Below, in pieces: positions 1 through 64,000 of a stretch of DNA of 64,000 bases. This DNA comes from a virus. The stretch is taken from positions 14,667 to 78,666 of the IMG/VR virus record IMGVR_UViG_3300037882_003336; one strand, 5' to 3'. Each line of letters begins with the position of its first letter. Within the stretch, counting starts at the first letter, position 1. The position numbers and the translations under genes are program-made. The notes below the pieces were generated by a model. It was not told the origin of the DNA, ran no database searches, and saw nothing but the letters and a program-made list of their open reading frames with translations.

Positions 1-382
1 GTACACCCTGGTCGCCCTTGTCGAGCGCACGGTTGATGTCCTCGGAAATCGGACGGAGTTCATTGAAGAACCTCCACTCGTTCAAGTCGAGATCGTCTTT
101 GATTTCCGGCTCGACTTCCGTCACCGATCCATCGTCTTCGGTTTTCAGGATGCCCTGATGACTGGTGGGCTTGGTGCGGGCGGTGCTCGTCGGGATGCTC
201 ATGGAGGTCATCTCGGAAAGCCTGCCGGTGCGCACAGGGCCAAGCGGCAGAACTTCCAGACCAACTGGAGCGGAGCGTTTGATGATACGGGCGCGGATAC
301 CTTCGGAAAGGGCTTCACGACCAAGCATGGCAACGAGGCGCTTCTCAGAATACTTGCCACCGGGGATGTCTTTAAGCGTCAT
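1..382 (-). CDS. Hypothetical protein, runs off the window edge (C-terminus missing)
   Basis: Manual translation from ATG at 382 (MTLKDIPGGKYSEKRLVAMLGREALSEG...) stays open to position 1; overlaps the stop of 379..1017 (ATGA coupling). Confidence 0.7.
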   Translation of the reverse strand, partial: MTLKDIPGGKYSEKRLVAMLGREALSEGIRARIIKRSAPVGLEVLPLGPVRTGRLSEMTSMSIPTSTARTKPTSHQGILKTEDDGSVTEVEPEIKDDLDLNEWRFFNELRPISEDINRALDKGDQGV

Positions 383-1017
383 AGGTTGTTCAGTAGATCC
401 TTGAAGGTCTTGTTGTCGGTTTTGGAGTTCATGGGCGCTGGCCCATCAGCTGGTGCGGGTTCGCCACCCCCTTCGGGTGCGGGTTCGCCTTCTGGTGCGG
501 GTTCGCCTTCTGGTGCAGGAGATTCCTCGCCTTCCGGTGGTGCTTCCCCATCAACAACTGGCTCTTCCTTGGTTTCATCTGAAATGTTGCTGGATACTTG
601 GGTCAGGCCATCACGGAGGGTATCCGCATAATCTTTGAGTTCCGTGCCGTCGGGGTGCGTGCTGAACAGGCCGTCGAGTGCGTCCACCAAGTTGGTGATG
701 GCGACCTTCAACTGCCCTTCGTCCTTTTGTGCCTTGAGATCTGCCTCAGCACCCTCAAGACGACCAATGACACCCGACAAGAAAAGACGTTCTGGAGAGT
801 CAGGTGGGAGACCTGCGACGGCGTTGTTTTGTGTCCGGAAGTATTCCAGAGCTGGGGACAGCACGTCAAGCGCTGGTTTGGTGTCCGCCGATTCGGAAAG
901 CCCACGAACACGCTTTTCTTCCTCTTCTTGCTCCTTTTGGCGACGGCGGCGGGTCGCAATCAGGTATTGCTGAGCGCGGAACGGGTCCCGAAAAGGAATA
1001 GGTGGGCTTTTGATCAT
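379..1017 (-). CDS. Acidic hypothetical protein with PEGEPA repeats (possible head/scaffold-associated)
   Basis: 212 aa, helical core plus acidic Pro-rich repeats; coupled to neighbours by ATGA overlaps. Confidence 0.6.
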   Translation of the reverse strand: MIKSPPIPFRDPFRAQQYLIATRRRRQKEQEEEEKRVRGLSESADTKPALDVLSPALEYFRTQNNAVAGLPPDSPERLFLSGVIGRLEGAEADLKAQKDEGQLKVAITNLVDALDGLFSTHPDGTELKDYADTLRDGLTQVSSNISDETKEEPVVDGEAPPEGEESPAPEGEPAPEGEPAPEGGGEPAPADGPAPMNSKTDNKTFKDLLNNL

Positions 1018-1427
1018 GAACGCGAGGTGGCGGATGGGAGAGCGGCGAAATTCTGATCCGACACGTGCCCCTTGAGGATGAAGCGTCCGGCGTTGGACAC
1101 CGCAGACCGGGCAATGCGAATCGTGTTGTGAGTAGCTGGCAGACGGAATTCCAGCATGTAAAACCCACCTGGGGCAATGGTCACGTTTAGTTCGTGATTG
1201 ACGCTGTTGGTTGGGGTCGAGAAGAACCCCGGAATCCGCTGTGCGTAGGTGAAATCGAGCTTTACCGTGGTGTCCTGCGGATTGTAGACGCGGAGAGCGA
1301 TTTGCACGGACCGGTTGGCCAAACCGTCCGCCCGACCACGAGCTTGGGTGGGGATGAAGTAAATGTAGAGTCCGTCACCCACTTCGCGAGCTTCAGCTTG
1401 GTCTTCAAGTCGGATCATTGGAACCAT
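1014..1427 (-). CDS. Small beta-rich hypothetical protein, probably virion-associated
   Basis: 137 aa ORF directly downstream of the tail protein cluster. Confidence 0.55.
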   Translation of the reverse strand: MVPMIRLEDQAEAREVGDGLYIYFIPTQARGRADGLANRSVQIALRVYNPQDTTVKLDFTYAQRIPGFFSTPTNSVNHELNVTIAPGGFYMLEFRLPATHNTIRIARSAVSNAGRFILKGHVSDQNFAALPSATSRS

Positions 1428-1442
1428 GTCGATAGCTAGTAA

Positions 1443-3350
1443 CTAGATTCCCCACTTAGCGGCGGCGCGAGCAAAGAGATCTTCCAAGGTAGCCGCTGAT
1501 AGCGCCACTCCCCAAATTGCCACCTCTCCCATGTGGCCTTCGAAACCACTCCCGATCGAAAAAGTGCCAGATCCGGACGCCATGTTGTCGGAAAATGTCC
1601 CAGTAGCCACCGAAACCCCGTCCTGATAAACCACCAAGTCGTTCCCGTTCCTCACCAAAAACCACACGGTCCACGTGGTGACATCGGCGATTGTATCGGT
1701 GACCCTACCACCACTCGCCACGTCACCACAATCCACGTTCAGATCACCGGCAACGTACGGATAAAAGTTGAATTCTTCCACCCCGTTGTCAAACGAGTAG
1801 ATTACACCAGCGCCCGCGTCCCGTTTTGCCACCACCATGGCAGTAAAGTTGGTGGTAACTGCCCAAGTGCCGACGTTTTGGGATGCCAAATTCAGAATAT
1901 CGGTTCCACCGAAGTATAAAGCACTAAGGCCATTCCGTTCGGCAACCTGCAGGGTGGGGCGGTCACCAACGGTGGGTTGGGTTGGAGATCTGGAGTTGCC
2001 GGAAAGATCGGTCCACGTTTCCACGGTGCTACCATCGGAGCCGGTCAGCACAGATGCGTCCAACCACAATTCCAGCCCAACTGTGGCGGTCAACGCCAGA
2101 GGACCAACGTTGCAGAACAGCCCCATTTGGATGTCACCAGACGCGATAGACGCCGACGGGATTTTGGCCGACCCCTTTCCCGTATAGGCTCCACTGAACA
2201 CGAACAGGTTGTTAGTCTCCGGGTGGGTCACCACCTCACCAATTGGCAAATAAGAACCAGCGTTCCCGATGTTCGGAATCAGCGGGGAGCCATCTTGTAT
2301 CACCACCGGATTCAGGGTGAGCGGTTTAGTAGTGCTTCTGGTCGCCGCTCGCTTACCGTACAGGTTGAACCCCACCATGTCGGTTTCCAGGTTCACATCC
2401 TCAAAGACCGGAATATCGAACCTTGCTAGTCCACCGAGAGGACCACGAGCCGCTTTCACATCGAGCGGGGATGAAAGAGCGTCTACGAGAGTTGAAGCCC
2501 CAGATCCAACAGCTGTCCACCCGTCTGCTGTTTCGTTGGAAATCGCCACCCTTTCCCCATATGGTCTCCCAGCTGGAAATGCGGCATCATCGAACAGCAC
2601 GTTGTCAATTTGATTAGCCGCATAAGCGTTGGTGGCGTTGTCGAATATGGGCGGACCGAAGTAGATGTACGGAGCGGACGCTAGTACGGTGGTAGCAACC
2701 GTGTTCTGCCCGGTGTAAGAAGCGGACTGCGCGATGCCGTCCACCGATGCCTCTATGAGCCCGGTAGCCGCATCGAGTTTCACGTGCACCTTCAGGAAGT
2801 GCCACGTAAACGTGGTAACGTTAGTGATTGTGATGGTGGCAACCTCTGTCGCCACGTTTCTGATCGACAGCACCACTGTCCAAAGCGGAGCCGCATAGGT
2901 GGTAGACTGAGCACGGATCGATACATCACCCCATTTGAAGATTTGTGCGTAATCGGCGGTAGGCTCGTACGAAGAGGCCAGGTCGGAAGTAGGGAGACCA
3001 AACCTCATGTCCATCGTCATCCATACTTCCCCGCCTATTCCGAATACGCTTCTCACCATTGCCAGCTGTTGAGCCTTGGCGGTTACCCAGGATGCCCTGG
3101 TCGGGCTGGAGCCAGAGGTGTATGGGGACGCCCCCGCTGCCCCATAGCAACTGCTTTTAGGGCTCCTCCCACCCCTGAATACAGTGCTTGTAGAATTTGG
3201 GTGGCTGGGCGGGCCGGTAGATGCAGTGGCCGTTGCTACACCGTTGTTGTGATATACACCGATCGGTTTCAACCACGAAGCCCACGTGGTCGGAGCAGTA
3301 GTGTTGGCGTCCGTAGAGACGTCAAAGTCGATGAACAGTTTTACAGCCAT
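1443..3350 (-). CDS. Virion tail-associated protein, paralog A, with C-terminal LamG/concanavalin-like domain
   Basis: Shares N-terminal block (LFIDFD...WLKP.G.YHNNG.AT; FKWGD; H.KLD..TG; YT.QNTV) with the two upstream ORFs; C-terminal LELWLDAS...WTDLSGN...KWGI module. Confidence 0.7.
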   Translation of the reverse strand: MAVKLFIDFDVSTDANTTAPTTWASWLKPIGVYHNNGVATATASTGPPSHPNSTSTVFRGGRSPKSSCYGAAGASPYTSGSSPTRASWVTAKAQQLAMVRSVFGIGGEVWMTMDMRFGLPTSDLASSYEPTADYAQIFKWGDVSIRAQSTTYAAPLWTVVLSIRNVATEVATITITNVTTFTWHFLKVHVKLDAATGLIEASVDGIAQSASYTGQNTVATTVLASAPYIYFGPPIFDNATNAYAANQIDNVLFDDAAFPAGRPYGERVAISNETADGWTAVGSGASTLVDALSSPLDVKAARGPLGGLARFDIPVFEDVNLETDMVGFNLYGKRAATRSTTKPLTLNPVVIQDGSPLIPNIGNAGSYLPIGEVVTHPETNNLFVFSGAYTGKGSAKIPSASIASGDIQMGLFCNVGPLALTATVGLELWLDASVLTGSDGSTVETWTDLSGNSRSPTQPTVGDRPTLQVAERNGLSALYFGGTDILNLASQNVGTWAVTTNFTAMVVAKRDAGAGVIYSFDNGVEEFNFYPYVAGDLNVDCGDVASGGRVTDTIADVTTWTVWFLVRNGNDLVVYQDGVSVATGTFSDNMASGSGTFSIGSGFEGHMGEVAIWGVALSAATLEDLFARAAAKWGI

Positions 3351-3354
3351 CCCC

Positions 3355-4632
3355 TTAAAAGTTTTGCGCCTCCACGTAGAGTTTCCAAGTGAGCATCTCG
3401 GTGTGTGTAAAACGAGTGTTCCCGGTTTTGTTGAACATACCGCCCTGCATGATTACAGCGGTGGAGTTGGGTGGCACGTGTGTCGGGACACCAAGCGGAA
3501 GTATGACGCTTCGAAGTGCCTCTGATGGGTAAAACACAGATGCCATTTCCATGCCGACCGCCAATTTTTTGGCCTGCACCGCATCTCGGTTACAAACTCT
3601 TACATGGAATGTTGCACCGATCACTTCGCTTTCCAGACTGACATTCGCCGGAACGGTAATGGTAAAGTTGGCGAGCGAACCACCGCCAAGGCTCCTGATC
3701 GCTTTGGCATCAGTGCCGCTGGATACTGCGTCGGTCAGCGTGGTGGCACCGGTACCGTAGGCACCCCATCCGGTATTGGTGCTATCTGCCGAGATAGTTC
3801 CCCGTTGAGCGCTGATGCGACCCGTTGGAAATGAATCGTTGTCGATGTATACGTTGTCTATGAGCCCCACGTAAGCGTTGGTGCCATTGTCGTAAACTGG
3901 TGGGCTGAACGAAATGTAAACAGCACTACCCAACGCGATTGTTCCGACCGTGTTTTGGTTGGTGTAACTGGCGTGTCCGTACCCGTCAACCGTCACATTG
4001 AAAGCCCCCGTGGTAACATCCAGTTTAGCGTGAATGCGGACGTGATGCCAACTCCCCTGAACGACTTCTGGGAAAGAGACAGTGGCGACCTCGGCAGCAC
4101 CATTATAAAGCGAAACGACGTGCGTGATGACTGCAGACGCGTAGTCAAGCTGTTTGCACCTTAGCGAAAGGTCACCCCATATGAACAATTGCTCCCAGTC
4201 GGCAGATGGGCTGTATGAACTGGAGAGCGACGAATTATGGGTGACGAACGCATGACGGAAATCGAACGTCATGAAGATTTCATTGGTGATCTGTGGATAA
4301 ACAGACCTGACGAGACTCAGCTGAAAACCCTTAGCGGCGGCAAACGCAGTCCTGGTGGTGCTGGTTGCTGCGCCGTACCCAGATTGGTGTTGACTTGGAA
4401 TACCCCCGAAATACGGGCCGTAGGCGGCGGAGTTGGTGGCAACTCCAGGTGCTAGGACTTGTACGCTGTTCCCTTGCGGTACGTTTGGGGGACTTATCGC
4501 GGGGTCCAGTGTGGCAGCCCCATTATTGTGGTACATGCCAAGAGGCATAGACACTTCAGCCCAGTTATTGGAGAAGGTCGGAGCCACCCCGGATTTCATC
4601 CAGTCAAAATCAACGAATAATACTCCAGCCAT
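3355..4632 (-). CDS. Virion tail-associated protein, paralog B (no added LamG module)
   Basis: Same conserved blocks as paralogs A and C; Thr/Ser/Gly-rich beta composition. Confidence 0.7.
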   Translation of the reverse strand: MAGVLFVDFDWMKSGVAPTFSNNWAEVSMPLGMYHNNGAATLDPAISPPNVPQGNSVQVLAPGVATNSAAYGPYFGGIPSQHQSGYGAATSTTRTAFAAAKGFQLSLVRSVYPQITNEIFMTFDFRHAFVTHNSSLSSSYSPSADWEQLFIWGDLSLRCKQLDYASAVITHVVSLYNGAAEVATVSFPEVVQGSWHHVRIHAKLDVTTGAFNVTVDGYGHASYTNQNTVGTIALGSAVYISFSPPVYDNGTNAYVGLIDNVYIDNDSFPTGRISAQRGTISADSTNTGWGAYGTGATTLTDAVSSGTDAKAIRSLGGGSLANFTITVPANVSLESEVIGATFHVRVCNRDAVQAKKLAVGMEMASVFYPSEALRSVILPLGVPTHVPPNSTAVIMQGGMFNKTGNTRFTHTEMLTWKLYVEAQNF

Positions 4633-6794
4633 TAGGTTGAGGTCAGTTTGAGTTTAAGATTTGCAATCTCGGAGTATAGATAAGGATTACTAGACCCGTC
4701 TAGGTAAACGCTATCAAAAATATCGGCACCAGCCAGAGCAATGGTTGGTGTATCGTCCAGTGGGAGATTGGTGGCTCCCATGATTGCACCCTGGGTTTCC
4801 ACACCAGCCTTATCAATGCCAACGGCCAACTTCCTCGACGTGATTGGGTCACGGTTCGCTGCCTTGATCGCGTAAAGGTTAAACCCGAGCAGGTCAGCAT
4901 GAATGTTTCCAATACCTGTCGGAACGTTACCAACGGGGGTTTGAAAAGGCATCGAACAGGTAGAACCAGCAGGACCGAACAGTGTCTTATTGTTTGCTCC
5001 AGTTTGTGGAATGTTGGTGTAGTTGGCACCGTTCGCACCGATCTGCCATTTCCTCATTAGATAGGACATCACTCGCCCCCGGTCTGTCTCCGTGGTCGTG
5101 CTGTAGATGATTACTTCATGGACCCTTGCGTACATGAAGGACGTATGGATGGCACCACTAACCCACCTCCCACCGAATAGGATGCCAGGGGTGGAGGTAG
5201 TGACCGAACCCTCACTATATTGTCCACCACCCTGGGAACTTAGCGTGGAGTGGTTACGGGAAACGTAGGACTGAGTGGCACTATTCCTACGGTCCATGAA
5301 GATGTAAGGACCACCCATCAAGACGCTACCATTTGATGGGGAGGCAGTCGCGCTGTTGACTTGGGTTTGTGTGATCTGCGATGCAAAGTTATTATAGTAA
5401 GCAACACGTGTCAGGGTGTCGTAGTCGTTCCCGGTACTACCAGGACCAACACCCAATGCAATGCCACCGTATCGACCACCCGTCAGGACACTCCCAAGGT
5501 CCTCCCAAACAATGAAGACGGTGCGAAGTGAAAGGTTGACAGTGAACAACGAGTTTGCCATCCAGTCATTACTGCCGTCAAACAGCATTGCACGCTTTCC
5601 GTTGAGCACGTTGGTCTTCAGGAATGGTTGTGCTCCACCGGTTGCCTGGGTGAGATGGTACCCGTTTCCGGATTTATCCTCCCATCTCGCCACTGGAGAC
5701 CCATCAGTGGTGACGTTGGACCCACCTGAGGTGGCATCGAAAAGTGTGGTGGTATCGTTGGCATCCCACCACCCAACCATCCCGGAAATAGACGTGGGTG
5801 TGAAGCTTGATGCCACATACGGTATGCCTGACACGGAGGTTGAGTGCAAGCCCCATTCACCACCTGACACCACTGACGGCATGTTGGGGTCCAGCCTAGC
5901 TCGGTAGGCGATTGGGCGACCGACCGGGAAGGACCCCGTTGAGAATGTCACGTTGTCAAGTGTTCCAGAACAATGCAGTGTAGTTCCGTTGTCGATGGCG
6001 GGCGGGGAGAAGTAAATGAAAGTAGCGGTGGCGAGACTGATCGACGAGACTGTGTTTTGATTGGTGTAGGTGATGCCCATGTCCACCCCGTTGATGGAAA
6101 CAGCAATGGAGCCAGTGGTCGCATCGAGCTTGGCATGTACCCGGATAAAGTTCCACGCGAGGCTTTTGACACCAGCAGTTGATATGGTGGCGACTTCCGT
6201 TCCAGCGTTCCTTACCGAGTACACAACGGTGCTGGAATCGGAGTTTGCGTCATAGGTGGTGCTCTTAACCCGAATCGCTACATCACCCCACCTGAACATT
6301 TGAAGCGAATCGTCACTAGACTCGTAGGAAGAATTGAATGACGCGCCAGTAGCAAAACCGCCTAAGTTACGGTCGGCGAAAAACTGAAAGTCGGCAGTGT
6401 AGAACACCTCGTCTGTGATGCTGTATACAGACCGTTTCAGGGCTAGCTGCATCGCCTTAGCGGCCAGGAATGTGGCTCTGGTTTGAGAGGTTCCAGAGGT
6501 ATACGCTGCCGTGCTGGTGGTGTTGCTGGTTCTAGCGGTCTGGCACCGTCCATACGCGCCGCTTCCAATCAGAGCTTCTGATGAAGTGCCACGACCGACC
6601 GACTCCCAAAGTGCCGAGATGCTGTTGGAACCATTTGGTGGGCTGACAACTTGAGACTCAGTCGCCACCCCGTTGGCGTGGAATACACCGGGGGGTTTAA
6701 GCCAGTTAGCCCAGGGGTTGTTGAACTGTATGCCGCCGTTGGTCGAAGCCGACCCAGTCGGAATGTCAAAGTCTAAAAGAATCTTCAGTGGCAT
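4632..6794 (-). CDS. Virion tail-associated protein, paralog C, with internally inserted LamG-like domain
   Basis: Conserved paralog blocks; GWWDAND...WEDKSGNG.HLTQ...FDGSND...KWQI module in the middle. Confidence 0.7.
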   Translation of the reverse strand: MPLKILLDFDIPTGSASTNGGIQFNNPWANWLKPPGVFHANGVATESQVVSPPNGSNSISALWESVGRGTSSEALIGSGAYGRCQTARTSNTTSTAAYTSGTSQTRATFLAAKAMQLALKRSVYSITDEVFYTADFQFFADRNLGGFATGASFNSSYESSDDSLQMFRWGDVAIRVKSTTYDANSDSSTVVYSVRNAGTEVATISTAGVKSLAWNFIRVHAKLDATTGSIAVSINGVDMGITYTNQNTVSSISLATATFIYFSPPAIDNGTTLHCSGTLDNVTFSTGSFPVGRPIAYRARLDPNMPSVVSGGEWGLHSTSVSGIPYVASSFTPTSISGMVGWWDANDTTTLFDATSGGSNVTTDGSPVARWEDKSGNGYHLTQATGGAQPFLKTNVLNGKRAMLFDGSNDWMANSLFTVNLSLRTVFIVWEDLGSVLTGGRYGGIALGVGPGSTGNDYDTLTRVAYYNNFASQITQTQVNSATASPSNGSVLMGGPYIFMDRRNSATQSYVSRNHSTLSSQGGGQYSEGSVTTSTPGILFGGRWVSGAIHTSFMYARVHEVIIYSTTTETDRGRVMSYLMRKWQIGANGANYTNIPQTGANNKTLFGPAGSTCSMPFQTPVGNVPTGIGNIHADLLGFNLYAIKAANRDPITSRKLAVGIDKAGVETQGAIMGATNLPLDDTPTIALAGADIFDSVYLDGSSNPYLYSEIANLKLKLTST

Positions 6795-6801
6795 ATTAAA
6801 C

Positions 6802-9800
6802 CTATGTGATAGCCCATCTGTTCATGAGCGCGGAAATCATCCGGGTGCGAGTGGTGTGGCTGTGCGCGGTGTTGAAGATGATGATATCCCCGATGTAGCC
6901 TGAGAAGTTGCCAGAAACACCCGCAGACGACGCGTCGGTGCCAACCCAGAAGGTGCTGGTTCCCGCTGCCATGGCGGTGCTATTGGCAGCGGAGTTGTTG
7001 AGGACATGATTCCTGAAGAGCGACAGCATCTCCCCGTCGCTGCACACCGTAAACACCTGCCATCCTGACTGAAGTGGGGTAGTGGTGGTGAGTCGTCCAC
7101 CACTACCGGTATTTCCGAAGTCGGCGTAGGTGACTGATCCAGTGTAGTATGGGTAGAGTGAAACTTGTCTCGAAGCCGCATTGAAGACAGCCGCTGGGCC
7201 ATTATGCAAGGCGGTCTTGCTGAAGACAAAATAAGCGGTATATCGGTCGGTGACTCCCCACGTGGTGAACAAATCCTGAGACGAGATAGCAAGGAAGCAC
7301 TTAGACACTCCCTTCCACTGCACCGCGTTGAGCCCATTCTGTACCGAAGTGCGAAGGCTTGGTGCGATTTCGCTGTACAAGTTCAGGTGGGTAGCGTGTC
7401 TGGCATTCCCGGAAACATCCGTCCAGGTGGTGAGCGCGGTATCATCAGATCCAGACAGTGCTGGTCCGTCAAGGTTCAGGACTGGCGCAGTGATACTGGC
7501 TATCACGGTAGCAAGAGATTCAGTGGACGGTACCGGATAAGTCTCGTCGAGAATGATAACGGGCTGGAAACCCTCCAGGGAAAGCGTGTCGTCGACGGCA
7601 TTCTGAGCGCCAATAACCGTCCCGAGTGCCTGAACAGCTATTGATTCCTCAGAGTCTTCGGATGCTGCGATCACCGTTCCCAGCGCCTGCACCGCGATGC
7701 TGGACTCACGTAGGGTCTCTACGATCGGCACAAAGGACATCGCGTCGACCTGGAGGCCGTATTGGATATCTTCGACAATTGGAACGAACGCCAGCGCGTC
7801 AACTTGGAGACCACGCATTGCCCACTTGGACTTAGCATACAAAGAAAGGAGATTTATCTCGGTATCCGTCAGAACCCGATTCCAAGTAGCCACTTCGCCT
7901 ATCCTCCCTCTCCAGGTATTACCAGAATAGTCACCGAACAAGGCCAGCGCGTTCCCTGAGGCATCTGGCACCCACGCGTTGGAACCAGACCCCGCGTAGG
8001 TCATGGTCGACAACACCCCATCAACGTAAACCTTGGCTCCTGTAGTACCATCATCCCAGTTGCCGCCACCGTATATCAGGACCACGTGATACCATCTTCC
8101 AGCGGTTAGGATGGTGGTGGACTCCGCTCTCAAGTCGTTCAGAGAGGCAATCAACTTACCAGTGCTCAGGTGGCCAATCCTAATATTCTTGGTGTTTCCG
8201 GCAACTCCGAATCCAAATCCGTAGTAAAAATTGGCTGGACCGTCAGTCGACATTAGTATCGAAATTGTGAATCCAGTGGACGGCAGTATTGTGTTGCTGA
8301 GACCGGTGGCGGCAATTCGGGTGTCGTCCGGAGCATATCCGGCAAGCGTGTAGTCAAAAACACCGTAGCTAGCTGCTGGTTGTAGGCTACCAGTGCCTTG
8401 TGCCAAGTTTACCCCGTTCCCGGATCGGTCCGCCAGGGTTGCATACGCCGCTTGGATCGGCTCTTGCCTGAAGTCATACCACGTGGTGAGGCCACTAGTC
8501 ACTGGGATGGCATCAGGAACCGCCTCACGCAGTTCGATGCCCCATTTGTTGGCCAGGAACACCTCAAGCGCTTCGGATTCCTCGTCTGGAACCGCACGAG
8601 AGATCAACATGACCTCCGCCAAGTCACCCGCGAAGAATGAGGACGACCCTCCGATGTAGAAGGTGCCGGTGGTGGCGGCGTTGCCATGTCCAGAGATCGT
8701 GGACACCTGGACCACGCCGTTAACGCGTACCGTTGAGACCCCCGCCTCGCGAGTTATCGTGACGATGTTCCAACCACCGTGATGTGGGGTCGAGAAACCA
8801 GTCATCCCGTTCCCGACGGTATTCGCACCACGGGTCGAACTCATGTAGTGAACCGAACCCGCCTGCGTAGAATCGTAGATGCTGCCGTATATTCCGACAT
8901 ACCACCCGTTGGTGCCGTCATAAGTGCCGAGAATCCGTCCGTTTTGGTTGACGGTGAACCTGAACACCAGCACGATTGTCTGATCGCTCGTCAGGTCGAA
9001 GTCGTTGGTGGCAAGCGACAACACGTCATTGGAGCCATCGAACCTCACCACCGTCCGCCCATTGTAGGTGGCGTTGGAGACGACGATTGGCTGATTGAGG
9101 CCAGTTCCCTGAGTGAGAGTGGCCGATGCCACGGTGTCAACCCAGCTGGAAATGGCGGTGCCGTTGGCGGTCGCGCTGAAGGATGCGTGGGCGTCCCAGT
9201 GACCCTCAAGGTCCAGGATGTCGGCGATACGGAATTCGTAATCGCCAGGACCAGCCAGTTCCCAGTCCGCCTGAGACCGATCTGGAGCACCCATGGTCAG
9301 CGGCTGAGCCAGATCATAGACGGCGTCGACGACTCTCCAATCCGCCTGAGAGCGCTCTGCGTATTCGAGTTCTGGTTCGTATTCGGCACCAAGCACCCCC
9401 CAGTCTGCCAGCACCCGCTCAGTCTTGGTGTCGACGGTCGAGAAGAAGGCCAGATACTCACCGACCTGTGACCTCCACCCCGCCATTGCATGCTCCAAGA
9501 CGGCTTTTTCAAGGTACTGTTCACCGAACGCCCCACCCCGCAGTGCCCACTTGATGCGAAGTTCCTCAATGGTCGCGATCGTCTCGGCAGTGTTGGTGCC
9601 ACGGTCGTAGAATCTGACTTCACCGATGTGACCACCAATCCCGTACCCGATTGATATGTTGGTGAGATAAGACCCGGTGATGGGGGCGCTGAGCGTTCCG
9701 GAGTCAACAATTTCCCCGTTGATCCAGAATTCGTACTCAAGGTCTTCGTTGACCGTGATGTACCAAAGGCTCCAATGACCGGTCGGCTGTTCGCTGAACA

Positions 9801-12800
9801 AGACGGTGCTCGGTGGCAACGTCAGGTAGGCTTGTGGGTCTTCGGGGTCGACGGCGGTCGTACGACCAACGGTCAGCACGGAACCACCAGTGCCAAAGAA
9901 GATCTTGAGGATCGAGGAATAACCGAACGGCGGGTTCTCCACTTCCGGGTTGACGACCAACGCGATTGCGAACCCTGCAGCTGACTGCTCGGCGCTCCAC
10001 GGTACCATCCCGTTCCATCGGAGAAGCTCCGTGTGGACGGTGGCGGATGGCGCGGAATCAAAAAACAGCCCGTTCAGCCCATTCCTGACCGCTACCTTGA
10101 GGCGGGGGCGTGTCGCCACGTCGGACTGGGAAAGGTCCATATCACCATCCCGCGCCAAGTTTGGCAGGGTCGCGATACGGTCGTTATTGGAGCCGGTGAG
10201 GGTGGACGCATCATACCACAGCAGCATTCCCAGGTCGCCATACTCGCCGGTCCGGTTGCGCCACCCCGCAAAGGTTCTTTCGGTGGCTCCCCGTGGGGTG
10301 TCTTGGTAGAAACCGGTACCACGGTTAGACCAGTTGGCGCTAGAATGCTCGCCAGCCGTCAAATCCTGAATCACCAAAGCCGCGTACTCGCCGGTCCTGG
10401 AAGCCCATGCAGCCCGTGCGCGTTCCAACCGCATCCCAGCACTGGAAACACTCTCCGTGTACTCTCCCGTGCCAAGGCCAGCCCACCGGGCAACCGCACG
10501 CGACTCCTTGACGATGGCGTCCGGTTGGTCATCGAACAGACCACGGCGAATTCCCCATTTGTTGGCAAGCTCGGTTTCAATTGCCACCATGTCGTTGAAC
10601 CGCTTGTACACATGGACTTCTCCCAATAAGCCCCGGAAGTTCGGACAAAGCAGGAAATCGGCGGTGATGTCATCAGGAAAGACTGCAGAGGTGGTGGATG
10701 CAGCGATCTCCAGCCCGTTCTCGCGGACCGTCACGCTAGTACCGTTTCTGACGAAGCTCAGCACCATCCACTCATCGTCGTTCTCGGATGGATCGTTGGT
10801 GTCTTCAAGGAATTCCCCAGGAGCCGTCTGCCATAAGATCGCGTTGGCGGCACTCCGGAAATAAGCTTTAAGGTAGCTGTCGCCAGTCTCTTCACCCCAC
10901 CGGATCAGAGCCTGCTCTCCAGCGTCCGTCTTCTTGAGCACCATCACGATGGCGAACGAGGTATCGGCAATGTCCCAGCTGCCCTCCACGAACAGATTCT
11001 GAGCAGGTCGTAGTAGCATGCTGCCAGGACCGTCGAATTCGATCGCATTGAGACCGTTCCGGATGTTCAGACGGAGCACCGGGGAGCCAAGTGACTCCAA
11101 GTCGTTGCCATTGCCAGAGCTATCCGGAACGTCTTCCACCGGATCACCATCACCACCGCCAAGCCCACTCATATCCCAGATCGCCGCGATGTCTGCGTCA
11201 TAATCACCGGGAAGGGCGTTCCAGGTCGCCGTGACATGCTCGGATCGTTCCGCACTGCCCGTGATTGTCACGAAATACTCGCCAGTGAGACCCGTCCACC
11301 CACCCATCGCCTGTTCGGGGCGGGTCAGGGTGACAAACTGATCCGAATACAAACCAGTCCTAGACGACCAACCAGCCAAGGCGTTGTCGGGAGCCCTGCT
11401 TATCAAGACCCGTGTTGGTTCGTAGACGCTTGAATTGTCGGGCCAGAGACCACCGCGCCATTCGCCATCTGGAGTGAACTCACCCGCGATCCCAGAATCT
11501 TCGGCATCAGTCCAGTGGAGACCCGGCTCCAAGATTGTGAGTTCGATCGCGTCCCGATCCCCGCCCGTCATCGTCAGGATGCCACTAAACCCGTCCCATC
11601 TTGGCAAGACGGTATCAAGCTCAACCTCCACGAAGGATTCGGCACTCCAGTCAAGCGCACTGACCCACACGTCAAGCTCGGACGAGTAGTACCCGAGAGT
11701 GATTTCGTAAACGCTGTTAACTTGCCAGTCCGATGTTGAAGAATACTGCAGGACGGAGCTTGAGCCATCCTCGGGTACCCGGTACACCCGGAACTCAATC
11801 TCAGCAGCACGCGGGTGAGTGGTGCGCAGTTCGCCGGTCTGGTCGGCTTCTGGCGTCACAAACTCCAGCGTCTTCCACCAGAGGCGACCCGTGAGGTCGG
11901 CAGAGGGTGGCGCAACATCAACTTCAATGAACGGTCTTCCGTTTCCGTCAAATCCGCTACCCAGCACCGTCACCAACACTTCTGACTCCCCGGTCGGAGC
12001 AACCAGGATTTGCTGACCAACCGGGCAGAAGATGAGTTCCCCGGTGTCCTCGTCCACCCCAATGTTTGGCGCACCATCTCCAGAGTCGTTGCGAGGCGTA
12101 ATGAAGTGGGACGTCGAGACAGTGGTCCAGCTTTCGAATCTTCCACCCCACGGCAGGCTGGCCATTTGCCAACGCCGATATGGGAGCAGCCAGTCGTAGT
12201 CCGGGGAGACTTGGTCGGATGAGAAGAACCCTTCGTTTTCGATCTCCACATCCCCGTCCACCGTGGCGGCGGGCTCCAGCGTGCCATCTCCGGATTGGGC
12301 GGCAAATCCGTCGGGAAGCTCATCGAGTAGGAGACCTTCCGAAACGAGTTCCGCCCCTTCGGTCAGGTCCACGGAATTGCGCAGATAGTGAGCTTTGAGC
12401 GGGTCTCGACCGTGTCGTGCGCGATAGATGAACGTTCCATGCCGCTGCATGAAGTAGACCGGATATCCAGCGGTCCAGTATCCGGTCGGCACGGGCTCAA
12501 TGATACCGGGTTCAACACCAGCGGTGCGAAGTCGTGGATCACGTCCCCTGAATGCCCCGTCCCAGAATCCCCAGTCTTCTTCACGTGCCACCCAGTCAAC
12601 CCCAAGGGCGTCGTTGGAATGGAACGGGAACGCGACGTGTGTCAGGGAGTGGTCGTCGTGGGTCGGGATGACCTGGATTTCGTCCTCCGGTCCGGTCTGG
12701 AAGGAAAGGCGAGGGTCGGGCTGATCCGTTGACACCGCGTCTTCACTCACATACGGGATGATGGCGGCGATCGGATTCTCCACGACCAACGCCAGTTCCG

Positions 12801-14880
12801 GCGTGAGGATCGACTCGTCTTCCGTGCCGTCCGGGTGCAGCGACTCCAGGACCTGCTCCGGGGCTTGGAACGACGCAGTGAGGAACCCGTTGCGCAGGAA
12901 CACGAACCCGTTGAAATCACCGGCTGGGCGCACCAGCGTGTCACGCGGGGAGTCGAGCGGGCTCGTGGTGACCGGGATGGGCGTGAAGATGCCGGTCGTC
13001 AGGATGCCCCACGTGTAGAAGTCGCCATCATCTGCGTCCTGCTGGATGACGGTGGTAACATCGTCCGTTCCCACTTCCTCCCAGACGTTCGATGGTGGAC
13101 CGTCCGGATCGTTGATGAGAGCCGTGTAGACGTACCCGAGATAGTAAGCGAGATCGCCCTCCGCATAGGTGGTGTCGGCGTCCCATGTCGCCGGTACCGC
13201 GTTCCCATAGTCCTGATATGGCACCGCGCTCCAAGTGCCTGTGATAGGCGGAGTAGCGGGTGCGATGAACGGCTGGCGCACCAAGAACATGCTACCAGCG
13301 CTGGAGACGAACTGCCCCTCCGTGTAAGATTCCCCTTCCGTGTAGGCTAGTACCAAGACCCATGACAGGCTTCCGGTCTCGGTGATTTTCAAGCGCCAGA
13401 GACCGCCGAACCCATCGTCAAGGTTGACTTCGGAGAGCGCCAGCACGGGCGCGTACTTGACCTGATCTTGATGGCTCCACCCGGCTTCCACATCGCGGAG
13501 GGTGCGGGTAAGCGGGGTGAGGGTCTTGGCAAGCGCTTGCTGCTGGGCGTTTTCCTGATCGTGTCTGATCCAATCAACCTCAAAGTGCTGGTCGGGATCG
13601 GCGATGACTGGCGTGCCGTCAAGGGAACCGGTGACCGGGTAGTCGGGGGCAGTACGACTCACGTCTCCATCCATCTCGGAATCCTCGTCCGAAATCTGAA
13701 CGGGAATCGGGTGATAGCGAGTGTGGAACTGCTGAAGGTCAAACGCAACCTTCAGATCGAAGAGAGAGCTTTTGAACTTGATCTCCGACATCGGGCCGGA
13801 GATCGAAACCAACTGAATGTCCAACGTGGCTCCCAAGGTGATCTCCATGATCACCAAGTTGCCGTGGGTGCCGGGGGTGTTGGCTTCGAACCTGTAGGCG
13901 ACGCTGGAATCTTCCAGCGCCAAAATCGTGACACCCGCTCGCTCACCCGGCAAACCGCCAGTCAGTGGGTAAAGGCCAGGACGCAGCAGGTGGTTGACAC
14001 GCTCTGTGAACCCGCCGAATGGCTGGCGACCGTTGATACGGTGGAACGCTTGATTGTGGGCGGCGTCCGGATGGCAAGAGAAGGTGACGCTGTAGCTTGG
14101 GCCATCATCCAGCACGAACGGTGTGTAGTTGGCGCTTGGAACCGGTTGCTGGAAAAGCTCCGATACGGTCGTGATGACGGAACCAGCGGAAAGGCGCGGC
14201 ACCTCGCTCAACACCTCGCCGTCGTACCGACCGACCAGAGGCCAGTACGGGTAGTCAACAGGCTCGTATGCGAAATCCTCGGCGTTGACATCAGACCCTG
14301 GATATTCTGGGTCACGCGGGCTGTACCGGCTCCAAAGTTCCAAAACCTTGAAATCGACGTAGCCAAGAATCTTCGCGATGGCGGTCAGGGAACTCGCTGA
14401 TCCACGGATTGCGTTTCTTGGTACCGCCGTTGCGATCAGACGCCTCAGGACAGGTATCGGGTGCTTCGCCGTGATCACTTCACCGGAAGACCCAGCGAGA
14501 GCGTTGAGAGCGGCACGTTCAAACGCCGCCTTGGTCAGGTCACCCACGATCCTCGGTAGGACTTGCTGTTGGAGGATAGCCTCTTCGGCATCGGTCCGCT
14601 CGCGCAGTTCCATTAGCGCTTCATACTGCGCCCACAGTTCCTCGTCCTCTGGCGTAAACGCCCCCGCCTTCATGGGGTCGCGCAAACGCCCAAGCTCTCT
14701 CAGCTTCGTCACCACCCAATTGTGCTGGGAAGTGAGCCCGATCATCAGCGATCGGAGGATCCCCTGGTCACGGCTACGGATTACATAAGGCAACCATTCG
14801 AACAACTGATCTGGTGCCAGATCCGCGAGTCCATAGTCGATGCGTGTAGCGAGTGTCTGAGTTCGCGGGTTGGAAGCCAT
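6802..14880 (-). CDS. Giant (2692 aa) baseplate wedge/tail fibre protein with two CBM5/12-like repeats and five LamG-like domains
   Basis: N-terminal LRRLIATAVPRNAIRGS..SL..IAKILG resembles phage tail/baseplate (P2 gpI-like) motif; WDADTTYAEGDLAYY.G.VY-type modules; five modules each ending [KR]W[GA][ILM]. Confidence 0.75.
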   Translation of the reverse strand: MASNPRTQTLATRIDYGLADLAPDQLFEWLPYVIRSRDQGILRSLMIGLTSQHNWVVTKLRELGRLRDPMKAGAFTPEDEELWAQYEALMELRERTDAEEAILQQQVLPRIVGDLTKAAFERAALNALAGSSGEVITAKHPIPVLRRLIATAVPRNAIRGSASSLTAIAKILGYVDFKVLELWSRYSPRDPEYPGSDVNAEDFAYEPVDYPYWPLVGRYDGEVLSEVPRLSAGSVITTVSELFQQPVPSANYTPFVLDDGPSYSVTFSCHPDAAHNQAFHRINGRQPFGGFTERVNHLLRPGLYPLTGGLPGERAGVTILALEDSSVAYRFEANTPGTHGNLVIMEITLGATLDIQLVSISGPMSEIKFKSSLFDLKVAFDLQQFHTRYHPIPVQISDEDSEMDGDVSRTAPDYPVTGSLDGTPVIADPDQHFEVDWIRHDQENAQQQALAKTLTPLTRTLRDVEAGWSHQDQVKYAPVLALSEVNLDDGFGGLWRLKITETGSLSWVLVLAYTEGESYTEGQFVSSAGSMFLVRQPFIAPATPPITGTWSAVPYQDYGNAVPATWDADTTYAEGDLAYYLGYVYTALINDPDGPPSNVWEEVGTDDVTTVIQQDADDGDFYTWGILTTGIFTPIPVTTSPLDSPRDTLVRPAGDFNGFVFLRNGFLTASFQAPEQVLESLHPDGTEDESILTPELALVVENPIAAIIPYVSEDAVSTDQPDPRLSFQTGPEDEIQVIPTHDDHSLTHVAFPFHSNDALGVDWVAREEDWGFWDGAFRGRDPRLRTAGVEPGIIEPVPTGYWTAGYPVYFMQRHGTFIYRARHGRDPLKAHYLRNSVDLTEGAELVSEGLLLDELPDGFAAQSGDGTLEPAATVDGDVEIENEGFFSSDQVSPDYDWLLPYRRWQMASLPWGGRFESWTTVSTSHFITPRNDSGDGAPNIGVDEDTGELIFCPVGQQILVAPTGESEVLVTVLGSGFDGNGRPFIEVDVAPPSADLTGRLWWKTLEFVTPEADQTGELRTTHPRAAEIEFRVYRVPEDGSSSVLQYSSTSDWQVNSVYEITLGYYSSELDVWVSALDWSAESFVEVELDTVLPRWDGFSGILTMTGGDRDAIELTILEPGLHWTDAEDSGIAGEFTPDGEWRGGLWPDNSSVYEPTRVLISRAPDNALAGWSSRTGLYSDQFVTLTRPEQAMGGWTGLTGEYFVTITGSAERSEHVTATWNALPGDYDADIAAIWDMSGLGGGDGDPVEDVPDSSGNGNDLESLGSPVLRLNIRNGLNAIEFDGPGSMLLRPAQNLFVEGSWDIADTSFAIVMVLKKTDAGEQALIRWGEETGDSYLKAYFRSAANAILWQTAPGEFLEDTNDPSENDDEWMVLSFVRNGTSVTVRENGLEIAASTTSAVFPDDITADFLLCPNFRGLLGEVHVYKRFNDMVAIETELANKWGIRRGLFDDQPDAIVKESRAVARWAGLGTGEYTESVSSAGMRLERARAAWASRTGEYAALVIQDLTAGEHSSANWSNRGTGFYQDTPRGATERTFAGWRNRTGEYGDLGMLLWYDASTLTGSNNDRIATLPNLARDGDMDLSQSDVATRPRLKVAVRNGLNGLFFDSAPSATVHTELLRWNGMVPWSAEQSAAGFAIALVVNPEVENPPFGYSSILKIFFGTGGSVLTVGRTTAVDPEDPQAYLTLPPSTVLFSEQPTGHWSLWYITVNEDLEYEFWINGEIVDSGTLSAPITGSYLTNISIGYGIGGHIGEVRFYDRGTNTAETIATIEELRIKWALRGGAFGEQYLEKAVLEHAMAGWRSQVGEYLAFFSTVDTKTERVLADWGVLGAEYEPELEYAERSQADWRVVDAVYDLAQPLTMGAPDRSQADWELAGPGDYEFRIADILDLEGHWDAHASFSATANGTAISSWVDTVASATLTQGTGLNQPIVVSNATYNGRTVVRFDGSNDVLSLATNDFDLTSDQTIVLVFRFTVNQNGRILGTYDGTNGWYVGIYGSIYDSTQAGSVHYMSSTRGANTVGNGMTGFSTPHHGGWNIVTITREAGVSTVRVNGVVQVSTISGHGNAATTGTFYIGGSSSFFAGDLAEVMLISRAVPDEESEALEVFLANKWGIELREAVPDAIPVTSGLTTWYDFRQEPIQAAYATLADRSGNGVNLAQGTGSLQPAASYGVFDYTLAGYAPDDTRIAATGLSNTILPSTGFTISILMSTDGPANFYYGFGFGVAGNTKNIRIGHLSTGKLIASLNDLRAESTTILTAGRWYHVVLIYGGGNWDDGTTGAKVYVDGVLSTMTYAGSGSNAWVPDASGNALALFGDYSGNTWRGRIGEVATWNRVLTDTEINLLSLYAKSKWAMRGLQVDALAFVPIVEDIQYGLQVDAMSFVPIVETLRESSIAVQALGTVIAASEDSEESIAVQALGTVIGAQNAVDDTLSLEGFQPVIILDETYPVPSTESLATVIASITAPVLNLDGPALSGSDDTALTTWTDVSGNARHATHLNLYSEIAPSLRTSVQNGLNAVQWKGVSKCFLAISSQDLFTTWGVTDRYTAYFVFSKTALHNGPAAVFNAASRQVSLYPYYTGSVTYADFGNTGSGGRLTTTTPLQSGWQVFTVCSDGEMLSLFRNHVLNNSAANSTAMAAGTSTFWVGTDASSAGVSGNFSGYIGDIIIFNTAHSHTTRTRMISALMNRWAIT

Positions 14881-14919
14881 CCGGGCATACCTAGAACACG
14901 ACCGATTCCTTGTTTACCG

Positions 14920-15570
14920 TCAAGCGAAACCGAACTCAAGGAGCGGATCGTTAACGTCATCGTCCAAGTTTTCGTACACCTTCACTTCCACCCGGTGCAT
15001 GATGTCGGCGTCGAGCACCGGGGGTGCGGAGATGAGACCCTCGCGGAAACCAAAGACGTCCACGAAATTGATGACACGCCAGACAGCACGTTCGAACGAG
15101 TTCATTTCGAGCCAAGGGATCGTGCAGACGACTTTGCTGCCTTTGATGTCGAATTCGTGCATGACCGCCCGAACCCGCTTGACGATGCTCAGGCTGGTGT
15201 GCTCGTCGGCTGGCATGCCAGTGAACTCCTTGGCGATCAAGCCAATCTTTCGCTCAATGTCGATCACCTTGGTTTCCATGGGCTCGGTGCTCAGCACCCG
15301 GTAGTAAGCGCTTGAGCCAGAACCGATCACCGCCACTTCCCCGCTGACCATTTCGAGCGACTCTCCGGGGTTGATGACGACGGACTCCTTGAATCTCACT
15401 GGGATGGCGGTTCCAGAGGGCGTGCGGGCGTGGATGAACGACGGGTCTTCTTCCTTCTCATCGGAACACACGGGGCACCCTAGCATAATGGGGGCACTCC
15501 ACGGGGTATAGCCACCGGAGTCTATGAATCCGGAGCCTTCGCATAGGTGGCAGGTTTGGTTTGGTTTCAT
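14920..15570 (-). CDS. Hypothetical protein with N-terminal Zn-ribbon (CxxCxGxG...CPVC)
   Basis: Start reassigned to MKPNQTC at 15570, which overlaps the stop of the upstream gene. Confidence 0.6.
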   Translation of the reverse strand: MKPNQTCHLCEGSGFIDSGGYTPWSAPIMLGCPVCSDEKEEDPSFIHARTPSGTAIPVRFKESVVINPGESLEMVSGEVAVIGSGSSAYYRVLSTEPMETKVIDIERKIGLIAKEFTGMPADEHTSLSIVKRVRAVMHEFDIKGSKVVCTIPWLEMNSFERAVWRVINFVDVFGFREGLISAPPVLDADIMHRVEVKVYENLDDDVNDPLLEFGFA

Positions 15571-15980
15571 GAGTTTTTGGGTTGAAGGATGTTGACGAAA
15601 GACTGGAACACACCGACCACGATAGCGCTGGCAAATGCCATCGCAAGGGTTCCGAAGACGAACAGGAACCCGAACCCGACCAGTGAGATTGGCGATACAA
15701 CGAGAAGAACCATCTGACTGCGGAATGTGTCGCCACCACGGTTGAAACTCGCCACGATCCACGGGATTGTGCAGGCCAGTGACACCGTCACCACCACCGA
15801 CCACATCAGGACCGTGGAGGTTAGCTCGCTGAACCAAGGCAGGAACGCCACACCAAGTGACCGGACACCCTCCCTGTGGTGCATGAGCCACCACTCCACG
15901 TGATCCCACGCGAAGTACCCGATAGAGCCAAGCAGCAAGACTGCAAGGAACTGGGTGATGGTGTAGCGATCTTCACTCAT
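15567..15980 (-). CDS. Membrane protein (about 3-4 TM segments)
   Basis: Several long hydrophobic stretches; ATGA-coupled to neighbours. Confidence 0.65.
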   Translation of the reverse strand: MSEDRYTITQFLAVLLLGSIGYFAWDHVEWWLMHHREGVRSLGVAFLPWFSELTSTVLMWSVVVTVSLACTIPWIVASFNRGGDTFRSQMVLLVVSPISLVGFGFLFVFGTLAMAFASAIVVGVFQSFVNILQPKNS

Positions 15981-16669
15981 GGGACTGGGTTGAGTTCAGG
16001 GATTGTGTCGATCAGGTCTTCAACACGGTCGATTGCGCGTTGCACACCCCGTGATTCGGCGGCTTCCGGAGTCAACACGCCGACCGCGTCTTCCGCATCT
16101 TCATCGAGGTTGTCAGGGTGGTGGTTGATGTGCGGGGCGCTCTCCAGCTTCGCGATGAGCGTGGTCAGGGCAACCGGCTTGAAATCCCAGCAGTCCACCC
16201 CCACGTCGGTGCTCCGACCGTAATCCGGCAGGTTCCCATGGGAGTGCCCGAAGAAATGGTAGGCTCCGTGGACGGAGTTGCGCCACGTGCGGTGGGCATA
16301 GTGGCTCAGGTAGGCGCGGATCGTGCCATCTCCCTTCGGGTCGGGGAACCGGTAGTACAGGGACTCGTGGGCGGCGTTGAAGCGCTCCCGTGCTTTCCAA
16401 GCGATCTTGTCGTCGTGGTTGCCACGGATCAGGCGCACGTGGATACCGGCTTGTCGCATCCGGTGGAGGAACCAGTCCAGACCGTCCTTGCGGAATGCCA
16501 CGTCACCAAGATGCCACAGGATGTCACCGGGCTTCATCGTGTCCACGATGTTGGTGACGATCGCGATGTCGTGGTCTTCGATGGTGTCGAACGGGCGACG
16601 GCTGGACTTCAGGATGTTCTTGTGGCCGAAGTGGGTATCGGCGGTCAGGTAGTGAGATGAGGTATTCAT
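15977..16669 (-). CDS. Calcineurin-like metallophosphoesterase
   Basis: Complete motif set DTHFGH, HLGD, GNHD, SHY, GHSH; start MNTSS at 16669. Confidence 0.92.
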   Translation of the reverse strand: MNTSSHYLTADTHFGHKNILKSSRRPFDTIEDHDIAIVTNIVDTMKPGDILWHLGDVAFRKDGLDWFLHRMRQAGIHVRLIRGNHDDKIAWKARERFNAAHESLYYRFPDPKGDGTIRAYLSHYAHRTWRNSVHGAYHFFGHSHGNLPDYGRSTDVGVDCWDFKPVALTTLIAKLESAPHINHHPDNLDEDAEDAVGVLTPEAAESRGVQRAIDRVEDLIDTIPELNPVP

Positions 16670-17115
16670 GACAGTGTTCCTTGGTTTCCGCATTTTTCGA
16701 CGAGTTCGGCTAGCTCACGTTCCATGGTTTCGGCAAGTTGTCCCATTCTCAGGGCGGTCTCCATCCAGTCAAGGTCTTTGGTGACGATGTTGATAAACGC
16801 GGTTCGTGGCGTCTGGCAGTTGATGACGCTGGGCTCGGATTCGGGATGAACAATGGCCAACCGGTCCAAATCTGCAAACAGGTCTTCAGACTGCCTATCT
16901 TCGTTGTGCGCCCTTTCAAGTGCCTCGGTGTCGTCATCCTCTGTGAGGCTGGCTTCGTGGGCGGCGGCTTGCTCGGTTAGACCTCTGTCCCAGCGCTGCA
17001 GGAGGTCCCTGAGGGCTTCTCGCTTGTCTTTGTCGAAGAATGTGTCGCTGGAAAAAACCGCAGCGTCGATCGAGTGGGCTGGCTCTTGGAGCCATTCTGG
17101 TAAGTCGCTAATCAT
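16666..17115 (-). CDS. Hypothetical protein
   Basis: Start MISDLPEW at 17115; coupled to neighbours. Confidence 0.55.
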   Translation of the reverse strand: MISDLPEWLQEPAHSIDAAVFSSDTFFDKDKREALRDLLQRWDRGLTEQAAAHEASLTEDDDTEALERAHNEDRQSEDLFADLDRLAIVHPESEPSVINCQTPRTAFINIVTKDLDWMETALRMGQLAETMERELAELVEKCGNQGTLS

Positions 17116-17432
17116 GGGATTCGGGAATGGAGAACAACGAGCGTGGCTTCGATTTCCTCGTTCATGGCGGACTTGAGCCCGTCGAAAACCCCACACACGA
17201 TCGTTTTGACTTCCTCGGGGGTGGCGTCGGGTTCCTCTTGCGTGAACTTCATCGCCGATGCCGAAAGGGAGTAGCGAATCTTGCGGATCGCCTCAACTGC
17301 GTCTTTCCCGGCTTGGATGGCGGCATCAAGTTCTGGTGTGGTGCCGATCCAGTGGTCACCCATGTTGCGCAGGAGTCCCTTGGGGTCGAGTTGTTCGGCT
17401 TGGGCGGAAATGGCGTGGAATGCTTGGGTCAT
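17112..17432 (-). CDS. Hypothetical protein
   Basis: Start MTQAFHA at 17432 avoids overlap with the upstream gene. Confidence 0.55.
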   Translation of the reverse strand: MTQAFHAISAQAEQLDPKGLLRNMGDHWIGTTPELDAAIQAGKDAVEAIRKIRYSLSASAMKFTQEEPDATPEEVKTIVCGVFDGLKSAMNEEIEATLVVLHSRIP

Positions 17433-17454
17433 AGTGTGATTGGGTGGACTGGGA

Positions 17455-17859
17455 TTAAAGGTGACGGGTGGCGCACTCAGGGCCGATGCCACGGGCGACG
17501 CTTTCCGGGGTGGTGAGTTCGCGACCGCACACACAGCACTTGGTGCTCGGAATGAACTGGGCACACTCGGGGAGGCTGTCGATGTTGCGCCAGAGCCACT
17601 CAAAACCGCGAGCAGCCTTGTGGTTCGGGCTGATGGCGGACCGGTGCCCGTGACGGTAGCCGTCTGGGAAGACCGTGCCAAGGAACGTGTAACCACTATC
17701 CCCGAGCAGGCTCACGAAGTGTGGGGCGTTGTCGGCCTTGCCCTTCCGGACGCGGTAGGTGACGTGGTCGCCGCTCAAATTGCTCTTGAGCGTGAAGGTA
17801 GCATTGCCACCAGTCACGTACTTGCGAAGAGCGATGAGGTTCATGAGTTCCGTTGCCAT
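17455..17859 (-). CDS. DUF6011-type Zn-binding phage protein
   Basis: GNATFTLKS N-terminus and C-terminal CCVCGRELTTPESVARGIGPEC motif; first gene behind promoter P1. Confidence 0.75.
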   Translation of the reverse strand: MATELMNLIALRKYVTGGNATFTLKSNLSGDHVTYRVRKGKADNAPHFVSLLGDSGYTFLGTVFPDGYRHGHRSAISPNHKAARGFEWLWRNIDSLPECAQFIPSTKCCVCGRELTTPESVARGIGPECATRHL

Positions 17860-17864
17860 TGGAC

Positions 17865-17893
17865 ATTATAACACAGCAATTGACTTTTGTCAA
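17865..17893 (-). promoter_or_regulatory. Sigma70-type promoter P1 (leaderless)
   Basis: TTGACA-17 nt-TATAAT with extended TG; ATG 5 nt downstream. Confidence 0.9.
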
Positions 17894-17922
17894 GTATGCT
17901 ACTTTTGGTGTTCTCGGGCAGT

Positions 17923-18102
17923 ATGAGTCAAGTCATCGAAGCACCGGACCCGGAAGCTATCAAGGCCAACAATAACCGCGAGGAAGCGGCATTTTGGACG
18001 GTGGTGGCATTCTTCTCGTTCAATCCGCTCCCCGCCAACTACCGGGAATACTCGACACCCGATCAGGATAAGATCATACGGGGGTGGCTCCAAGTGTTAT
18101 GA
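17923..18102 (+). CDS. Small hypothetical protein
   Basis: MSQVIEAPD...; overlaps the next ATG (ATGA). Confidence 0.45.
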   Translation: MSQVIEAPDPEAIKANNNREEAAFWTVVAFFSFNPLPANYREYSTPDQDKIIRGWLQVL

Positions 18103-18524
18103 GCGACTTCGACCCCGAAAACAGGTTCCAGCAGGTCTTTTCGTTTCTCCAAAACATCTGGAAAAAACTGGAGAAGATCGAGAAACTCGTGGAGAAGGTG
18201 GCGCGTGAGATACCGGAGCCGGTTCCACACTACAAACCGGGCGTGCCGGACCACCTGAAGTCGATGTTTCGGTCACCCGCTGACGCGTCCAACGAGACGT
18301 CCAAAGCGTTTGAGGAACTGGAGGCGACAATTAAAGATTGGAAGCCAGCTTCGATACCGGGATGGGCGATAGAGCACAAAAAGATCCGGATTGGCACGAA
18401 CCACCTTGGGACGTACGTCGTGGAGTGCCCACCGCGTTTCACGGATCGCCAGAGGACCGGCGTCGCGATTGCTCTTTACAACGCGCTCCTGCAGTACGAG
18501 GAAAAGCTCAAAAGCGAGTTTTAG
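18099..18524 (+). CDS. Hypothetical protein
   Basis: MSDFDPENR...; helical, fills the gap between minus-strand genes. Confidence 0.6.
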   Translation: MSDFDPENRFQQVFSFLQNIWKKLEKIEKLVEKVAREIPEPVPHYKPGVPDHLKSMFRSPADASNETSKAFEELEATIKDWKPASIPGWAIEHKKIRIGTNHLGTYVVECPPRFTDRQRTGVAIALYNALLQYEEKLKSEF

Positions 18525-18889
18525 AGCTTGGTGGAAAGCACGTTCTCGGGAAGCCCCCACTGGGCAATGGCATGCTGCAGGAACTCAACGCGGATGCGTT
18601 GCCGAACCGCTGCCGTGTGGACCGCGTAGTCGCTGTCGTCGTCTTCCATCCACGCTTCGACTGCCGCATCGTACTCTCGGGTACCTTCCGCGTACCCGCC
18701 ATGGTTGGGAAACTCTGGCTCACTTGTCGAGACATCCAGGTTATCGACTGCCGCAAGGAGGTTGGACCGTTTGATGGCGTCCTTGATCACCATGACATCG
18801 CGACCACCAAGATGGCGCTGGAGAAGCCGGATGCCGGAATCACTGGTCTGGTATTCAGCTTCAAGGAGTTTCTGTGCGAGCGTGCTCAT
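18521..18889 (-). CDS. Hypothetical protein with N-terminal leader MSTLAQKLLEA (candidate internal head protein)
   Basis: 122 aa; leader shared with other ORFs (see findings). Confidence 0.6.
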   Translation of the reverse strand: MSTLAQKLLEAEYQTSDSGIRLLQRHLGGRDVMVIKDAIKRSNLLAAVDNLDVSTSEPEFPNHGGYAEGTREYDAAVEAWMEDDDSDYAVHTAAVRQRIRVEFLQHAIAQWGLPENVLSTKL

Positions 18890-18894
18890 AAAGG

Positions 18895-19257
18895 TTAGGC
18901 GGCTGTGAATAGGTCCGTGGAGTCAGCCCACGTTTCTTTGTTGCTTTTGACGTGGCTGGCGTACTCTGAGCGCCACCGTTTCATCGTGTCTTCACGTGAT
19001 AAAAAGCGCTTCTCGGGACTCAAGAACCCTTCCTCGTAGTCAATTTCGCCGTCGTATTCCCGATTCATGCAGGCGTCAAACGCTTCGTCATAGGTGAAGC
19101 CAAGATACTGATAAAACTCCATCCACGCATCCGCGTGGGTTTGGTGGGTGAACAACCTCTGCCCATCTGGCGTCGGGACTTTGATGGCGGCTTCCCACCC
19201 ATAGTCCATGAGCGTGCTTTCCACCACTACCTGGGTGATGCGCTCGTGCAGCTTCAT
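18895..19257 (-). CDS. Hypothetical protein with AAI..H..GF..FLSRE motif and N-terminal leader
   Basis: Motif similar to 63264..63596; leader MKLHERITQVVVES. Confidence 0.6.
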   Translation of the reverse strand: MKLHERITQVVVESTLMDYGWEAAIKVPTPDGQRLFTHQTHADAWMEFYQYLGFTYDEAFDACMNREYDGEIDYEEGFLSPEKRFLSREDTMKRWRSEYASHVKSNKETWADSTDLFTAA

Positions 19258-21353
19258 AGCTTGGTGGTACGGCGGCGGCTCCGCTCGCGAGCGCTATCGG
19301 GTGGGTCGGGGGTGTCGGTCTTTTTGAAGAGCCGATCTCCAAAGTTGGCCTTCTGGAATGCGGTGTCGCTGCACATGTCGGCAATTGCAGCCAAGTGCTT
19401 GCAAAGGCTGAGTTGTTGCAGTGGATTGGTGCGGACGGGTGGCGCGTTGCCAGCGCCGATCGGCTGTGGTGCTACCCCCTTCTGAGCCAGTGCGTAGTGC
19501 CAACGGTACCGGAAGTCTGGGCAGGTGCACTGGCACTCCACATCCGAAGCGTCAAAGGCGGTCCGCCATGGTTCACCAGCGGTTGCCACCATCGCCATGA
19601 TACCGCGCTTTTTGCGCTTGAACTGAATGAAACCGGATTGCCACTCTCCGGTGGTGCATCGAGTCGTGCGGGTTTTGACGCTGAATCGCAAGGTGGCGAC
19701 ACCATCTGGAGCCCACCGGATACGGGGGCGACCTGTGAAGACGAACCGAGAGTTCTCGCGGCGACCACGCACCGACGGGTCGTACAGCCATACTCCACCC
19801 ACTCGCACCAGACCACCGTGGAGGTACCGACCGTTTGCGCTGGTCAGATCCAGCATACGCTTGAGCGTGACCTCATTGAGTTCCTGTGACTCCCGGAGTT
19901 GGCTCAGCAGGTCCACTTCCGCTCCCGCCTTGAGTTCGGCAGTGAGGTCCACCTTGGTTCCGTCGGGCAGCAGGAGGTCTTTTGGTCCACGTGCCAGCAG
20001 GTGGTAAAACCCGTTCGCCCCGGCACGCTTCAGAGTAGCCGAACCACCATTTTGGAGGTGACGCACCACTCGACCAACCAGGAGTTCGCGGTTGCCCGTG
20101 AGATTGTTCTTGGTGATCGTGGCGACCGTTTGCTGTCTCGGTTGCCAGATTTGGTCGCGCTGTTTCCACGCGTCGATCCGATCGAGCTTGAGCCACGGGA
20201 TGTCGCGGCGTTGGTCATACTGGTTGACAAGGTGGAGGAATCTCACGAGGTTTTCCTCGTCCTTCGGACCCATCTGGGCGAACGCCTGATTGACTTGGAT
20301 CGGGTTGTACAGCATCCCCCTCAGCTGTCCCAACATCTGACCAATCTGGGCAGGCGAATGGAGACTGCCGTTGTCGATGAGCTTCAGCACGTCGTCCAGC
20401 ACGTTGGCACTACTCGGCTGATCGTTGTCCGACAGAAAGTCGCTAGGGTTGAACCACGACAACCCGTTGGTGTCGGCAAACACCGAGAACCACTTGAGGA
20501 CGCGTTGGATGACCTCCTGGGTCTTGGGGTCGCTTTTGCTGGAGATCAGCGCGGCGTTGTAGGAACTGGTGTTGAAAAGCGACTGGAGGATGCCTTGGTC
20601 GATCCCACGGAAGTCGTTGGGGTCGTTCAGGATACCCTGCTGGTACGCCTGCAGGAGGTTGTCCCACTCGGGTCCGTCTTCGAACCGGTCCAAAAAGACC
20701 TTGAGGCCGAAAGTCTGGCTGGAAACAAGGTTCTTGAGACTGTGGAACTGGTAGCAGTCACCCGTGGAGTCCACAAACCCCACCTTCTCCACGTCGTCGG
20801 TCTGCAGCTTGATGTGCTGCGGCTCTTGCACTTTGTTGCCCTCAAGCTCCGACACGAACTCATCCCAGTAGTGCGGGAGTTGACCCTTGCCACCCTTGGT
20901 GCCAAATAGCCCGGTGGACGGGCTGGCCAACACGAAGAAACTCCACTTCTGACCAAACAGGGACGTCTGGAGGCTCTGACACGCCTTCAAGCACTCGTCG
21001 GTGCCGGGTTTGAAGAGCCCTTCCCGAAGCTGGTAGATCATGTCGGGGAGCCACGGCAAGTGACCACCCAGGGCTTTCCAATGCACCACCAGAGGCCACA
21101 CGGGGAGCAGGAGTCCGCGTTGCTGGATCTTCACCTCTTCATTCCCACGCCCCATCCATAGTGTCCGGATGCCGGGTTGATATCGCTCAACCTGATAAGA
21201 TTGGTGAATTGGGAGCTTCACATACGTGTCGCCATCTGGAATCATCCAGTACCCAATCATGGGTCCACTGGCGGATTCTACCAGCCGATGCCTGATCTTA
21301 ACGTTGTCTTCAAGAAGCAGCATTGTATCCCTCGGAAAGCAAGCGGGATACAA
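19254..21353 (-). CDS. Multidomain protein with C-terminal SWIM Zn-finger
   Basis: CQCTCPDFRYRW...LCKHL (CxC...CxH); start may be 21326 (MLLLED). Confidence 0.7.
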   Translation of the reverse strand: MYPACFPRDTMLLLEDNVKIRHRLVESASGPMIGYWMIPDGDTYVKLPIHQSYQVERYQPGIRTLWMGRGNEEVKIQQRGLLLPVWPLVVHWKALGGHLPWLPDMIYQLREGLFKPGTDECLKACQSLQTSLFGQKWSFFVLASPSTGLFGTKGGKGQLPHYWDEFVSELEGNKVQEPQHIKLQTDDVEKVGFVDSTGDCYQFHSLKNLVSSQTFGLKVFLDRFEDGPEWDNLLQAYQQGILNDPNDFRGIDQGILQSLFNTSSYNAALISSKSDPKTQEVIQRVLKWFSVFADTNGLSWFNPSDFLSDNDQPSSANVLDDVLKLIDNGSLHSPAQIGQMLGQLRGMLYNPIQVNQAFAQMGPKDEENLVRFLHLVNQYDQRRDIPWLKLDRIDAWKQRDQIWQPRQQTVATITKNNLTGNRELLVGRVVRHLQNGGSATLKRAGANGFYHLLARGPKDLLLPDGTKVDLTAELKAGAEVDLLSQLRESQELNEVTLKRMLDLTSANGRYLHGGLVRVGGVWLYDPSVRGRRENSRFVFTGRPRIRWAPDGVATLRFSVKTRTTRCTTGEWQSGFIQFKRKKRGIMAMVATAGEPWRTAFDASDVECQCTCPDFRYRWHYALAQKGVAPQPIGAGNAPPVRTNPLQQLSLCKHLAAIADMCSDTAFQKANFGDRLFKKTDTPDPPDSARERSRRRTTKL

Positions 21354-22323
21354 CCAGTTCGGCGGACTCTACCCGCAAAGTGCGCCGACACCAACGCAGA
21401 ACGTGCCGTTCGACGGCTTCATTCGAAAAGTGGTTGACGGCAGCTTCGCCAATCGCGGCAGCTGGATCGGAATGCCCATCCAGATTGGCGGCTTCCTGAT
21501 GAAGCGCGTGGGCGTCTTGCCGACCGTAGGTGCTGTTCAGATAGTTGACGATAGTCTGCTCGTCCAAGCCCTGAGAGCCGTCGTTGCAGAACACGTTCAC
21601 CACCTTTTTCATGACGTACCGGGCGTCACTGTCGTTCAGCTTGAACAGGGTCTTGATGGAGCCACCGAATCCGAGCCCCGGCTTGAGCAAATACTCACCG
21701 TGGTTGAGCCCCGGATGCGGCTCGACCGATTCTCCGAGCCCTCTGATGTCGGTCTTCACGATAGTCAAGTTGGGGTTGCGACGGCGGAACTGGCGGACCG
21801 CCTCTTTGATGGCCTGTCTCCGGGAACCAGAAAAGCCGTCCAAGGACACCTTGGAGACACCTTTCTGCCCCTTGGCGGTTACCCAACCGATTTTGGCGCA
21901 GGCGCTCTCCTTGATACCGGACACAAAGTCGGGGCTATCGGAACTGAAATAGCGCGGCGAACCGGGTTCGACCTCACCGTCTCCGGCCTGCTGGGGTTGT
22001 TGTGAACCACCGTCGGCATCGAGAAGCTGGTAGAACAGGTACGGCATCTGGTCGAGGAACCGGTTGAGTTCCTTGACGACAGTTTCAAGCGGACCTTGGA
22101 AGTGCGCGTCAGACTCTCCCTCAATCTCCGCGTAAACGTCACCCGGCGAATCAGCGGGTGGCTGAATCTTCACCATGATGTCGCGGAACCCCTGACCTTC
22201 CTTGGAAAAGCACCGGACTTGGTGGTTCAGCTGGCTGGTGCTTTCGAGATCACGCGGCGAGAACACCGACTTGCGAGCGGTGGCGCAGGCATCTCGGCAT
22301 TGCTGCACGGTGAAAAGTGACAT
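21310..22323 (-). CDS. Hypothetical protein
   Basis: 337 aa ORF in the operon, phage-like codon usage. Confidence 0.65.
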   Translation of the reverse strand: MSLFTVQQCRDACATARKSVFSPRDLESTSQLNHQVRCFSKEGQGFRDIMVKIQPPADSPGDVYAEIEGESDAHFQGPLETVVKELNRFLDQMPYLFYQLLDADGGSQQPQQAGDGEVEPGSPRYFSSDSPDFVSGIKESACAKIGWVTAKGQKGVSKVSLDGFSGSRRQAIKEAVRQFRRRNPNLTIVKTDIRGLGESVEPHPGLNHGEYLLKPGLGFGGSIKTLFKLNDSDARYVMKKVVNVFCNDGSQGLDEQTIVNYLNSTYGRQDAHALHQEAANLDGHSDPAAAIGEAAVNHFSNEAVERHVLRWCRRTLRVESAELVVSRLLSEGYNAAS

Positions 22324-23243
22324 CAGATAGGGCGCGAGAGGGCTTCGTTGATGTTGGCAACGGTGCGATTGCGGAGCTTGGACCCGGTGTCATCCGTGGT
22401 CGTCTTCTCGTGGTCGTCCTGTTCCTTCTTGTTGAAGTCGTCGTTCTTGAGGAACAGCCACTCGTTGGACCCCAACACGCCGTCTGGCGATGGCTTGAGG
22501 CCGCGCTTGACCAGCACATATCCGAGCTTGTCGGTGATACGGGTCACCCAGTCGGTGACACCCTGGAATTCGCGGGCCATCTTGTCGCAATCGGCAGCGC
22601 CAAGCGTCAGATAGACGCCGTTGCTGAGGCCGCGCCATTCGAGCGGCTTGACACCACACTCCCGGCTGAAAGCCTTGATGAAGGCGGCGTGGTCCCATGG
22701 GTCCTCGTCCCGCTCACCGGCTTTGGCGACCGAACTTGCCTTGCTGAAAGCCTTTGGCTTCTCCTGTTTCAGCTTGTGCTGGTTGGTCTCTTCCCAGAGT
22801 GTTTGCAGGGTGACTCGGACCACCGATTCGTCGAGGTTCCCTTGCTGGGTGGCCTTGAGAATGCGCTTGGCGGCGGCAGCTTGGCGCACCACGATGGTCT
22901 CCAAGAGGTTCGTGGGATTCTTGCGGAAGAAGCGGAGCAGGTGTCCGGACTCTTGGCAATATTGGCGGGTGAGTGACCGGCTGGAACGCACCAGATGGCG
23001 ACGGAGGGATTCAATCGACCCAACGGCTTCGTTGATCGCGGCCAAGTGGGTTTTAGCGGCTTCCTCATTGACCACGTTGCCCCACGCTTCCAGAGCTTCC
23101 GGGTTTTCCTGTTCCATGAGTTGCGCAAGCACGCGCTCCTGGTTGTCGGACTCGCTCAGATAGTCGAGGCGACCGGGGGCCGACAAGATAGCCCAGGCTA
23201 GTGCTGAGATTGGAGTCTCAGAGATGGAGAAGTTGGGCGGCAT
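22323..23243 (-). CDS. Hypothetical protein
   Basis: 306 aa; TGATG/TAATG coupling to neighbours. Confidence 0.65.
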   Translation of the reverse strand: MPPNFSISETPISALAWAILSAPGRLDYLSESDNQERVLAQLMEQENPEALEAWGNVVNEEAAKTHLAAINEAVGSIESLRRHLVRSSRSLTRQYCQESGHLLRFFRKNPTNLLETIVVRQAAAAKRILKATQQGNLDESVVRVTLQTLWEETNQHKLKQEKPKAFSKASSVAKAGERDEDPWDHAAFIKAFSRECGVKPLEWRGLSNGVYLTLGAADCDKMAREFQGVTDWVTRITDKLGYVLVKRGLKPSPDGVLGSNEWLFLKNDDFNKKEQDDHEKTTTDDTGSKLRNRTVANINEALSRPI

Positions 23244-23614
23244 TACGCGGTTGGGTAGGGGTAGATGGTGAAGGCTTCCGCTGGATCGTCGGCGAACGAA
23301 GAGTGGAGGGACACTTCAATGGAGCCATCCACGCCCAGTATGACGAGGCGAAGCTGCACAGAACTCGTGATTTTGGCGTTGTGAATCGCGTTAGCAGCGA
23401 GTTCAAAGTTGGTGACGGTGTCTTCCCCGACCGTGAACGTCTTGTCGGTCCAAGTGGCTCCACCGTTGGACGACTCTTGGTACTTGTAGGTGATCGCACT
23501 ACCCGACTGGGAGCGCAACGAGATCAGCACCCCGGATGGATCGGGAGCAATCCAGACGACGACGGGCGTGAGCGTTGTCGGCACGTCCTTGATGAAGCTG
23601 CGCGTTGTGACCAT
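23243..23614 (-). CDS. Small beta-sandwich-like protein, probably virion-associated
   Basis: 123 aa, beta-rich composition. Confidence 0.55.
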   Translation of the reverse strand: MVTTRSFIKDVPTTLTPVVVWIAPDPSGVLISLRSQSGSAITYKYQESSNGGATWTDKTFTVGEDTVTNFELAANAIHNAKITSSVQLRLVILGVDGSIEVSLHSSFADDPAEAFTIYPYPTA

Positions 23615-23635
23615 GACAATAAGTAGGAGACGGAA

Positions 23636-24187
23636 CTACCCGCCCACTTGATAGAACTTGCTGGCGATTGCCTCACTTGTAATCCAGTTGGAGTCCGCGA
23701 CCACGTCAACCAGTTTGCCGTCGTAGGATGGCAGCATCCGGAACACCCCCGAGAAGGTGGCAACGATTGGCACCATTACCCCACCCTCCAGAGTGAACGG
23801 CTTTTGTCCGATCGCTGACCCAGTGAGCAAAATACCCTTGGTGTTGACGGAGTTAGACAGGATGAGACGCCCAGGTTTGGGTGGCCCCAGCACACCCTGT
23901 TCCGTGCCTTGGGTCGGCGCTACCAGCTGGTGAAGCGTGATCATGTGCTGACGGAGCGTCGCCGTATCCTTGACGGTCACGCCAGCAGCCAGCGTGAAGC
24001 GGAACGGAAACTCCATCATGCGAGTGCCCCGGTAGTACAGGGCACTCTGCGTTGCGATGCTGGAGACGTTTTCGCTCCAATCGGCTTCGCGGGACAGTTC
24101 GATCTGGTCCATCCCGAAAATCGGGATCATGCGATCGGACGACGAACCGTCAAGTCCTATGTAGCCTTGTGGGATAACACTGGTCAC
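23636..24187 (-). CDS. Tail tube initiator / baseplate hub-like protein
   Basis: IELSREADW...LYYRGT..EFPFRFTL...PP..LIL...GIL...P..AT pattern resembles contractile-tail tube-initiator folds; lies near the tail tube gene. Confidence 0.55.
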   Translation of the reverse strand: MTSVIPQGYIGLDGSSSDRMIPIFGMDQIELSREADWSENVSSIATQSALYYRGTRMMEFPFRFTLAAGVTVKDTATLRQHMITLHQLVAPTQGTEQGVLGPPKPGRLILSNSVNTKGILLTGSAIGQKPFTLEGGVMVPIVATFSGVFRMLPSYDGKLVDVVADSNWITSEAIASKFYQVGG

Positions 24188-24213
24188 CCCAATAAAAAGC
24201 GCCTACGGCGGCT

Positions 24214-24651
24214 CTACTCGTCGATCCTCTCGAAATAATCCCGCGACACCGATTGATCACCGGTCTGGATCGCGGCAATCACTGCCTTCACTCGGTCCAT
24301 CGGTAGGTTGTGTTCGGTACCCCAGTTTGATGGGTCCATGTCCTGTACGGAGCACAACCGATAGCTGTCGCAGGTCACCGAGTCGTCACCTTCACCGCTT
24401 TCCTCGTCGTACGCGCTGTCTTCCCCTCCCCTCCAGTATACCCCGAGAAGATAGCCACCAAGGTCTTCAATGTCAAACCGCCACAGTTCGTCCCCCTCTT
24501 CCACTGACGTGTTTGGAGGCAACAAGGCGAACGCACCCCAATAAGAGTCGGCCCTCTCGTATCCAAGGTCCCACAGCGCCCAGTCTTTCAGGTCAGTCGC
24601 TTCAGTGAGTGGGAAGAGAGTTTCTTCGATCCGTTTGGTGAGGTTGCTCAT
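24214..24651 (-). CDS. Acidic hypothetical protein with leader MSNLTKRIEET
   Basis: 145 aa, third gene of the P2 unit. Confidence 0.6.
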   Translation of the reverse strand: MSNLTKRIEETLFPLTEATDLKDWALWDLGYERADSYWGAFALLPPNTSVEEGDELWRFDIEDLGGYLLGVYWRGGEDSAYDEESGEGDDSVTCDSYRLCSVQDMDPSNWGTEHNLPMDRVKAVIAAIQTGDQSVSRDYFERIDE

Positions 24652-24657
24652 GGCGAT

Positions 24658-24999
24658 TTACGACAGATACCGCTTCAGTTCGTCCAGCGCCTCTTGGAAA
24701 GAGGCCGTATCGGTGAGGTCGATGAACGCCTCAGCCTCACCTTCAAGTTCTTCGGCCCGCAGTTGCGTGGCTTGGTCAATGCTGTTGTTGGCAGCGATCG
24801 AGTCACCCAAGGCAGGAATAACGTCGTTGAACTTCTCACCTGCGATGAGCTTTTCAAGCACCGATGTCACGACGGACGGCTTGGCCTGCCAGATGACTGT
24901 CTTGGAAACCCCAAACGCAACGGCGAGCAGGATGTCTTCCTCAGGTGCAACGGCTTCGGGTGATCCAAGGGTTTCGGTGATTTTGGAGATAAGGCTCAT
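24658..24999 (-). CDS. Hypothetical protein with leader MSLISKITET
   Basis: Start reassigned to 24999, just after the upstream stop. Confidence 0.6.
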   Translation of the reverse strand: MSLISKITETLGSPEAVAPEEDILLAVAFGVSKTVIWQAKPSVVTSVLEKLIAGEKFNDVIPALGDSIAANNSIDQATQLRAEELEGEAEAFIDLTDTASFQEALDELKRYLS

Positions 25000-25001
25000 G
25001 G

Positions 25002-25391
25002 TCAGATGTGTTTGAGTGCGGCTTCCCACTCGCTCACAAGCAGAGAAATCGAGTAGGCTTGGACATTCCCGTAGTTGGTCTGCTCGTTGTTTGGGTCTCC
25101 TTTCAGCATCCCGATGACGAGACGGCGGAAGTTGGTGGGGAACTCAAACTGGTACGACAGCGGGGCGAGGTGGTTTGGTCCGCGTTCCGGGGTGATCCAT
25201 GCCTGAATGTACCCATTGGCCCGCTGAGTGGTCACACCGCGCACCCGGAGCTTGGCTGATGGAATGCGGAATGCGTGGGACAGCCTCCGCTTCAGTTCGA
25301 CCGTAGAGATCTGGGCGGGGGCGGCTGGCACAGCCTCTGGTGCTGGCACGTCCGCCTCAAGCTCTTCGGTGATTCTGGTGGTGAGGCTCAT
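25002..25391 (-). CDS. Hypothetical protein with leader MSLTTRITEE
   Basis: First gene behind promoter P2. Confidence 0.65.
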   Translation of the reverse strand: MSLTTRITEELEADVPAPEAVPAAPAQISTVELKRRLSHAFRIPSAKLRVRGVTTQRANGYIQAWITPERGPNHLAPLSYQFEFPTNFRRLVIGMLKGDPNNEQTNYGNVQAYSISLLVSEWEAALKHI

Positions 25392-25396
25392 GGCGA

Positions 25397-25425
25397 ACTA
25401 TAACACGAGACTTGAAGCTTGTCAA
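25397..25425 (-). promoter_or_regulatory. Sigma70-type promoter P2 (leaderless)
   Basis: TTGACA-17-TATAGT, extended TG, ATG 5 nt downstream. Confidence 0.88.
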
Positions 25426-25436
25426 GTCAACCGCTG

Positions 25437-26030
25437 TTAGCGGTACATCCGGCGCGGAACCGCAATGTCAACGCTCATTTCCAAGCGGATCATGCTGTTA
25501 TCGTCGGAGTCGTGGTCGAGGTCGTCGTAGTCGAGCACCGTTGGCCACACGCCCTGCAGATCCCATACCCGGTCGTTGTATGGCTCAAGGCCAACCGCAC
25601 CGGGGAACCCGTTCACCACTGGAGCGCCCGGAGGGAGCAACATGAGTTCGGCGGTCTTCTTGTAGTTGCCGACGAAGTTGATGCCGCCAGTGGCCGGATT
25701 GAAGACGGTCCGCTTCCAGTCCGACAGGACACCCAGGATGTCGTTGTCAAGGTAGTCGTGGAAGGAGAGGGCGACGTTGCTTTGCGGCTCCAAGGAACCC
25801 GCGAAAAACACCGTTTGGTTGAAATATTTGATGCCCTTCTTCGACAGTTGGACTGGCGGAATCTTGGCGGATTTGAGCGAAAGGACCAAACGTTCCGTTT
25901 GTCCAAGGCCCGCGATGACCAAAGCGAAGTTGGCTTTGACTTGCGGGGTGTAAGATCCCGCTTGAGCCATCAAGCTGTGACCAGCAAAGTTGGAGATGAT
26001 CATTGGTGTAAGAGGCGACGAGCCTTGCAC
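25437..26030 (-). CDS. Tail tube protein (T4 gp19-like)
   Basis: KSAKIP...IKYFNQTVFFAG...W...VFNPATG...YKK...WDLQGVWPT.LDYDDLD pattern typical of myovirus tail tubes; start GTG 26030 or ATG 26003. Confidence 0.85.
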   Translation of the reverse strand: MQGSSPLTPMIISNFAGHSLMAQAGSYTPQVKANFALVIAGLGQTERLVLSLKSAKIPPVQLSKKGIKYFNQTVFFAGSLEPQSNVALSFHDYLDNDILGVLSDWKRTVFNPATGGINFVGNYKKTAELMLLPPGAPVVNGFPGAVGLEPYNDRVWDLQGVWPTVLDYDDLDHDSDDNSMIRLEMSVDIAVPRRMYR

Positions 26031-26061
26031 CAATAGATAGGGGTCTCGATGTGCGCACGTC

Positions 26062-26361
26062 TTAGAAGACGATGGACGTGTGTCTGAGTCCCTTCCACGC
26101 TTCCAGTTTGGCAACGATCCCAGAGCAGGTCTTCGGCTTCACATGCCCAGCCTCACCACCCTCCAACACGGAATACGCTGACCAGACAAAGTCTCTGGCG
26201 AAGTCCAACAAGTCTTCTGGTGGTTCAGAGTCCACGAAGGTCACCATCTGAATAGCATGCAGGATGTTGAGATACGCCAGTGGTCTGGGCACTATGCCGA
26301 CCAAAACCGCCTTTGCCAGAGTCCTAAAAGCCTGGATCTTTAGAGCGTCTTCGTGCTTCAT
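26062..26361 (-). CDS. Hypothetical protein
   Basis: 99 aa ORF in an otherwise empty gap. Confidence 0.5.
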   Translation of the reverse strand: MKHEDALKIQAFRTLAKAVLVGIVPRPLAYLNILHAIQMVTFVDSEPPEDLLDFARDFVWSAYSVLEGGEAGHVKPKTCSGIVAKLEAWKGLRHTSIVF

Positions 26362-26394
26362 ACAAACCGACAGAAATCCTAGGGTTCTTACCGA

Positions 26395-27162
26395 ATGATG
26401 ACTGAGCTACTCCCGTCCATTCAAACCACCGCTTTCAAGTTCCGCGAATCTTTGCTTGAACTGGCGGAGGAAAATAAAGAGGCGGACGTGCTTTGGTGTA
26501 GTTATGGAGCCTCCCGAGTCTGGACTACCAATCTTCTGCGAGAACTTCACAAGACGGTGCCAAAGATGAGGCTTCGGTTACTGATTGGCATGGGGGTCTT
26601 TAAAGATTGCGGACACGGCGGAAACTGGTACCGAATTGACTACAGTGAGAAAGATCACTGGAAGAGCGTCGCCACCCAATATGGTCGCAGGATGATCTTC
26701 AATGGCGTCAACAAACTGTGGAGCATCAGTGACCCGGAACCAAATCTGGAGAAGATACTGAAAAGCAAACTGGTTGTCCTTTCGTCGTGCCCAAGCTGTT
26801 TGGAGATCTGGAAAGACAAGGTGAAGGTACCACGGGATTTGGCGGTGGAGTTCCCATGGGTGGCCATCAGGACATCACAAAAGACCCACCTGAAAGCCTA
26901 CCTGTGGAATCAAAACCACGTGATCACGGGGCTATTCGGGTCTAGGAACCTTGGCGACTCAGAGTGGTCCGATATTACCACCAAGGTGGGTGGCCATCTC
27001 GCCGGAGACCTGTGGGTGGAAATGGAAAAGACTTGGAAAGGCGGGGTCAGCGCCGGGAAGATGTTTGAAGACCTTACCCGACCCCGTCAGGCTAGCCGCT
27101 CCGCTGAGTGGCTGGATGACCACTTGGATTACGGGTGGGGTCCGGGAGAAGATCCGCACTGA
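26395..27162 (+). CDS. Phospholipase D-superfamily nuclease (single HxK motif)
   Basis: THLKAYLW...FGSRNL matches HxK...GSxN; Cys-containing insertion. Confidence 0.7.
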   Translation: MMTELLPSIQTTAFKFRESLLELAEENKEADVLWCSYGASRVWTTNLLRELHKTVPKMRLRLLIGMGVFKDCGHGGNWYRIDYSEKDHWKSVATQYGRRMIFNGVNKLWSISDPEPNLEKILKSKLVVLSSCPSCLEIWKDKVKVPRDLAVEFPWVAIRTSQKTHLKAYLWNQNHVITGLFGSRNLGDSEWSDITTKVGGHLAGDLWVEMEKTWKGGVSAGKMFEDLTRPRQASRSAEWLDDHLDYGWGPGEDPH

Positions 27163-27163
27163 T

Positions 27164-27403
27164 ATGGACCGAGAACCAACCCCAGGAGACGTGTGGATGA
27201 TCCGTGGTCAGCCCGGATATATCGACAGCATTGACGGCTCCACGCTGTTGATATGCCACGCCAGCCAAGATGGTGACAAGTGGCGACCAGCCAACATTCA
27301 CGAAGTCGGTGCCCACGTACTGTGGCTCGCTGAGATCAGCAAAACCGACTTTGCCAAACTCTCCCAAGAAGGAGAGTTCCTAGGGAACTGGCCAAGGACT
27401 TAG
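27164..27403 (+). CDS. Small hypothetical protein
   Basis: MDREPTPGDVW... starts 1 nt after the PLD stop. Confidence 0.5.
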   Translation: MDREPTPGDVWMIRGQPGYIDSIDGSTLLICHASQDGDKWRPANIHEVGAHVLWLAEISKTDFAKLSQEGEFLGNWPRT

Positions 27404-28992
27404 TCCTGCTCAACCGTCAGGTCGCGACCCCAAGAGAACCGGATCGGGACGGTCAGGCGGTGGAGTTCATCCTTCACCTGGGGCTGTTCGAAATCCCAGA
27501 ACCCTTGGATTCTGGAGGTGCCAGTGATGTGATTCGAAGTCGTCGCGTCTTCCCAGACCGAGATGCCGATTCCTTGGATGTCGTCCGCATTCCCGACGGA
27601 ACTCGTGAAAACGGCTTCGTAGTCCAGGTAGTGGTTGCCAGCGGTGTAGGACGCTGGGGCGAGGGCGGCGTTGGAGGTGGAGGTACGACCGGCGTGGTTC
27701 TCGCCACCAGCCACCGGGAATGACCCCGGTGTAACGTCGGCGTACAAACAGAGGTTGAAGAAACGAGCGGTTCCAGCGGTGCCTTTCCGGCTCGGCTCCA
27801 TAATGGTCGCGTAGTCTTGAGCGCCAGTCACCGACAGGTTGTTGTAAGTGGCGTTATAGCCAGCAGTTCCGGTGCTGAAATTGGCGATGTTCCACCAGAG
27901 CAGCTTGAACGTTGCAACGGTGTTGTTGTACACCGTGCCAACTGCACCAGCGTCAGTCAGGTTGGTGGCATCGGAAATCGTGATGGTATCGGCGGTCACC
28001 GAGTCGATCACATAGTCACCGTCATAGTCAACGGTGCCGTTGATCGTGATGCTGCCTCCCGCCAAATAATGGTGGTTGCCATCGGTCGTCACCACCCACT
28101 CGGTACCATCGCTCGTGACCGACAGGATGCCGTACTCAACAGGCCAACCGGTGATATCGAATGGCTCGGTGACATGGTCGGCACCCAATGCCGAACCGCA
28201 CTTCACGTAGAGTTCGTAACGGACGCGCAATTGTTGCCCGGTCAGGACTTCTTGGTCTGGAACCAGGAAAATCCGGCTCCACAGGTTGTTGCCAGCACCC
28301 GCTTGGCTGGAGAATCCGATTTCCGTGTAGGTCACATCACCCACTTCTTCCGGGAAGTCGAAGGTGCGGCGGAACAGGACGGTGGCGGTGCCGGAGTCAG
28401 CAATATTATCGCAGGAAAGCGTGACAAGATCCGGGTCCGTGTAAACTGCGTAAGTGTTGCTCCGCTGAGTCTCCGTGCCCATCCCGATCTGGTCAACCCG
28501 GTAGATGATTACATCGTCAGCCACCACCGTTTGGGATCGATCCACGGTGACCGTGGTAGCGCTGGTGAATGTGACAACCTTCGCCTCTTCACCGGAATCC
28601 CAGCGAATCAGGCGTCCTTCATCGTTGATCGTGAAGTCCCGCGCACCGGAGGCTCTGGTTACTGTGGTTCCAGCCTGACTGTAAGTGCCGGTCACATCTT
28701 CTTTGGTCACCTCGGTGCCGGTACCACACACCGCATAGGTGAGTTGGTCGCGCCAGCGTTCGGTCGCCAGACGGTCGAGTCCGCTGTCAAGAATGAGGTT
28801 GTTGATCCAGGGACTTTCCTTGACCACGTTCCCGTTTTCCACCACGTAGACCTTGGCACGACCACGCGCCAGAACCGGTGGCGCTTCGAGAAACCTGTGT
28901 CGGGCAGCAGCCGTCGGTTGTTTAAGCGCAGACCGACGACGCACCCTCTTGGGACGTGGAAGAATCGCGGACGGAATTAGCGGCGGAGTCAT
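27400..28992 (-). CDS. Virion tail/baseplate-associated structural protein
   Basis: NNLILDSGL...AVCGTG, F..EVG...TEIG motifs typical of tail collar/fibre-anchor proteins; Thr-rich beta domains. Confidence 0.65.
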   Translation of the reverse strand: MTPPLIPSAILPRPKRVRRRSALKQPTAAARHRFLEAPPVLARGRAKVYVVENGNVVKESPWINNLILDSGLDRLATERWRDQLTYAVCGTGTEVTKEDVTGTYSQAGTTVTRASGARDFTINDEGRLIRWDSGEEAKVVTFTSATTVTVDRSQTVVADDVIIYRVDQIGMGTETQRSNTYAVYTDPDLVTLSCDNIADSGTATVLFRRTFDFPEEVGDVTYTEIGFSSQAGAGNNLWSRIFLVPDQEVLTGQQLRVRYELYVKCGSALGADHVTEPFDITGWPVEYGILSVTSDGTEWVVTTDGNHHYLAGGSITINGTVDYDGDYVIDSVTADTITISDATNLTDAGAVGTVYNNTVATFKLLWWNIANFSTGTAGYNATYNNLSVTGAQDYATIMEPSRKGTAGTARFFNLCLYADVTPGSFPVAGGENHAGRTSTSNAALAPASYTAGNHYLDYEAVFTSSVGNADDIQGIGISVWEDATTSNHITGTSRIQGFWDFEQPQVKDELHRLTVPIRFSWGRDLTVEQD

Positions 28993-29539
28993 CCCGAAAA
29001 GTAGCATTTTTCTGGCGTAGCCTCTCCATAAGAGCTTTGGTCGCTTTACCGTGGCACGGGTGACAAAGGGTCCGGAGGTCTTTCAAACCACATTGTCCAC
29101 CACCCTCCACCACCGGTATCACGTGGTCGCAGTCCCATCCGGTTGATCTGTGTGGCATCCACCCATTCCACTTCGGCCCAATCATCTCTCGCGCCTTACT
29201 CTTCACCTCTTTCCGCCATTTAGCGAACCAGCCTGGGGCTGGTATTCGTTCTATCATGGTCTCGGCAACCTTGAGGGCAGCGCGGTAAACTGCCATGAAC
29301 TCGGTAAACATCTTGGACGCGTCGCACCCACAGCCAGCGCAGATTCCGCGATCCCTCTTCCACACCGCATGACGAGCCACTGAAGGGTTGTTGCGCAACA
29401 TCCACGCATCCACGCACTCCTTGGAGTGCCATGTTCTCCTACCCTTTCCGGGCGGTCTCCCGCACCCGCAACTGCAGAGTGGGGAACCGTCTTCCGCGAA
29501 CTTTTTGGTGGCGTACTGTCCCCTGCTCGTGCTCACCAT
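28922..29539 (-). CDS. HNH endonuclease
   Basis: RDRGICAGCG...WDCDHVIPVVEGGG...LRTLCHPCH. Confidence 0.9.
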   Translation of the reverse strand: MVSTSRGQYATKKFAEDGSPLCSCGCGRPPGKGRRTWHSKECVDAWMLRNNPSVARHAVWKRDRGICAGCGCDASKMFTEFMAVYRAALKVAETMIERIPAPGWFAKWRKEVKSKAREMIGPKWNGWMPHRSTGWDCDHVIPVVEGGGQCGLKDLRTLCHPCHGKATKALMERLRQKNATFRDDSAANSVRDSSTSQEGASSVCA

Positions 29540-29544
29540 AAGAC

Positions 29545-29790
29545 TTATGGCTTCCCGAAGATCTTCCATAACGGTGTGCCCAGATTGTTCGACTCATCTT
29601 CGTCTTTCGCCAAGGCGATAGCGGAACTCACCTGTTCCTGAAGATCCGCTTCCCCGTCGTCCATTTGCACCCGCGTTCCATCGGGTCTGACCGCCTCAAC
29701 GGACGCTGAGTCCTTTTCCACCGATATCACGATGGACCATCCATCCACGAGCACCTCGGCAGCTTTGTTGACGGTCTCTTCCAGTGTCAT
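29545..29790 (-). CDS. Hypothetical protein
   Basis: 81 aa, coupled to the purB stop. Confidence 0.55.
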   Translation of the reverse strand: MTLEETVNKAAEVLVDGWSIVISVEKDSASVEAVRPDGTRVQMDDGEADLQEQVSSAIALAKDEDESNNLGTPLWKIFGKP

Positions 29791-31022
29791 ATGGAGGGAT
29801 TGGCGTTAGAGTGTGAAGCCAGTTTGATGAGGCGAATGAGGTCCGGTGACACCGTGTGCTTTGCGTCGCCCATCTTCTTCAGTGCAATGGCCTTGGCCTT
29901 TGCACGACTCAATGTCGGGTCTTTGACGCGCTCCCCCACCATGAATGCCTGAGCCATCACGGATGCCGGAACCACTGGTGGATGCTGTGTGACGTGAACC
30001 CTTTCCAGGGTGCTGGTGAGAAGGGTGGTCTGGTGGCAAAGCACGTGGAAAAGATCTGGCCACACGACGTTTTCGACGGCACTGTGCGAGATGTCGCGTT
30101 CATTCCACAATTCCACGTTTTCCAAGAGCGAGTTCGTATACCCGCGCACCAAGCGAGCCATCCCGCAAACACGCTCCAGCCCCACTGGGTTTGGGCGAGA
30201 TTCCTTACCGGGCATCGAGCTACTCGTGGAGGTACCGGCGTTGCGGTGCCCAGCCGAATATACCAATTCCTCGACACCATCTTGAAGCAAGAGGCGAATA
30301 TCGAGTGCGATCCGCGCCAAAACTCCAGAATACACGGCGAGCATCTGTGCAAATGCTGCGTAAAAGTGGCGGGGGACGCACTGAGTGGATGGGTTGACGA
30401 TGAACAGACTTTCCTCAATGTTCGGGCAGGATGTGGTAGAGAGCGGAGACAGACTGAGGCTGTACAGGTCCGGGCGGTAGTAGTAACACCCTACTGAACC
30501 ACCGAACTTCACAGGCATTTGGGTGAGAGTAAACCTTCTCAAGGAGTCTTCGATCTCCCAAAACCAACACTCCAACTTGTGCTTCCATGGGATTGGCTCC
30601 GCGAACCTCCCGTGAGTTCTCGCCATGAGTACGCGACGACTATCCGCGGGGGTGTCCTCTTCCATCACAAGCATGCGACGAATTTGGCCAGTGAGCTTCC
30701 CCGCCAAACCCGACAGTCGGTTCCGGTATTCAACCAGCTGGATTGACAGGGCGGTGTCGGTGACATCGCTGGTCGTGAGGCCAAGGTGGAGGTTCTGAAT
30801 CCCGATGTACGGTTCGATGCACCGCAAGACCGCGTCGAGTTCGTGGCCAGATTCAGCGACAAAGCTATTGAAGTCCGTCCAGCAACAGTGGTTGCGTAGC
30901 AGTTCCTTAGCTTCTCCGTCCGGGTCTTTGGAGCCCGCAAGGAAAAGACTGATCTTAACCCACAAGAAGCGGGTTGATTCCGATACCCACTTGATGTCCT
31001 TATCTTCGTACTTTGGTAGCAT
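29787..31022 (-). CDS. purB: Adenylosuccinate lyase (PurB-like, fumarate lyase superfamily)
   Basis: HLGLTTSDVTDTA, RTHG, GSVG, STQ, SSSMPGK...NP signature loop, LWNERDISHS. Confidence 0.9.
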   Translation of the reverse strand: MLPKYEDKDIKWVSESTRFLWVKISLFLAGSKDPDGEAKELLRNHCCWTDFNSFVAESGHELDAVLRCIEPYIGIQNLHLGLTTSDVTDTALSIQLVEYRNRLSGLAGKLTGQIRRMLVMEEDTPADSRRVLMARTHGRFAEPIPWKHKLECWFWEIEDSLRRFTLTQMPVKFGGSVGCYYYRPDLYSLSLSPLSTTSCPNIEESLFIVNPSTQCVPRHFYAAFAQMLAVYSGVLARIALDIRLLLQDGVEELVYSAGHRNAGTSTSSSMPGKESRPNPVGLERVCGMARLVRGYTNSLLENVELWNERDISHSAVENVVWPDLFHVLCHQTTLLTSTLERVHVTQHPPVVPASVMAQAFMVGERVKDPTLSRAKAKAIALKKMGDAKHTVSPDLIRLIKLASHSNANPSI

Positions 31023-31043
31023 CCAAAGTAAGAACGCCGCCCA

Positions 31044-31478
31044 CTACTCGCGTGGCGTAATACCCCAGAGATTCCACTGACCATCATGGAACCTGAGTTC
31101 AATGATGGATTCATCGGCAGCGGTACCGTCAAAGGTTCGCTGGAAAGCGTCTACGGAAGGCAGGTCTTCACCGTTCGAGTTGTAAACAATGAAGTCGATG
31201 CCGGTCCAGACGCCGGACGCAATGTAAGGCCGGATCGACACCACGTCCCCGGTATTGCGCCCGACTATATCCACCACCAGGGTCCGGTTTCCTGGAGTAC
31301 CGCTGAGTTCCGCCCAGATCGCTGCATTGCCACCTGTTGGGGTCACCTCCACATCAGTGGTGTTCGGCATGGAGACTTCCTGGTATGAGCTACCAGGAGA
31401 CGAACCGGAGGATGGGGTGAACGTCCACGACTGCGGGTTGCGGATGTCGGAGTCGTACGGGAAAGATGGTAAAGACAT
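31044..31478 (-). CDS. Small beta-rich protein, probably virion-associated
   Basis: 144 aa, Ser/Thr/Gly-rich; follows 31488..32822. Confidence 0.55.
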   Translation of the reverse strand: MSLPSFPYDSDIRNPQSWTFTPSSGSSPGSSYQEVSMPNTTDVEVTPTGGNAAIWAELSGTPGNRTLVVDIVGRNTGDVVSIRPYIASGVWTGIDFIVYNSNGEDLPSVDAFQRTFDGTAADESIIELRFHDGQWNLWGITPRE

Positions 31479-31487
31479 CGGTGATAA

Positions 31488-32822
31488 TTAGGGTAGTTTC
31501 CCGGTGAAGTCGCCGGGGGCCAGCGAGTTACAGAGTGTGTAAAGGGCTCGCTCAAACGTCTCTGGATCAGATGGAACACGACCGAAGAAGGCGGCTCGGA
31601 AATACTGACGCGTATAGGCACCAACCGCCCCGTTATCATTGGTCGTGCAGATGTAAAGGTCGAGTTCCGGAAGTGCTCCGGTTGCAACGCCAGCAGTAGC
31701 TAGGACGGTCCTGGAGGCGGTCTGCATGCGCGCCATCTCAATGCCGTCTGTGTTGCTGACAATCGACAGCAAGCCCGTCCGGTCCACCGAGTCCGTGTTG
31801 GAGATAGTGGTGGCACCGACCTGTGCCGAAATAGTCGAGGCACTCGGAAGCGTAAACGCGATGCCATCGGAGTTCAAACGACAGCCCATCACTCGACGGT
31901 TGGCGGTTTCGGTACCAGCCGTCACATACCCGAAGTAGCAATTGTTGAGCAACATGCCAACCTCGGACGGGGTGACATCAATGTCGAAATACCCGGTGGT
32001 GCCTGGGGACCTGAAGGACCGCTCGTTCGACCCGGCGATCCCGAACCCAACCGATCCGAAAAATTCACCTCTGGTGGCGGGTTTGTTGATGTTGAACCCG
32101 CAGTAGATTTTGCTGGCAACCGTGTCGATGGTTCCGGGGCTGGTTTCCATAACCCACGCGGGCAGCATCACGAACGCGTGTGGACCCATCTCGGTGAGGG
32201 ACTGGTCGGCAGCTGTGAAGAACGTGTTCACCATGGCGGTGAAGCCCTCGTCCAGTGTGAGCCCAGCTTCCTCCAATACCGCCCGGTAGGCAAGCGTCCG
32301 GATGTGGAGCGCCGATCCATCTGGCGGAGGGTCACTTGGGTTTGGCGCAACTGCCATCACGTCCAGCCCGAACCATGGGCGCGGGAACATGAACGGAGAG
32401 CGCCTCAAGATCGCTGCCTGCCCCATGTCGCGGATGCGCTCATAAAAGTCTGACACCCAAGCCCTTGTGTATTCCAAATCCGAACCGGAGGTCCAAGTGG
32501 GCGCGGGAACCCGAATCTCCCCGCCCATCGTCATCTTGAAGTACAGCACAGGACCGTTGGAGAACCCGTCCTTTTCCTTGAACTGCATTACCCACCCGTC
32601 TGTGTTCATCCACCCGGCCAACATGCACCGATTGGTCTCACGAGCCCTCGGCATTTTGGTGAGAGCTTCGTTGAACCACCACACAATCGTGCCGTAGTCG
32701 ATGTGGCGGAACCCGCCCGAGTAAGAACCGTTCGAGTCGAACGGCGGCATCCCGTTGCCGGAATGAGCAAGAAACTCGGTTACCCTACCCCAACCGGTGG
32801 ACGCGTCGTATTCAACAGGCAC
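31488..32822 (-). CDS. Putative virion protein with C-terminal lectin/LamG-like region
   Basis: 444 aa; C-terminal beta-rich LDLYIC..NDNG...RAAFFG...LY region resembles tail-fibre lectin domains. Confidence 0.5.
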   Translation of the reverse strand: MPVEYDASTGWGRVTEFLAHSGNGMPPFDSNGSYSGGFRHIDYGTIVWWFNEALTKMPRARETNRCMLAGWMNTDGWVMQFKEKDGFSNGPVLYFKMTMGGEIRVPAPTWTSGSDLEYTRAWVSDFYERIRDMGQAAILRRSPFMFPRPWFGLDVMAVAPNPSDPPPDGSALHIRTLAYRAVLEEAGLTLDEGFTAMVNTFFTAADQSLTEMGPHAFVMLPAWVMETSPGTIDTVASKIYCGFNINKPATRGEFFGSVGFGIAGSNERSFRSPGTTGYFDIDVTPSEVGMLLNNCYFGYVTAGTETANRRVMGCRLNSDGIAFTLPSASTISAQVGATTISNTDSVDRTGLLSIVSNTDGIEMARMQTASRTVLATAGVATGALPELDLYICTTNDNGAVGAYTRQYFRAAFFGRVPSDPETFERALYTLCNSLAPGDFTGKLP

Positions 32823-32830
32823 CCCAAGAC

Positions 32831-34063
32831 CTACTCGTGACTGGCGTTAATGAACATCTTTTTGATCCAGATGGTCTTGATCTGCAGTCGCCCCTGCCCA
32901 TACCGCTGCCTGCGCAGATGCCCGCGCCTCCAGTGCATCCTGACACTTCCACCACTTCCTTCACTATCACTGCCGGAGGACCGATAGTTGCGTCCGATAA
33001 AGTTCGGGCTCCACAGTTCGTCGACACGCTTTTTATGACGCTTAATGCCACCTGCCCTTGAAATGAACGACGGTTCGATGAGTTCCGGGCAGGCGTGCAT
33101 GATAAGGATCAACTGCATCGCAAGGTAGCAAAACCCGGTCTGGTCGGTGATGTTGTTGTGTTTCCTGACCTCCATGCTGCCGAATTGGGTCTTGGGCATG
33201 AAGTGAGAAGCAACGTGGAGGTTGCTGCCCTCGAATGAAATGAACACCATGAACCCGTCGGCTGGAACGTCGTCGAGCACCATTGGGGCCAGCTTTAGTT
33301 CAGTCTCGACATCCAGTCGCTTGATTGCCTCTTCGGTGGCATGCGGGAGTGGGTAGACGTCAGGAGAGACGTGGCGACCCGGCTCGACCCGAATAACGGT
33401 GAGCGCGGTCACGCGAGTCTCCCTACCTCCGCTCATCGCCACGCACTCCGGAGGCATTACGAACATCATCGCTTCGTGTGGCCATGGGGTCTCGGCAATG
33501 TCCTCACCCTTTGGCAGATCGGTAGCGATGGCATCCTTGTAGAACTCACTCGACACGTAAAACACAGGGGTGTCAGTGCGTGCCGCGATCCCGGTAGCGG
33601 CCAGCGTGATCATGCGCATTGCGTGATCCTCGTCATTCTTTGGCAGGTGGTATGCACGCTGCAGGAACATGTGCGCCACCCCACGGATCGAGACAGCAGG
33701 GTTGATGTATCCCCACACGTTCCGGTAATTCCGCGTCAACATCTTCCTAGACACGTGATCGACGATGTCGAGCAACATCCGGTTGGACATCCGGTCCACA
33801 TCCTCATCCTCATGAGTGGTCTCAAGCCCAAGCAGCTTTTTTAGCAGCGTGATAGTGTATTCCTTGCCTTTGAGTTCCGAGACCGCCTTGGTCTGGGCCA
33901 ACTTGAAGATACTGTGGAACAGATGCTTTGGGACCATGGACTTGGCCTTCTCCATGAACTCATCGGGTGTCATCACCTGCCCAGCAGACTCCATGAGCAG
34001 GGAGGATACAGCGTCCACGTACTTGGCGGTGGACATCTGTTGACGGAGAGCGGACTTGGCCAT
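32831..34063 (-). CDS. Hypothetical protein with C-terminal HWRRGH motif
   Basis: VRMHWRRGHLRRQRYGQG...IWIKKMFIN; start MAKSALRQ at 34063. Confidence 0.65.
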   Translation of the reverse strand: MAKSALRQQMSTAKYVDAVSSLLMESAGQVMTPDEFMEKAKSMVPKHLFHSIFKLAQTKAVSELKGKEYTITLLKKLLGLETTHEDEDVDRMSNRMLLDIVDHVSRKMLTRNYRNVWGYINPAVSIRGVAHMFLQRAYHLPKNDEDHAMRMITLAATGIAARTDTPVFYVSSEFYKDAIATDLPKGEDIAETPWPHEAMMFVMPPECVAMSGGRETRVTALTVIRVEPGRHVSPDVYPLPHATEEAIKRLDVETELKLAPMVLDDVPADGFMVFISFEGSNLHVASHFMPKTQFGSMEVRKHNNITDQTGFCYLAMQLILIMHACPELIEPSFISRAGGIKRHKKRVDELWSPNFIGRNYRSSGSDSEGSGGSVRMHWRRGHLRRQRYGQGRLQIKTIWIKKMFINASHE

Positions 34064-34067
34064 GGGA

Positions 34068-34754
34068 TCAGTTCTTGGCGACCAGCTTAGTGGACTTTTT
34101 GGCGGGGATCTTTTTGGCAACCGTCTTTGGCTTGGTCTTAGCCTTGGCGACCGTCTTTGGCTTGGAGGTGGTCTTGACAAGGACGCGGGGGCTGGACGCC
34201 TTGGCGGTAGTCTTTTTCTTCGTCGCCACCGGAGTCTTTTTGGTCACCTTCACCATATCTCCATCGTTGGTCAGTGGCACCGGGTCAGCGGGTTGTGGAA
34301 TCAGACCACCATCTTCAGCACCAAATGGGGATTCGCTGGGGAGCGGCAACTCCAGGGTGTCTTTGGATATCCCATACAGCGGCAAACCGGGCGGCTTGTC
34401 GGGGGTGATGGTGGGGGTAGCGGCGGAAGTGTCGTCCCCACCGTCCTCTTCGGCGTCGCCTTCACCCTTTCCCTCGCTGATGTTTGGCAGCAGCTGCTGT
34501 TCCTCTTCCGTGCTGTTGGCCAGCGGGTTGGCGGGAACCGGTGGGTAGGTGGGCGGCGTGGGTGCAGCGGGGGTACCTGGGGTACCGGGCTTCTGGTCGC
34601 CGAACTTGGCTTCGAATTCGAACAAGCTGCTTTCCCCCTTGCTGCGCATGAAGACGGTCGGGGACCTGCCTTGGATGGTACTTTCGAGGTGGATGATCCA
34701 GACGAACTGGGCAGTGACGATGACGCTCAGGATGGCGATAGTGATGGTTCTCAT
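34068..34754 (-). CDS. Membrane-anchored Pro-rich protein with Lys/Ala/Thr-rich (histone H1-like) tail
   Basis: MRTITIAILSVIVTAQFVWII TM; PGTPGTPAAPTPP; KPKTVAK repeats. Confidence 0.6.
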   Translation of the reverse strand: MRTITIAILSVIVTAQFVWIIHLESTIQGRSPTVFMRSKGESSLFEFEAKFGDQKPGTPGTPAAPTPPTYPPVPANPLANSTEEEQQLLPNISEGKGEGDAEEDGGDDTSAATPTITPDKPPGLPLYGISKDTLELPLPSESPFGAEDGGLIPQPADPVPLTNDGDMVKVTKKTPVATKKKTTAKASSPRVLVKTTSKPKTVAKAKTKPKTVAKKIPAKKSTKLVAKN

Positions 34755-34791
34755 GGTGTTGGCGATGTTGATTGTGGTTAGACTGGGAATG

Positions 34792-35160
34792 TTAAAACGG
34801 CACGTAATCGGTGGCTTCGGTATCCTCGACGATTGAAGCCGCCACCAAAGTAGCACGGCTCGGGAAAATCTCGACGTAGGTGTCGGAATCGTGACCATGC
34901 GTCGCGTAAAACTCTGCCACCCAAACATCAGCGGCGGCGTGATCCTCGACGCGGTGAATCTGAGTCGTGACCTGACCAGCGTAAGCGTCGGTCGAACGGC
35001 AGTAGTAGGAATGCGAAACCGTGATCCGGATCGGACCGCTGCCGGTAGCCTCGACATCGCAGGAAAGCTCGCGAGCCACTTGCTCAGCTTCTGCAAGACA
35101 ATTGCGGAGTTCGACTGAAGATCCATCGTGTGGGAAGCGGAGGATGTTGTTGTTGCGCAT
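34792..35160 (-). CDS. Hypothetical early protein
   Basis: First gene behind promoter P3. Confidence 0.65.
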   Translation of the reverse strand: MRNNNILRFPHDGSSVELRNCLAEAEQVARELSCDVEATGSGPIRITVSHSYYCRSTDAYAGQVTTQIHRVEDHAAADVWVAEFYATHGHDSDTYVEIFPSRATLVAASIVEDTEATDYVPF

Positions 35161-35165
35161 CCCCC

Positions 35166-35194
35166 ATTATACCACACAAGAAAACTCTTGTCAA
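35166..35194 (-). promoter_or_regulatory. Sigma70-type promoter P3 (leaderless)
   Basis: TTGACA-17-TATAAT, extended TG, ATG 5 nt downstream. Confidence 0.9.
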
Positions 35195-35454
35195 GTAGTA
35201 TGGTCCGCGTACCGCCTAAGCAACACAAAAATGGGGTCGTTGCAGGGGGCATCATCCAGACTTCTCAGGTCGTCTAACTGGATGTGACGGCCAAGGCGCT
35301 TTTCAGTGCAGAGCGTGCAGATGATAAGCCTGCGGTTCCCGCCATTGATAGCACTCCACAGGTCCGGCCTGAGAATCGGCCCGAGCCCACAATGGCCACA
35401 GTCCTCGCACTTGTAGTAGCGATCCAGATTCTTCGGTCTCGGTTTTTCGTTCAT
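35191..35454 (-). CDS. Small Zn-binding phage protein
   Basis: CEDC...LW...CTLCTEKRLGR; start MNEKPRPK at 35454. Confidence 0.6.
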   Translation of the reverse strand: MNEKPRPKNLDRYYKCEDCGHCGLGPILRPDLWSAINGGNRRLIICTLCTEKRLGRHIQLDDLRSLDDAPCNDPIFVLLRRYADHTT

Positions 35455-35468
35455 CACTTTGATACGGG

Positions 35469-35613
35469 TCGGGGGTGGCCGACCCCTCCCAGGCTCGACC
35501 ACCCCCGATTCATGAGTCCAACGGCAAGCCCTCCCAGTCCGACCGTTGGAAATTTGAGCGAAGATGGCCAGCCCTCCCAGTCCGACCACCCTCGCGCCAC
35601 CAATTGCGGTGAC
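35469..35613 (-). ncRNA. Candidate structured RNA: three tandem hairpins with CUGGGAGGG loops plus a small fourth hairpin
   Basis: Stems at 35469-35508, 35517-35550 and 35558-35595 differ in sequence yet pair; plus-strand A-C mismatches are G-U pairs on the minus strand. Confidence 0.7.
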
Positions 35614-35661
35614 ATCAAACAAGAAAAACGTGCTTAGCGTGTATTTGGCGACAGCGTAAGC

Positions 35662-36246
35662 TCACATAGCCGCTGCCTCTGGCATTGACGGGAACCCCGG
35701 ATACGCCTTGTCGCGGAACGTCTCTTTCACCATGTCCAACCGACCTTTGAACTCCCGGTCAATGCGGGCGTTTTCGCGGTCAAACGCATCCAGATACAAC
35801 AGTTCCTCTTCCGCCCAAGCAGTGCGAACCGACTTTTCATCCTGTTCCGGGTGTCGTAGGATAAGCGCACGCCCAATCCCAGTGAACTTCCAATCAACCA
35901 TCACACCCCGCCTACGAAGCTTATCCACCACTTGGTTGGTACCGCTCTTCCCAAGCAGGCTCGCCAACACCGGAACACCGTGCTTGAAAATAAACGGATC
36001 ACACTTACCGAACTCTTCGCCCAGTGTGCATTCGCCACGAGCGTCGTAGGAATCACCTACTGACTTTGGCACCACCGTGAGAACCGGTGGTGCCACTATC
36101 ACGGGTCCAAGTTCGTCATCCTCCAATACCAGTTCCTCAGTATCGTCAACCAATTCTTCCTCCACCTCTTCTGGTTCAATCTCACGAAGCCCAGCGTACT
36201 GATCTTCGTGAGCCTCGTCTGCAAATGGGTCGTAGTCGATCCGCAT
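35662..36246 (-). CDS. Hypothetical protein with acidic N-terminus
   Basis: Start MRIDYDPF at 36246. Confidence 0.6.
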   Translation of the reverse strand: MRIDYDPFADEAHEDQYAGLREIEPEEVEEELVDDTEELVLEDDELGPVIVAPPVLTVVPKSVGDSYDARGECTLGEEFGKCDPFIFKHGVPVLASLLGKSGTNQVVDKLRRRGVMVDWKFTGIGRALILRHPEQDEKSVRTAWAEEELLYLDAFDRENARIDREFKGRLDMVKETFRDKAYPGFPSMPEAAAM

Positions 36247-36247
36247 A

Positions 36248-36475
36248 TCAGGTCTGGATGGTGGTAATAAAGTCGAACGCATCTTCCATGGTCTCAAACG
36301 GCTCTTCCCTCACTGCAGCCTGTTCGTGTTCTGCTCCCCGGTACACCATCCAACCTCTGGGTTCCAGGACAGCGGCGGCAATGAAGTTGCTGGCTGCTGA
36401 CAAGCCGTAGTAGGTGAGGTAGCGTGCGGGCACGCGGCGAAAGTACATAGCGTCTTCTGGAATGTTCTCAACCAT
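36248..36475 (-). CDS. Small hypothetical protein
   Basis: MVENIPED..., between purZ and the next gene. Confidence 0.5.
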   Translation of the reverse strand: MVENIPEDAMYFRRVPARYLTYYGLSAASNFIAAAVLEPRGWMVYRGAEHEQAAVREEPFETMEDAFDFITTIQT

Positions 36476-36479
36476 TTCG

Positions 36480-37748
36480 TTATAGGGTGGAAGCGTGGTC
36501 TGTCTCGGGAGACCAGTTGAAGAGCACGTGCTCTTCACCACAGTAAACGTCCGAATCGGCCATGAACTTAGTAAGGCTTTTTCCGTGCTCGTGTGCTGCT
36601 TTTGGGTCTCCGTTCAGGTAGTTGAGGAACGTTAGGAACATAAATACACCACCCGGTGCGTTGTTCAGTCTCACGAAATCCCGCCATGCGATTTCGCTCA
36701 TGGTCGCGATGCGGCGTGGGAGCTTGGTGAGAGTTGTGATTTCGCTCGGCACGTCCCAGCCAGCGTAAGACCGGATTTCGTCCCATGTGAGTTCGGTCTG
36801 GTCAGTTTCCCAACCCCCGCTAGACCCTTCGACCACTTGGATTTCGTCGCCTCTACCGTCGGCGCGGAGTGCGTCGATTTCGACTTGGGTCAGAAACGCC
36901 CCGTTGTGGAGGTATCGGTTGCTGGCAATGCGAATTGGGAAGGTCCGGTTGACGCCAACGACCGAATTGAGCAACGCGGGGGCCACACAGGTCTCGCTGA
37001 GGAATGAAGCCACCGAAGTGGACCGGCTCGTGCAGTACGGGTAGTGCGGGCCGTAATTGGAAAGCTGAAAGCCCTGTGACCCGTCGAGCAGCGCCCCGTT
37101 GTAACAATTGGCGATGGTTTCGTTGATGTCACCGCGTGGCTGCGCGTACTCCCACACCGCATTCACATCACGAGCCATGGTGGCCCTCCGAAGCGCACGT
37201 TTGGCGCGGGCGGCTCCGGAGCCGGACCCGGTGGTGCCAGTGCGAGACAATGCCAAGTCCCGGTCAGCGATGGGCTTTCCGTTGAAGTCGTGGGTTCCGT
37301 TCTCCAATCCTTCGTCCTCTGGCGTGACGATCGCGGCCAGAGGGTGAATGAAAAGGTGGGTGCGGGGAACTTCCAGCATTTCCACTTCTTTCTTCAGGTC
37401 TTCCGGCTTGAACGCCGCGCCCGGTCCAATGAAGATGTAGGGGCGATAGTCCTGATAGCCCCAATAAAACGCACCGGCTGGAAGCACCTTCACCACCCCG
37501 CTTCGGCTCACCGAAGAATCGGTAACGGTGTGGCTAGAATTCCGCGAGTTGGCGGTCAATAGCACCCCCGGTCGCCCAATCTTGGCGAGCAAGGCGCTTG
37601 CACACCCCTTGGCCTCAGAACCGGTCTGAGCACCCATGACCACTGAAACCCGGTTCGGCTTGAAGATGTTCTTGACGAGCCCATCTCGCTCAAAGAGCCT
37701 CTGGTTGTCATTGAAGTGTCTGGACCAAGCTTTGGGATCGTACGTCAT
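36480..37748 (-). CDS. purZ: PurA homolog with PurZ (2-amino-deoxyadenylosuccinate synthetase) signatures
   Basis: GAQTGSEAKG (Ser at the PurA catalytic Asp13 position), NSSHT, GTTGSG, DGSQG..YPYCTSR, RTFPIR, TTLTKLPRR, FLTFLNY in place of TKLD. Confidence 0.8.
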   Translation of the reverse strand: MTYDPKAWSRHFNDNQRLFERDGLVKNIFKPNRVSVVMGAQTGSEAKGCASALLAKIGRPGVLLTANSRNSSHTVTDSSVSRSGVVKVLPAGAFYWGYQDYRPYIFIGPGAAFKPEDLKKEVEMLEVPRTHLFIHPLAAIVTPEDEGLENGTHDFNGKPIADRDLALSRTGTTGSGSGAARAKRALRRATMARDVNAVWEYAQPRGDINETIANCYNGALLDGSQGFQLSNYGPHYPYCTSRSTSVASFLSETCVAPALLNSVVGVNRTFPIRIASNRYLHNGAFLTQVEIDALRADGRGDEIQVVEGSSGGWETDQTELTWDEIRSYAGWDVPSEITTLTKLPRRIATMSEIAWRDFVRLNNAPGGVFMFLTFLNYLNGDPKAAHEHGKSLTKFMADSDVYCGEEHVLFNWSPETDHASTL

Positions 37749-37770
37749 AAAGTGTAGCAGAAAACGGTGT

Positions 37771-37962
37771 TTACTCGCGGGTCTTCCGATTGAAGAACTG
37801 GTAGATGCGCTCACGCAGTGAACCCAGCAGAGACAGGGTCGCGGTAGGTGCCCATGTTGGGCATTTTGGATGAGCCGACAAGCCCATGTCGCACTGGTAT
37901 GCGCCATAGGCGAAGTTGGCAGAGTAACGGCAGGTGTTGCAGGACCGTGGAAGATGTTTCAC
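37771..37962 (-). CDS. Small Cys-rich hypothetical protein
   Basis: CNTCRY...C...CPTW. Confidence 0.45.
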   Translation of the reverse strand: MKHLPRSCNTCRYSANFAYGAYQCDMGLSAHPKCPTWAPTATLSLLGSLRERIYQFFNRKTRE

Positions 37963-37978
37963 GCCAGCCTAGAAAACC

Positions 37979-38170
37979 CTAATATGGCATCTCGTTCCAA
38001 GTACCGGGCTCTGGCAGTCCCAAACGGGAGGAAGTCTTCACCCAGGTCTGATCCCTGGGGTTGTAAGTCTGATCCTCGCGGAAGAGTGGCTCACCGTTTT
38101 CGAATCCAGCGGCTTTGGAACCACGGTGGATGCGGCGACCGAGTGCTGACCATTGGGCGAAGGTTTTCAT
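37979..38170 (-). CDS. Small hypothetical protein
   Basis: MKTFAQWSALGRRIHRGSKA; coupled to the upstream stop. Confidence 0.55.
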   Translation of the reverse strand: MKTFAQWSALGRRIHRGSKAAGFENGEPLFREDQTYNPRDQTWVKTSSRLGLPEPGTWNEMPY

Positions 38171-38880
38171 AATGGAACTTGTACGCGTTTTTCGACGATC
38201 GTGGCAGTTGGGTTGATGGCACGGCATTTGTCGAGTGCTGACTCCATAGTGTTGTACTTCTGTGTGTTAAGTTCCCTAACCGAAGAATTCACATAGTAGT
38301 GTTGACCCTCAGACCACTTGGAAATCGTAAACACCTCCTGTTTGTAAAGCCCAACCATATCACCATTCCACTCCATGGAGTCTGTCACCTTTTCAATGGG
38401 GTCGGTGCGCATCCCACCTTGGAAGTTCACAAAGACGTTGTCCTCCTTGTCGAGCAGCGCCTTGGCAGTCGCAGCCCACATAGTGCCAAACTCAGCCCAC
38501 GACGGATGCTTTCCTTCTTTTACTGCCATATCCATGTGAATATTGCGTTCCTGCAGCACTTTGAACTGCTTAGTGAACCAGTCTCGGTACAGATGTAGGC
38601 GCGGTAAGTCGAGCTTGGTGAGGTGAATAAACCACGCTTTGTAGTCATTCGGTTCCAGAGAGGTGTCAAGCAACGCCAGAGTTATGGGCGAAGGCCGATC
38701 GGGTGGCTCCACGCCAACGATTTCGGCCATTGCTCGGACTTTCCGGGCTTGCTGTTGAGCCTTTTTCACAATCCTCGGGCTCATACCGGATTCATCGACG
38801 ATCTTGGCGTCGCGTTCGGCCATGTCGGCTAGAGTTGAGGCAAACTCGCGGAGTTCCTCGATGGTGAATTCAGGGCTCAT
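38167..38880 (-). CDS. Hypothetical protein
   Basis: 237 aa, coupled to the TOPRIM gene. Confidence 0.6.
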   Translation of the reverse strand: MSPEFTIEELREFASTLADMAERDAKIVDESGMSPRIVKKAQQQARKVRAMAEIVGVEPPDRPSPITLALLDTSLEPNDYKAWFIHLTKLDLPRLHLYRDWFTKQFKVLQERNIHMDMAVKEGKHPSWAEFGTMWAATAKALLDKEDNVFVNFQGGMRTDPIEKVTDSMEWNGDMVGLYKQEVFTISKWSEGQHYYVNSSVRELNTQKYNTMESALDKCRAINPTATIVEKRVQVPL

Positions 38881-39761
38881 TGTGGTTTCAGGGTTTCAGC
38901 TAGTGCGTCGAGTTTGATGCGGAGTTCCTCTTCCTTGTAACAAGAGTCGTTCCATTTATCTTCATCGCGGAGGCTAAGAACTCCGTTCCGGCAGATGGTG
39001 GCGAGCAGTTCCACATCCAGTGCGTCAAGCTCCCACGACTCGTTGCCGTACTTGGCGACGTACTCGGGGGCGCGACTGTCGCTCATCTTGGTGGGGTTGG
39101 GGATGAGATTGTGCCGTTCGATCTGGCGCATGGTGAGCGCTGCCCGGTGCACCGTGATGTCGGACTGGGAGAACAAAGCGAGGCGGTCCGCCACGTCCGT
39201 GCTCATGTGAACTCCGCTCGGATCGAAGTCCCCGAAGTAGATCACGTGGCATTTCTTCCTGCCCGCCACGGTGCGCTCCTGCAGTTCCTTGCCAAGGTCG
39301 TACATCGCGGTGGCACTGCTGTACCCCTTGTTGGAGTGGAATGGCACTTCCAGCTTTCGGCACACTGGAGCCAATACGCCCTCAAGCGCCTGCTTCTCGC
39401 ATGCCACCACCACGTAATTTGTCTGGTCCTGCCATTTGTCGATCTTGAAGCCCTCGACGGTGCTGCGCATGATGTGGTATGGGGAATCCCAAGTCTGGAC
39501 GATATGAGGTACCCGTCCCCGATCCACGATCGCGTCCCAGTCGATCAGCCCCGCCATCCGTCCGTCGGCGACCGCGCCCTTCAGCCGGTCGTATGACTCC
39601 TGCGAGTTCGGGTAGACGTTGTCCTTGACGCCTTGGTAGAAAAGCTGGCGCAAGGAGAGTGAATACCCGCGAGCCAAATAATCCGAACAGACCCCGTCAG
39701 CCCACGTGATCAGGCGCATGGTCTCGCTGCGGAACGCTTTGTCGATGAACTTTTCGTACAT
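38877..39761 (-). CDS. Topoisomerase VI-A/Spo11-like winged-helix + TOPRIM protein
   Basis: SLRQLFYQ, VACEK, KGYSS, YFGDFDPSG, WELDAL motifs. Confidence 0.8.
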   Translation of the reverse strand: MYEKFIDKAFRSETMRLITWADGVCSDYLARGYSLSLRQLFYQGVKDNVYPNSQESYDRLKGAVADGRMAGLIDWDAIVDRGRVPHIVQTWDSPYHIMRSTVEGFKIDKWQDQTNYVVVACEKQALEGVLAPVCRKLEVPFHSNKGYSSATAMYDLGKELQERTVAGRKKCHVIYFGDFDPSGVHMSTDVADRLALFSQSDITVHRAALTMRQIERHNLIPNPTKMSDSRAPEYVAKYGNESWELDALDVELLATICRNGVLSLRDEDKWNDSCYKEEELRIKLDALAETLKPQ

Positions 39762-39766
39762 CCGAC

Positions 39767-39795
39767 ACTATAACACAGCCCGTGACTTTTGTCAA
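39767..39795 (-). promoter_or_regulatory. Sigma70-type promoter P4 (leaderless)
   Basis: TTGACA-17-TATAGT, extended TG, ATG 5 nt downstream. Confidence 0.88.
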
Positions 39796-39796
39796 G

Positions 39797-42700
39797 TCAT
39801 ACCACCGTGAGCTTTTCCAAGTCGACTTGCGCAGCCTCTCCCCTCATCGTCGTGATGTGGGCTTTCCCGTCTTTGTAGTGGTAGATGAAGCCCTTGGTGG
39901 ACTTTTTATCCCCCCACTTCACAAGCTCACTTCCATCAATCGCTGGTTTCATGGCCGACTTGGCTGGAAGGGTGTTGCCGTTGCTGAGCGTGATGTACGG
40001 ACCCATCACGGTGACGACGAGCGCCAGTTTCTTGTCCGCTATCGCGTAAGCAACGTCGCCGATTTCGAACGGGTTATCCTTGCTTGGATTAGTTGGGTTG
40101 CCGTGACCGTAGGCGGCAAACATCTTGGTGACCTTATTGACTTGGGCAAGCTCGTCATCGCCCATGAGGTTGGAGACATCCGGAGTTGGCGACGCTTTTT
40201 CCAGCGCATATGCCGGTACCATGAACACCGCTGGGGTACCAGCGTCGGAAGACTTCGGAATGTGTACAACGCATTGAGCCACATTGAAGTCGTCGTCGAC
40301 CAGTGTCAACAAGACCTTTCCGGTGGCTGTTGGTGCCAGCCCGAACTTGAATGAACCATCAGGATAGTCCGACACCTTGGTACCCTCGGGAATGACAACG
40401 GAGTCCCCAATCACCCAGTCACCTTCGGTACCCCAAGCCGAACGGGCTGGCGCGAACTTCACCGCACTATCCAGGTTGAAGATCATCGACTCACCCTTGT
40501 TGATAGTGTCATTACCAACTTTCCCACTGAGCATTTTGACAATCACATGATCGCTCTCCACAGTCTCTATCGCGCCCCTCGCATCCACCTTCCCACCGTA
40601 TTCGGTCCCGTCCTCGTCGCCGTCTGTGTACTCACCCTTGATGGTGACGGGTGACCCAGGCACCATGTAATAAACGGGTGCTTTGATACTGGCAATGTCT
40701 TTGAGCTTGCTGATGCTGTTGTCGGTCTTCGGGTTGTCACCGGGCTTTTTGATCTGGGCAACACTCACCAAGTGATAGGTGCTGTCCTTGGTGAGTGATG
40801 GGATGTAAACGACGCACGAAGCCACGTCGAACGTGTGAGGGTCAACCAACGTCAGTGCGACAGTGGCTTTGAGGTCCTTCTCGATCTCCACGTGAGCGTT
40901 CGTGCCGTATCCGAAAATCGTGCTACCGCTCTTCACGATGACCTTATCACCAATCTTTAGGTCATCTGGCTTGATCTGCCATGACTCCATGGCGATCTTC
41001 TTGAACGCCACGACCTTTCCGGGATCAAAGTTGTCAAACCCCGTAGTGTTCGAGAAGATCTTGACGTCGGCGGCGTCTGCCGTCATGGTCGTGATCATAC
41101 CGAGCACCTCCCCGGTTGGAACCTTTATGCGGACCGGGCTGGCAGTGCGGAGGAATGACACGTCGTTCTTGAGTTGGTACTCCAGTTTCTCGTGGTACCC
41201 ATCATTGAAGTCAACGTCCGTGTAGGAGGACACCGCCATCATGTTCTGGATTGTCTCTCCGACCGCTTTTTCGATCGCGTCTTCATGCTCGTCGAAGAGC
41301 TTTTTAGCCAGCTGCCTGACCTTTACCGCCAAGTTGTTCGGGGAACTCGCGAACCCAAATGCAGCCAGTTCGTCGTCCCACGCTTGTTGCGACATGCTCG
41401 CCTTCGAGTATGGGTAAGCTTTGTACAACTCCCTCATGTAGTCGACTGCTGCCTCTGTGGCTTTGGTAAGCTCCGACTTATTGTCCTGTGCCCCCGTGGA
41501 GAGGTCTATTGAGTTTACATCAACTTCACTCAGGTCAATTTTCCCATCGGCGTGCTCCGTTGTAATGAACACCTTTCCTTCATGGGCAACATCAGAGTCG
41601 TCCATGATTGTTACCTCGGTCCCGTCATGAAGTTTCGCCTTCACGGGTAGCTTCACTGTTGTCAGAATGACATCGGGCTTCACGATTCCAGAGGTAACTC
41701 CAGAGATGGGAAGGTGAACCACGATCTGCACAGAACCGTTGTTAAGTTTGGAGTTCACCCACGCCAGGGTCTTTTCCTCTTCTCCATCGTGTTTCCACCA
41801 CGGGTCCTTGCCATCTTCTGCGTTTCCGACAACTACAAGTGACTTGGCAGCGAGTGCAGGCGCTGCTGTGAATGCTGGTGCTGTGGCACCCTTGGTGCCA
41901 GTGACTGCACCAAGGTTCTTATCGGGGACTGGCTCCGGAATTGGCTTGCCGGATGCATAAGCGGCGGCACGCACGATCTTCTTGGCTTGGCTGGAACACT
42001 TGGGGAGCAGCGTTCCAACGTTTTCCACACTCGCTTTCATGTCGAGTGCCTTTTTGAGCCACCCGTATCCACCACCGATCGCATATCGCTTGACCTTGTT
42101 GAATACGGTTCCGGTGTTGTGCTGAAGGTCGTAAACATGGTCAATGGCAACCGCCCGTTCCCGGCTGTTTTTGGCGGAGTTCAGCCGCAACCACCCATCC
42201 GTGATGCCCTTCCACGCCCTGCCACCGTAGGAACTGCTCCAACTTCCCTTGTCGTAACAGATACCCGCGTACTGGACAAAAGCGGCATCCGTCCAGTTCA
42301 TCTCCTTCATGGTGCGCCTGACCGCATCAACTGCAGCGCTGTAGTCAGGTGATGAACCACCCTTTTCCTCGGGTGGGCGTTCAAACCGTGGCATGTTACC
42401 GGGCGAGGAAACACGGCGCACCAACTTGCGCGTGAAGCTGACCTGTTCCTTGGTCAGTTCGTTCACCAACGCCGACTGTGGTCTGTCCGACAGGTGGCGC
42501 ATTTCAGCACAGATCGAAATGAACGTGGCGTCCAGCAATTCCCGCTGAAGGTTGGGTAAGAGGGTCTCAAATGCAGCCCGTATGTCGTCCTTGATGTTGG
42601 AGCGGCCAAAGAAGCTCGCCGTTTGTCTCCCCATCATATCGGTACCGGGCGCTTGCCCCTCGTCCGGAAGACCGGAGGAGAAGGCCCAGGAGAGTGCATA

Positions 42701-42808
42701 GAAGTCAAACAAGGAGACTTCGGGGTTTGATGGGGAGGTGTAGTTCAAAGCTTCTCCCAACAGAGAACCCCTCATTGCCTTGTTAATTGACTCCAGTAGC
42801 GGCATCAC
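39797..42808 (-). CDS. Large multidomain protein (helical IDHxYDLQHNTG domain plus repeated SH3/KOW-like barrels)
   Basis: 1003 aa; YGGRAW..I, IDHVYDLQHNTG; duplicated IGD.V.....LTLVD...F.VA.CVV.IP modules. Confidence 0.65.
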   Translation of the reverse strand: MMPLLESINKAMRGSLLGEALNYTSPSNPEVSLFDFYALSWAFSSGLPDEGQAPGTDMMGRQTASFFGRSNIKDDIRAAFETLLPNLQRELLDATFISICAEMRHLSDRPQSALVNELTKEQVSFTRKLVRRVSSPGNMPRFERPPEEKGGSSPDYSAAVDAVRRTMKEMNWTDAAFVQYAGICYDKGSWSSSYGGRAWKGITDGWLRLNSAKNSRERAVAIDHVYDLQHNTGTVFNKVKRYAIGGGYGWLKKALDMKASVENVGTLLPKCSSQAKKIVRAAAYASGKPIPEPVPDKNLGAVTGTKGATAPAFTAAPALAAKSLVVVGNAEDGKDPWWKHDGEEEKTLAWVNSKLNNGSVQIVVHLPISGVTSGIVKPDVILTTVKLPVKAKLHDGTEVTIMDDSDVAHEGKVFITTEHADGKIDLSEVDVNSIDLSTGAQDNKSELTKATEAAVDYMRELYKAYPYSKASMSQQAWDDELAAFGFASSPNNLAVKVRQLAKKLFDEHEDAIEKAVGETIQNMMAVSSYTDVDFNDGYHEKLEYQLKNDVSFLRTASPVRIKVPTGEVLGMITTMTADAADVKIFSNTTGFDNFDPGKVVAFKKIAMESWQIKPDDLKIGDKVIVKSGSTIFGYGTNAHVEIEKDLKATVALTLVDPHTFDVASCVVYIPSLTKDSTYHLVSVAQIKKPGDNPKTDNSISKLKDIASIKAPVYYMVPGSPVTIKGEYTDGDEDGTEYGGKVDARGAIETVESDHVIVKMLSGKVGNDTINKGESMIFNLDSAVKFAPARSAWGTEGDWVIGDSVVIPEGTKVSDYPDGSFKFGLAPTATGKVLLTLVDDDFNVAQCVVHIPKSSDAGTPAVFMVPAYALEKASPTPDVSNLMGDDELAQVNKVTKMFAAYGHGNPTNPSKDNPFEIGDVAYAIADKKLALVVTVMGPYITLSNGNTLPAKSAMKPAIDGSELVKWGDKKSTKGFIYHYKDGKAHITTMRGEAAQVDLEKLTVV

Positions 42809-42825
42809 GAAACTTAGGTTTTATT

Positions 42826-43221
42826 ATGAAACTTCTCACTTTACTTGCACTTCTGTTCACCGCGCCACTTTTAGTAGCGAATGTCCCAGTGAAAGTTGCG
42901 TGGAACCCACCAGCCAATGAACTCGGCGTTGCCGGGTATATCGTGAGGTGGTACAGCAAGAATGGCAAAGAACTCGGCAAGGCCGATGTAGGCAACGTCC
43001 AGCGTTTCGAAAGCCCCGCGTTGTCAGCCGGTGACTACACTTTTTCCGTGACCGCCTATGGTCCAAGCCGTGTGGAGTCCAAAGCAGCCCTATTGAATGT
43101 CGCGATCAAAAAGATCAAACTGAAACGCTCAAAAGACCTGCGGACTTGGGAAGATGATAAGTGGTTCTATCGCATTACCACTGAGGACCAGGAGTTTTAT
43201 CGGCTCGATCTGCTGCCATGA
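42826..43221 (+). CDS. Secreted fibronectin type III-like protein
   Basis: Sec signal MKLLTLLALLFTAPLLVA; VAWNPP...VAGYIV...YTFSVTAY...ES FN3 pattern. Confidence 0.7.
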   Translation: MKLLTLLALLFTAPLLVANVPVKVAWNPPANELGVAGYIVRWYSKNGKELGKADVGNVQRFESPALSAGDYTFSVTAYGPSRVESKAALLNVAIKKIKLKRSKDLRTWEDDKWFYRITTEDQEFYRLDLLP

Positions 43222-43891
43222 TTGCCACTTTGAGCACTTCTGGAGAGACCAGCCCAGCCAAACAGCCACCCGTTTGGAAACCGTAGTCGTCGAACAAAAG
43301 AGACCCTGGATGCCAAGCCATGTTCGGTAGAGCCGCATAGGTTGGCACTATCTTGGCCAACTTGGACAGCACATTTCCCATTGAGAGGCTTTTCCTCGAA
43401 ACAACTGGTACCGTTTTACCATTAAAGGAAAGGTCAGGGCCAACGAAAGTCTTTGGTTCTCTGATGTACTTCAAAGCGAGATCATAGCACTCTCGCGACA
43501 TGGTGTACCCAGCGATGCTTGAGACTTCAGTCGTTTTCAATAACCGACTTCCAACCACCCCCGGTCGGCGGTGATGGAAGCACCCAAACAAAAACAGCAT
43601 GCAATCAGCGGGGAGTTCGATGTCTTCGATCGTTCCATACTCAAGGAGGTCGTCAAGCACGGTGATGCTATCAGCCTTCCACCTCTTAGCATGCCCAATC
43701 AGCACCCGGTGTGGCAGTATTCTGGCATACCCATCCTGTCCGTAACTGGACACCCCTTTCAGCTGCATGGCGTCTAACGCGGGGAATCGGGAAAACCCAA
43801 GGCTTGAAAGAGCTTCGGCGCTTCGGAGTCTGCTGGTGTAATTGGCACCAAGGTTGACGAAGAACCTGTCGGTGGTTGATAGGGACGTCAT
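43175..43891 (-). CDS. GT25-like glycosyltransferase (degenerate EDD), cassette 1
   Basis: FFVNL...R...SRFPALDA...H...VLDD...LPADC.LFLFG, paralogous to 54540..55319 (shared K.VPTYA..PNMAW; FD..G.Q). Confidence 0.6.
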   Translation of the reverse strand: MTSLSTTDRFFVNLGANYTSRLRSAEALSSLGFSRFPALDAMQLKGVSSYGQDGYARILPHRVLIGHAKRWKADSITVLDDLLEYGTIEDIELPADCMLFLFGCFHHRRPGVVGSRLLKTTEVSSIAGYTMSRECYDLALKYIREPKTFVGPDLSFNGKTVPVVSRKSLSMGNVLSKLAKIVPTYAALPNMAWHPGSLLFDDYGFQTGGCLAGLVSPEVLKVAIMAADRADKTPGPQW

Positions 43892-44691
43892 ACTTCAAGG
43901 ATATTGAAAAGGGACATGCTATTGTCGTAAAAGAAGGTGCTGGTATAAAGGCCAAGCGAAAACTGTAGTTTCCTGTCAGACCCCACTCCCATCGTGTGGA
44001 CTAGCGCCCCCTTGGTGTATTCCGACCAAGCTGGGTCACAGTGCAGTGGGAAGCGCACCTCACCCCTTTCGAAGTGTTTCGCGTTCCAGGGTAGCTTACC
44101 ATAATCGCAGTCCAGGATGAGTCTATTCCACGATGCTTGGTCGAAGCACCCTGGCATTTGGGTCACCTCTGCCGTGTCCCGCTCTTCCCAAGCCGTCATC
44201 ACATCCTGAAAAACGGAACCCCTTACGGCCAGCTGCCCACTGTTGATGCCCTTCCTTCGCATCTTCATCTCGTCATCCGTCAGGAACGCCGAGAACTGAC
44301 CCTTCCAGATGGGGAGGTTCTCGGTCTGGTATAAAACGTCCACTTCTCTTCTGACATCCAACAAGTGGTCGAGGTTCCTGAGCGCCATGCAGTCATCGTC
44401 CAAGAACATGATCATGTCGTACTGGGAGGCGTCGATGTACTCCCGGACGCGATACTTCCAGCACCAAGCGTCCTCAATGTGCTCCGATTCGGTCAGTCCT
44501 TTCCTTGGAACGAGCACCTCATTGATCCCAAGCTTATTCGGAAAAATCGGTTGTTCGTGGTTTCGGAACACCATGATGTCTCCACTCCATCTGGTCCTTA
44601 ACAAAGTTGCAATCAAGAATCGCACCAACTGTCGGTGGTACGGGTGGCCTTCCTGATCGAAAGCCACGGTGTATATGAGGTTCTTCCGCAT
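43888..44691 (-). CDS. GT-A fold glycosyltransferase (GT8-like, DxD), cassette 1
   Basis: YDMIMFLDDDC, INSG, DQASWN motifs; strongly similar to 53693..54535. Confidence 0.8.
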   Translation of the reverse strand: MRKNLIYTVAFDQEGHPYHRQLVRFLIATLLRTRWSGDIMVFRNHEQPIFPNKLGINEVLVPRKGLTESEHIEDAWCWKYRVREYIDASQYDMIMFLDDDCMALRNLDHLLDVRREVDVLYQTENLPIWKGQFSAFLTDDEMKMRRKGINSGQLAVRGSVFQDVMTAWEERDTAEVTQMPGCFDQASWNRLILDCDYGKLPWNAKHFERGEVRFPLHCDPAWSEYTKGALVHTMGVGSDRKLQFSLGLYTSTFFYDNSMSLFNILEV

Positions 44692-44743
44692 GTGGGTTCT
44701 AGTTATAATGGCAAGGTTACACCACCAAGAACACCAAGAAACC

Positions 44744-45250
44744 ATGAAAAACACCATTATCGCTAACACGGGACTCGTTATCCCACGCCGCCGATTCCTC
44801 CAGGGTGCTGGTATGGCAATGGCATCGGTCGCATTGGGCGGGATCGCATCCGCCACAGGCGGTTCCTCCGCTGGTTATGCTGGACACCCGCTCTGGTACA
44901 AACGGAACTCGTGGATCGAATGGAACAGCGACATCGTAGACCTCGACGATGCTGTCGCCAATGGAGAAGCGGCACTCGCCTTCTTCCAAGCCAACCCACC
45001 CGTGATGTCGTGGAAAGAAGAGGGGTGCCAACGGGTGTTTCACCCATTCGCCACTGGAGCTAGTTCCAGCCGCGTCATCTCCCAACCCGGCAGCATTTCG
45101 TACAGAGAGGTGGGCGGGTGCTACCAGTACGGCATTATGTTCAACGCCATCAAGTTCTTCAAGAAACCTGATGGCAGCTCTGGTAGTGAGCTGCCCCCAG
45201 GAGCGGACTTCGACACCCTGTTCAACAACTGGTCTACTTGGAACCAGTAA
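44744..45250 (+). CDS. Tat-signal protein 1 (unrecognised family)
   Basis: PRRRFLQ followed by a hydrophobic segment and ASA; WYKRNSW and AIKF...PDG motifs shared with two paralogs. Confidence 0.8.
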   Translation: MKNTIIANTGLVIPRRRFLQGAGMAMASVALGGIASATGGSSAGYAGHPLWYKRNSWIEWNSDIVDLDDAVANGEAALAFFQANPPVMSWKEEGCQRVFHPFATGASSSRVISQPGSISYREVGGCYQYGIMFNAIKFFKKPDGSSGSELPPGADFDTLFNNWSTWNQ

Positions 45251-46043
45251 ACAGGTGGTCGTATCTTCCTCCCGGTTTGTAGTTTAGATGCCAGTCTTGA
45301 CGGGTGATTGGGGGAGCGCTGGACTGGCTAGAGAAACGGTAAGCTTTGGCGGTTATTTCGTCGATCAGCCTCTGCCGTTTCTCGGGGTCTTTTTCCTTGG
45401 CCACTCTGTCGTTTGCATCAGCCTGTGGCGGTTCTTGAAGGATAGACAGAGAGTGCGACTTGGCTCCGTTTGGGTCATCGGGGTTGTCAACCTCGCTCAG
45501 GAACAGGCTGGTACGGTAATAGCCAAAGGTGCCAATCTCAACGGGATTCCTGCCGACCATCATCGCCATAATGTCGCCGCGTTCATTACCTAGGACGCCC
45601 GAGAACTCTTCCTTCATTTGGTCGAACCTCTCTTTCCCGCCGCTCTCCCAGTATGACGACACCACAATTGTCTCCCCGCGATCGTCCTGCACGGTGAACC
45701 GGTTTTTGAGTTCCAATTCCTTCATATCCGAGATCACCTTGGAGATTTCTGCCTCGCATCGTTCCTCTTCATCTGGTGAAAGCTTCAGGAAGTCCTTCAA
45801 GCTTTCGCTAAGTCCCCCATTCTTGTAACCGCCAATCAAGATTCGGAGCAGAGACGCCCGGTCCAGCTTCACGGAGGTGAGGTTCTCGGCGACCAGCTTT
45901 GGTTGAACCACTGGGGCGGGAGTCGGTACTGCCACTGACCGCACCACCTCTTTGAACACCACTTTTTCCTCTGGCTTCCGAAACAACAGGACCACCACCA
46001 ATACAGCCATCAACGTGCTGACTGCGATAAGGAGTTTCTTCAT
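45234..46043 (-). CDS. N-terminally membrane-anchored helical protein, cassette 1
   Basis: TM anchor, Pro-rich linker; paralog of 55408..56250 (FLK.SP.E, IVV.S.W..GGKE.F, LG.ER, IG.FG, RY.HLF). Confidence 0.75.
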   Translation of the reverse strand: MKKLLIAVSTLMAVLVVVLLFRKPEEKVVFKEVVRSVAVPTPAPVVQPKLVAENLTSVKLDRASLLRILIGGYKNGGLSESLKDFLKLSPDEEERCEAEISKVISDMKELELKNRFTVQDDRGETIVVSSYWESGGKERFDQMKEEFSGVLGNERGDIMAMMVGRNPVEIGTFGYYRTSLFLSEVDNPDDPNGAKSHSLSILQEPPQADANDRVAKEKDPEKRQRLIDEITAKAYRFSSQSSAPPITRQDWHLNYKPGGRYDHLFTGSK

Positions 46044-46061
46044 CAAGTGCCAGAAAACGCA

Positions 46062-46433
46062 CTAACGAGTAGGAGTCACCCACGCCGGACGCCCAGTAAA
46101 CCACCCGTGCCAAATCGCATGAGGCGGCTTGAGTTTGAAGCTCACCTCTTCGAAGATTTCGTCCAGCTGCTCACTGGATAATTTCTCGTCCACCGTCACG
46201 ATGTTCCAGTCGTGTAGGTAAGCGCCACCAAAATCGCGATGGTCGTTATCGCGTCCGAAGACGACTGCGTGACTCTCCCCATTTCCTTTGCGGAACTTGA
46301 ACCGGTTGTCGATCTTGATGAACAAAGTCTCAGGTCCAGTTTCTTCACCATTCCGAGTCGCCGTCTCAAACTTGCGTTTGAATTCTTCCCCGAACTCCCG
46401 CAACGATTCGGTGATTTTGGTGGCAACACTCAT
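46062..46433 (-). CDS. Hypothetical protein with leader MSVATKITES
   Basis: 123 aa; shared leader. Confidence 0.6.
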   Translation of the reverse strand: MSVATKITESLREFGEEFKRKFETATRNGEETGPETLFIKIDNRFKFRKGNGESHAVVFGRDNDHRDFGGAYLHDWNIVTVDEKLSSEQLDEIFEEVSFKLKPPHAIWHGWFTGRPAWVTPTR

Positions 46434-46561
46434 CTAAGAGACGTTTTCTTTTGAAGTTGACGCCCGGTCTGTAAGGATCATCACGAGGTCAATAACCACA
46501 CCTAACACAATTGGTGGAGTTATCGGATACCACCCTCGGGAACCCTTCACCGGGCGTCTGC

Positions 46562-47038
46562 TTATCTCGGTGACTGGGCGTTGACGCGATCGCGATACCG
46601 CTGAGCCCGTGTTGGTGCCCATCGGTAGGTTGAGTCGTCAACGAGATAACGGAGGGTAGACAACTCGTGGTTGGCGATGAGGGACAGCGCTGCCCCAGCG
46701 TGCTTGAAGTCCCCCGCCCGAATCAACTCCCCAATCTTGTTCAGGCTCGCCGTAATGTACTCGATGCCAAGTTCTACCAGTGCCGGTATTTCCTCGGGTT
46801 TGGCGCTCATGGCTTCCATGGCGCTTGGCCAGCCAGCCGGACGCACCACCGCGTTAAACACGGTATCCTGGTTGGTGGGCTCGCGGCGTCGCGTTTTTTG
46901 GGCAAGAATGGCCCCCTTCAGCTTGAACAGAGACGAAGCTGTCTCCTTCCACCTTTTTGCCTGCAAGTTGGAAATAGCCTCGTCAACCAAGCTAATGGCT
47001 TCGGAAGACTCAAGCATGATCCTTTCGTAAAGCTTCAT
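46562..47038 (-). CDS. Helical hypothetical protein with leader MKLYERIMLES
   Basis: 158 aa; shared leader. Confidence 0.6.
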   Translation of the reverse strand: MKLYERIMLESSEAISLVDEAISNLQAKRWKETASSLFKLKGAILAQKTRRREPTNQDTVFNAVVRPAGWPSAMEAMSAKPEEIPALVELGIEYITASLNKIGELIRAGDFKHAGAALSLIANHELSTLRYLVDDSTYRWAPTRAQRYRDRVNAQSPR

Positions 47039-47046
47039 GGGGATAG

Positions 47047-47298
47047 CTATGATTTGATGAGGACCGCGAGTTCGTTGAAATACTGCTCAACCTCGTTCAA
47101 CCCGGCGCTGTGGCCGTACTGCCAAGCCAACGTCCAGGTTTGATCGAACTTTTTGTCACGTGGAATCCCGTGTTCATCACTGAGGCGTTCCTTGAGCAGT
47201 TCGATGGTTGCTGCCTCTTGAGTAGCACGTTGGTGGCGGAGCCGTTCACGTTCCACCCGTTCTTCCTCAAGGCGTTTGGCGGAACCCCTGACTTTCAT
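47047..47298 (-). CDS. Small phage protein
   Basis: AWQYGHSAGLNEV..YF.EL motif. Confidence 0.6.
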   Translation of the reverse strand: MKVRGSAKRLEEERVERERLRHQRATQEAATIELLKERLSDEHGIPRDKKFDQTWTLAWQYGHSAGLNEVEQYFNELAVLIKS

Positions 47299-47350
47299 GG
47301 CTCCACAGTTGCACCCCTCAGGGTACGGGCAAGAGTAAGCGTGTATAGTG

Positions 47351-47503
47351 CTATTCGTTGTTGATTACGTCACCATCCGCCAGTTCCACCGAGCAGTCAA
47401 GGTGGAGACGAGCCCCGGCTTCTCCAAACTCGTCGGGTACGCTGGGTTGACCGTACTCGATGGGCTTGTCGCAATAGGCGCAGTGGTTAGATGGGTTTGT
47501 CAT
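47351..47503 (-). CDS. 50-aa Zn-finger microprotein (not in the ORF track)
   Basis: Manual translation MTNPSNHCAYCDKPIEYGQ...LHLDC...; ATGA overlap with the AAA ATPase stop. Confidence 0.65.
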   Translation of the reverse strand: MTNPSNHCAYCDKPIEYGQPSVPDEFGEAGARLHLDCSVELADGDVINNE

Positions 47504-49164
47504 CCGGGCAAGAATTGAAGGGCGTAAGAGAGGTTCTCGGTGGTGGCGGTATCGTTACCGAGACGTTTGGTGAGGCGCAGGAGATTCTTGATGGTACGTG
47601 GCGAAATCGGGTTCTTGTCGTTCCGCTTGTCGGCGTCCTTCTCGCTCTGTGGTCTGCTCTGGAATTCTTCGAACAGGATCTCCAGAAACTGGGTGGTTTC
47701 CTTGGCGGTGACCTTGAGGTCGAACAGGCCAGCGAACTGCTTGAGAATTTGGGCAGCGGCTTCCCGGTCCGGGTTGGAGTAGGTGAGTACCGCACTGCAC
47801 CGGCTCAGCACCGCGTCGTCGATCAGCAAATCCCGGTTGGTGGTCATGAAGATCACGCCATTGAAATACTCAAGGGTGCGGAGCAACGTTCCCACGATCG
47901 CGTTTTGTTCGATGTTGGTGCCGCGCTCATACACGTAGATGTCAACCTCATCGATCAGCAGGATGGCACCCCATCGCTGGGCGCGGGCGAACACTTCCTT
48001 AAGGTTCCCCTCCAGCGCTTTCGCGGTCACTCCGAGTTGGTCGGACTGCACCCGGTACAGTGGCACCCCGGCTCGCTCTGAAAACGCCTCAGCGGTCATA
48101 GTCTTTCCAGTACCTGGAGAACCCTTCGCCATGATGATCGTGCCACCACTCTTTCCCTTCACGAAGTCAGCCTTGAGGGTGTCAGGGTTGCTAACCAACA
48201 GGTTGACGAGGTCCTTGTGGTATTGTGGAATGATGAGGCGATTGATGAGAACCTCATCGTACTGATATGGCGAAACCCAAGTGCACGGCACCCACATGTG
48301 GTCGTGAGTTTCGAGGTTGAACACATACAGGTATGGATGGATCGGGATTTCGAACACGTCCACCTCGTCACCACCACGGAGGTTCGGTAGCTTCATCTTG
48401 CGCGACGACTCCCCTTTAGACCTGAACGCCGAGATGTCGTTGATGACTTTGAAGTTGCTGACTCCCGTCAGGTACTCGCGACTGGTGCTGGTATAACGCC
48501 AGTCCTCGTTACTTGGCAACCAACTGGTGGTGAGCAAAAACTGGGTGTTAACTTGAGCCATGTAGTCCTCCCACTGTTTCAGGGTCTGATGGTACTGCTG
48601 TACGATGTCTTCCCCCACAAACCCGTACCCGTGTTGGGCGAGAAGCGAAGAAACCGTCATACCACGGCGCTGCTTTTCCTGATTGAACAAGTCGTTGTCG
48701 TGGAATGTGATTCCGGTCGAGCGTTGTTCCCCCTTGGTCCAATAAACCAAGTTAACGCGCACGGAAGCCGGAACATCCTTTTGGGATGGCGTATAGACGG
48801 CTCCCGTCGTCAGATAAGGCAGCGGGATGCCGATGTCGTTGTTGTGCTGAAAGAGCCAACGGGTGGCGCTCTGGACCATGCAGGCTTGCGTGATCGCTTC
48901 AGCGAGTGCGTCCAGACGGGTCACGGGGGCATGCGGATCATCGACCGCCTTCCGGACCAAGGAGAGCTTCTGGAGCACTCCGTTGAACACCTGACTGTTC
49001 TTGGAGGCGAATGTGTGGACCGCACGGATGAACTCTCCGTCCACATGATAAGTCTCGAAGGTTGCTTCCTTCTCCCGGCTCCAGCCGGTTTCGGTCATCG
49101 CGGGGTGGTTGATGCCAGCGGCTTTGAGAGCTTCGTATTGTTCAGAAGAAAACGAGATAGTCAT
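47500..49164 (-). CDS. AAA+ ATPase
   Basis: Walker A GSPGTGKT, Walker B ILLIDE, sensor MTTNR, Arg finger LSRC. Confidence 0.9.
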   Translation of the reverse strand: MTISFSSEQYEALKAAGINHPAMTETGWSREKEATFETYHVDGEFIRAVHTFASKNSQVFNGVLQKLSLVRKAVDDPHAPVTRLDALAEAITQACMVQSATRWLFQHNNDIGIPLPYLTTGAVYTPSQKDVPASVRVNLVYWTKGEQRSTGITFHDNDLFNQEKQRRGMTVSSLLAQHGYGFVGEDIVQQYHQTLKQWEDYMAQVNTQFLLTTSWLPSNEDWRYTSTSREYLTGVSNFKVINDISAFRSKGESSRKMKLPNLRGGDEVDVFEIPIHPYLYVFNLETHDHMWVPCTWVSPYQYDEVLINRLIIPQYHKDLVNLLVSNPDTLKADFVKGKSGGTIIMAKGSPGTGKTMTAEAFSERAGVPLYRVQSDQLGVTAKALEGNLKEVFARAQRWGAILLIDEVDIYVYERGTNIEQNAIVGTLLRTLEYFNGVIFMTTNRDLLIDDAVLSRCSAVLTYSNPDREAAAQILKQFAGLFDLKVTAKETTQFLEILFEEFQSRPQSEKDADKRNDKNPISPRTIKNLLRLTKRLGNDTATTENLSYALQFLPG

Positions 49165-50456
49165 GATGGAAGTTGATAGCCGCCAGTCTTTTTGGACAGG
49201 TCGAAGTTGGATTCAATGAAGTCGATCACGATGGCGGGATCGACGTGTTTGAAGAACACGATGTTCGGACCATGCTTGTCCAGCATGACCGCCTTGATTT
49301 TGCCGTCTGCGAATGAGGCAAGCCCACGGCTGGTGTTCCTACCGCACTCGTGGCTCCCGCATTCCACTTCCCGCTGGCTCACCACCGGGATGGCGTCGGG
49401 GTGGTTCTCGCGGAGTGGCACGTGGGCGTGGAAGATGCAGTCGAACCCTTCATGCTCCGCAAACACGATGCGCTGGCTCTGGCCACCCACGCTTGGCTTG
49501 GCACCATAGGCAACCACGGTGTCTGGTCCGTCGGTCTTGATGCGCACCAGCCCATTGCCGGGTTCACCAAGGTTGTTGAAGTCCGATTTGCGCACAGAAG
49601 TCAGGAAGGTAGTCTCATCGATCCGATGGGCGAAGTGACCCACGGTACTACCACGGAAGGTCTTGTAGGCTTTTCCGACTACACAATGGTCGACGACGGC
49701 ACGAAGCGCTTCCGGAACCTCATCGGAAGCCCAAGGAACCAGTTCCCCGCCCACAACAGTCGAATGAGTGAAGGTGAGGTTGCTGCGCAGGATCGCCATT
49801 TCCACCATACCGCGAAGCGTCGCCTCACGGTCGGCACCCTCATGGTAGGCGGCTTCCTCAGGAGTCACGATCATGTTCCAACGCGTGATCACGTCGTTGA
49901 CGAGCACGAGATTGGCGGATGCGCGCTTGCAGAGGTCCAGTCCCGCCAAGTACATCTGCTCGTGGGTGGCGTTTGCAGTGGCCTTGGTGGCGACCAAAAA
50001 CAGGTCCTTGCGACCACCATTACCGGCACGGAACGTTTCAACGATCTTGATGGACTCCGGTACCAGAGTAGCCCTGACAGATTCAATGCTACTCAAACGA
50101 GCGTCTGAGCGGTGATCCGGGGTTTCAATCCGATGATCCACGATTGCCGGGTTCCAGAACACGATCTTGCTGAGCGGGTCCGTCACGATGTCTCGGGCGA
50201 GGTTGTGCAAATCAAAGTTGGTCTCAAGGCGAGCCCAACCGTGGAACCGACCGACACGCCGGTCCCCGCACTGAGGCCCTCCACCCGCCATCTTGGTAAG
50301 GTGAAGGTGTACATCGCGGGTTCCTTTGTCGAATCGCTCGCTAAGGATGTCGGCGACCTTCCGCGCTGTACCCCCGTATGCCGGGGCGCAGGTGGCGAGG
50401 TGAACGTGGGAGTGGGCGACGGTGCCACCGCCGACGATGTGGAAGATTCGGTTCAT
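49161..50456 (-). CDS. CoaB (PPC synthetase)-like domain fused to a class II aldolase/adducin-like domain
   Basis: GGGT...AYGGT...PAIVD...LVATK...LVLVND (CoaB-like); GHFA..FLTS..KPS..HAH..CGS..HG (aldolase II-like). Confidence 0.65.
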   Translation of the reverse strand: MNRIFHIVGGGTVAHSHVHLATCAPAYGGTARKVADILSERFDKGTRDVHLHLTKMAGGGPQCGDRRVGRFHGWARLETNFDLHNLARDIVTDPLSKIVFWNPAIVDHRIETPDHRSDARLSSIESVRATLVPESIKIVETFRAGNGGRKDLFLVATKATANATHEQMYLAGLDLCKRASANLVLVNDVITRWNMIVTPEEAAYHEGADREATLRGMVEMAILRSNLTFTHSTVVGGELVPWASDEVPEALRAVVDHCVVGKAYKTFRGSTVGHFAHRIDETTFLTSVRKSDFNNLGEPGNGLVRIKTDGPDTVVAYGAKPSVGGQSQRIVFAEHEGFDCIFHAHVPLRENHPDAIPVVSQREVECGSHECGRNTSRGLASFADGKIKAVMLDKHGPNIVFFKHVDPAIVIDFIESNFDLSKKTGGYQLPS

Positions 50457-50656
50457 GATACGGTGGTGGTGACATCACAGACGATGGTCCAGTCTGTGTT
50501 GGGATCGGCGATTCGGGCGAGTTCCAGAAGCTGGATTACCTCCACAAGTTCGGTCTTGGTATCACCGTGCTGGGCGTGTCCCATGCCGCCCTCTTCATTC
50601 CAGAAGGCTTCGACGGTGAAACTAACGGTGTGGGTGGTGGTCTTTTTGATGGTCAT
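50453..50656 (-). CDS. Small hypothetical protein
   Basis: 67 aa, coupled in the operon. Confidence 0.5.
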   Translation of the reverse strand: MTIKKTTTHTVSFTVEAFWNEEGGMGHAQHGDTKTELVEVIQLLELARIADPNTDWTIVCDVTTTVS

Positions 50657-50683
50657 CGGGTGGGTGTGGTGGGCTGCTGAGGA

Positions 50684-51517
50684 CTAGGCGAGGGCTCCGG
50701 CTACTGGTTGCTTGGGCTTGCGCTGGCTTTCGCTGGCCAACGGCTGATTCACTTTGATCTGTTCGCCAGCTTGCTGCCCCTTCTCACGAGCAAATCCGGA
50801 CTCATGGTTGCCGTATGACCACTTGGACTTCCGGAGGACTGGGTGTCCTTCCTCCATGAACTTGCGGCGGAGGTCCTTCTCCGTCACCACCATCAGCTGG
50901 TAAGAGTCGGACACCTTCGCGACATCCTTGGCAGCGGCAGCAGCGGCTTCCAAGAGCAGCTGGCGCTCATCTTGCTCCTTGGCGGCGGCGAGTGCCTTGC
51001 AGACTCCTTCATAAACCCCGATGTAGAAGCTGTTGCGCTGGCTCATTGGAGCGTTGTAGTCCCGCTTGTACTTGACCCACTGCACCCCGAATGCCCGGTG
51101 GAGGTACTCGTAGGCGTACTTGGCGAATGCCACGTCGCTGCTCCGTCCGATGAAACTGAGGTTGGAAGAGTTCCGGCCCGAGCCTTGCAGGATTTCCACG
51201 CTGAAGAACTGCAGCAAGATGCTGATGAGGTACTTGGAGGCTGGTGGGCGGCGGTAGCCCTTGCCGGTCCGGATGGACTCTTCCACCATCTCTTCCTGTG
51301 ACCGAGCATCAAGGCCGGAGTCCTCGACGCTCACCGTGCTCAGGTCGATGCGGTGCTTGATGGCCAGCTTTTGCGCCATCGCCATGGCGGTTTCCACTTC
51401 CGCTGGAGTGGCGGCGGAGTCCTTGGCCTTGCTCAGGCAACCGATCAGTTTGCGAGCGACATCGTCGCTGGCTTCGTCGAAGTGGCGGAGTGCTTCAGTG
51501 GTGGATTGATCGCTCAT
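50684..51517 (-). CDS. DUF2786-family protein
   Basis: CLSKA...ATPAE..TAMAMAQKL..KHRID N-terminus; FIG...DV; NSFYIG. Confidence 0.75.
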   Translation of the reverse strand: MSDQSTTEALRHFDEASDDVARKLIGCLSKAKDSAATPAEVETAMAMAQKLAIKHRIDLSTVSVEDSGLDARSQEEMVEESIRTGKGYRRPPASKYLISILLQFFSVEILQGSGRNSSNLSFIGRSSDVAFAKYAYEYLHRAFGVQWVKYKRDYNAPMSQRNSFYIGVYEGVCKALAAAKEQDERQLLLEAAAAAAKDVAKVSDSYQLMVVTEKDLRRKFMEEGHPVLRKSKWSYGNHESGFAREKGQQAGEQIKVNQPLASESQRKPKQPVAGALA

Positions 51518-51523
51518 GGTGAC

Positions 51524-51552
51524 ATTATAACACAGCTAAAGACGCTTGTCAA
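51524..51552 (-). promoter_or_regulatory. Sigma70-type promoter P5 (leaderless)
   Basis: TTGACA-17-TATAAT, extended TG, ATG 6 nt downstream. Confidence 0.9.
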
Positions 51553-51857
51553 GTGGATAGGTTCGGGAGGGTCCTGGAGATTATCGGGAATTCAGTCTTG
51601 CCAAGACAGACGACGTTGATGTACTGCTGGCACCATGGCATCTGGTTTTGACCGAGATTCAGTGCTCCGCAGAAGTAAGCACGGTAGGCAGCACCAAGGC
51701 GTTCGGTCCACCTGACCACGTCTAGATCGTGCCTCATGTAACGACGGAGGCGACCTCCAGACCTTCGTTCGACCAGTCTCGCACGGCGTGCGATGCACGC
51801 GTCCCTCTTGAGCAGGCAACGCTTGATTTGGTTCAGGTGGGATTGATTTACTATCAC
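51549..51857 (-). CDS. Basic hypothetical protein
   Basis: 102 aa ORF filling a gap; no recognisable motif. Confidence 0.35.
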   Translation of the reverse strand: MIVNQSHLNQIKRCLLKRDACIARRARLVERRSGGRLRRYMRHDLDVVRWTERLGAAYRAYFCGALNLGQNQMPWCQQYINVVCLGKTEFPIISRTLPNLST

Positions 51858-51891
51858 CCGTTCAAAGAACTCTCCCTAACTTGACAGTGCT

Positions 51892-52272
51892 TCACTGACA
51901 AGAACCGCACGTCCATGGGGCTTTTTGCCCAAACACCGCCGAAGCTGCCCCACATACCACACAGTACGCCGGGGCGACACTAGACCGGAATCCCGGCTCC
52001 GGTTCGTTCGATCCGGAAATGTTGGCATCGGTGCGCACCGTCCACTTGTCCCAGTGTGGGTACAGGGTGTCTTGGTGGTGATCAGTGTCGAACACTACTG
52101 CCACCGAAATCTGATCGGAATTTGGCTCCACCATCATGCCGATCACATCGAACACGAATTCGTCTTCCAACACGATCTTGGCACCGATCATGATGGGGAC
52201 GCGAAAGCGCTCAATGCGATCCACGATGATTTCGTCGGGGGTGATGGATTCCAGTTTGGCGAGGTAGTTCAT
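51892..52272 (-). CDS. Hypothetical protein with C-terminal CxxC...CxxC
   Basis: YCVVCG...WTCGSC. Confidence 0.55.
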   Translation of the reverse strand: MNYLAKLESITPDEIIVDRIERFRVPIMIGAKIVLEDEFVFDVIGMMVEPNSDQISVAVVFDTDHHQDTLYPHWDKWTVRTDANISGSNEPEPGFRSSVAPAYCVVCGAASAVFGQKAPWTCGSCQ

Positions 52273-52330
52273 ACCCAAATACAGAAAGAGCGGGTCAGCA
52301 TTTGTGACCCGCTCTCAGTTTCGGACCTTA

Positions 52331-52900
52331 CTAGATGCCAGGAAGGTCGTCCCCGAACGTGTCATTCAGAGAGTCAATCAGGCCATCCGTACCACCCGTG
52401 TCCTCAATGTTCCATGCATCTGGAAACACTCCACCAAGATTCCCATCCGGGCCGAACAGGAACTTGATGGCTTTGACCCGGATCGTAAACGCATAGTAAG
52501 CGTCGTTGATGGGGTGAGCTGGAGCCGGTGGAATGTACTGTTTAGCCGTTACGGAATAACTGTTCAAGATGACGGTACTCACCGTGGTGTTGGCCAGAGA
52601 ATTCCTAACGGTCTTGCAGCCTTCATCTTTCCACAACTTGGCGCTCGCAACTCCACTCTCGTACAAGTTTGTCATGTACAGTTTTGCAGAATTTCCTGCG
52701 GCGGTCGCAGCCGCCAAGGTGCCAAAAGTACCCGATTTTGGGAGGTCCCATTCGTTGGAGAGATACCACTCTTGGGCACGAATGCTGGCCGAGTTTCCAG
52801 GTGCGGTCGCCATGACACGCCCGGAGCTTGCCAGTGCAGCAATCCCAGCGAGACCGGCGAATTTGCCGAGTGCTCCCCGGCGAGTTGTGTTTTCGTTCAT
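52331..52900 (-). CDS. Tat-signal protein 2
   Basis: TRRGALG plus hydrophobic segment; WYLSNEW; AIKFLFGPDG; LIDSL.D.FGD tail. Confidence 0.78.
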   Translation of the reverse strand: MNENTTRRGALGKFAGLAGIAALASSGRVMATAPGNSASIRAQEWYLSNEWDLPKSGTFGTLAAATAAGNSAKLYMTNLYESGVASAKLWKDEGCKTVRNSLANTTVSTVILNSYSVTAKQYIPPAPAHPINDAYYAFTIRVKAIKFLFGPDGNLGGVFPDAWNIEDTGGTDGLIDSLNDTFGDDLPGI

Positions 52901-52936
52901 AGTATTGTTATTGTTATTGTTGTAGCCGATTCCAGT

Positions 52937-53554
52937 TTACTGAGGCGGGACATCCCCGAAGAGATCCGTGAGCGAGTCAATTAAGGTGGGGTCACCATCA
53001 TTGGACTCGACGTTCCAAGCGGGCGGGAAACCACCGTTAGGACCCGTACCATCCGGCAGCACCGCAAACTTGATTGCGACGACACGTGCGCCACCCTTGT
53101 GACCCATGCCGTCGACGAAAGCTGTGGAGGCGACATTTTGAGTGACGATGCCAGGGAAGGCATTGATGATTCGACCGGAATAAGTGTCCGAAATGTTTGA
53201 CTTCTTGACTTCCGTGAACTCCGGGCCGGAGTCAAGCCACAAGCCTGGGGTAACTGCTGCCTTTTGATCGTACCACGCCTGCAACGCGGCCTGTTTGGCG
53301 GCAGCAGCCTGTTGAGCGTCGCTAAGGAGATCATAGATCGATCCGGTCCAAACTGTCCACGTGTTTTTCCAGTACCAAACTTTTGGCGCGTTGCTTCCAG
53401 ATGGTGCTGGTCCAGCAGCGAGCAAGTTTGATGCGATACCAGTAACCCCAAAGGCGGCGACTACACCCGCCATCGAGAGTCCGCTACTAAGGAGACCGCG
53501 CCGGGAAATGCCGGGTGTGACAATAACGCCGGGTTCGTTGATAGGATTATTCAT
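52937..53554 (-). CDS. Tat-signal protein 3
   Basis: SRRGLLS plus hydrophobic segment; WYWKNTW; AIKFAVLPDG; LIDSL.D.FGD tail; start MNNPINE at 53554. Confidence 0.8.
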   Translation of the reverse strand: MNNPINEPGVIVTPGISRRGLLSSGLSMAGVVAAFGVTGIASNLLAAGPAPSGSNAPKVWYWKNTWTVWTGSIYDLLSDAQQAAAAKQAALQAWYDQKAAVTPGLWLDSGPEFTEVKKSNISDTYSGRIINAFPGIVTQNVASTAFVDGMGHKGGARVVAIKFAVLPDGTGPNGGFPPAWNVESNDGDPTLIDSLTDLFGDVPPQ

Positions 53555-53692
53555 ATTTGGATTTGTTTCGTTTCTTTTAACCCTTCGCCGAATTGGGCTT
53601 GGGATCGGAAAAACTAGAACGTTGGGTTTGGTGGTAGGCGTTAAACGCCAATTCTGGTTAATGCAGCCGTTATGGTCTTTCTCATTTCCAGT

Positions 53693-54535
53693 ATGACACA
53701 ACCGAGAATTCGAAACCCGTTCATCCCATATCAAAGGAACCTTGCTTACACGGTTGCCTTTGACCCTCCGGGATCAACGTTCCACCGCACGATGGCCAAA
53801 ATTTTGGCCTCGTCTTTGTTAAAAACTAAGTTCTCTGGAGATATTATGGTGTTTCGAAATACACCCCAGCCGCTCTTTCAAGTTCCACGGGTCGGGCTTA
53901 TCGAAGTCTATGTGAAAGACGACGGACATTCGGTTTCCAACTATCACGAAACCGCATGGTGTCAAAAGTACCTGATGAGCGAATTCATTGATGCCAGCGC
54001 TTATGACAGGATAATGTTTATAGACGCAGACTGTGTGGCACTCCGCAATATTGATCACCTACTGGAGGGGGAGTGGGATCTCGCTTATCAGACTGAACCG
54101 GGAACCGTCATTACCACCGATCAGTTTTCGATGTTCCTGACTGATGAGGAAATGGAAACCCAAACCCGTCCTGGGATCAACAGTGGGCACTTGGCAGTGC
54201 GAGGCAGCGTTTACTATGAAGTAATGAACAAGTGGCGGGAAATCGACTCTGGGCCAGCGTTGCAAAGGAAGGGTTGTATGGATCAAGCCTCGTGGAATCG
54301 CATCATACTGGACTCTGATTCTGGGAAACTTCCGTGGAAGGCTCGGCATTTCGAACGAAGTGAGATCATGTTTCCGATATACTTGGACCCCCAGTGGTGG
54401 CGATATAGTAAGTGCGCCCTTATTCATGCGATTGGTCAAAACCCGTCATCCAAGATTCGTTTCATGACCAGCGCTTTCCTTGGTGCCTTCTACGCAGACG
54501 ATACAGCCACTCTGATCAACCTCCTAGAAATTTGA
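53693..54535 (+). CDS. GT-A fold glycosyltransferase (GT8-like, DxD), cassette 2
   Basis: YDRIMFIDADC, INSG, DQASWN. Confidence 0.8.
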   Translation: MTQPRIRNPFIPYQRNLAYTVAFDPPGSTFHRTMAKILASSLLKTKFSGDIMVFRNTPQPLFQVPRVGLIEVYVKDDGHSVSNYHETAWCQKYLMSEFIDASAYDRIMFIDADCVALRNIDHLLEGEWDLAYQTEPGTVITTDQFSMFLTDEEMETQTRPGINSGHLAVRGSVYYEVMNKWREIDSGPALQRKGCMDQASWNRIILDSDSGKLPWKARHFERSEIMFPIYLDPQWWRYSKCALIHAIGQNPSSKIRFMTSAFLGAFYADDTATLINLLEI

Positions 54536-54539
54536 CCAT

Positions 54540-55319
54540 ATGCACACCATCACAATCAACGATCTAGCTTCATCCAAGTTTTGCACCAATATCAGCGCCA
54601 ATCGAGATGACCGGCTCTTAATGGCAGATCGGTTATTAGAGGTCGGGTTGAGAGACGTGGACCGGGTTACCATTCTAAACGAAGAATTGGGTTCGCGGAA
54701 ACACAATTACCCAACCCCGTTTGCTTATCTGCAGGCTCTTGGGCACCGGACTGCAATCCGAATGGCTCAGCAAGATGGATCGCAGTCCGCGATGATCCTA
54801 AGTGACCGAGTAGTCTTCAACCCCTTGGTGAACGCCTTCTTGAACGAAGAGGTGGGAAGTACGCTCGAACTTCCAGACGATTGGGGTGTACTATACCTTG
54901 GGTGCGTCCACGCTAAGCCCCCAGTGGTCGTGAATTCGTGGGTACTCCGGGTTACCAAAGGATACGGATCGTTTGCATATGTGATTCGGGACACCGCCTA
55001 CAGGGCTTTCATGAAGATTGCTAACTCCCCAGACCCGACCATATTTCCAATTCACGGGGATAAGAAGATGCAGCTATCTGCTGCCACTTCAAGACGCGGC
55101 GTTGACCATGTGATGGCGGAACTTCAAAAGGTGGTCCCGACTTATGCGCTTTGGCCAAACATGGCTTGGGTCGCACCAAGTGATAACGATCAAGGACCAT
55201 TCGACGAATTCGGTAGGCAACGGGGATTTTCGTCTGCTGTTAACACTTTGTGTCGAGAGTGGAACCCATGGTGGGGTAAGTTAGAAGACGAGTCCGAAGT
55301 CTTCCAGCCAACCTCTTAG
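54540..55319 (+). CDS. GT25-like glycosyltransferase (degenerate EDD), cassette 2
   Basis: GH..AI..A...AMILSDRVVF...LPDDWGVLYLG...AYVI...DH pattern. Confidence 0.65.
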   Translation: MHTITINDLASSKFCTNISANRDDRLLMADRLLEVGLRDVDRVTILNEELGSRKHNYPTPFAYLQALGHRTAIRMAQQDGSQSAMILSDRVVFNPLVNAFLNEEVGSTLELPDDWGVLYLGCVHAKPPVVVNSWVLRVTKGYGSFAYVIRDTAYRAFMKIANSPDPTIFPIHGDKKMQLSAATSRRGVDHVMAELQKVVPTYALWPNMAWVAPSDNDQGPFDEFGRQRGFSSAVNTLCREWNPWWGKLEDESEVFQPTS

Positions 55320-55332
55320 CTAGAGTAAAACA

Positions 55333-55356
55333 AGTCCCCAACGTAAATTGGGGGCT
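55333..55356. terminator. Hairpin between convergent genes, possible terminator
   Basis: AGTCCCCAA-cgtaaa-TTGGGGGCT stem; only a weak U-tract. Confidence 0.35.
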
Positions 55357-55407
55357 CATTGGGCTTGACGTTCTGAACTGCCACTCACCATAGTGGCTCT
55401 GACCACC

Positions 55408-56250
55408 CTATTCCGGTTTGTCTGGTGCTTCCAGCCCCTGGAACAAGTGATGATACCGGTTGACAATGAGTGGAGTGTTTGGACTCATAATATAGTCAAT
55501 GGGCTCAATGGGAGCTTGGTTTTTTATTTGGTCCTTTTTGATTTGATAAGCTTCTAGCATCGCGACCCGCTTATCCGGATCAGGCTCTTGCAACGCGGCC
55601 TTCCGAATAGCCCTGGATGGGTCCACGTGCTGAATGTGAACTTCAGTATCAGGATTTCCATTTTCGTCTCTCATAGACCCATCCTGGACGAAGAATATAG
55701 TATCGAAGAACCCGAAATTCCCAATGTTGGTAGCACTGGTTTCTATGCCAACCATCATAAGGCCACTTCGTTCGTCCCCCAGGATATTCTTGAAAGAATC
55801 CCGCATCTTTTCGAATTCTTCCTTCCCCCCTGTATCCCAAAATGACTTCACAACGATCGAATCACCATCCTTATTGCTAATCAGCTTACGATTTTGGACT
55901 TCCATGGGTTTGAGGACTTCGATTGTCTTTTTGATGCTGGCCTCAACTGCCTCCTTCTCAGCTGGACTCATCTTCAGGAAGTTAGCAACACTCTCGGTGA
56001 TGTTTCCAGACTCGTCGTACGCCATCATCATGATGCGCTTCATGGCGTCATGATCGATCTTGACAGCGGTCAGTTTGTCATCTTTGACAAGCTGCTTGTT
56101 CGTGACCTTCGGCGGAGCCAGAGCGGGGGCTCGAACTGTCTTATAAATGTACTCTGGTGGTGGCGGTTTGACCGGAGTTGCAACGTCGATGACGACGTAA
56201 ACAACGAGTGACAAAATGCTGACAGAGGCTAAAATGCGGTCTCGATTCAT
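55408..56250 (-). CDS. N-terminally membrane-anchored helical protein, cassette 2
   Basis: MNRDRILASVSILSLVVYVVI TM; paralog of 45234..46043. Confidence 0.75.
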   Translation of the reverse strand: MNRDRILASVSILSLVVYVVIDVATPVKPPPPEYIYKTVRAPALAPPKVTNKQLVKDDKLTAVKIDHDAMKRIMMMAYDESGNITESVANFLKMSPAEKEAVEASIKKTIEVLKPMEVQNRKLISNKDGDSIVVKSFWDTGGKEEFEKMRDSFKNILGDERSGLMMVGIETSATNIGNFGFFDTIFFVQDGSMRDENGNPDTEVHIQHVDPSRAIRKAALQEPDPDKRVAMLEAYQIKKDQIKNQAPIEPIDYIMSPNTPLIVNRYHHLFQGLEAPDKPE

Positions 56251-56260
56251 AGTGGTAAGG

Positions 56261-56512
56261 TTATTTTCGGTTGAGAGCGATGACCCCTTCGATGTAACCA
56301 ACAGCTTCTGCAACTGTCTTTAGGTCTTCTGCTTCCTCATCCGGGATCGAAATAGTAAACTCCACCTCCACTGCCACCATGAGTTCCAAGCAGTCGATAG
56401 AGTCAAAGCCCATCTTAGCGAACGTGGCTTCAGGTTTGATCACGCCCTTGCCCTGATCTATTACGGAGTTAATACACACCGCGAGCCTTTCGATAGTTGG
56501 TTTAGTTGCCAT
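56261..56512 (-). CDS. acpP: Acyl carrier protein
   Basis: MGFDSIDCLELMVAVEVEFTISIPDEEAEDLKTV, canonical ACP with phosphopantetheine Ser. Confidence 0.92.
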   Translation of the reverse strand: MATKPTIERLAVCINSVIDQGKGVIKPEATFAKMGFDSIDCLELMVAVEVEFTISIPDEEAEDLKTVAEAVGYIEGVIALNRK

Positions 56513-57314
56513 GAGGTGATCGGTGCATTGTGACCCAAGCGTCCACCGGACTGAGGGTCGGTTGAGTTTCCTTGATCATGCGCTGCACGAAAAGACTGGA
56601 GATGGCGGCTAAGTCCTGATAGGTTGCGACGCCCACCAGATTGGCACGGGTTTCCCGGTTGATCCAGTTCTCACGAATGGACGGGTTGGAAAAGGCATTC
56701 CGGACTTCGGCATTCGGGAAGCAGAGCATACGGTCGATCTTTTTGGCAATCCGCCCGGTGTCCGTCACCACCTCGCTTGCGTAGTCCATGAGCAGGGTGG
56801 CTTCCTTGCAAAGACGTGCCCATCCGAGACCGGCTGCATCGTACGGCACCTCAAAGTCCCAGCCACACCCCGGACCGCCCCAAAAGTCAGCGGTGAAGAA
56901 CGACGCCATATCGGAGAGCCAAGGCGATCCGTTCTTGATGTCGAGGAACGTGGGAGCCTTGAAGGTGTCACCATGCACCAGATGCTTCATACCGTTCTCG
57001 CGACACCACTTGATGACGGACGCCTGAGACGCATAGATCGGGTCCTCGGCATTCTCAGCTTCATCAGCCGCCATCTTGTAAACCGTGTTGAGAATCTGGC
57101 GCGACATCGCCCCGATAACCGTCAGGAACACCGTGTCCACGCTCACCGAGATGGGCTTTTTGTCTTGGTGGGACAGGTCCGGGTTGTGATATCGACCACC
57201 GCCCCCACACTCCCACCATAACGCGTACATGGTGTAAAAGTCCACGATCCTCGTCTGGAACGAGACGGGCTCTGGATAGCAGTGTGATAGGGTGGCCAGA
57301 TTTGGTGGTTGCAT
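56502..57314 (-). CDS. Hypothetical protein, distant paralog of the N-terminal domain of 39797..42808
   Basis: DFY..YAL, G.GWA.L, IDR motifs in the same order. Confidence 0.55.
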   Translation of the reverse strand: MQPPNLATLSHCYPEPVSFQTRIVDFYTMYALWWECGGGGRYHNPDLSHQDKKPISVSVDTVFLTVIGAMSRQILNTVYKMAADEAENAEDPIYASQASVIKWCRENGMKHLVHGDTFKAPTFLDIKNGSPWLSDMASFFTADFWGGPGCGWDFEVPYDAAGLGWARLCKEATLLMDYASEVVTDTGRIAKKIDRMLCFPNAEVRNAFSNPSIRENWINRETRANLVGVATYQDLAAISSLFVQRMIKETQPTLSPVDAWVTMHRSPHGN

Positions 57315-57329
57315 AAAGTATAAAAATCG

Positions 57330-57530
57330 TTACCAGGACTCGTAGTCGGTTAGTTCCAGTTCGTCCCCGTATACCGTGTCAAGGACCTTCACGGTGTTCC
57401 CGAGACTCGTTGGTGTGAAGACGAATGAGTATCTACCGCCTATCGCGGTGTTTGGTGCTTTTTTCCGAGTGGCTCGCCACTCTTGGAACTGCGTTTCCTG
57501 CGTTTCTGTCAGTGAGAAGGTGTGGGGCAT
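57330..57530 (-). CDS. Small phage protein
   Basis: AIGGRYSFVFTPTSLG...LELTDYESW motif of a kind seen in large phages. Confidence 0.7.
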   Translation of the reverse strand: MPHTFSLTETQETQFQEWRATRKKAPNTAIGGRYSFVFTPTSLGNTVKVLDTVYGDELELTDYESW

Positions 57531-57613
57531 GGGGTGCCGGGTGGTACCATCATGGTCGAGAAAGGTGTCGACTGGACAGTATCAGGCCATGATGATAGCG
57601 AACCACTGTGTTT

Positions 57614-57826
57614 TCATAGGAGTTTGATGAACCCATACCGGTGCATCAGGATCAGCGTTTGCGTGAGTTCCTCAACGTCTTTCGGGTCTTTCGGGTCTTT
57701 GAAACCGGTGGCTTCCGTCGCCAAGAATCCAGCAGCTTTTTTGGCGCTGTGCAACTCTTCGTGCCTCCGGCATTCACGTGGGGTCTCGAATTCCTGCCCG
57801 TCTTTGGATCTGTAGATCGTGGTCAT
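57614..57826 (-). CDS. Small hypothetical protein
   Basis: YRSKDGQEFET..EC..HE motif. Confidence 0.6.
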   Translation of the reverse strand: MTTIYRSKDGQEFETPRECRRHEELHSAKKAAGFLATEATGFKDPKDPKDVEELTQTLILMHRYGFIKLL

Positions 57827-57829
57827 GTG

Positions 57830-58192
57830 TTAGTGTTTTTGGTGAAGTTTGCAGCCTTGGACGACGCACCATCCGGTGCCCACTTGCCCGCAAGACCTGT
57901 CGAGGAACACCTTGATTTCGATGTCGGCCTGCCGGTGGCAACGTCGCCCCGAGTTACTGAGAAACTGGCATCGCCCAAACACCGGTTTAGGGACAGCTTT
58001 GGACAACGTGCCCTTCCCACCACAGACGTGGCAAATGTCGGCGTCTGGAAATCCCAGATAGCGCTTCTGACCGATACCCCGGCACTGCCCGCACGGCTTG
58101 CGGCGACCGAGTTTTGGTCGGTCGGGGCAGTCACGAGGGTGGTGACCCCGGTCCTGACAGCGTGCACACCAATCGCCGAAAATGGAGCCCAT
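57830..58192 (-). CDS. Cys-rich Zn-binding protein (Zn knuckle plus CxxCxGxG repeats)
   Basis: CARCQDRGHHPRDC; CGQCRGIG; CHVCGGKG. Confidence 0.6.
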   Translation of the reverse strand: MGSIFGDWCARCQDRGHHPRDCPDRPKLGRRKPCGQCRGIGQKRYLGFPDADICHVCGGKGTLSKAVPKPVFGRCQFLSNSGRRCHRQADIEIKVFLDRSCGQVGTGWCVVQGCKLHQKH

Positions 58193-58196
58193 AGAG

Positions 58197-58499
58197 TTAG
58201 TCGTTGAAGATCAGGAGTTCGGTGAAGAGGCTACGCTCGCGGGGATCAGCGGGGATGAAACGATCGAAAAGCTTGTCCCCGTCATTGTCGCGTTGCTCCC
58301 CAGTGTGAACGAGAACGATTTCGCGTCCCGTACGCTCACTGACCAACACAAAACCAGAGTCGAGGCTGTCCGGATAGGGCTGCATGTAGGTGAGGTCACG
58401 CAGTTCGCTCCAGTCAGCCGAAAAGGACTTGGTCGAGGCGCTGTAGGTGAAGCGCTCGGTGCTGAGGTGAGTAGTCGGGATGACGGTGGCGTTGCTCAT
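58197..58499 (-). CDS. Hypothetical early protein
   Basis: Start MSNATV fixed by promoter P6. Confidence 0.65.
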   Translation of the reverse strand: MSNATVIPTTHLSTERFTYSASTKSFSADWSELRDLTYMQPYPDSLDSGFVLVSERTGREIVLVHTGEQRDNDGDKLFDRFIPADPRERSLFTELLIFND

Positions 58500-58505
58500 G
58501 CCGAT

Positions 58506-58534
58506 ATTATACCACATCTTAGGACTTTTGTCAA
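58506..58534 (-). promoter_or_regulatory. Sigma70-type promoter P6 (leaderless)
   Basis: TTGACA-17-TATAAT, extended TG, ATG 6 nt downstream. Confidence 0.9.
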
Positions 58535-58575
58535 GTCCCCCACTGTGTGGACCCTAGGTGCTTAGCTATCGGGGT

Positions 58576-59442
58576 ATGTCAACCACACTCCAAACTCTCA
58601 TCGGGTTGTCGAATGGCAAAAAGCCTGAAGACTTCAAGAAGCTTCCACTCATGAAACGCGGTGCCAAGGGACCGCTGGTCGGGCAACTCCAGTCGATGCT
58701 CGCCTCGCAGGGTGCGTACCGACATCGGATTGACGAAGACTTCGGCAAACACACCGACGGCGCAGTCCGTTACTTCCAGTCAACCCACGTGGACTCCAAG
58801 GGTGAGTACCTGAAGGTTGATGGCGAGGTGGGATTGGAAACATGGTGGGCACTCTTCAACCCGTCCGGAGACGCGCAGGATCAGAAGGTGGTGCCAAGCG
58901 GTACGAATCGTGGTCTCAGCAAAACCCGTCAGGACGTGATCAACACGGGTCTCAAGGAGTTCAGGATTCCGGTATTTGAGGTGCCGGATGGGTCGAACTG
59001 GGGACCCCGCGTCGCCGAGTATCTCGGGCTTCTCGGGATTGGGCCGAACCCATGGTGTGCCGCTTACATCCAGGCGGTGCTGTACTGGAGCACCGGCAGC
59101 TTCCTGAACGGTAAGAGCGCCCACGTGTGGACGATTTGGCGTCAAGCTCAGGCGAAGGGGCAAGCGTTCAAACGCGACAAGCGGAATCCGGTTCCCGGAG
59201 ATCTGTTCGTGCAACTCCATGCCAACGGTACTGGTCACATCGGGTTCGTGTACCGGGTCAGCGAAGATGGGCTGTGGGTGTCAACGCTGGAAGGCAACAC
59301 CGGTAACCGGGTGCGGATCGGCAAACGCCGGGTCGCCACGATCGCCGGGTGGATTGTCCCGTACGGTGACGCCGATGTGGTATACAACTTCAAGAAGGGA
59401 CTAGCGGACGGTGTTGATACGGGAAACCTTGGTGACCGGTGA
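58576..59442 (+). CDS. Endolysin: peptidoglycan-binding domain plus CHAP domain
   Basis: GAKGPLV..LQ..L...FG..T..AV..FQ...VDG.VG..TW; PWCAAY...PGD...GHIG...EGNT. Confidence 0.9.
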   Translation: MSTTLQTLIGLSNGKKPEDFKKLPLMKRGAKGPLVGQLQSMLASQGAYRHRIDEDFGKHTDGAVRYFQSTHVDSKGEYLKVDGEVGLETWWALFNPSGDAQDQKVVPSGTNRGLSKTRQDVINTGLKEFRIPVFEVPDGSNWGPRVAEYLGLLGIGPNPWCAAYIQAVLYWSTGSFLNGKSAHVWTIWRQAQAKGQAFKRDKRNPVPGDLFVQLHANGTGHIGFVYRVSEDGLWVSTLEGNTGNRVRIGKRRVATIAGWIVPYGDADVVYNFKKGLADGVDTGNLGDR

Positions 59443-59841
59443 TCGGTGCCAAGACCCACGAAGGTCGTAGCGACCTTTTTTGGCGTTGGCGTTGAAGCCA
59501 AAGCGGCGGTAGAAACGCCTTAGCCGCTCCGTGGAACTGGTGGTCTTCCAGGTTTTGTCACGGTCGCCCGGTGATCCAAGCGACATTGTGATCGTGATGC
59601 CGTATCGGTCGGCGAACCGACAGAGTTTCTCTAGCCATGCGGTTCCGGTGCCGGATGGAGCGTCACGCTTGGTGCGGATGGAATCGAGGTGAATGAACGG
59701 CTTGCCATCGTGCCAATACGGATTGATGCGAGTCTCCAGACCCCCCTCGGCGTTGTCACGCTGAAGCTCCATAAGCTCCAAGGCAGCTGCCTCAGGAAGC
59801 CCCTGTTGCTCTGATTCCAGTATCCGTGCCAGCAGACTCAC
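59401..59841 (-). CDS. GNAT-fold acetyltransferase-like protein with leader MSLLARILES
   Basis: HLDSI...GTGT..LEKL..FAD...RLRRFYRRFGF. Confidence 0.65.
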   Translation of the reverse strand: MSLLARILESEQQGLPEAAALELMELQRDNAEGGLETRINPYWHDGKPFIHLDSIRTKRDAPSGTGTAWLEKLCRFADRYGITITMSLGSPGDRDKTWKTTSSTERLRRFYRRFGFNANAKKGRYDLRGSWHRSPVTKVSRINTVR

Positions 59842-59849
59842 CTACAAAC

Positions 59850-60170
59850 CTAGTTCGACTTCTGGATGCCCTCCAAGACCGTGGTGGGCTGTCCACGTCT
59901 GGCTTCCGATAGCTCCTGTTTGAGACGGCTCACTTCATGCCTGAGCGCGGTGGCGCGGCGATCGGCGTCCAGAAGCTCCCGGCGCGAATAAAAGATCGCG
60001 TCTTCCGTTGGCATCAGTGTTTGTCCGTCTGCGAACTCATACACCTCACCAGCCTTGAGTTTGATGTGGGCGGGATCGTTCCACGCGGCCTTGGGCAACA
60101 CCGAGTTGTGTGGTATCCCCATGCAGGACACCAAGATAAGGGAGAGCGCGGACAATAAAGCTGTTTTCAT
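59850..60170 (-). CDS. Lipoprotein (possible o-spanin)
   Basis: MKTALLSALSLILVSC lipobox; near the endolysin. Confidence 0.6.
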   Translation of the reverse strand: MKTALLSALSLILVSCMGIPHNSVLPKAAWNDPAHIKLKAGEVYEFADGQTLMPTEDAIFYSRRELLDADRRATALRHEVSRLKQELSEARRGQPTTVLEGIQKSN

Positions 60171-60523
60171 ACGGGTTCGGCGCGGCGACTTGGGGTGAGA
60201 TCCTGAATGAGGTCGAAGAGGATCTGGCGATGATTCATGAGTTCAGGAATCTCCACGTCATAGACACGACGGATTCTGGCAGTGAAGTCAATGCCGGTCG
60301 CCCCGCGTCCAGCCCTCAGCATTTCTGCCTCTTCCTCCAGTTTCTTGATCGCCGCATCCGTGGCGTGATGGCTATTGATCGCGGTCATCAGCGAATCAAG
60401 CATCGCCCGTCTTGCATCATCCTCCTTGGCACGCACAAACCGCTCCGCGATCGTGAGAGACTTGGTGAGCAGGAACTTGATTCCCGGCCAGAGTGGGCTG
60501 TTAGCGTCGAGTTCCTTACTCAT
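60167..60523 (-). CDS. Coiled-coil hypothetical protein (possible spanin partner)
   Basis: Helical, coupled to the lipoprotein gene. Confidence 0.5.
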   Translation of the reverse strand: MSKELDANSPLWPGIKFLLTKSLTIAERFVRAKEDDARRAMLDSLMTAINSHHATDAAIKKLEEEAEMLRAGRGATGIDFTARIRRVYDVEIPELMNHRQILFDLIQDLTPSRRAEPV

Positions 60524-60635
60524 GGCTCCCTATCCCAGCAGTTACCCACAGTGCTAAGAACACCACGACAAGGAACGCTACACCTGCCGCGACAGCAGTG
60601 AGGCCGATCTTGGTCAAGGACAGGGTGGCGATCAT
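60516..60635 (-). CDS. 39-aa single-TM microprotein (not in the ORF track)
   Basis: MIATLSLTKIGLTAVAAGVAFLVVVFLALWVTAGIGSHE*; exactly fills the gap after tatA. Confidence 0.55.
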   Translation of the reverse strand: MIATLSLTKIGLTAVAAGVAFLVVVFLALWVTAGIGSHE

Positions 60636-60638
60636 AAG

Positions 60639-60821
60639 TCACTTCACCTCGTTCTTGATTTCGTCCTCGAACTCCTGTTTGGCCTTCTTGAATTCACCCA
60701 TACTCTTACCCATACCACGGGCGAGTTCAGGAAGCTTCTTGGCTCCAAACATCAGAAGGAGCAGCAAGACGACGATGGCTATTTCCGGGCCACCAAGGGC
60801 AAAAGCGAGTAGTGGTATCAT
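60639..60821 (-). CDS. tatA: Twin-arginine translocase subunit TatA/E
   Basis: GGPEIAIVVLLLLLMFGAKKLPELARGMGKSMGEFKKA, canonical TatA TM, FG hinge and amphipathic helix. Confidence 0.95.
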   Translation of the reverse strand: MIPLLAFALGGPEIAIVVLLLLLMFGAKKLPELARGMGKSMGEFKKAKQEFEDEIKNEVK

Positions 60822-60826
60822 AGTGG

Positions 60827-61930
60827 CTAAGAAAGGTCGGTTTCCCGGACGAGCACAACTGGGATTTTGGCGTCCACGCCTCTTATCCTCAACGCCGCTA
60901 TTCGGTGATTCCCGTCACTTGATATCACGTATTTGCCGGGGTGCACGTCTGGTTGGACCGAGATCCGGGTGACTCCGGATGCCTTAACTCCGACTTGGTC
61001 GATTGCCTCCCCAGCCGCTTCCAGTCGCGCCACCGACAGTTCTGATCGGCTCAGCGAAACGTCCATCGGCGACACCATGAGTTCCACTTCCTCCGTCTCC
61101 CCTCGTAATGCTGGCTCGTGTTCCTGAACCGGCAATCTGAGACTGGCTGCCGATACCTTCGCACTACCATGACTGGCGACCGCACGGCGCATAGCTTGGC
61201 GGTAGACCTGATGGGGTGAACCGTCTATGGACTCTGTGAGCTTCACTTGTTCAGCGACCGCAAAGAAGTTGGACCCATCCTTGGTGAGTTGTTCGGCCTT
61301 CAGTTTGTCGACTCTCCAGGCTTTTTCTACTGATACCCGCCCTTCATGAGCGGCGTGGGCACCAAGATCCAGCAGTCGCTGCTTCATCCACAGTGGCATC
61401 GCTTTGAGAGCCCTCTTGCCAGCCGCCGACGCATAAGCGTATTCACCGTTTCTGGCCCTTTGAACCTGTCGTGGAGTGGCTTTGGACGCCACAAACGCGG
61501 ACACTTGCGTCAGGAATTGTGGGTTCTGCTTGAGGGTTCTGGCATACTCGTCGTCATACTGACTTGATTCTGGTCTTGCAGCTATCGACAGCGTTTCACC
61601 AACACTATCTTCATCCGGATCAAGGTTGCCAACCTCCACCTTGGCTACTTGGAACACGTATCCGAACTGTCCCATGCTCAGGAAGTGCTTCGAAAGTTGG
61701 TCGCCCACTTTGGAGCCAAGTACGTCACCACCCAATGCGTAAATGACCGAATATCGCAAGCTACTCGTCAGATAAACCTTCCCACGCACCGGGGCAAGTT
61801 GGCCTTTTCCCACCAACTCAACGTCACGGGGCTTGATACCGTGTTGCAGGATTTGCTGGGCGGCTTTTTCATCCGGGCATCCGTGATAGAAGGTGTCCGA
61901 GATTGCTTCTGTGATGAGGTTCGCAAGCAT
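60827..61930 (-). CDS. ADP-ribosyltransferase-like domain fused to a ParB/sulfiredoxin-like domain
   Basis: FYHGC...I...GI.P...VYLT...Y...YA (ART fold); SDGNHRIAAL...IPV (ParB-N). Confidence 0.65.
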   Translation of the reverse strand: MLANLITEAISDTFYHGCPDEKAAQQILQHGIKPRDVELVGKGQLAPVRGKVYLTSSLRYSVIYALGGDVLGSKVGDQLSKHFLSMGQFGYVFQVAKVEVGNLDPDEDSVGETLSIAARPESSQYDDEYARTLKQNPQFLTQVSAFVASKATPRQVQRARNGEYAYASAAGKRALKAMPLWMKQRLLDLGAHAAHEGRVSVEKAWRVDKLKAEQLTKDGSNFFAVAEQVKLTESIDGSPHQVYRQAMRRAVASHGSAKVSAASLRLPVQEHEPALRGETEEVELMVSPMDVSLSRSELSVARLEAAGEAIDQVGVKASGVTRISVQPDVHPGKYVISSDGNHRIAALRIRGVDAKIPVVLVRETDLS

Positions 61931-61932
61931 GG

Positions 61933-62274
61933 TCAGGACTGGACAGAATGGGTGACCGGGCCAAGGTGTTTGTAAACAAACTCTTCGGCGGAGTGGGCTT
62001 GGCACAACACCAAACTATGGGTACCAGCGACCGTCACCACGTCGCTCGTGAACTCGCCACACTCCATGCACTTGTACTGGGCGTCCTCACGCTTGACTAA
62101 GTGCACACGACGGCTCAGGTACTTCCGATAGCAATCCTCCGCTTCTTCCTTGGTTGCGTGTGGGTTGTGCTTGGCGCAGTCCCCGACCGCGAAGATACCC
62201 CCATCCCGGTCCACGGCACACGTGTAGTGCCATCCTCCGCACAGCTTGACCTGTCTGGCTTGGTAATCTCGCAT
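61933..62274 (-). CDS. Cys/His-rich phage protein
   Basis: WHYTC...GDC..H.PHAT.EEA..CY...CMEC...LCQAH. Confidence 0.6.
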   Translation of the reverse strand: MRDYQARQVKLCGGWHYTCAVDRDGGIFAVGDCAKHNPHATKEEAEDCYRKYLSRRVHLVKREDAQYKCMECGEFTSDVVTVAGTHSLVLCQAHSAEEFVYKHLGPVTHSVQS

Positions 62275-62288
62275 AAAAACACCTAGGT

Positions 62289-63074
62289 ATGGAGATGAAA
62301 ACGAACCTACTCCTTTTGCTTCTCTTGCCATTCTTCTTCGTTTCGTGCGTGTCCCTGGGTAGACCGACACTTCCCGAGAAACCAAAGCACCGGGAACCCG
62401 CCAAAGGGAGCAAGACGTACAAACCGGTTGGCGAGTGGGAGGTGCGGAACCTGAATGACCTGAAGCCAGCAGTCGCTCAGGGTGCAACCGCCACCATGAA
62501 AGATGGTGTGATCACGCTAGACCTCAAGGGCAACAAGATAGACGGCTCCAAGCAGAAGGGCGACGGTGGGCAAAGCGAAGACCAGACCCCCATGTTGCGG
62601 GCACGGGTGCCGCTCATCGTGAAGGGTGGGTTTGTGGAGAATAACAAAAACGCACTCGTCTTCTACGCGCCCAACAGCGGGGTAGTGCAGATGACGTGGC
62701 TCAACATCGGTGAAGATGCGGTCGCGACCCACGATGGTGCCAAGAACTTCCTAGTGGATGGGTGCGAGTTCCTGAATAGCGGGAATGGTGACAAGTCCAT
62801 CCAACTCAACGAGGCTGATGGTGCAATCGTCCGCAACAACCTCATCTACGGCGGCATCACGGGAGCTCGGATTGGAAAGATCGACTATTCCGCGAAGACC
62901 GATGTGGCGGAGTGCGCCAACAACACCTTCATTGGCACCGATACCGCTTGGGGAGTTGGCAAAATCAAGCTCCGAGTGACCAAGAAGAACGACTACCGTG
63001 GAGTTAGGCTCCCGTTCTCCACGACCGCTGGCGCAACGATCAGCAACGCCGACGGCGACGTTAAGACCAACTAG
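62289..63074 (+). CDS. Lipoprotein, pectate lyase (PL3)-like beta-helix
   Basis: FVSC lipobox; GDGGQSEDQTP, W.NIGEDA, DKSIQLN motifs of PL3 lyases. Confidence 0.75.
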   Translation: MEMKTNLLLLLLLPFFFVSCVSLGRPTLPEKPKHREPAKGSKTYKPVGEWEVRNLNDLKPAVAQGATATMKDGVITLDLKGNKIDGSKQKGDGGQSEDQTPMLRARVPLIVKGGFVENNKNALVFYAPNSGVVQMTWLNIGEDAVATHDGAKNFLVDGCEFLNSGNGDKSIQLNEADGAIVRNNLIYGGITGARIGKIDYSAKTDVAECANNTFIGTDTAWGVGKIKLRVTKKNDYRGVRLPFSTTAGATISNADGDVKTN

Positions 63075-63088
63075 CGTTCTGGCATCCG

Positions 63089-63331
63089 ATGGATAAACCG
63101 GCAGCAGGGAAACGCACATACCGTGGAGTTGAGTTCGAATTCACCACCACTGGGATTTGGATGTTCACCGACTACTTGCCGAGTTCAGCTTCTCACTGGA
63201 ACAGTTGGTCACGGTTCTTCACACCTGAAGAGCAGCGAAATGTGACCGAAGAAGCCATGAAACGTGCCATCGATCGAGCCTATGCCAACACCCCCATCCA
63301 CACGGGAGACCTCAGGGACCAAAGCTGTTGA
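63089..63331 (+). CDS. Hypothetical protein
   Basis: 80 aa ORF following the lyase. Confidence 0.5.
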   Translation: MDKPAAGKRTYRGVEFEFTTTGIWMFTDYLPSSASHWNSWSRFFTPEEQRNVTEEAMKRAIDRAYANTPIHTGDLRDQSC

Positions 63332-63596
63332 ACGACCACCGCAAGTTGTGGTGTGCGCGGCAATTCGTCACCGGGAAAACGGGCGTATTATTTGCGGACC
63401 TCGCCACTTCGACGCCACCATGCACGGTCAGATCAATGAGGACAGGGAGTGGCGCTTCTCCGACCAAGGATTTGTGGACCAGTTCGGAGCCTTCCTGACC
63501 CGCGAGGAAGCGTGGGTCATCGCGAACCAACGTGGGCAGATTCGCCACACGTTCAGTTGTTCGCCCAAAACGCTGTATTCAGAGCACCTTTATTAG
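63264..63596 (+). CDS. Small phage protein (start uncertain)
   Basis: VVCAAIR...G.RHFD...DQGFVDQFG.FLTREEAW.IA...LYSE.LY motif. Confidence 0.7.
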   Translation: MPSIEPMPTPPSTRETSGTKAVERPPQVVVCAAIRHRENGRIICGPRHFDATMHGQINEDREWRFSDQGFVDQFGAFLTREEAWVIANQRGQIRHTFSCSPKTLYSEHLY

Positions 63597-63597
63597 G

Positions 63598-63951
63598 CTA
63601 TTTGACGTAGCCGGGAATCTGCTGGTGGTTGATTCTCCACTTACGGCAAAGCCCCCTGACGATGTCAAGGCGGAAGTTCCCAATGGCTTGGTCCATAGCT
63701 GCCGTGAACTGTGGGCTCGACTCCCACTGTTCGAACGCGGCCTCATACTCCGGGCTTCCTTCCTCAAGTCCACCGGGGTTCGGGAAGTTGAGGCCAAGAT
63801 CAGCCGAGTCCATCACCCGGTCTTCGATGAAATCAGCCACGGTTTCCACGTGGTTGGTGATAGCCGAATTCGGGCTGGTTTGGCGAATGTTGCCATCCCC
63901 CTCCAAAAGAACTTCGGCGAGACTGCGACTGGGTTGGCTGGGCTTTGGCAT
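63598..63951 (-). CDS. Hypothetical protein
   Basis: 117 aa; N-terminal SLAEVLLEG. Confidence 0.55.
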   Translation of the reverse strand: MPKPSQPSRSLAEVLLEGDGNIRQTSPNSAITNHVETVADFIEDRVMDSADLGLNFPNPGGLEEGSPEYEAAFEQWESSPQFTAAMDQAIGNFRLDIVRGLCRKWRINHQQIPGYVK

Positions 63952-64000
63952 GGTGCGTTATTCTCCTTTATCGAGTTTACGTGTTCCCTCGACGGTGGCG

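Follow-up and report, generated by a model that had tools for sequence, protein, structure and literature searches.

A PurZ-type synthetase gene and a PurB homologue on a fragment of a large phage

The stretch of viral DNA analysed here (the window; 64,000 nucleotides, positions 14,667 to 78,666 of IMG/VR record IMGVR_UViG_3300037882_003336) carries on its minus strand a gene for a PurZ-type synthetase and a gene for a homologue of the adenylosuccinate lyase PurB, together with two promoter-like sites:

29787..31022, minus strand: homologue of adenylosuccinate lyase (PurB type), 411 aa; predicted reaction, cleavage of dSMP into dZMP and fumarate (Pfam, TIGR00928, PDB, Foldseek, catalytic residues)
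35166..35194, minus strand: perfect sigma-70-type promoter-like site, TTGACA-17-TATAAT with TG (12/12 matches; pattern match only)
36480..37748, minus strand: long-form PurZ-type synthetase, a predicted succino-aminodeoxyadenylate synthase, 422 aa (PHROG, NCBIfam, PDB, Foldseek, residues, trees)
39767..39795, minus strand: consensus sigma-70-type promoter-like site, TTGACA-17-TATAGT with TG (11/12 matches; pattern match only)

An initial annotation of the window had described a divergent PurB encoded 5.5 kb from the synthetase on the same strand, and this proved accurate, the two genes being separated by 5,457 bp. The start codon of purZ is the ATG at 37748; its frame could be extended to 37907, but this extension is covered by no homologue, and residues 1–24 of the protein are already modelled with low confidence. 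The promoter-like site at 39767..39795 immediately precedes the gene that starts at 39761 and heads the minus-strand run containing purZ. The perfect site at 35166..35194 is located between purZ and purB, and may be the start of a transcript that reaches purB.

The whole record comprises 78,666 bp, for which CheckV gives a completeness of 39%; it is thus a fragment of a phage genome of roughly 200 kb, which bears out the earlier claim of a large phage. The head genes are of T4 type, with a match to the major head gene product Gp23 (1.5e-37) and an S77 prohead protease gene amongst them, and a tail tube gene was also identified. As no tail sheath gene was recognised on the record, the contractile tail proposed alongside large size is presumptive.

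Placement of the synthetase within the PurZ family

The 422-aa protein matched PHROG 1211 (1.4e-35) and Pfam PF00709 (7e-15). When ranked against PDB sequences it was closest to the PurZ enzymes of phiVC8 (1.4e-23) and S-2L (6e-19) and to P. horikoshii PurA (6e-18), with PurZ0 (2e-11) and E. coli PurA (1e-4) lower in the ranking. Amongst NCBIfam families PurZ (NF038379) scored best at 138 bits (138.4), followed by archaeal PurA (115) and bacterial PurA (66); as this best score nonetheless falls below the curated NF038379 cut-off of 300 bits, the protein represents a divergent sub-branch. All of its 150 nearest database clusters are PurZ-like (150/150). An AF2 model (pLDDT 82.9) had 6TNH, 6FKO and 6FM1 as its best Foldseek matches (TM 0.82), with an ordering that followed the PDB sequence and NCBIfam rankings.

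Two trees (FastTree and IQ-TREE) were built with PurZ0-type, Gly13 and PurA sequences, using E. coli PurA as the only outgroup and no named archaeal PurA. With this sampling, the window protein and four metagenomic homologues form one clade (support 100), nested in a long-form set (93–98) that in turn groups with phiVC8 within the FxNY PurZ clade (96–97), whilst GTP-type and Gly13 forms are placed outside this clade in both trees. The phylogenetic comparison with PurA, PurZ and PurZ0 that had been suggested as a check therefore puts the protein inside the ATP-type PurZ clade and not with ordinary PurA. Members of the long-form branch are 400–480 aa in length and have Leu at position 303 (PurA numbering) without exception, a residue also seen there in short PurZ forms near phiVC8.

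The motifs given in the initial annotation were exact: GAQTGSEAKG (residues 39–48, with Ser44), TTLTKLPRR (residues 338–346, with Leu343) and FLTFLNY (residues 371–377). The features with which it had compared them (GDEGKG with Asp13, Arg303 and TKLD) likewise agree with the K-12 gene, in which we found GTQWGDEGKG, Arg303 and K331-L332-D333. Ser44 occupies the position of the PurA catalytic Asp13, where Ser is found in 128 of the 132 nearest homologues and, according to published work, in 100% of phage PurZ (PMC12884076). The TTLTKLPRR loop aligns with TTVTKKVRR of phiVC8, such that Thr338 corresponds to T262 of the phiVC8 aspartate/2-amino loop (T273 in S-2L). Leu343 stands at the position of Arg303, which in PurA touches the O2' of IMP (PMC8342488), a contact that is consequently lost. 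Phe374, Asn376 and Tyr377 correspond to F295, N297 and Y298 of the adenine-type donor pocket of phiVC8, replacing K331 and D333 of E. coli PurA, with Asn376 in place of Asp333. Residues of the PurA-superfamily core are retained (G43, K47, H73, Q225, R187 and R345, equivalent to the P-loop Gly and Lys, His41, Gln224, Arg143 and Arg305), and the catalytic positions are all invariant amongst homologues just 44–59% identical. Two positions depart from the solved enzymes: Glu314 is found where phiVC8 has Y244, and Thr42 takes the place of an aromatic side chain next to the 2-amino group (F12 in phiVC8, Y21 in S-2L). As the latter position varies across 136 aligned homologues (F 50, W 30, Y 28, A 17, T 2), an aromatic residue there is a weak marker of PurZ.

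Ser44, Leu343 and Asn376, standing at the Asp13, Arg303 and Asp333 positions, argue against a canonical PurA. A GTP-type PurZ0 is not supported either: position 333 is occupied by Asn376, neither tree groups the protein with the Asp333 or Gly331 sequences, and a sweep of the contig returned neither a dUTPase nor an NDT domain. As far as sequence can tell, four lines of evidence (residues, phylogeny, fold and the pairing with PurB seen in relatives, described below) thus agree with the original reading of a PurZ-type rather than a PurA-type synthetase, and on this evidence the window protein belongs to the ATP-dependent PurZ family as a divergent, longer member.

The PurB homologue and its pairing with PurZ in other phages

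The 411-aa lyase homologue matched Pfam Lyase_1 (PF00206; 1e-16), and its best PDB sequence match was the adenylosuccinate lyase of T. maritima (3.8e-30). Matches of this strength, for the lyase as for the synthetase, do not arise by chance. TIGR00928 (purB) was the best family, although its 135 bits lie below the 326-bit cut-off. The top Foldseek matches of a model with pLDDT 75.1 and a low-confidence C-terminus were all adenylosuccinate lyases. The protein retains the fumarase/aspartase-superfamily fold, the two catalytic histidines and the serine loop SSxMPxKxN, and the alignment shows no variation at H60, T83, D86, H137, S267, S268, K273, N278 and E283; a 3-residue insertion between Lys273 and Asn278, in the signature serine loop, is unique to this protein. 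The C-terminal domain is short, with PF00206 alone and no ADSL_C domain (PF10397) detected, and the closest relative is 34% identical at most.

The pairing of PurZ and PurB recurs in a related contig and, independently, in an unrelated phage. The former is a metagenome contig of 218,247 bp (tail tube 45% and topoisomerase-like gene 50% identical to those of the window phage), in which a PurB homologue (32% identity) is found 7.3 kb upstream of PurZ (42% identity). The latter is Flavobacterium phage MaF61 (PQ858689), a cultured myovirus whose 167.8-kb genome, the one complete long-form genome, encodes a long-form PurZ and a PurB (ORF141 and ORF149) ∼10 kb apart, as well as a guanylate kinase (Gmk), an HD_3/YfbR-like hydrolase, MazG and a family-B polymerase (PolB). 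These genes are not discussed in the MaF61 paper (PMC13269007), and we found no description of long-form PurZ in large myoviruses in the literature searched. The two genes do not always travel together: a 43-kb fragment of a relative (L013) has PurZ and no PurB, and PurB occurs without PurZ in some large phages, such as Microcystis phage MaAM05, and hence the lyase of the window could be a general purine gene.

The initial annotation had set the window phage apart from Z-phages that are mostly small sipho- or podoviruses relying on host PurB. A phage-encoded PurB accompanying a PurZ-type enzyme is not new, as such pairs are already known from PurZ0 actinophages. Eleven of the 23 phage records matching the window PurB are Gordonia or Streptomyces phages, and both of the two inspected (Ghobes and Hiyaa) have a PurZ0-type enzyme. 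PurB-like genes are annotated in each, as gp36 in Gordonia phage Ghobes and as gp76 in Streptomyces phage Hiyaa, 4.4 kb from the PurA-like gp67.

A predicted route to 2-aminoadenine nucleotides and its alternatives

PurZ is the enzyme by which small phages replace adenine with 2-aminoadenine (Z) in their DNA, and a Z-genome needs the exclusion of dATP too. Across the whole 78,666-bp record we obtained no match to PF12917, PF00476, PF03819, PF04447, PF00136, PF00962 or PF13023-type families, and 58 further ORFs compared with Pfam showed no HD, MazG, dUTPase, NDT, kinase or polymerase domain. The earlier statement that no DatZ, MazZ or DpoZ lies in the window thus extends to the record, on which the recommended search for datZ, mazZ and a DNA polymerase beyond the window recognised none of them, nor a dUTPase. 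As a positive control, phiVC8 was detected by PF12917 and PF00476 and missed by PF04447 and PF03819, which makes the MazZ negative weak. The classic Z-cluster, in which PurZ is accompanied by an enzyme hydrolysing dATP/dGTP (DatZ, MazZ/DUF550) and by a dedicated polymerase (DpoZ or PrimPol), was therefore not seen here, an absence that, given 39% completeness and the failed MazZ control, applies to the record and not to the phage as a whole.

With both genes intact, the synthetase placed in its family with PurZ-type active-site residues and the PurB pairing found in relatives, we infer the substrate, the product and, above all, any substitution of virion DNA. We consider it probable that the window encodes a two-enzyme module making a 2-aminoadenine deoxynucleotide. 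The PurZ-type enzyme would join dGMP and Asp with the use of ATP to give dSMP, from which the PurB-type lyase would remove fumarate to yield dZMP; kinases, supplied by the host or encoded in the part of the phage genome outside the record, would then convert dZMP to dZTP for incorporation opposite T by the phage replicase (of family B in MaF61). Of the self-contained dZMP pathway originally proposed, the pair of enzymes is thus supported by sequence, whilst no dATP-excluding enzyme is recognisable on the record. For the latter reason, and with MazZ, a dUTPase and a polymerase equally unrecognised on this ∼39%-complete record, Z in the DNA of this phage is plausible, and we put it no more firmly.

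The module might instead make dZMP in a phage whose genome is substituted partly or not at all, either perturbing the nucleotide pool by draining dGMP and dATP or giving mixed A/Z DNA. Such an outcome would be expected of a phage with neither dATP exclusion nor a Z-selective polymerase, and the record has no recognised DatZ, MazZ, DutZ or DpoZ; furthermore, the S-2L work indicates that dATP removal is required if the polymerase is non-discriminating (PMC8342488), and Z-cluster genes expressed in E. coli led to only partial substitution. Since, on the other hand, the record is so incomplete, the complete genome of MaF61 has HD_3 and MazG candidates and S-2L PurZ itself consumes dATP, we regard this as rather unlikely. 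A shift in substrate within the long-form branch, to GMP, dIMP or another purine nucleotide, would with its own lyase give a product other than dZMP, possibly another modified purine. The distinctness of the branch (∼80 extra residues at the N-terminus, in ∼30 aa after Ile274 and at the C-terminus), its universal Leu303, the variable position 42, the score under the PurZ cut-off and a dedicated, very divergent PurB with a changed catalytic loop that an unusual substrate might explain would all fit; yet the 2-amino-recognition and adenine-donor residues of the solved PurZ structures are kept, except for phiVC8 F12, which varies family-wide, and Leu303 is shared with short forms close to phiVC8, making such a shift unlikely.

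Ordinary auxiliary purine salvage, in which PurA and PurB convert IMP to AMP and supply adenine nucleotides during infection, is the textbook role of these two enzymes in succession, and PurB is found by itself in other large phages. It is difficult to reconcile with the replacement of Asp13 by Ser, of the GTP-specifying Asp333 by Asn and of Arg303 by Leu, with uniformly PurZ-like database neighbours and a very weak match to E. coli PurA, or with the nesting of the protein in the PurZ clade, and we consider it very improbable. We give hardly any credence to one or both genes being decaying relics without activity: the insertion in the PurB catalytic loop, the short C-terminal domain and the sub-cut-off scores of both proteins could be read as decay, but both reading frames are intact, both models are confident and the catalytic residues are invariant across homologues 28–59% identical.

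Returning to the two-enzyme module as the preferred reading, we tentatively suggest that large phages with T4-type head genes may have an independent Z-DNA system, self-sufficient for the most part, that would be marked by the long-form Leu303 branch. This would comprise PurZ with its own PurB, in some lineages Gmk, HD and MazG, and a family-B polymerase in place of DpoZ, and so would keep dATP out in another way than the Z-clusters known from sipho- and podoviruses.

Compared with the enzymes of phiVC8 (DgsS) and S-2L (6FM1/6FKO/6TNH and 7ODX), the window PurZ has the same fold, belongs to the same clade and shares Ser at the Asp13 position, the TTxTK loop, the F/N/Y pocket and the lack of an Arg303-O2' contact. 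It is, however, only about 25–28% identical to them and ∼80 residues longer, the extra length being accounted for by extensions at both termini and by the ∼30 aa inserted after Ile274; position 303 is Leu in it and Lys/Arg in them, and beside the 2-amino pocket it has Thr where they have Phe/Tyr. Furthermore, those enzymes come from podo- and siphoviruses of ∼40 kb, whereas this one is found in a phage of roughly 200 kb with T4-type head genes and no visible DatZ, MazZ or DpoZ. MaF61 resembles the window phage in pairing a PurB with a PurZ of the same 400–480-aa Leu303 branch, in its case in a large myovirus, but the PurZ proteins are 29–31% and the PurB proteins 23% identical, and as a comparison covering 79 kb of MaF61 detected no further common gene, it represents a different phage lineage. 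The bacterial PurB enzymes of T. maritima (1C3U) and B. anthracis (2PFM) agree with the window lyase in fold, in both catalytic histidines, in the SSxMPxK loop and in Glu283, although identity is only 24–26% and the phage protein has three inserted residues, a short C-terminal domain without PF10397 and a score under the TIGR00928 cut-off. The PurZ0 actinophages Ghobes and Hiyaa likewise combine a phage PurB-type lyase with a Ser13 PurA-family synthetase a few kb away; their synthetases are of the GTP type, with Asp kept at 333, whereas that of the window is of the ATP type, their PurB proteins are only 25–26% identical to the one described here, and they are siphoviruses of 45–83 kb with DutZ/DmtZ and a PolA-type DpoZ.

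The synthetase and its placement within PurZ

The PurA-superfamily protein of 422 aa is encoded by 36480–37748 (−), and the motifs reported for it in the initial annotation were found exactly as described: GAQTGSEAKG at residues 39–48, TTLTKLPRR at 338–346 and FLTFLNY at 371–377. An alternative, longer frame to 37907 would add 53 Cys/His-rich residues; as none of the homologues spans this extension, the start was taken as 37748. No Shine–Dalgarno-like sequence is evident before this ATG, and upstream lie a 418-bp stretch (37749–38166) and an 82-aa ORF (37979–38227) without a family match.

Whilst the Pfam PurA match was weak (55 bits), PHROG 1211, the PurZ family, was matched with an E-value of 1.4e-35. 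Amongst the NCBIfam models, PurZ (NF038379, 138 bits) ranked above archaeal-type PurA (115 bits) and bacterial PurA (66 bits), all three scores lying below the respective curated cut-offs. Sequence searches of the PDB gave the order phiVC8 PurZ (1.4e-23), S-2L PurZ (6e-19) and P. horikoshii PurA (6e-18), with PurZ0 (2e-11) and E. coli PurA (1e-4) further down. Foldseek, used with an AlphaFold2 model (pLDDT 82.9, pTM 0.85), returned the same order, with a TM-score of 0.82 to 6TNH, 6FKO and 6FM1.

With HMMER, 1,452 relatives were recovered from a complete search of 1.84 billion representatives. From the best 150 homologues, matches of 300–520 aa were aligned and compared with E. coli PurA (D13), using residue roles from PMC8342488 and bioRxiv 10.1101/2025.10.22.683976.

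Active-site positions of the window synthetase
Ser44: E. coli D13, phiVC8 S14; Ser in 128/132 aligned homologues
Thr338: phiVC8 T262; kept
Trp322: phiVC8 W252; kept
Pro271: phiVC8 P233; kept
Phe374, Asn376, Tyr377: phiVC8 F295, N297, Y298; adenine-type pocket
Leu343: E. coli R303; Leu in 43/136 aligned homologues
Thr42: phiVC8 F12; differs, at a variable position
Glu314: phiVC8 Y244; differs

His73, Lys47, Gln225, Arg187 and Arg345, of general catalytic function, are retained, and the contact made by Arg303 with O2′ of IMP is described as lost in PurZ (PMC8342488; bioRxiv 10.1101/2025.10.22.683976).

The phylogeny of PurA, PurZ and GTP-type forms proposed in the initial annotation was carried out with FastTree (136 sequences) and IQ-TREE (LG+C20, quick search, 69 sequences), which agree in placing the window protein in the PurZ clade with phiVC8. 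It groups with four metagenomic homologues that are 44–59 % identical (support 100). This group and ORF141 of Flavobacterium phage MaF61 fall within a long-form set of 400–480 aa, always with Leu at position 303 (support 93–98), which is in turn enclosed by an FxNY clade containing phiVC8 PurZ (support 96–97). Outside that clade are Gly13 forms and GTP-type forms with Asp at 333, including that of Streptomyces phage Hiyaa. In these trees the placement inside PurZ is well supported but the root is not, E. coli being the sole true PurA outgroup and on a long branch.

Matches of 750–850 aa were considered as PurB–PurZ fusions, a reading that was ruled out: these are intein-containing PurZ homologues with LAGLIDADG and HINT domains (P0016, P0018, P0020, P0025, P0032, P0081, P0111 and P0142). 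The inteins, with their LAGLIDADG homing endonuclease and HINT domains, sit at two or more different sites of the synthetase.

The lyase and its pairing with the synthetase

For the 411-aa lyase homologue (29787–31022, −), the best family was TIGR00928 purB (135 bits against a cut-off of 326) and the best PDB sequence match was T. maritima adenylosuccinate lyase (3.8e-30). The top structural matches were adenylosuccinate lyases throughout, muconate cycloisomerase and similar enzymes ranking lower. An alignment that also included four further phage PurBs and three from cellular organisms showed H60, T83, D86, H137, S267, S268, K273, N278 and E283 to be invariant. Peculiar to the window protein are a 3-residue insertion within the serine loop and a C-terminal domain that is short, poorly modelled and without a PF10397 match. 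An index of 5.8 billion proteins held no relative above 34 % identity. Directly downstream of purB is an HNH endonuclease gene (28922–29569, −), which overlaps the start of a 535-aa ORF (27400–29007).

A scan for relatives with a 5-sequence alignment returned four loci, one viral and three metagenomic; with homologue P0003 as the query, no locus was found. The metagenome contig L019 (218,247 bp) is a true relative: identity to the record is 45 % for the tail tube, 50 % for a topoisomerase-like gene and 32 % for a DUF7168 protein. PurB (32 % identity) and PurZ (42 % identity) both have homologues in it on one strand, that of PurB lying 7.3 kb upstream, and near the pair are thymidylate synthase, methyltransferase, Baseplate_J and a weak dNMP-kinase match. 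The thymidylate synthase ORF (L019:6916–8496, 526 aa) has its ThyA domain split by an I-HmuI/NUMOD-like endonuclease segment, possibly an intron or intein-like insertion.

MaF61 (PQ858689), a myovirus of 167.8 kb, has been cultured, and its tail was seen by TEM to be contractile (PMC13269007). Like the window phage it encodes a long-form PurZ and a PurB, there 10 kb apart, whereas no further shared gene was detectable in the 79 kb compared. Within the GenBank phage collection, full-length matches to its PurZ were limited to MaF61 itself and a 55-kb Bacillus siphophage (24 % identity).

Candidate Z genes of MaF61 (L003 and L016 are stretches of its genome)
L003:14989–16332: long-form PurZ
L003:26673–28028: PurB
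L016:6417–7004: guanylate kinase (54 bits)
L016:39189–40025: HD_3/YfbR-like hydrolase, the DatZ domain type (29 bits)
L016:41501–42133: MazG
L016:10410–13394: family-B polymerase

PolA was not found in MaF61. Judged by these family matches, PurZ, PurB, guanylate kinase, HD_3, MazG and PolB make up a full candidate Z set in MaF61, on which its describing paper is silent (PMC13269007).

Window PurB was matched by 23 phage records, 11 of them Gordonia or Streptomyces phages; two of these, Ghobes and Hiyaa, were inspected, and each encodes a synthetase of PurZ0 type. Counting against the pairing, PurB is absent from the stretch examined of L013, a 43-kb fragment (CheckV 16 % complete) in which the major capsid protein is 53 % identical and PurZ is present. 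Three lines of comparison, namely L019, MaF61 and the actinophages, argue that the pairing of PurZ with PurB is meaningful.

The carrier phage and the search for partner genes

The IMG/VR record (78,666 bp, linear), of which the window covers bases 14667–78666, is 39 % complete by CheckV, which places the genome near 200 kb. No GenBank phage matched the region at the DNA level (megablast). As G+C is even along the window (0.51–0.59), purZ and purB are not foreign-looking. An S77 prohead protease and a T4 Gp23-type capsid protein are encoded in the 14.7 kb upstream of the window. The cultured capsids nearest to the latter are those of SP-15 (Bacillus), LIS04 (Listeria) and Maribacter phages, at 26–33 % identity. 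The closest, at 33 %, is that of Bacillus phage SP-15, a 222-kb phage with hypermodified DNA.

Virion genes of the record
L002:9071–10519 (L002 being the record itself; record bases, upstream of the window): T4 Gp23-type capsid protein
1443–3350 (−): virion protein paralogue
4632–6794 (−): virion protein paralogue
6802–14880 (−): virion protein paralogue

The three paralogues have a common C-terminal module (phrog_10356), and the largest, of 2,692 aa, contains Laminin_G_3 and CBM_5_12 domains. A tail tube gene is present in the window, but no tail sheath was found with PF04984 or by tblastn of the 535-aa ORF adjoining the tube gene. Thus, of the contractile-tailed large phage initially described, the size (∼200 kb) and T4-type head genes hold, whilst for the tail type we infer a myovirus from those head genes and from Baseplate_J in L019. 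In an aquatic public sequencing run 5 % of sampled words matched, which is no evidence for habitat or long-read data.

Family scans, together with a Pfam sweep of the record's other ORFs, recovered no HD/YfbR, MazG, DUF550, dUTPase, NDT, deaminase, nucleotide kinase, PolA or PolB on the 78.7 kb. The earlier failure to recognise DatZ, MazZ or DpoZ is therefore borne out across the record, the MazZ part weakly, since a phiVC8 control recovered DatZ and PolA but not MazZ; because ∼60 % of the genome is unseen, this absence applies to the record and not to the phage. Adenosine deaminase (PF00962) had no match in the record, L013 or MaF61.

Genes beside and between purB and purZ (31044–36297, 38167–38880 and 39797–42808) had no Pfam or NCBIfam match, and their PHROG matches were to families of unknown function only (phrog_6053, phrog_20946); the three compared with PDB sequences and the two compared with the ESM Atlas matched nothing there.

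Further features around purZ
38877–39761 (−): 294-aa protein, phrog_6247 'DNA topoisomerase' (5.6e-90)
39795–39767 (−): promoter-like site, sigma-70-type with extended −10, pattern match only; heads the gene run with purZ
35194–35166 (−): promoter-like site of the same type, pattern match only; between purZ and purB

The 294-aa product is 50 % identical to that of an L019 gene near its PurB and PurZ, and in Pfam shows only weak DUF7281/DUF2399 (Toprim-like) matches. Both promoter-like sites are near-perfect TTGACA-17-TGnTATAAT and end ∼5 bases short of an ATG (at 35160 and 39761), a gap that suggests leaderless transcripts. The site at 35194–35166 favours a 122-aa ORF (34792–35160) over the overlapping 395-aa ORF (34068–35255).

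Comparison with known Z systems

The presence of PurZ with PurB in a large phage is confirmed, and the accompanying Z-genome interpretation finds partial support. We consider it probable that the two enzymes make dZMP from dGMP. For substantial Z substitution of the virion DNA the chances seem evenly balanced; a Z-genome needs dATP exclusion, and no dATP-excluding enzyme was recognised on the 39 %-complete record. The novelty of a phage-encoded PurB had been overstated: small Z-phages are said to depend on host PurB, yet PurZ0 actinophages have genes already annotated as PurB, and 'uncharacterized phage proteins' are entertained for the lyase step in a 2026 paper. In the literature searched, outside which the 2021 subscription Science papers lie, PurZ was not linked with myoviruses, T4-like or jumbo phages, and two jumbo-phage reviews make no mention of it.

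Should the long-form enzymes prove active, Z modification would extend to phages of ∼170–270 kb with T4-type heads and different replicases, and the lyase step would be shown to be phage-encodable. The set of enzymes for making Z-DNA would gain another scaffold for PurZ, a lyase dedicated to dSMP and dZTP-accepting polymerases. Because Z-DNA resists many restriction enzymes, this would also be relevant to metagenomics and to studies of phage–host defence. The question is directly testable, as the branch member MaF61 is in culture.

The documented 2-aminoadenine genomes all belong to small sipho- and podoviruses, replicated by a PolA-type DpoZ or PrimPol, and the classic partners of known PurZ systems have so far not been found on the 78.7-kb record. 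The chemistry proposed here is identical to the known PurZ route. In contrast to known PurZ, the window enzyme belongs to a long branch with Leu303 and its activity is predicted; furthermore, its carrier is a ∼200-kb phage with T4-type head genes, whereas known PurZ enzymes come from sipho- and podoviruses of 40–80 kb.

What the first reader, a model, noticed from the sequence alone, without database searches (positions are those of the whole stretch)
35469..35613. Triple-hairpin non-coding element with near-invariant CUGGGAGGG loops and compensating stems
Seen on the minus strand: GCGAGGGUGGUCGG-ACUGGGAGGG-CUGGCCAUCUUCGC, UCCAACGGUCGG-ACUGGGAGGG-CUUGCCGUUGGA and UCGGGGGUGGUCGA-GCCUGGGAGGGG-UCGGCCACCCCCGA at about 44-nt spacing, preceded by a small hairpin GUCACC-GCAAUU-GGUGGC. 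Outer stems differ between copies but all pair. Nearly all non-Watson-Crick positions are G-U on the minus strand (A-C on plus), which points to selection on a minus-strand RNA. Established: multi-hairpin sRNAs with GGA loops (CsrB/RsmZ) titrate CsrA/RsmA. Inference: a phage protein-sponge or decoy RNA (CsrA-like regulator, SD-like ribosome decoy or antitoxin mimic). The plus-strand reading (CCCUCCC loops, like cuckoo RNAs) fits less well.
Basis: partly seen in the sequence, partly recalled or inferred. Interest (0 to 1): 0.8.

Follow-up and report, generated by a model that had tools for sequence, protein, structure and literature searches.

The report
Orphan triple-hairpin RNA in phage operon
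An uncultured phage with no close relatives carries three copies of one folded RNA hairpin between two genes; the structure is real and almost certainly non-coding, but what binds it and what it does remain open.

Summary
On the minus strand, 35469-35613 carries a small hairpin (h0) and three 34-40 nt hairpins (H1-H3). All three hairpins share a 22-nt apical module, while their lower stems differ and still pair: 8 of 14 pairs change on both sides. The minus-strand RNA folds at -100 kcal/mol (z -4.5) against -68.5 (z -1.3) for the plus strand. The element is unique in the 78.7-kb contig, matches no Rfam family, and has no counterpart in the viral, metagenome or genome collections scanned.

It fills a 204-nt gap inside a minus-strand operon. 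The operon appears to start at a consensus leaderless promoter (39795) and ends before the next one (35194). The element lies just upstream of an 87-aa zinc-ribbon gene. It is very unlikely to be that gene's N-terminus.

Only GGGA(G) is really unpaired, capping a C-U/G-G mini-helix above a bulged purine, much like a protein-operator hairpin. My best reading (about 0.35) is a three-site docking array for an RNA-binding factor that acts in cis. No expression data and no related genomes covering the element could be obtained.

The parts
35596..35613 (-). h0: 6-bp hairpin (GUCACC / GGUGGC, loop GCAAUU) that abuts H1 with no spacer
   Evidence: -7.7 kcal/mol on minus, -5.2 on plus; present in the MFE fold
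35558..35595 (-). H1: 14-bp stem with four G.U pairs, bulged A, C-U/G-G mini-helix, GGGA(G) cap
   Evidence: model R1 51.6 bits
35517..35550 (-). H2: 12-bp stem whose lower half differs completely from H1 and H3 but pairs; same 22-nt apical module as H1 (95% identical); one C.U mismatch
   Evidence: R1 46.7 bits
35469..35508 (-). H3: 14-bp stem, G.G 1x1 mismatch, CCU/GGG mini-helix, GGGA tetraloop; -36 kcal/mol; ends 14 nt before the start codon of the 87-aa gene
   Evidence: (I1); R1 46.2 bits
35551..35557 (-). A/U-rich single-stranded linker between H1 and H2 (UCAAAUU)
35509..35516 (-). linker between H2 and H3 (CUCAUGAA); contains an AUG (35513-35511) that opens a 19-codon frame across H3, ending at a UGA that overlaps the 87-aa gene's AUG
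35616..35661 (-). weak hairpin (-8 kcal/mol, 35632-35661) followed by a U-rich tract (35616-31), directly after the stop of the upstream ORF; terminator-like but below the scan's criteria
   Evidence: not flagged
35191..35454 (-). downstream 87-aa gene: four-Cys zinc-ribbon protein of an unnamed phage family (phrog_6053); no Shine-Dalgarno sequence
35662..36297 (-). upstream ORF (211 aa; called as 194 aa in the protein collection); no homologue found anywhere
35166..35194 (-). perfect TTGACA-17-TGnTATAAT promoter for the next gene, which is leaderless; marks the downstream end of the transcription unit that holds the element
39767..39795 (-). nearest upstream consensus leaderless promoter; presumed start of the unit that reads through PurZ and the element

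Best explanation
The element is a non-coding part of a minus-strand polycistronic phage mRNA. It lies in the last intercistronic gap of the unit that seems to start at the leaderless promoter at 39795.

It shows the same 22-nt apical module three times, about 44 nt apart. The module is an upper helix GGUCGR/YYGRCC with an invariant U.G, a bulged or mismatched purine, a C(C)U/G(G)G mini-helix and a GGGA(G) cap. The lower stems serve only as variable pedestals.

I read this as a three-site docking array for a sequence- and shape-specific RNA-binding factor, from the phage or the host. The factor would most likely be a protein that binds as an oligomer or cooperatively. Bound or unbound, the array sits at the 5' edge of the ribosome-landing zone of the 87-aa zinc-ribbon gene: H3 ends at -15. 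That gene has no Shine-Dalgarno sequence and, unlike most genes here, no upstream cistron close enough to couple with. The likely effect is therefore control in cis of that cistron's translation or stability, and possibly of the 3' end of the upstream PurZ-containing message.

Shown: the structure, the strand, the copy conservation pattern, uniqueness in the contig, and the non-coding nature. Inferred: that a factor binds, what it is, and what binding does.
For: - Structure and strand.
- Paralogue covariation confined to the lower stems, while the apical 22 nt stay 95% identical between H1 and H2, and a U.G is kept in all three copies. Neutral divergence after duplication would not spare only the apex.
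- Exposed GGGA(G) over a 2-3 bp mini-helix and a bulged purine in all copies.
- Operon context and absence of the element's own promoter.
- The gene downstream lacks a Shine-Dalgarno sequence. The phage otherwise relies on leaderless starts and on ATGA/TGATG stop-start overlaps.
- Non-coding: the 43-nt offset between H1 and H2 puts the same nucleotides in different frames. Codon scores are 0.07, -0.19 and -0.24 against 0.40 +/- 0.17 for coding windows. Most zinc-ribbon family members begin 10-15 residues before the first Cys. A profile comparison with the long-form subfamily aligns only residues 70-138 of the 143-aa frame.
Against: - There is no expression data and no relative that covers the element, so all covariation comes from three paralogues in one genome.
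- H3's apex lies about 30 nt upstream of the AUG, so simple occlusion of the start codon by a bound protein is not obvious.
- No candidate binder was identified. CsrA, RegB and RNase III domains are absent from the held contig, which is estimated at 39% of the genome. The zinc-ribbon protein gave no informative fold match.
- The apical conservation could partly reflect gene conversion.
- Homologues of the zinc-ribbon gene in other phages have no such leader, so the link to that gene is positional only.
Confidence: 0.35

Rival explanations
1. Trans-acting decoy or sponge RNA. The array is cut out of the operon transcript at its A/U-rich linkers and titrates a host factor that binds GGA or GGGA loops, such as a CsrA/RsmA-type regulator, or another loop-specific protein or RNA.
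For: - Three identical exposed GGA-containing apices on stable pedestals.
- The C-G-closed UGGGAG hexaloop version resembles the ANGGAN loop of CsrA sites (consensus recalled from memory, 8 of 10 positions).
- A/U-rich linkers between G+C-rich hairpins.
- The element is unlinked to the zinc-ribbon gene in other phages.
Against: - No own promoter or U-tailed terminator.
- No match to CsrB, RsmY, RsmZ or any other family at E<=10.
- No CsrA in the held contig.
- Genes without Shine-Dalgarno sequences and a Bacteroidota-leaning TatA suggest a host lineage that usually lacks CsrA (the last step is my own knowledge).
- Only three sites.
- No complementary target motif in the phage's own transcripts above chance.
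Confidence: 0.2
2. Passive structural element. The very stable hairpins act as a barrier to exonucleases or as an RNase processing site. They separate the fates of the upstream PurZ-containing message and the last small cistron, as REP hairpins or phage RNase III sites do, with no specific binder.
For: - It is the most structured 150 nt of its neighbourhood: -0.54 kcal/mol per nt, z -4.1 against the flanks.
- Intercistronic position at the end of a transcription unit.
- Each hairpin is a nearly continuous 16-18 bp helix.
Against: A mere barrier needs no conserved apex, no invariant U.G and no bulged purine. There is only one such site in 78.7 kb, and other unit ends have no comparable hairpins. 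The held contig has no RNase III, although host enzymes could serve.
Confidence: 0.2
3. Array that docks ribosomes through Shine-Dalgarno-like motifs. The GGGAGGG motifs pair with the 3' tail of 16S rRNA. They would serve either as standby sites for the downstream gene, or as a decoy or sensor for ribosomes whose anti-Shine-Dalgarno tail is free, in a host that normally ignores these sequences.
For: - Three of the five GGGAGGG on the sense strand of the contig lie in this element.
- The phage otherwise lacks these sequences at gene starts.
- Published work shows that Bacteroidia ribosomes hide the anti-Shine-Dalgarno tail unless they lack bS21 (PMC7797042, PMC9976891).
- The TatA lead points to Bacteroidota.
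Against: - Only GGGA(G) is unpaired; the rest of the GGAGG core sits in the mini-helix.
- The nearest motif lies about 30 nt from the AUG, too far for a normal Shine-Dalgarno sequence.
- The start region is already unstructured, so no standby site is needed.
- The host assignment rests on one weak lead.
- No bS21 gene in the held contig.
Confidence: 0.08
4. The region is translated. Either it forms a 56-residue N-terminal extension of the zinc-ribbon protein (frame 35191..35622), or it is a 53- or 19-codon leader ORF (frame 35454..35618) whose UGA overlaps the AUG of the 87-aa gene and couples translation through the hairpins.
For: - Both frames are open.
- The UGAUG overlap looks like genuine coupling junctions elsewhere in this phage.
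- An AUG at 35615 follows an unstructured U-rich tract.
- Some family members do carry Gly/Ala-rich N-terminal extensions.
- The in-frame codon score (0.07) is close to that of the 87-aa gene itself (0.09).
Against: - The repeats are conserved as nucleotides across different frames (43-nt offset).
- All three frames score below the 5th percentile of coding windows.
- The extension does not align with the long-form subfamily.
- Most family members are short.
- Candidate start codons are buried in or abut hairpins of -8 to -36 kcal/mol.
- Compensatory stem changes are unexplained by coding.
Confidence: 0.07
5. DNA-level signal. The inverted repeats extrude as cruciforms or single-strand hairpins and serve as an origin, a packaging or recombination site, or hairpin promoters.
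For: Three inverted repeats in a row in one of the few non-coding gaps.
Against: - The arms vary while the centres are conserved, the opposite of a palindromic protein site.
- All seven non-Watson-Crick pairs that still pair are G.U on the transcribed strand and would be A.C on the other. The plus-strand hairpins are much weaker.
- No change of gene orientation or skew extremum here.
Confidence: 0.05

Closest known systems
Csr/Rsm sponge RNAs (CsrB, CsrC, RsmX/Y/Z)
   Same: Several hairpins in a row, each showing a GGA-containing apical loop. The stems are free to vary and A/U-rich linkers separate them.
   Different: - No match to any of these Rfam families, even at E<=10.
- The loop reads UGGGAG rather than the usual CAGGAUG type.
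- Pedestals of 12-14 bp instead of short stems.
- No own promoter or terminator.
- Only three sites.
- No CsrA found in the phage contig, and the host is unknown.
flg-Rhizobiales RNA (Rfam RF01736)
   Same: The two hairpins of the family consensus end in uGGGAg and ccuGGGAggg apices, the same caps as H2 and H3. The alignment covers H2 and H3.
   Different: The score is 23.6 bits against a gathering score of 55. The 3' half of the model falls on the coding sequence with a large gap. The family is confined to 5' regions of flagellar genes in Rhizobiales, and its function is unknown (PMC2864571).
Protein-operator hairpins of phages (MS2/PP7 coat-protein operators, lambda boxB)
   Same: The architecture: a lower stem, an unpaired purine on the 5' side, a 2-3 bp upper helix and a 4-5 nt loop. 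GGGA fits the GNRA pattern. This comparison is from my own knowledge.
   Different: Those operators occur singly. The coat-protein type overlaps a start codon, and boxB precedes terminators. Here there are three copies, none overlaps the AUG, and no coat, N-like or other binder was identified.
Cuckoo / CcsR RNAs of Alphaproteobacteria
   Same: Tandem hairpins with near-identical loops and variable stems. The plus strand of this element would show CCCUCCC loops.
   Different: The plus-strand fold is weak (z -1.34, A.C mismatches), all neighbouring genes are on the minus strand, and there is no Rfam match.
REP/BIME intercistronic hairpins and phage RNase III sites
   Same: Stable hairpins between cistrons of one operon that can set different fates for the upstream and downstream message.
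   Different: REP elements are dispersed in many copies and conserved as whole palindromes. This element has one locus and conserves the apex, not the arms.
Type III antitoxin RNA arrays (ToxI, CptI)
   Same: Tandem units of about 36-45 nt placed just upstream of a small gene. Phage mimics of such arrays are known.
   Different: The units are not direct repeats by Tandem Repeats Finder. The downstream protein is a zinc ribbon with no defence-system match. No terminator lies between the array and the gene.

Membership tests
Csr/Rsm sponge RNAs | Multiple GGA motifs exposed in hairpin loops | tested here: met
   Three apices with GGGA unpaired at p>0.9
Csr/Rsm sponge RNAs | Match to a family covariance model (CsrB, CsrC, RsmX/Y/Z and others) | tested here: not met
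   No match at gathering score, and none among the eight matches at E<=10
Csr/Rsm sponge RNAs | Independent small-RNA gene with its own promoter and intrinsic terminator | tested here: not met
   No promoter-like site between 35614 and 35661, and no U tail after H1-H3. The only terminator-like feature lies upstream of the array
Csr/Rsm sponge RNAs | A CsrA/RsmA protein present in the system | tested here: inconclusive
   PF02599 is absent from the 78.7-kb contig, but the contig is about 39% of the genome and the host is unknown
flg-Rhizobiales RNA (RF01736) | Score at or above the Rfam gathering threshold over the whole model | tested here: not met
   23.6 bits against 55. Only the two hairpins align
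Cuckoo / CcsR RNAs | Stable hairpins with CCUCCUCCC-type loops on the transcribed strand | tested here: not met
   Plus-strand fold z -1.34; H1 is only -6.1 kcal/mol on the plus strand. The genes around it are on the minus strand
Intrinsic terminators | G+C-rich hairpin followed directly by a U run | tested here: not met
   H1-H3 are followed by UCAAAUU, CUCAUGAA and CCCGUAUC; none was flagged
REP/BIME elements | Many dispersed copies in the genome | tested here: not met
   Model R1 with filters off finds only the three copies in 78.7 kb; the next hit on another site scores 16 bits
Type III antitoxin arrays | Near-identical direct repeats followed by a ToxN/AbiQ-type toxin gene | tested here: not met
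   No tandem repeat by TRF. The downstream protein has no PADLOC or Pfam match
RNA thermometers (ROSE type) | The last hairpin sequesters the ribosome-binding site or start codon | tested here: not met
   The AUG lies 14 nt outside H3 in an unstructured A-rich stretch
Coding sequence (N-terminus of the zinc-ribbon protein) | Codon usage, family length and homology of the extension | tested here: not met
   Codon score 0.07 against 0.40 +/- 0.17. Most of the aligned relatives start 10-15 residues before the first Cys. The profile aligns residues 70-138 only

The most novel reading that the evidence does not exclude
The array is a phage-made decoy. Once released from the operon transcript, its three exposed GGGA/GGAGG apices would capture a host global regulator of translation. 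The target could be a CsrA-like protein. In a host whose ribosomes normally ignore Shine-Dalgarno sequences, it could instead be the free anti-Shine-Dalgarno tails of ribosomes that lack bS21. Either way, host protein synthesis would be re-tuned during infection.
Probability: 0.15. Interest if true: 0.8.

Novelty: new variant of a known kind. Interest (0 to 1): 0.45.

Why it matters
Structured RNAs of phages are poorly catalogued. This one sits in a phage with several unusual traits: PurZ (probable 2-aminoadenine DNA), consensus promoters that give leaderless mRNAs, and genes without Shine-Dalgarno sequences. An array of three identical operator-like hairpins in such a genome is a clean, small object for finding a new RNA-protein pair. 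It could also show how a cistron that can neither couple to an upstream gene nor use a Shine-Dalgarno sequence gets translated. As it stands it is a single-genome orphan without expression data, so its value lies in being a well-defined lead rather than a result.

Tried and rejected
- Rfam at gathering thresholds over the whole window: no match. At E<=10 over the gap: only weak matches, flg-Rhizobiales at 23.6 bits and chance hairpin matches.
- Close relatives: blastn and tblastn against 50,697 phage records gave no DNA match and no match for the 211-aa ORF. The zinc-ribbon gene gave only about 34% matches in T5-like phages and CBB.
- The search for related loci in IMG/VR with the 87-aa protein, PurZ and the 211-aa protein: none. 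The 5.8-billion-protein search returned only the window's own proteins.
After folding and scoring with model R1, all hits were coding repeats, other repeat families with GGGAGG inside stems, or chance. None exceeded 28 bits, against 46-52 for the real copies.
- Sequencing runs: no RNA holder listed. One aquatic DNA run holds a 90-95% relative as very short contigs, and none of them covers the element.
- Homologues of the zinc-ribbon gene in 22 IMG/VR loci, T5-like phages and CBB: no R1 match and no hairpin array upstream.
- AlphaFold model of the zinc-ribbon protein (pLDDT 88.6): no Foldseek match in the PDB at E<=0.001.
- No Pfam or PADLOC match for the neighbouring proteins.
- CsrA, RegB, RNase III, bS21 and sigma-70 domains were not found in the held contig.
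One-mismatch matches of the loop motif are no more frequent than chance, and none lies at a gene start.
- Other non-coding gaps and the regions upstream of the nine promoters hold nothing comparable.

Full report
**What is there**

On the minus strand, 35469-35613 reads as a 6-bp hairpin h0 (35596-35613) abutting three larger hairpins: H1 (35558-35595), H2 (35517-35550) and H3 (35469-35508). The nonamer CTGGGAGGG occurs exactly three times in the 64-kb window, all in this element. One-mismatch matches elsewhere are no more frequent than in shuffled sequence.

As minus-strand RNA, the whole 211-nt gap folds at -100.2 kcal/mol (z -4.46; none of 200 shuffles as good). The plus strand gives -68.5 (z -1.34). 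The asymmetry is largest for H1 (-23.8 against -6.1), because four of its 14 pairs are G.U. A sliding 150-nt window makes this the most structured stretch of its 3-kb neighbourhood (-0.54 kcal/mol per nt, z -4.1).

**Conservation pattern**

Aligned on a common 14-bp stem, 92.9% of cells are paired and 8 of 14 pairs change on both sides among the three copies. No column shuffle of 500 reaches this, and sliding the partners by 1-3 columns abolishes it.

The changes are confined to the lower eight pairs. The upper six pairs and the loop form a 22-nt module that is 95% identical between H1 and H2, and all three copies keep a U.G wobble. These are paralogues in one genome, so this is weaker evidence than covariation between species. 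Even so, divergence that rewrites the lower stem of H2 completely while sparing the apex is hard to explain without selection on the apex.

**The apex**

The partition function shows that only GGGA is fully unpaired, and the next G is unpaired about half the time. C-U pairs with G-G, and the preceding A is unpaired; in H3 a G faces a G at that position. The tetraloop and pentaloop versions differ by 0.2 kcal/mol.

One description fits all three copies: pedestal, unpaired purine, a 2-3 bp mini-helix, and a GGGA cap of the GNRA type. From my own knowledge, it is the general architecture of protein-operator hairpins.

**Coding or not**

Two frames are open across the element. One is in frame with the 87-aa gene (143 aa from a TTG at 35622). 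The other is a 54-aa frame whose UGA overlaps that gene's AUG. Four observations argue against coding:

- H1 and H2 are 43 nt apart, so the same 22 nucleotides are read in different frames.
- Codon log-odds for the three frames are 0.07, -0.19 and -0.24. Coding windows of the same length score 0.40 +/- 0.17, with a 5th percentile of 0.14. The 87-aa gene itself scores only 0.09, so this test is soft.
- The 87-aa protein belongs to an unnamed four-Cys zinc-ribbon family with 82 representatives. Most members begin 10-15 residues before the first Cys, as the 87-aa version does.
- Some members do have Gly/Ala-rich N-terminal extensions. A profile of that subfamily, however, aligns only with residues 70-138 of the 143-aa frame.

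I put translation of this region at about 0.07.

**Context**

The contig is a 78.7-kb IMG/VR record, estimated at 39% complete. Nine sites match TTGACA-17-TGnTATA(A/G)T. All are on the minus strand, and each is followed by an ATG 5-7 nt later, so these messages should be leaderless.

The element lies between the promoters at 39795 and 35194. It comes after a topoisomerase-like gene, PurZ and an orphan 211-aa ORF, and before the last gene of the unit. No promoter-like site precedes it and no U tail follows any of its hairpins. A weak hairpin (-8 kcal/mol) with a U-rich tract sits just upstream.

Only 2 of 32 gene starts have a Shine-Dalgarno-like tetramer at -17 to -4, against 10.5% at random positions. 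Many genes overlap their predecessor as ATGA, TAATG or TGATG. The 87-aa gene is therefore unusual: it follows a 204-nt structured gap, has no Shine-Dalgarno sequence, and starts 14 nt after a -36 kcal/mol hairpin in an otherwise open, A-rich stretch.

**Search for relatives and analogues**

No Rfam family reaches its threshold. At E<=10 the best match is flg-Rhizobiales (23.6 bits against a gathering score of 55). Its two hairpins end in the same uGGGAg and ccuGGGAggg caps, but the rest of the model does not fit. That family's function is unknown (PMC2864571).

A covariance model of the three copies finds nothing else in the contig. The phage has no close relative in the phage records, in IMG/VR, or in the 5.8-billion-protein collection. 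Pattern scans of IMG/VR, metagenome contigs and 185,579 species genomes returned only coding repeats, other repeat families and chance matches, none above 28 bits.

One aquatic DNA run holds a 90-95% relative, but only as contigs of 150-380 nt, and none of them covers the element. No RNA run is listed. Comparative covariation and expression therefore remain untested; they are not negative results.

**The neighbouring zinc-ribbon gene**

Its AlphaFold model is confident (pLDDT 88.6) but has no significant PDB neighbour. Its homologues lie inside tRNA gene clusters in T5-like phages and in phage CBB. Six of 22 IMG/VR loci have tRNA genes within 1.5 kb upstream. None has an R1 match or a hairpin array. 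The element is thus not a conserved companion of this gene.

**Interpretation**

The anatomy points to specific recognition of the apex by some factor, three times over. I favour a docking array that acts in cis at this junction (0.35), for three reasons. The RNA has no transcription signals of its own. It sits directly at the 5' edge of the landing zone of a cistron that cannot couple to an upstream gene. And a passive barrier would not need a conserved apex.

The phage's biology without Shine-Dalgarno sequences also argues against it, as does a weak Bacteroidota lead from TatA, because both point to hosts that usually lack CsrA. That last step rests on my own knowledge.

A passive barrier or processing site (0.20), a ribosome-docking role for the Shine-Dalgarno-like motifs (0.08), translation of the region (0.07) and a DNA-level role (0.05) remain possible.

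**Verdict**

This is a real, non-coding, minus-strand triple-hairpin RNA with an operator-like apex. It is unique to this orphan phage as far as the collections reach. It is a new variant of a known kind (multi-hairpin RNAs with conserved loops) and belongs to no described family. Its function is unproven. Interest is moderate.

Noticed in passing
window 17865-17893, 25397-25425, 35166-35194, 39767-39795, 51524-51552, 58506-58534; L068 (three more upstream of the window): Nine near-perfect TTGACA-17-TGnTATA(A/G)T promoters, all on the minus strand. Each is followed by an ATG 5-7 nt after the -10 box, so these messages should be leaderless.
   Followed up: partly
whole window, gene starts on the minus strand: Gene starts lack Shine-Dalgarno motifs (2 of 32 against 10.5% background). 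Many genes overlap the previous stop as ATGA, TAATG or TGATG, which suggests initiation by coupling.
   Followed up: partly
window 36480-37748 (-): Homologue of adenylosuccinate synthetase that matches the phage family annotated as 2-aminooxy adenylosuccinate synthetase (phrog_1211, E 2.6e-35). It is a PurZ candidate, two genes upstream of the element.
   Followed up: no
window 35191-35454 (-); L298 1387-1704; L299 1390-1701; L304, L306, L308-L310, L312: The zinc-ribbon family of the downstream gene lies inside or next to tRNA gene clusters in T5-like phages, in phage CBB and in six of 22 IMG/VR loci. In three lineages it lies within about 20-100 nt of a tRNA gene, upstream or downstream. The hairpin array occupies the equivalent position in this phage.
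   Followed up: partly
window 35454-35513 (-): An AUG in the H2-H3 linker opens a 19-codon frame across H3. Its UGA overlaps the AUG of the 87-aa gene as UGAUG, the same junction type as at real gene boundaries such as 22323. This may be chance or a coupling device.
   Followed up: partly
window 35470-35481 and 35583-35594: The arms of H1 and H3 are similar enough to cross-pair (12 nt, 83% complementary). This would allow an alternative long-range fold that encloses H2 (I3).
   Followed up: no
window 60639-60821 (-): A phage-encoded TatA-like protein of 60 aa. Its nearest clusters in the protein atlas are mostly from Bacteroidota (score 0.90), a weak lead to the host.
   Followed up: partly
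window 35658-35908 and around 35773: An aquatic metagenome run holds a 90-95% relative as short contigs. One contig ends at 35658. Another departs from the window's sequence below 35773, so the region next to the element may differ between strains.
   Followed up: no
L232 6613-6782 (Candidatus Poriferisodalis genome): A coding repeat with a 21-nt period contains an 18-mer nearly identical to the H1 apex (GGCCGGACTGGGAGGGCTGGCC). It is periodic and lacks the pedestal, so I judge it chance.
   Followed up: partly
window 38877-39761 (-): The topoisomerase-like protein (phrog_6247) has about 40% identical homologues in siphoviruses of Pseudomonas, Xanthomonas, Brevundimonas, Flavobacterium and Pseudanabaena. 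It gives no clue to the host.
   Followed up: no

Follow-up and report, generated by a model that had tools for sequence, protein, structure and literature searches.

Do the sugar-enzyme, Tat-leader and membrane-protein genes that occur twice near a tatA gene in a phage genome belong to one pathway, in which a protein would be modified and then exported, and is such a pathway an invention of the phage? We addressed this in a 64,000-nucleotide stretch of DNA (the window), to which all positions refer. Its source contig (78.7 kb, ~39% of the phage genome) is an IMG/VR record that has genes for a tail tube, virion proteins, a topoisomerase and HNH, and thus a phage. The phage is large, is predicted to infect Verrucomicrobia, and carries two diverged copies of a host-type module, plus a host-like tatA.

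Phage cassettes and tatA

The ORFs of the nine cassette genes and of tatA were found where the preliminary description had placed them. The gene types are called A to D, and the features are:

43175-43891, minus strand: A1, GT25-like, 238 aa; 4-nt overlap between its start and the B1 stop
43888-44691, minus strand: B1, GT-A fold transferase of the GT8/GT77-like clan, 267 aa, without a signal peptide
44744-45250, plus strand: C1, small protein with a Tat-type leader (PRRRFLQGAGMAMASVALGG), divergent from B1 with 52 bp between
45234-46046, minus strand: D1, with an N-terminal membrane anchor, a Pro-rich linker and an alpha/beta domain, convergent with C1
52286-52316, minus strand: terminator-like hairpin, 12 pairs and then a T run, directly 3' of C2a
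52331-52900, minus strand: C2a, Tat-leader protein (TRRGALGKFAGLAGIAALASSGR), with a basic residue in the c-region
52937-53554, minus strand: C2b, Tat-leader protein (SRRGLLSSGLSMAGVVAAFG), divergent from B2
53672-54535, plus strand: B2, GT8/GT77-like GT-A transferase, 287 aa (by Pfam and homologues)
54540-55319, plus strand: A2, GT25-like, 259 aa (by paralogy and host homologues)
55408-56250, minus strand: D2, membrane-anchored D1 paralogue, 280 aa from MNRDR (by alignment with D1)
60639-60821, minus strand: tatA, 60 aa (Pfam TatA_B_E)

The four gene types, described earlier as occurring twice, are true paralogue pairs. Identity was 51% for B (E 5e-99), 32% for D (E 4e-45), 27% for A (E 2e-18) and 23-33% among the three C proteins, which share 24 invariant columns. 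All nine ORFs are intact despite a divergence that goes from 51% (B) down to 23% (C) identity. Both cassettes have the divergent C/B junction and the B-to-A order, with the block inverted, as had been noted. The position of D differs: its neighbor is C in cassette 1 but A in cassette 2, where there is a single D for two C genes. The C2b-C2a unit ends at a strong terminator.

The tatA gene, 4.4 kb from D2 as first reported, encodes a clear member of the TatA_B_E family (PF02416; 66.8 bits vs a cut-off of 21, E 9.5e-19). Its product (GGPEIAIVVLLLLLMFGAKKLPELARGMGKSMGEFKKA) has an N-terminal transmembrane helix, an FG hinge and a basic amphipathic helix, and it retains the full family signature. 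It was 65-69% identical to TatA from four Verrucomicrobial genomes, with 26 columns invariant among the five proteins. Judged by its sequence, tatA is real and host-derived. Neither tatC nor tatB was found in the 78.7 kb contig; to act in export, the phage TatA would need the TatC of the host. The neighbors of tatA are lysis-type genes, with a lipoprotein gene beside it and a CHAP endolysin nearby, and its tie to the cassettes is therefore a presumed one. A search of 50,697 phage records and pattern scans of IMG/VR found no TatA relative.

The host module and the origin of the phage copies

The preliminary description had made its idea depend on the four gene types co-occurring outside this phage genome. 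This they do, in a module that recurs in Verrucomicrobiales chromosomes. Its layout is D<-C<-|->B->A, with D and C on one strand and B and A on the other. Host chromosomes were retrieved via B alone or via D alone, and both sets show the same gene order. Several copies per genome are frequent, and IS elements flank some loci, such as the host-like locus L001. B is adjacent to A in many host loci. C and D are coupled: in at least eight loci, C is followed by a TM-anchored ORF of 233-317 aa, with -3 to 170 nt between the two. A Tat-leader regex gave 13 matches near B (8 judged real) in 217 kb, and 4 (1-2 real) in far flanks totalling 248 kb. Because the four gene types co-occur in a shared order in many Verrucomicrobial chromosomes, they most probably form one functional neighborhood, and the rejection of a chance cluster is supported.

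B homologues were confined to Verrucomicrobiota. One family had them in 25 of 38 genomes (1-12 copies per genome); no other carrier was found among 151 genomes sampled across the phylum. The homologues of B2 (n = 57) are almost all unnamed. In a second B clade (tandem B-B; Chthoniobacter, Verrucomicrobiaceae) no C-D pair lies alongside; therefore, B does not depend on C everywhere. Some C-D pairs are without B, and in two loci (L051 and L055) D abuts B with no intervening C. The loci retrieved via D alone also have C directly upstream, with Glf, a GT25 fusion and FkbM beside them. Overall, the sugar enzymes adjoining the host C-D pairs vary, including GT8-like, GT25, GT14, Glf, FUT8-like, FkbM and methyltransferases.

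The B tree joins B1 and B2 as sisters (support 100/92) and places them beside L001 (97/92), nested within the host clade, which points to a single capture and a later duplication in the phage. This indicates that the phage module is an accessory module of Verrucomicrobiales, probably captured once and then duplicated. Of the earlier idea of a phage-encoded pathway, the module stands, but it is not an invention of the phage. Compared with the host module, the phage gene order is rearranged, and the C-to-D operon coupling is broken in both cassettes.

The sugar enzymes and their possible substrate

B and A had been labeled GT8-like and GT25-like. The first label holds in part, with scores below cut-off and the DxD kept, and the second only via the host homologues. 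B1 reached 16.3 bits against Pfam GT8 (PF01501, cut-off 24.3), and B2 21.0 bits against PF03407 (cut-off 22). Within the family, 5 of 20 members touched PF01501 and 2 of 20 PF03407 (best E 1.9e-7). The DxD (D118, D120) and 14 further columns are invariant in 20 B sequences, B1 and B2 included, and these two retain every invariant residue of the family. A1 and A2 gave no Pfam match at E up to 0.1. An HMM built from both matched host GT25 proteins adjoining B (1e-37 to 1e-8), and the host A homologues exceeded the Pfam GT25 cut-off (28.4-31.6 bits vs 24). Host A is often fused to a GT14 Branch or a methyltransferase domain. In the family alignment, an FEDD motif and a downstream His are invariant in host A. 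FEDD is replaced by LDD in A1 and by LSDR in A2, and the His by Gly and Phe, respectively. With both features missing from A1 and A2, it is doubtful that the phage has a functional pair of GTs.

The loss of these motifs would also be expected if the phage had no integrated pathway, the cassettes were decaying passengers, and tatA served membrane permeabilization during lysis or a general support of host export. The rearranged gene order, the lysis-type neighbors of tatA and a contig without tatC agree with this. We nevertheless consider it very unlikely, since nine ORFs stayed intact through such divergence, the invariant residues of B1 and B2 and the C leaders were kept, the C2b-C2a unit has its terminator, and the TatA signature is complete.

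A stronger alternative, still rather unlikely in our view, is that the sugar enzymes work at the cytoplasmic face on a lipid-linked envelope glycan, for instance a core of the lipooligosaccharide type, which they lengthen while leaving C untouched. The periplasmic C-D pair would then read or trim the glycan, or be co-regulated with it, and the phage would use the module for receptor masking, like in serotype conversion. GT8 and GT25 are families of LOS/LPS outer-core enzymes (LgtC and RfaI/J for GT8; LgtB, Lic2 and Lex2B for GT25). The host loci are small, variable, multi-copy GT loci with pseudogene fragments, suiting surface-glycan variation. A whole B clade lacks C-D, and the enzyme sets beside C-D vary as in glycan-diversity islands. 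The same GT families, small variable loci and a phage-borne surface change are likenesses to the LOS/LPS loci and phage gtrABC. These systems, however, lack both a Tat-leader protein and an anchored partner, and B is only borderline GT8. The modules that we read contained no flippase, ligase or initiating transferase, and by Pfam there was no GtrA-like flippase or GtrB-like bactoprenol GT among the nine cassette proteins, none of which is polytopic. A lipid-linked glycan also leaves the regular coupling of a Tat-leader gene and an anchored partner to soluble GTs unaccounted for. Further, in the PDB the B profile matched protein-glycosylating GT8 enzymes best, namely the Skp1 alpha-GalT (5.5e-4) and glycogenin (1.4e-3), both weakly and in the DxD region only, and LgtC and RfaI/J were absent at E up to 1. 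Our best reading, which we hold tentatively and at somewhat less than even odds, is that B and A glycosylate C ahead of its export by Tat.

Leaders, partners and a possible envelope module

The three phage C proteins have twin-arginine motifs of the (S/T)-R-R-x-F-L-K type (PRRRFLQ in C1, TRRGAL in C2a and SRRGLL in C2b), followed by mildly hydrophobic h-regions of at least 15 uncharged, Ala/Gly/Ser-rich residues. C1 scored below the cut-offs of the Pfam TAT_signal PF10518 (18.0 bits vs 22.7) and TIGR01409 (15.4 vs 16.7), C2a and C2b matched neither, and a host C (locus L010) exceeded TIGR01409 (17.8 vs 16.7). A c-region that contains a basic residue (HGF[RK]VEVLA) is consistent with a Tat leader, given what is established on Sec avoidance. 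In the 78.7 kb contig, the only Tat-signal ORFs were the C proteins.

The leaders of host C are on average 56% identical and the mature parts 24% (median 17%), and some near-identical leaders carry unrelated mature cargo. The phage leaders lack the SLWNS n-region of the host, and phage and host C are homologous only in the leader. For C2b, the sole non-self match among 1.84 billion representatives was C2a. D1 aligns with members of the host D family. Pfam domains were detected neither in 24 host C, nor in the phage C and D proteins, and fold searches gave no match (best Z 5.5 for C and 5.1 for D). The earlier impression that no described system has this architecture agrees with our searches, C and D being unmatched in Pfam, NCBIfam, PADLOC and PDB. 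The PADLOC models recognized no defense component, with a single chance-level match to BrxB (E 0.026).

Polymorphic toxin-immunity cassettes combine a conserved part for trafficking with a C-terminal part that varies, and a variable gene lies directly downstream; the host C-D pairs share this layout. C could thus be a polymorphic effector or bacteriocin-like toxin and D its cognate immunity protein or receptor, with the GTs modifying the effector, as in glycocins, or being bystanders; the C-D pairs would serve the phage in conflicts with other phages or with cells. The conserved leader on unrelated mature parts, the fast-evolving, translationally coupled gene directly downstream, the IS elements at L001 and the multi-copy, patchy distribution would all fit. 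So would the co-folding of cargo and partner, a check proposed earlier. It was only weakly positive, with 0.38 for D1:C1 vs 0.00 for the best control, in a range (up to 0.60) that held 7 of 80 solved complexes and both mismatched pairs that passed. In the calibration, 58 of the 80 solved complexes reached the mark, as did 2 of 110 mismatched pairs. In the D1:C1 model the partner had a pLDDT of 66-72, and at least 76% of the contacts agreed between runs. We think that a toxin-immunity role is unlikely, more so than a lipid-linked glycan. No toxin or immunity domain was found in Pfam, NCBIfam or PADLOC, C and D had no fold match, and we see no evident passage through the outer membrane. The phage copies have lost the C-D coupling, and cassette 2 has one D for two C. 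Moreover, trafficking here would be by a Tat leader, and sugar enzymes are always near.

Returning to glycosylated C, we tentatively propose a host-derived envelope module, again at odds a little below even. Host C is small, its mature part varies strongly behind a conserved twin-arginine leader, and D would be its translationally coupled partner, with an inner-membrane anchor and a periplasmic domain. B (GT8/GT77-like) and A (GT25) would be soluble cytoplasmic sugar enzymes that add a glycan to folded C. The Tat route may have been chosen because Tat passes folded, bulky substrates. After export, glycosylated C and D may bind and work together in the periplasm and change the envelope during infection, for example so as to exclude other phages, and the phage TatA would boost the Tat capacity for three C proteins. 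In a bolder version, which we regard as rather improbable, the Tat leader is both export signal and docking site for the GTs, a cognate anchored D receives the glycoprotein, and the TatA of a lytic jumbo phage forces export.

The accessory Sec (SecA2/SecY2) islands of Gram-positive cocci, which glycosylate and export serine-rich repeat adhesins, are similar in that soluble cytoplasmic GTs, GT8 included, are encoded beside the exported protein, and additional copies of export-machinery components are carried. The phage module differs in its proposed Tat route and proposed glycosylation, in a small cargo that is not Ser-rich, in duplicating tatA alone, in its anchored partner D, and in belonging to a Gram-negative host and a phage. 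Proteins are also glycosylated in the cytoplasm and then exported in HMW1C/HMW1, TibC/TibA, Aah/AIDA-I and the glycocins (SunS/sublancin). There, too, the GT gene adjoins the substrate gene and modification precedes export, but the enzymes are GT41, heptosyltransferases or GT2, and export is via Sec/TPS, an autotransporter or an ABC exporter, never Tat.

To our knowledge, no natural bacterial glycoprotein has been shown to receive its sugars in the cytoplasm and then to leave it by Tat, and a literature search found none. If C were such a glycoprotein, it would link two fields, offer a compact periplasmic glycoprotein toolkit and explain the use of Tat. Extra TatA paralogues (TatE, TatAd/TatAy and the two TatA of Campylobacter jejuni; PMC4148689, PMC5777986) resemble the phage gene as second TatA-type genes adding capacity or substrate preference; the phage tatA differs in being virus-encoded. 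A 2026 review of Tat does not mention a virus-encoded TatA, which would be a novel kind of auxiliary gene, acting on the host export machinery. Whatever the mechanism, a widespread, multi-copy, fast-evolving module of Verrucomicrobiales, with defined parts and with C and D belonging to no known family, is new. One carrier is cultured, Haloferula chungangensis CCUG 61920 (locus L037), which makes the question testable.

Cassette layout and the phage fragment

The window covers bases 14667-78666 of a virus record (78.7 kb, ~39% complete according to CheckV). Among its products are tail tube and tail-fibre-like proteins, a PG_binding+CHAP endolysin, a PurZ-like synthetase, an HNH endonuclease and a topoisomerase, and three large proteins have one virion-protein domain in common. 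From these genes, the contig is a fragment of a large tailed phage. Window features outside the cassettes were:

1443-3350, 4632-6794 and 6802-14880 (-): three large proteins of 635, 720 and 2692 aa, sharing a C-terminal virion-protein domain (phrog_10356)
36480-37907 (-): adenylosuccinate-synthetase-like gene, matching (E 2.6e-35) a PHROG that bears the name of the PurZ-type enzyme
42787-43221 (+): small Sec-signal protein with FN3-like sequence and zero Pfam matches, directly preceding cassette 1
56261-56512 (-): acyl-carrier-protein-like gene, 83 aa (Pfam PP-binding, E 4.9e-10)

Every gene named in the preliminary description, which proposed a duplicated cassette of Tat cargo, glycosyltransferase pair and membrane partner, was present in the window. 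The gene types are a GT25-like gene (A), a GT8/GT77-like transferase (B), a Tat-leader protein (C) and a membrane-anchored partner (D). Cassette 1 (43175-46046) has the order A1(-) B1(-) C1(+) D1(-), with a divergent gap of 52 bp between B1 and C1, and cassette 2 (52331-56250) the order C2a(-) C2b(-) B2(+) A2(+) D2(-). All are true paralogues: B1 and B2 were 51% identical (E 5e-99), D1 and D2 32% (E 4e-45), A1 and A2 27% (E 2e-18), and the three C proteins 23–33%, with 24 invariant columns. B1 overlaps A1 by 4 nt, and 4 nt separate B2 from A2. The C2b-C2a unit ends at a strong terminator; sigma-70 promoters were not enriched in the cassette region. A DNA-level search of phage records with cassette 1 gave zero matches.

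Ten nt upstream of D2, and on its strand, is the acyl-carrier-protein-like gene, itself preceded by a 270 aa gene (56502-57314); the host modules showed no acyl-carrier-protein-like gene. Two small genes flanking the cassettes, 46062-46433 (-) and 51892-52278 (-), both carry an AVVF-x-D-x-H-x-D...W..T motif. As a fifth paralogue pair they were rejected (BLASTP E 0.27, not significant).

Transferases and their host origin

The Pfam scores of B were slightly below the cut-offs. The top PDB matches of its profile, weak and centred on the DxD motif, were Skp1 alpha-galactosyltransferase and glycogenin, and DxD plus 14 further residues were invariant among 20 homologues, including B1 and B2. By sequence, B is a predicted GT-A enzyme of the GT8/GT77 neighbourhood. 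A1 and A2 had no Pfam match of their own, and are called GT25-like because their HMM, the only link, finds host proteins passing PF01755. All 23 host A proteins kept an (F/L)EDD motif, which reads FEDD with three exceptions, and a downstream His. At these sites A1 has LDD and Gly, and A2 LSDR and Phe, so the phage copies may be inactive or repurposed. Host A frequently carries a GT14 Branch or methyltransferase domain as a fusion. GT8/GT77 and GT25 are the closest enzyme families, which the phage proteins match in part. DNA-modifying glycosyltransferases were rejected, the homologues being chromosomal host genes adjoining exported proteins.

A large protein collection held 57 relatives of B, nearly all unnamed, and scans with the B alignment gave 40 loci from genomes and 36 from metagenomes. 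Nearly all belonged to Verrucomicrobiota (Verrucomicrobiales, Chthoniobacter, Prosthecobacter, Haloferula and Akkermansia-like bins), with chromosomal flanks (htpG, pheS, metK). One cultured carrier of the module is Haloferula chungangensis CCUG 61920 (L037). B was found in 25 of the 38 genomes of one family, in 1–12 copies each, some broken, and in a phylum-wide sample of 151 genomes in the seed genome only. In the maximum-likelihood tree B1 and B2 were sisters (100/92), placed beside the host-like locus L001 (97/92) within host sequences; L001 also held the best host match of A2 (33% identity). The simplest history is that the module was captured once and that an old duplication then took place within the phage lineage. 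Transposition genes of IstB-like (1-1297) and IS66 type (6552-7139) lie on either side of L001, the host-like module closest to the phage copies. Pattern scans of IMG/VR for the D and B families returned only distant glycosyltransferase fragments, and within the limits of tblastn and pattern scanning no TatA, D or B-family relative was detected in 50,697 phage records and IMG/VR.

The C-D pair in host loci

The proposed grouping of four gene types recurs elsewhere: host loci fetched through B alone show C- and D-type genes. Upstream of B, and divergent from it, these loci have a recurrent ORF of 125–280 aa with a Tat-type leader (SLWNSxLGRRxFLKKTGAATVATxxAxHGF(R/K)VEVLA). It is followed on the same strand, often with an overlap of a few bases, by a 233–390 aa ORF with an N-terminal membrane anchor, for example in L001, L010, L022, L027, L050, L052/53, L054, L061 and L062 (genes called by our own ORF heuristics). 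An iterated D1+D2 HMM recognized the anchored gene in nine such loci and in zero loci away from B, the D family being delimited by HMM iteration within a small database. In L001 and L052 the anchored proteins showed no detectable D homology beyond a C-terminal RY-x-HL motif in that of L001. Within 2.5 kb of B, a Tat-leader regex gave 13 matches in 217 kb, of which 8 were judged real, and overlooked at least five more C genes found by eye. On the far flank it gave four matches in 248 kb, one or two of them real, one adjoining a weaker B gene.

When the D profile served as the seed, five host genomes yielded new loci without B. Each had a Tat-leader gene directly upstream of D and adjoining sugar genes (UDP-galactopyranose mutase, a GT25 fusion, an FkbM methyltransferase). 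Together with the B-seeded loci and the A fusions, this means that C-D is the constant core and that the surrounding sugar enzymes vary.

Several arrangements are counter-evidence to a simple rule that B modifies C. In L051 and L055 D directly abuts B, and C is absent. A second, well-supported B clade, with tandem B-B in Chthoniobacter and Verrucomicrobiaceae (L011-L014, L016, L018, L021, L032, L056, L064), has housekeeping neighbours and no C-D nearby; the tandem is convergent with a ~1600–1670 aa protein starting with a class III cyclase-like motif (MFTDIEGSV). The phage cassettes are themselves rearranged, D no longer being downstream of C and cassette 2 having one D for two C genes, and their C leaders lack the SLWNS part of the host leaders. 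Two host features concern turnover and gene content:

L052 7770-7952 (-): truncated C gene before the D gene, with the leader up to GRR, then cut short
L007 10884-12557 (-): membrane-anchored subtilase (Peptidase_S8, E 1e-37) abutting a B gene

The former shows that C genes decay and turn over in host loci. The L007 locus also holds two B, one A, one D and another anchored protein.

In the whole contig, only the three C proteins had a credible twin-arginine leader; two further regex matches were discarded, an antisense artefact of C1 and one without a hydrophobic h-region. The basic R/K in the c-region of the host leader type is a well-established feature by which Tat leaders avoid Sec. C and D matched nothing in Pfam, NCBIfam or PADLOC, none of 24 host C proteins had a Pfam domain, and phmmer with C2b against 1.84 billion representatives returned C2a and itself alone. 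Profile-profile alignment of phage with host C was restricted to the leader. Among host C proteins the 42-residue leader window had a mean identity of 56%, the mature parts 24% (median 17%), and several near-identical leaders carried unrelated mature sequences. In evolutionary pattern the nearest parallel, which the cassettes match in part, is a polymorphic leader-cargo family whose cognate gene lies downstream; that C-D is a polymorphic effector-immunity pair seems improbable. Many C members have T-G or T-P just past the predicted cleavage site (ATGG or ATAPG in the phage), conceivably an acceptor site.

The N-terminus of D is short and basic and is followed by a single transmembrane helix, a Pro-rich linker and an alpha/beta domain with R-Y-x-H-L at its end; the positive-inside rule predicts that this domain lies on the periplasmic side. 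AF2 modelled C poorly (pLDDT 53), and the best PDB match of the model (Z 5.5) was not informative. For the D model (pLDDT 67), Foldseek gave zero matches at E ≤ 0.001, and VIA-align found no convincing solved fold (best Z 5.1). The ESM Atlas placed D with unnamed Verrucomicrobial clusters only, and showed a single structurally similar protein (TM 0.52), which carries ECF sigma domains as a fusion. This lead was unconfirmed and dropped, the D-profile matches in five host genomes all being ORFs of 127–290 aa. In co-folds of D1(50-270) and mature C1 the median score was 0.38, against 0.00 for the best control, weak support by the tool's grading; in its calibration the mark was reached by 58 of the 80 solved complexes and by 2 of the 110 mismatched pairs, and scores up to 0.60, such as this one, occurred in only 7 of the 80 solved complexes and in both passing mismatches. 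Partner pLDDT was 66–72, and at least 76% of contacts agreed between runs.

The phage tatA and the proposed export of C

Three features lie close together, 4.4 kb from D2 in the case of tatA:

58558-59442 (+): PG_binding_1+CHAP endolysin without signal peptide
59850-60170 (-): lipoprotein-signal protein (MKTALLSALSLILVSC...) whose C-terminal part is a coiled coil, encoded in the minus-strand run that includes tatA
60639-60821 (-): tatA, 60 aa (TatA_B_E, 66.8 bits)

The run also includes a 392 aa and a 118 aa gene. The phage TatA was 65–69% identical to TatA of four host-group genomes, a similarity that suggests the same host group as for B. Neither tblastn against the 50,697 phage records nor IMG/VR pattern scans found a relative of it, and a 2026 Tat review does not mention phage-encoded TatA. 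The lipoprotein and endolysin neighbourhood may be a lysis region, and the role of tatA may be lysis-related or general; that the cassettes are passengers and tatA unrelated to them is the reading we credit least. TatA is the Tat component needed in excess; three C genes together with a host-type tatA may reflect a need for more of it.

Our first-ranked reading, held tentatively, is that B and A would glycosylate C in the cytoplasm before export, and that the folded, glycosylated C would then be exported by Tat. It ranks first because soluble glycosyltransferase genes adjoin an exported-protein gene, an arrangement that usually marks glycosylation of proteins in the cytoplasm (as for HMW1C, TibC, SunS and SRRP islands), and because a folded, glycosylated protein, to our knowledge, cannot use Sec and can use Tat. 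The sugar enzymes might instead act on a lipid-linked surface glycan, which we consider unlikely. Such a pathway normally brings an initiating transferase, flippase or ligase, and none was seen among the modules examined, a further reason for placing glycosylation of C first. Among known systems, the accessory-Sec glycosylation-export island of Gram-positive serine-rich adhesins comes nearest in its logic, but the cassettes do not belong to it. We group the module with other phage-carried envelope or glycosylation modules of host origin.
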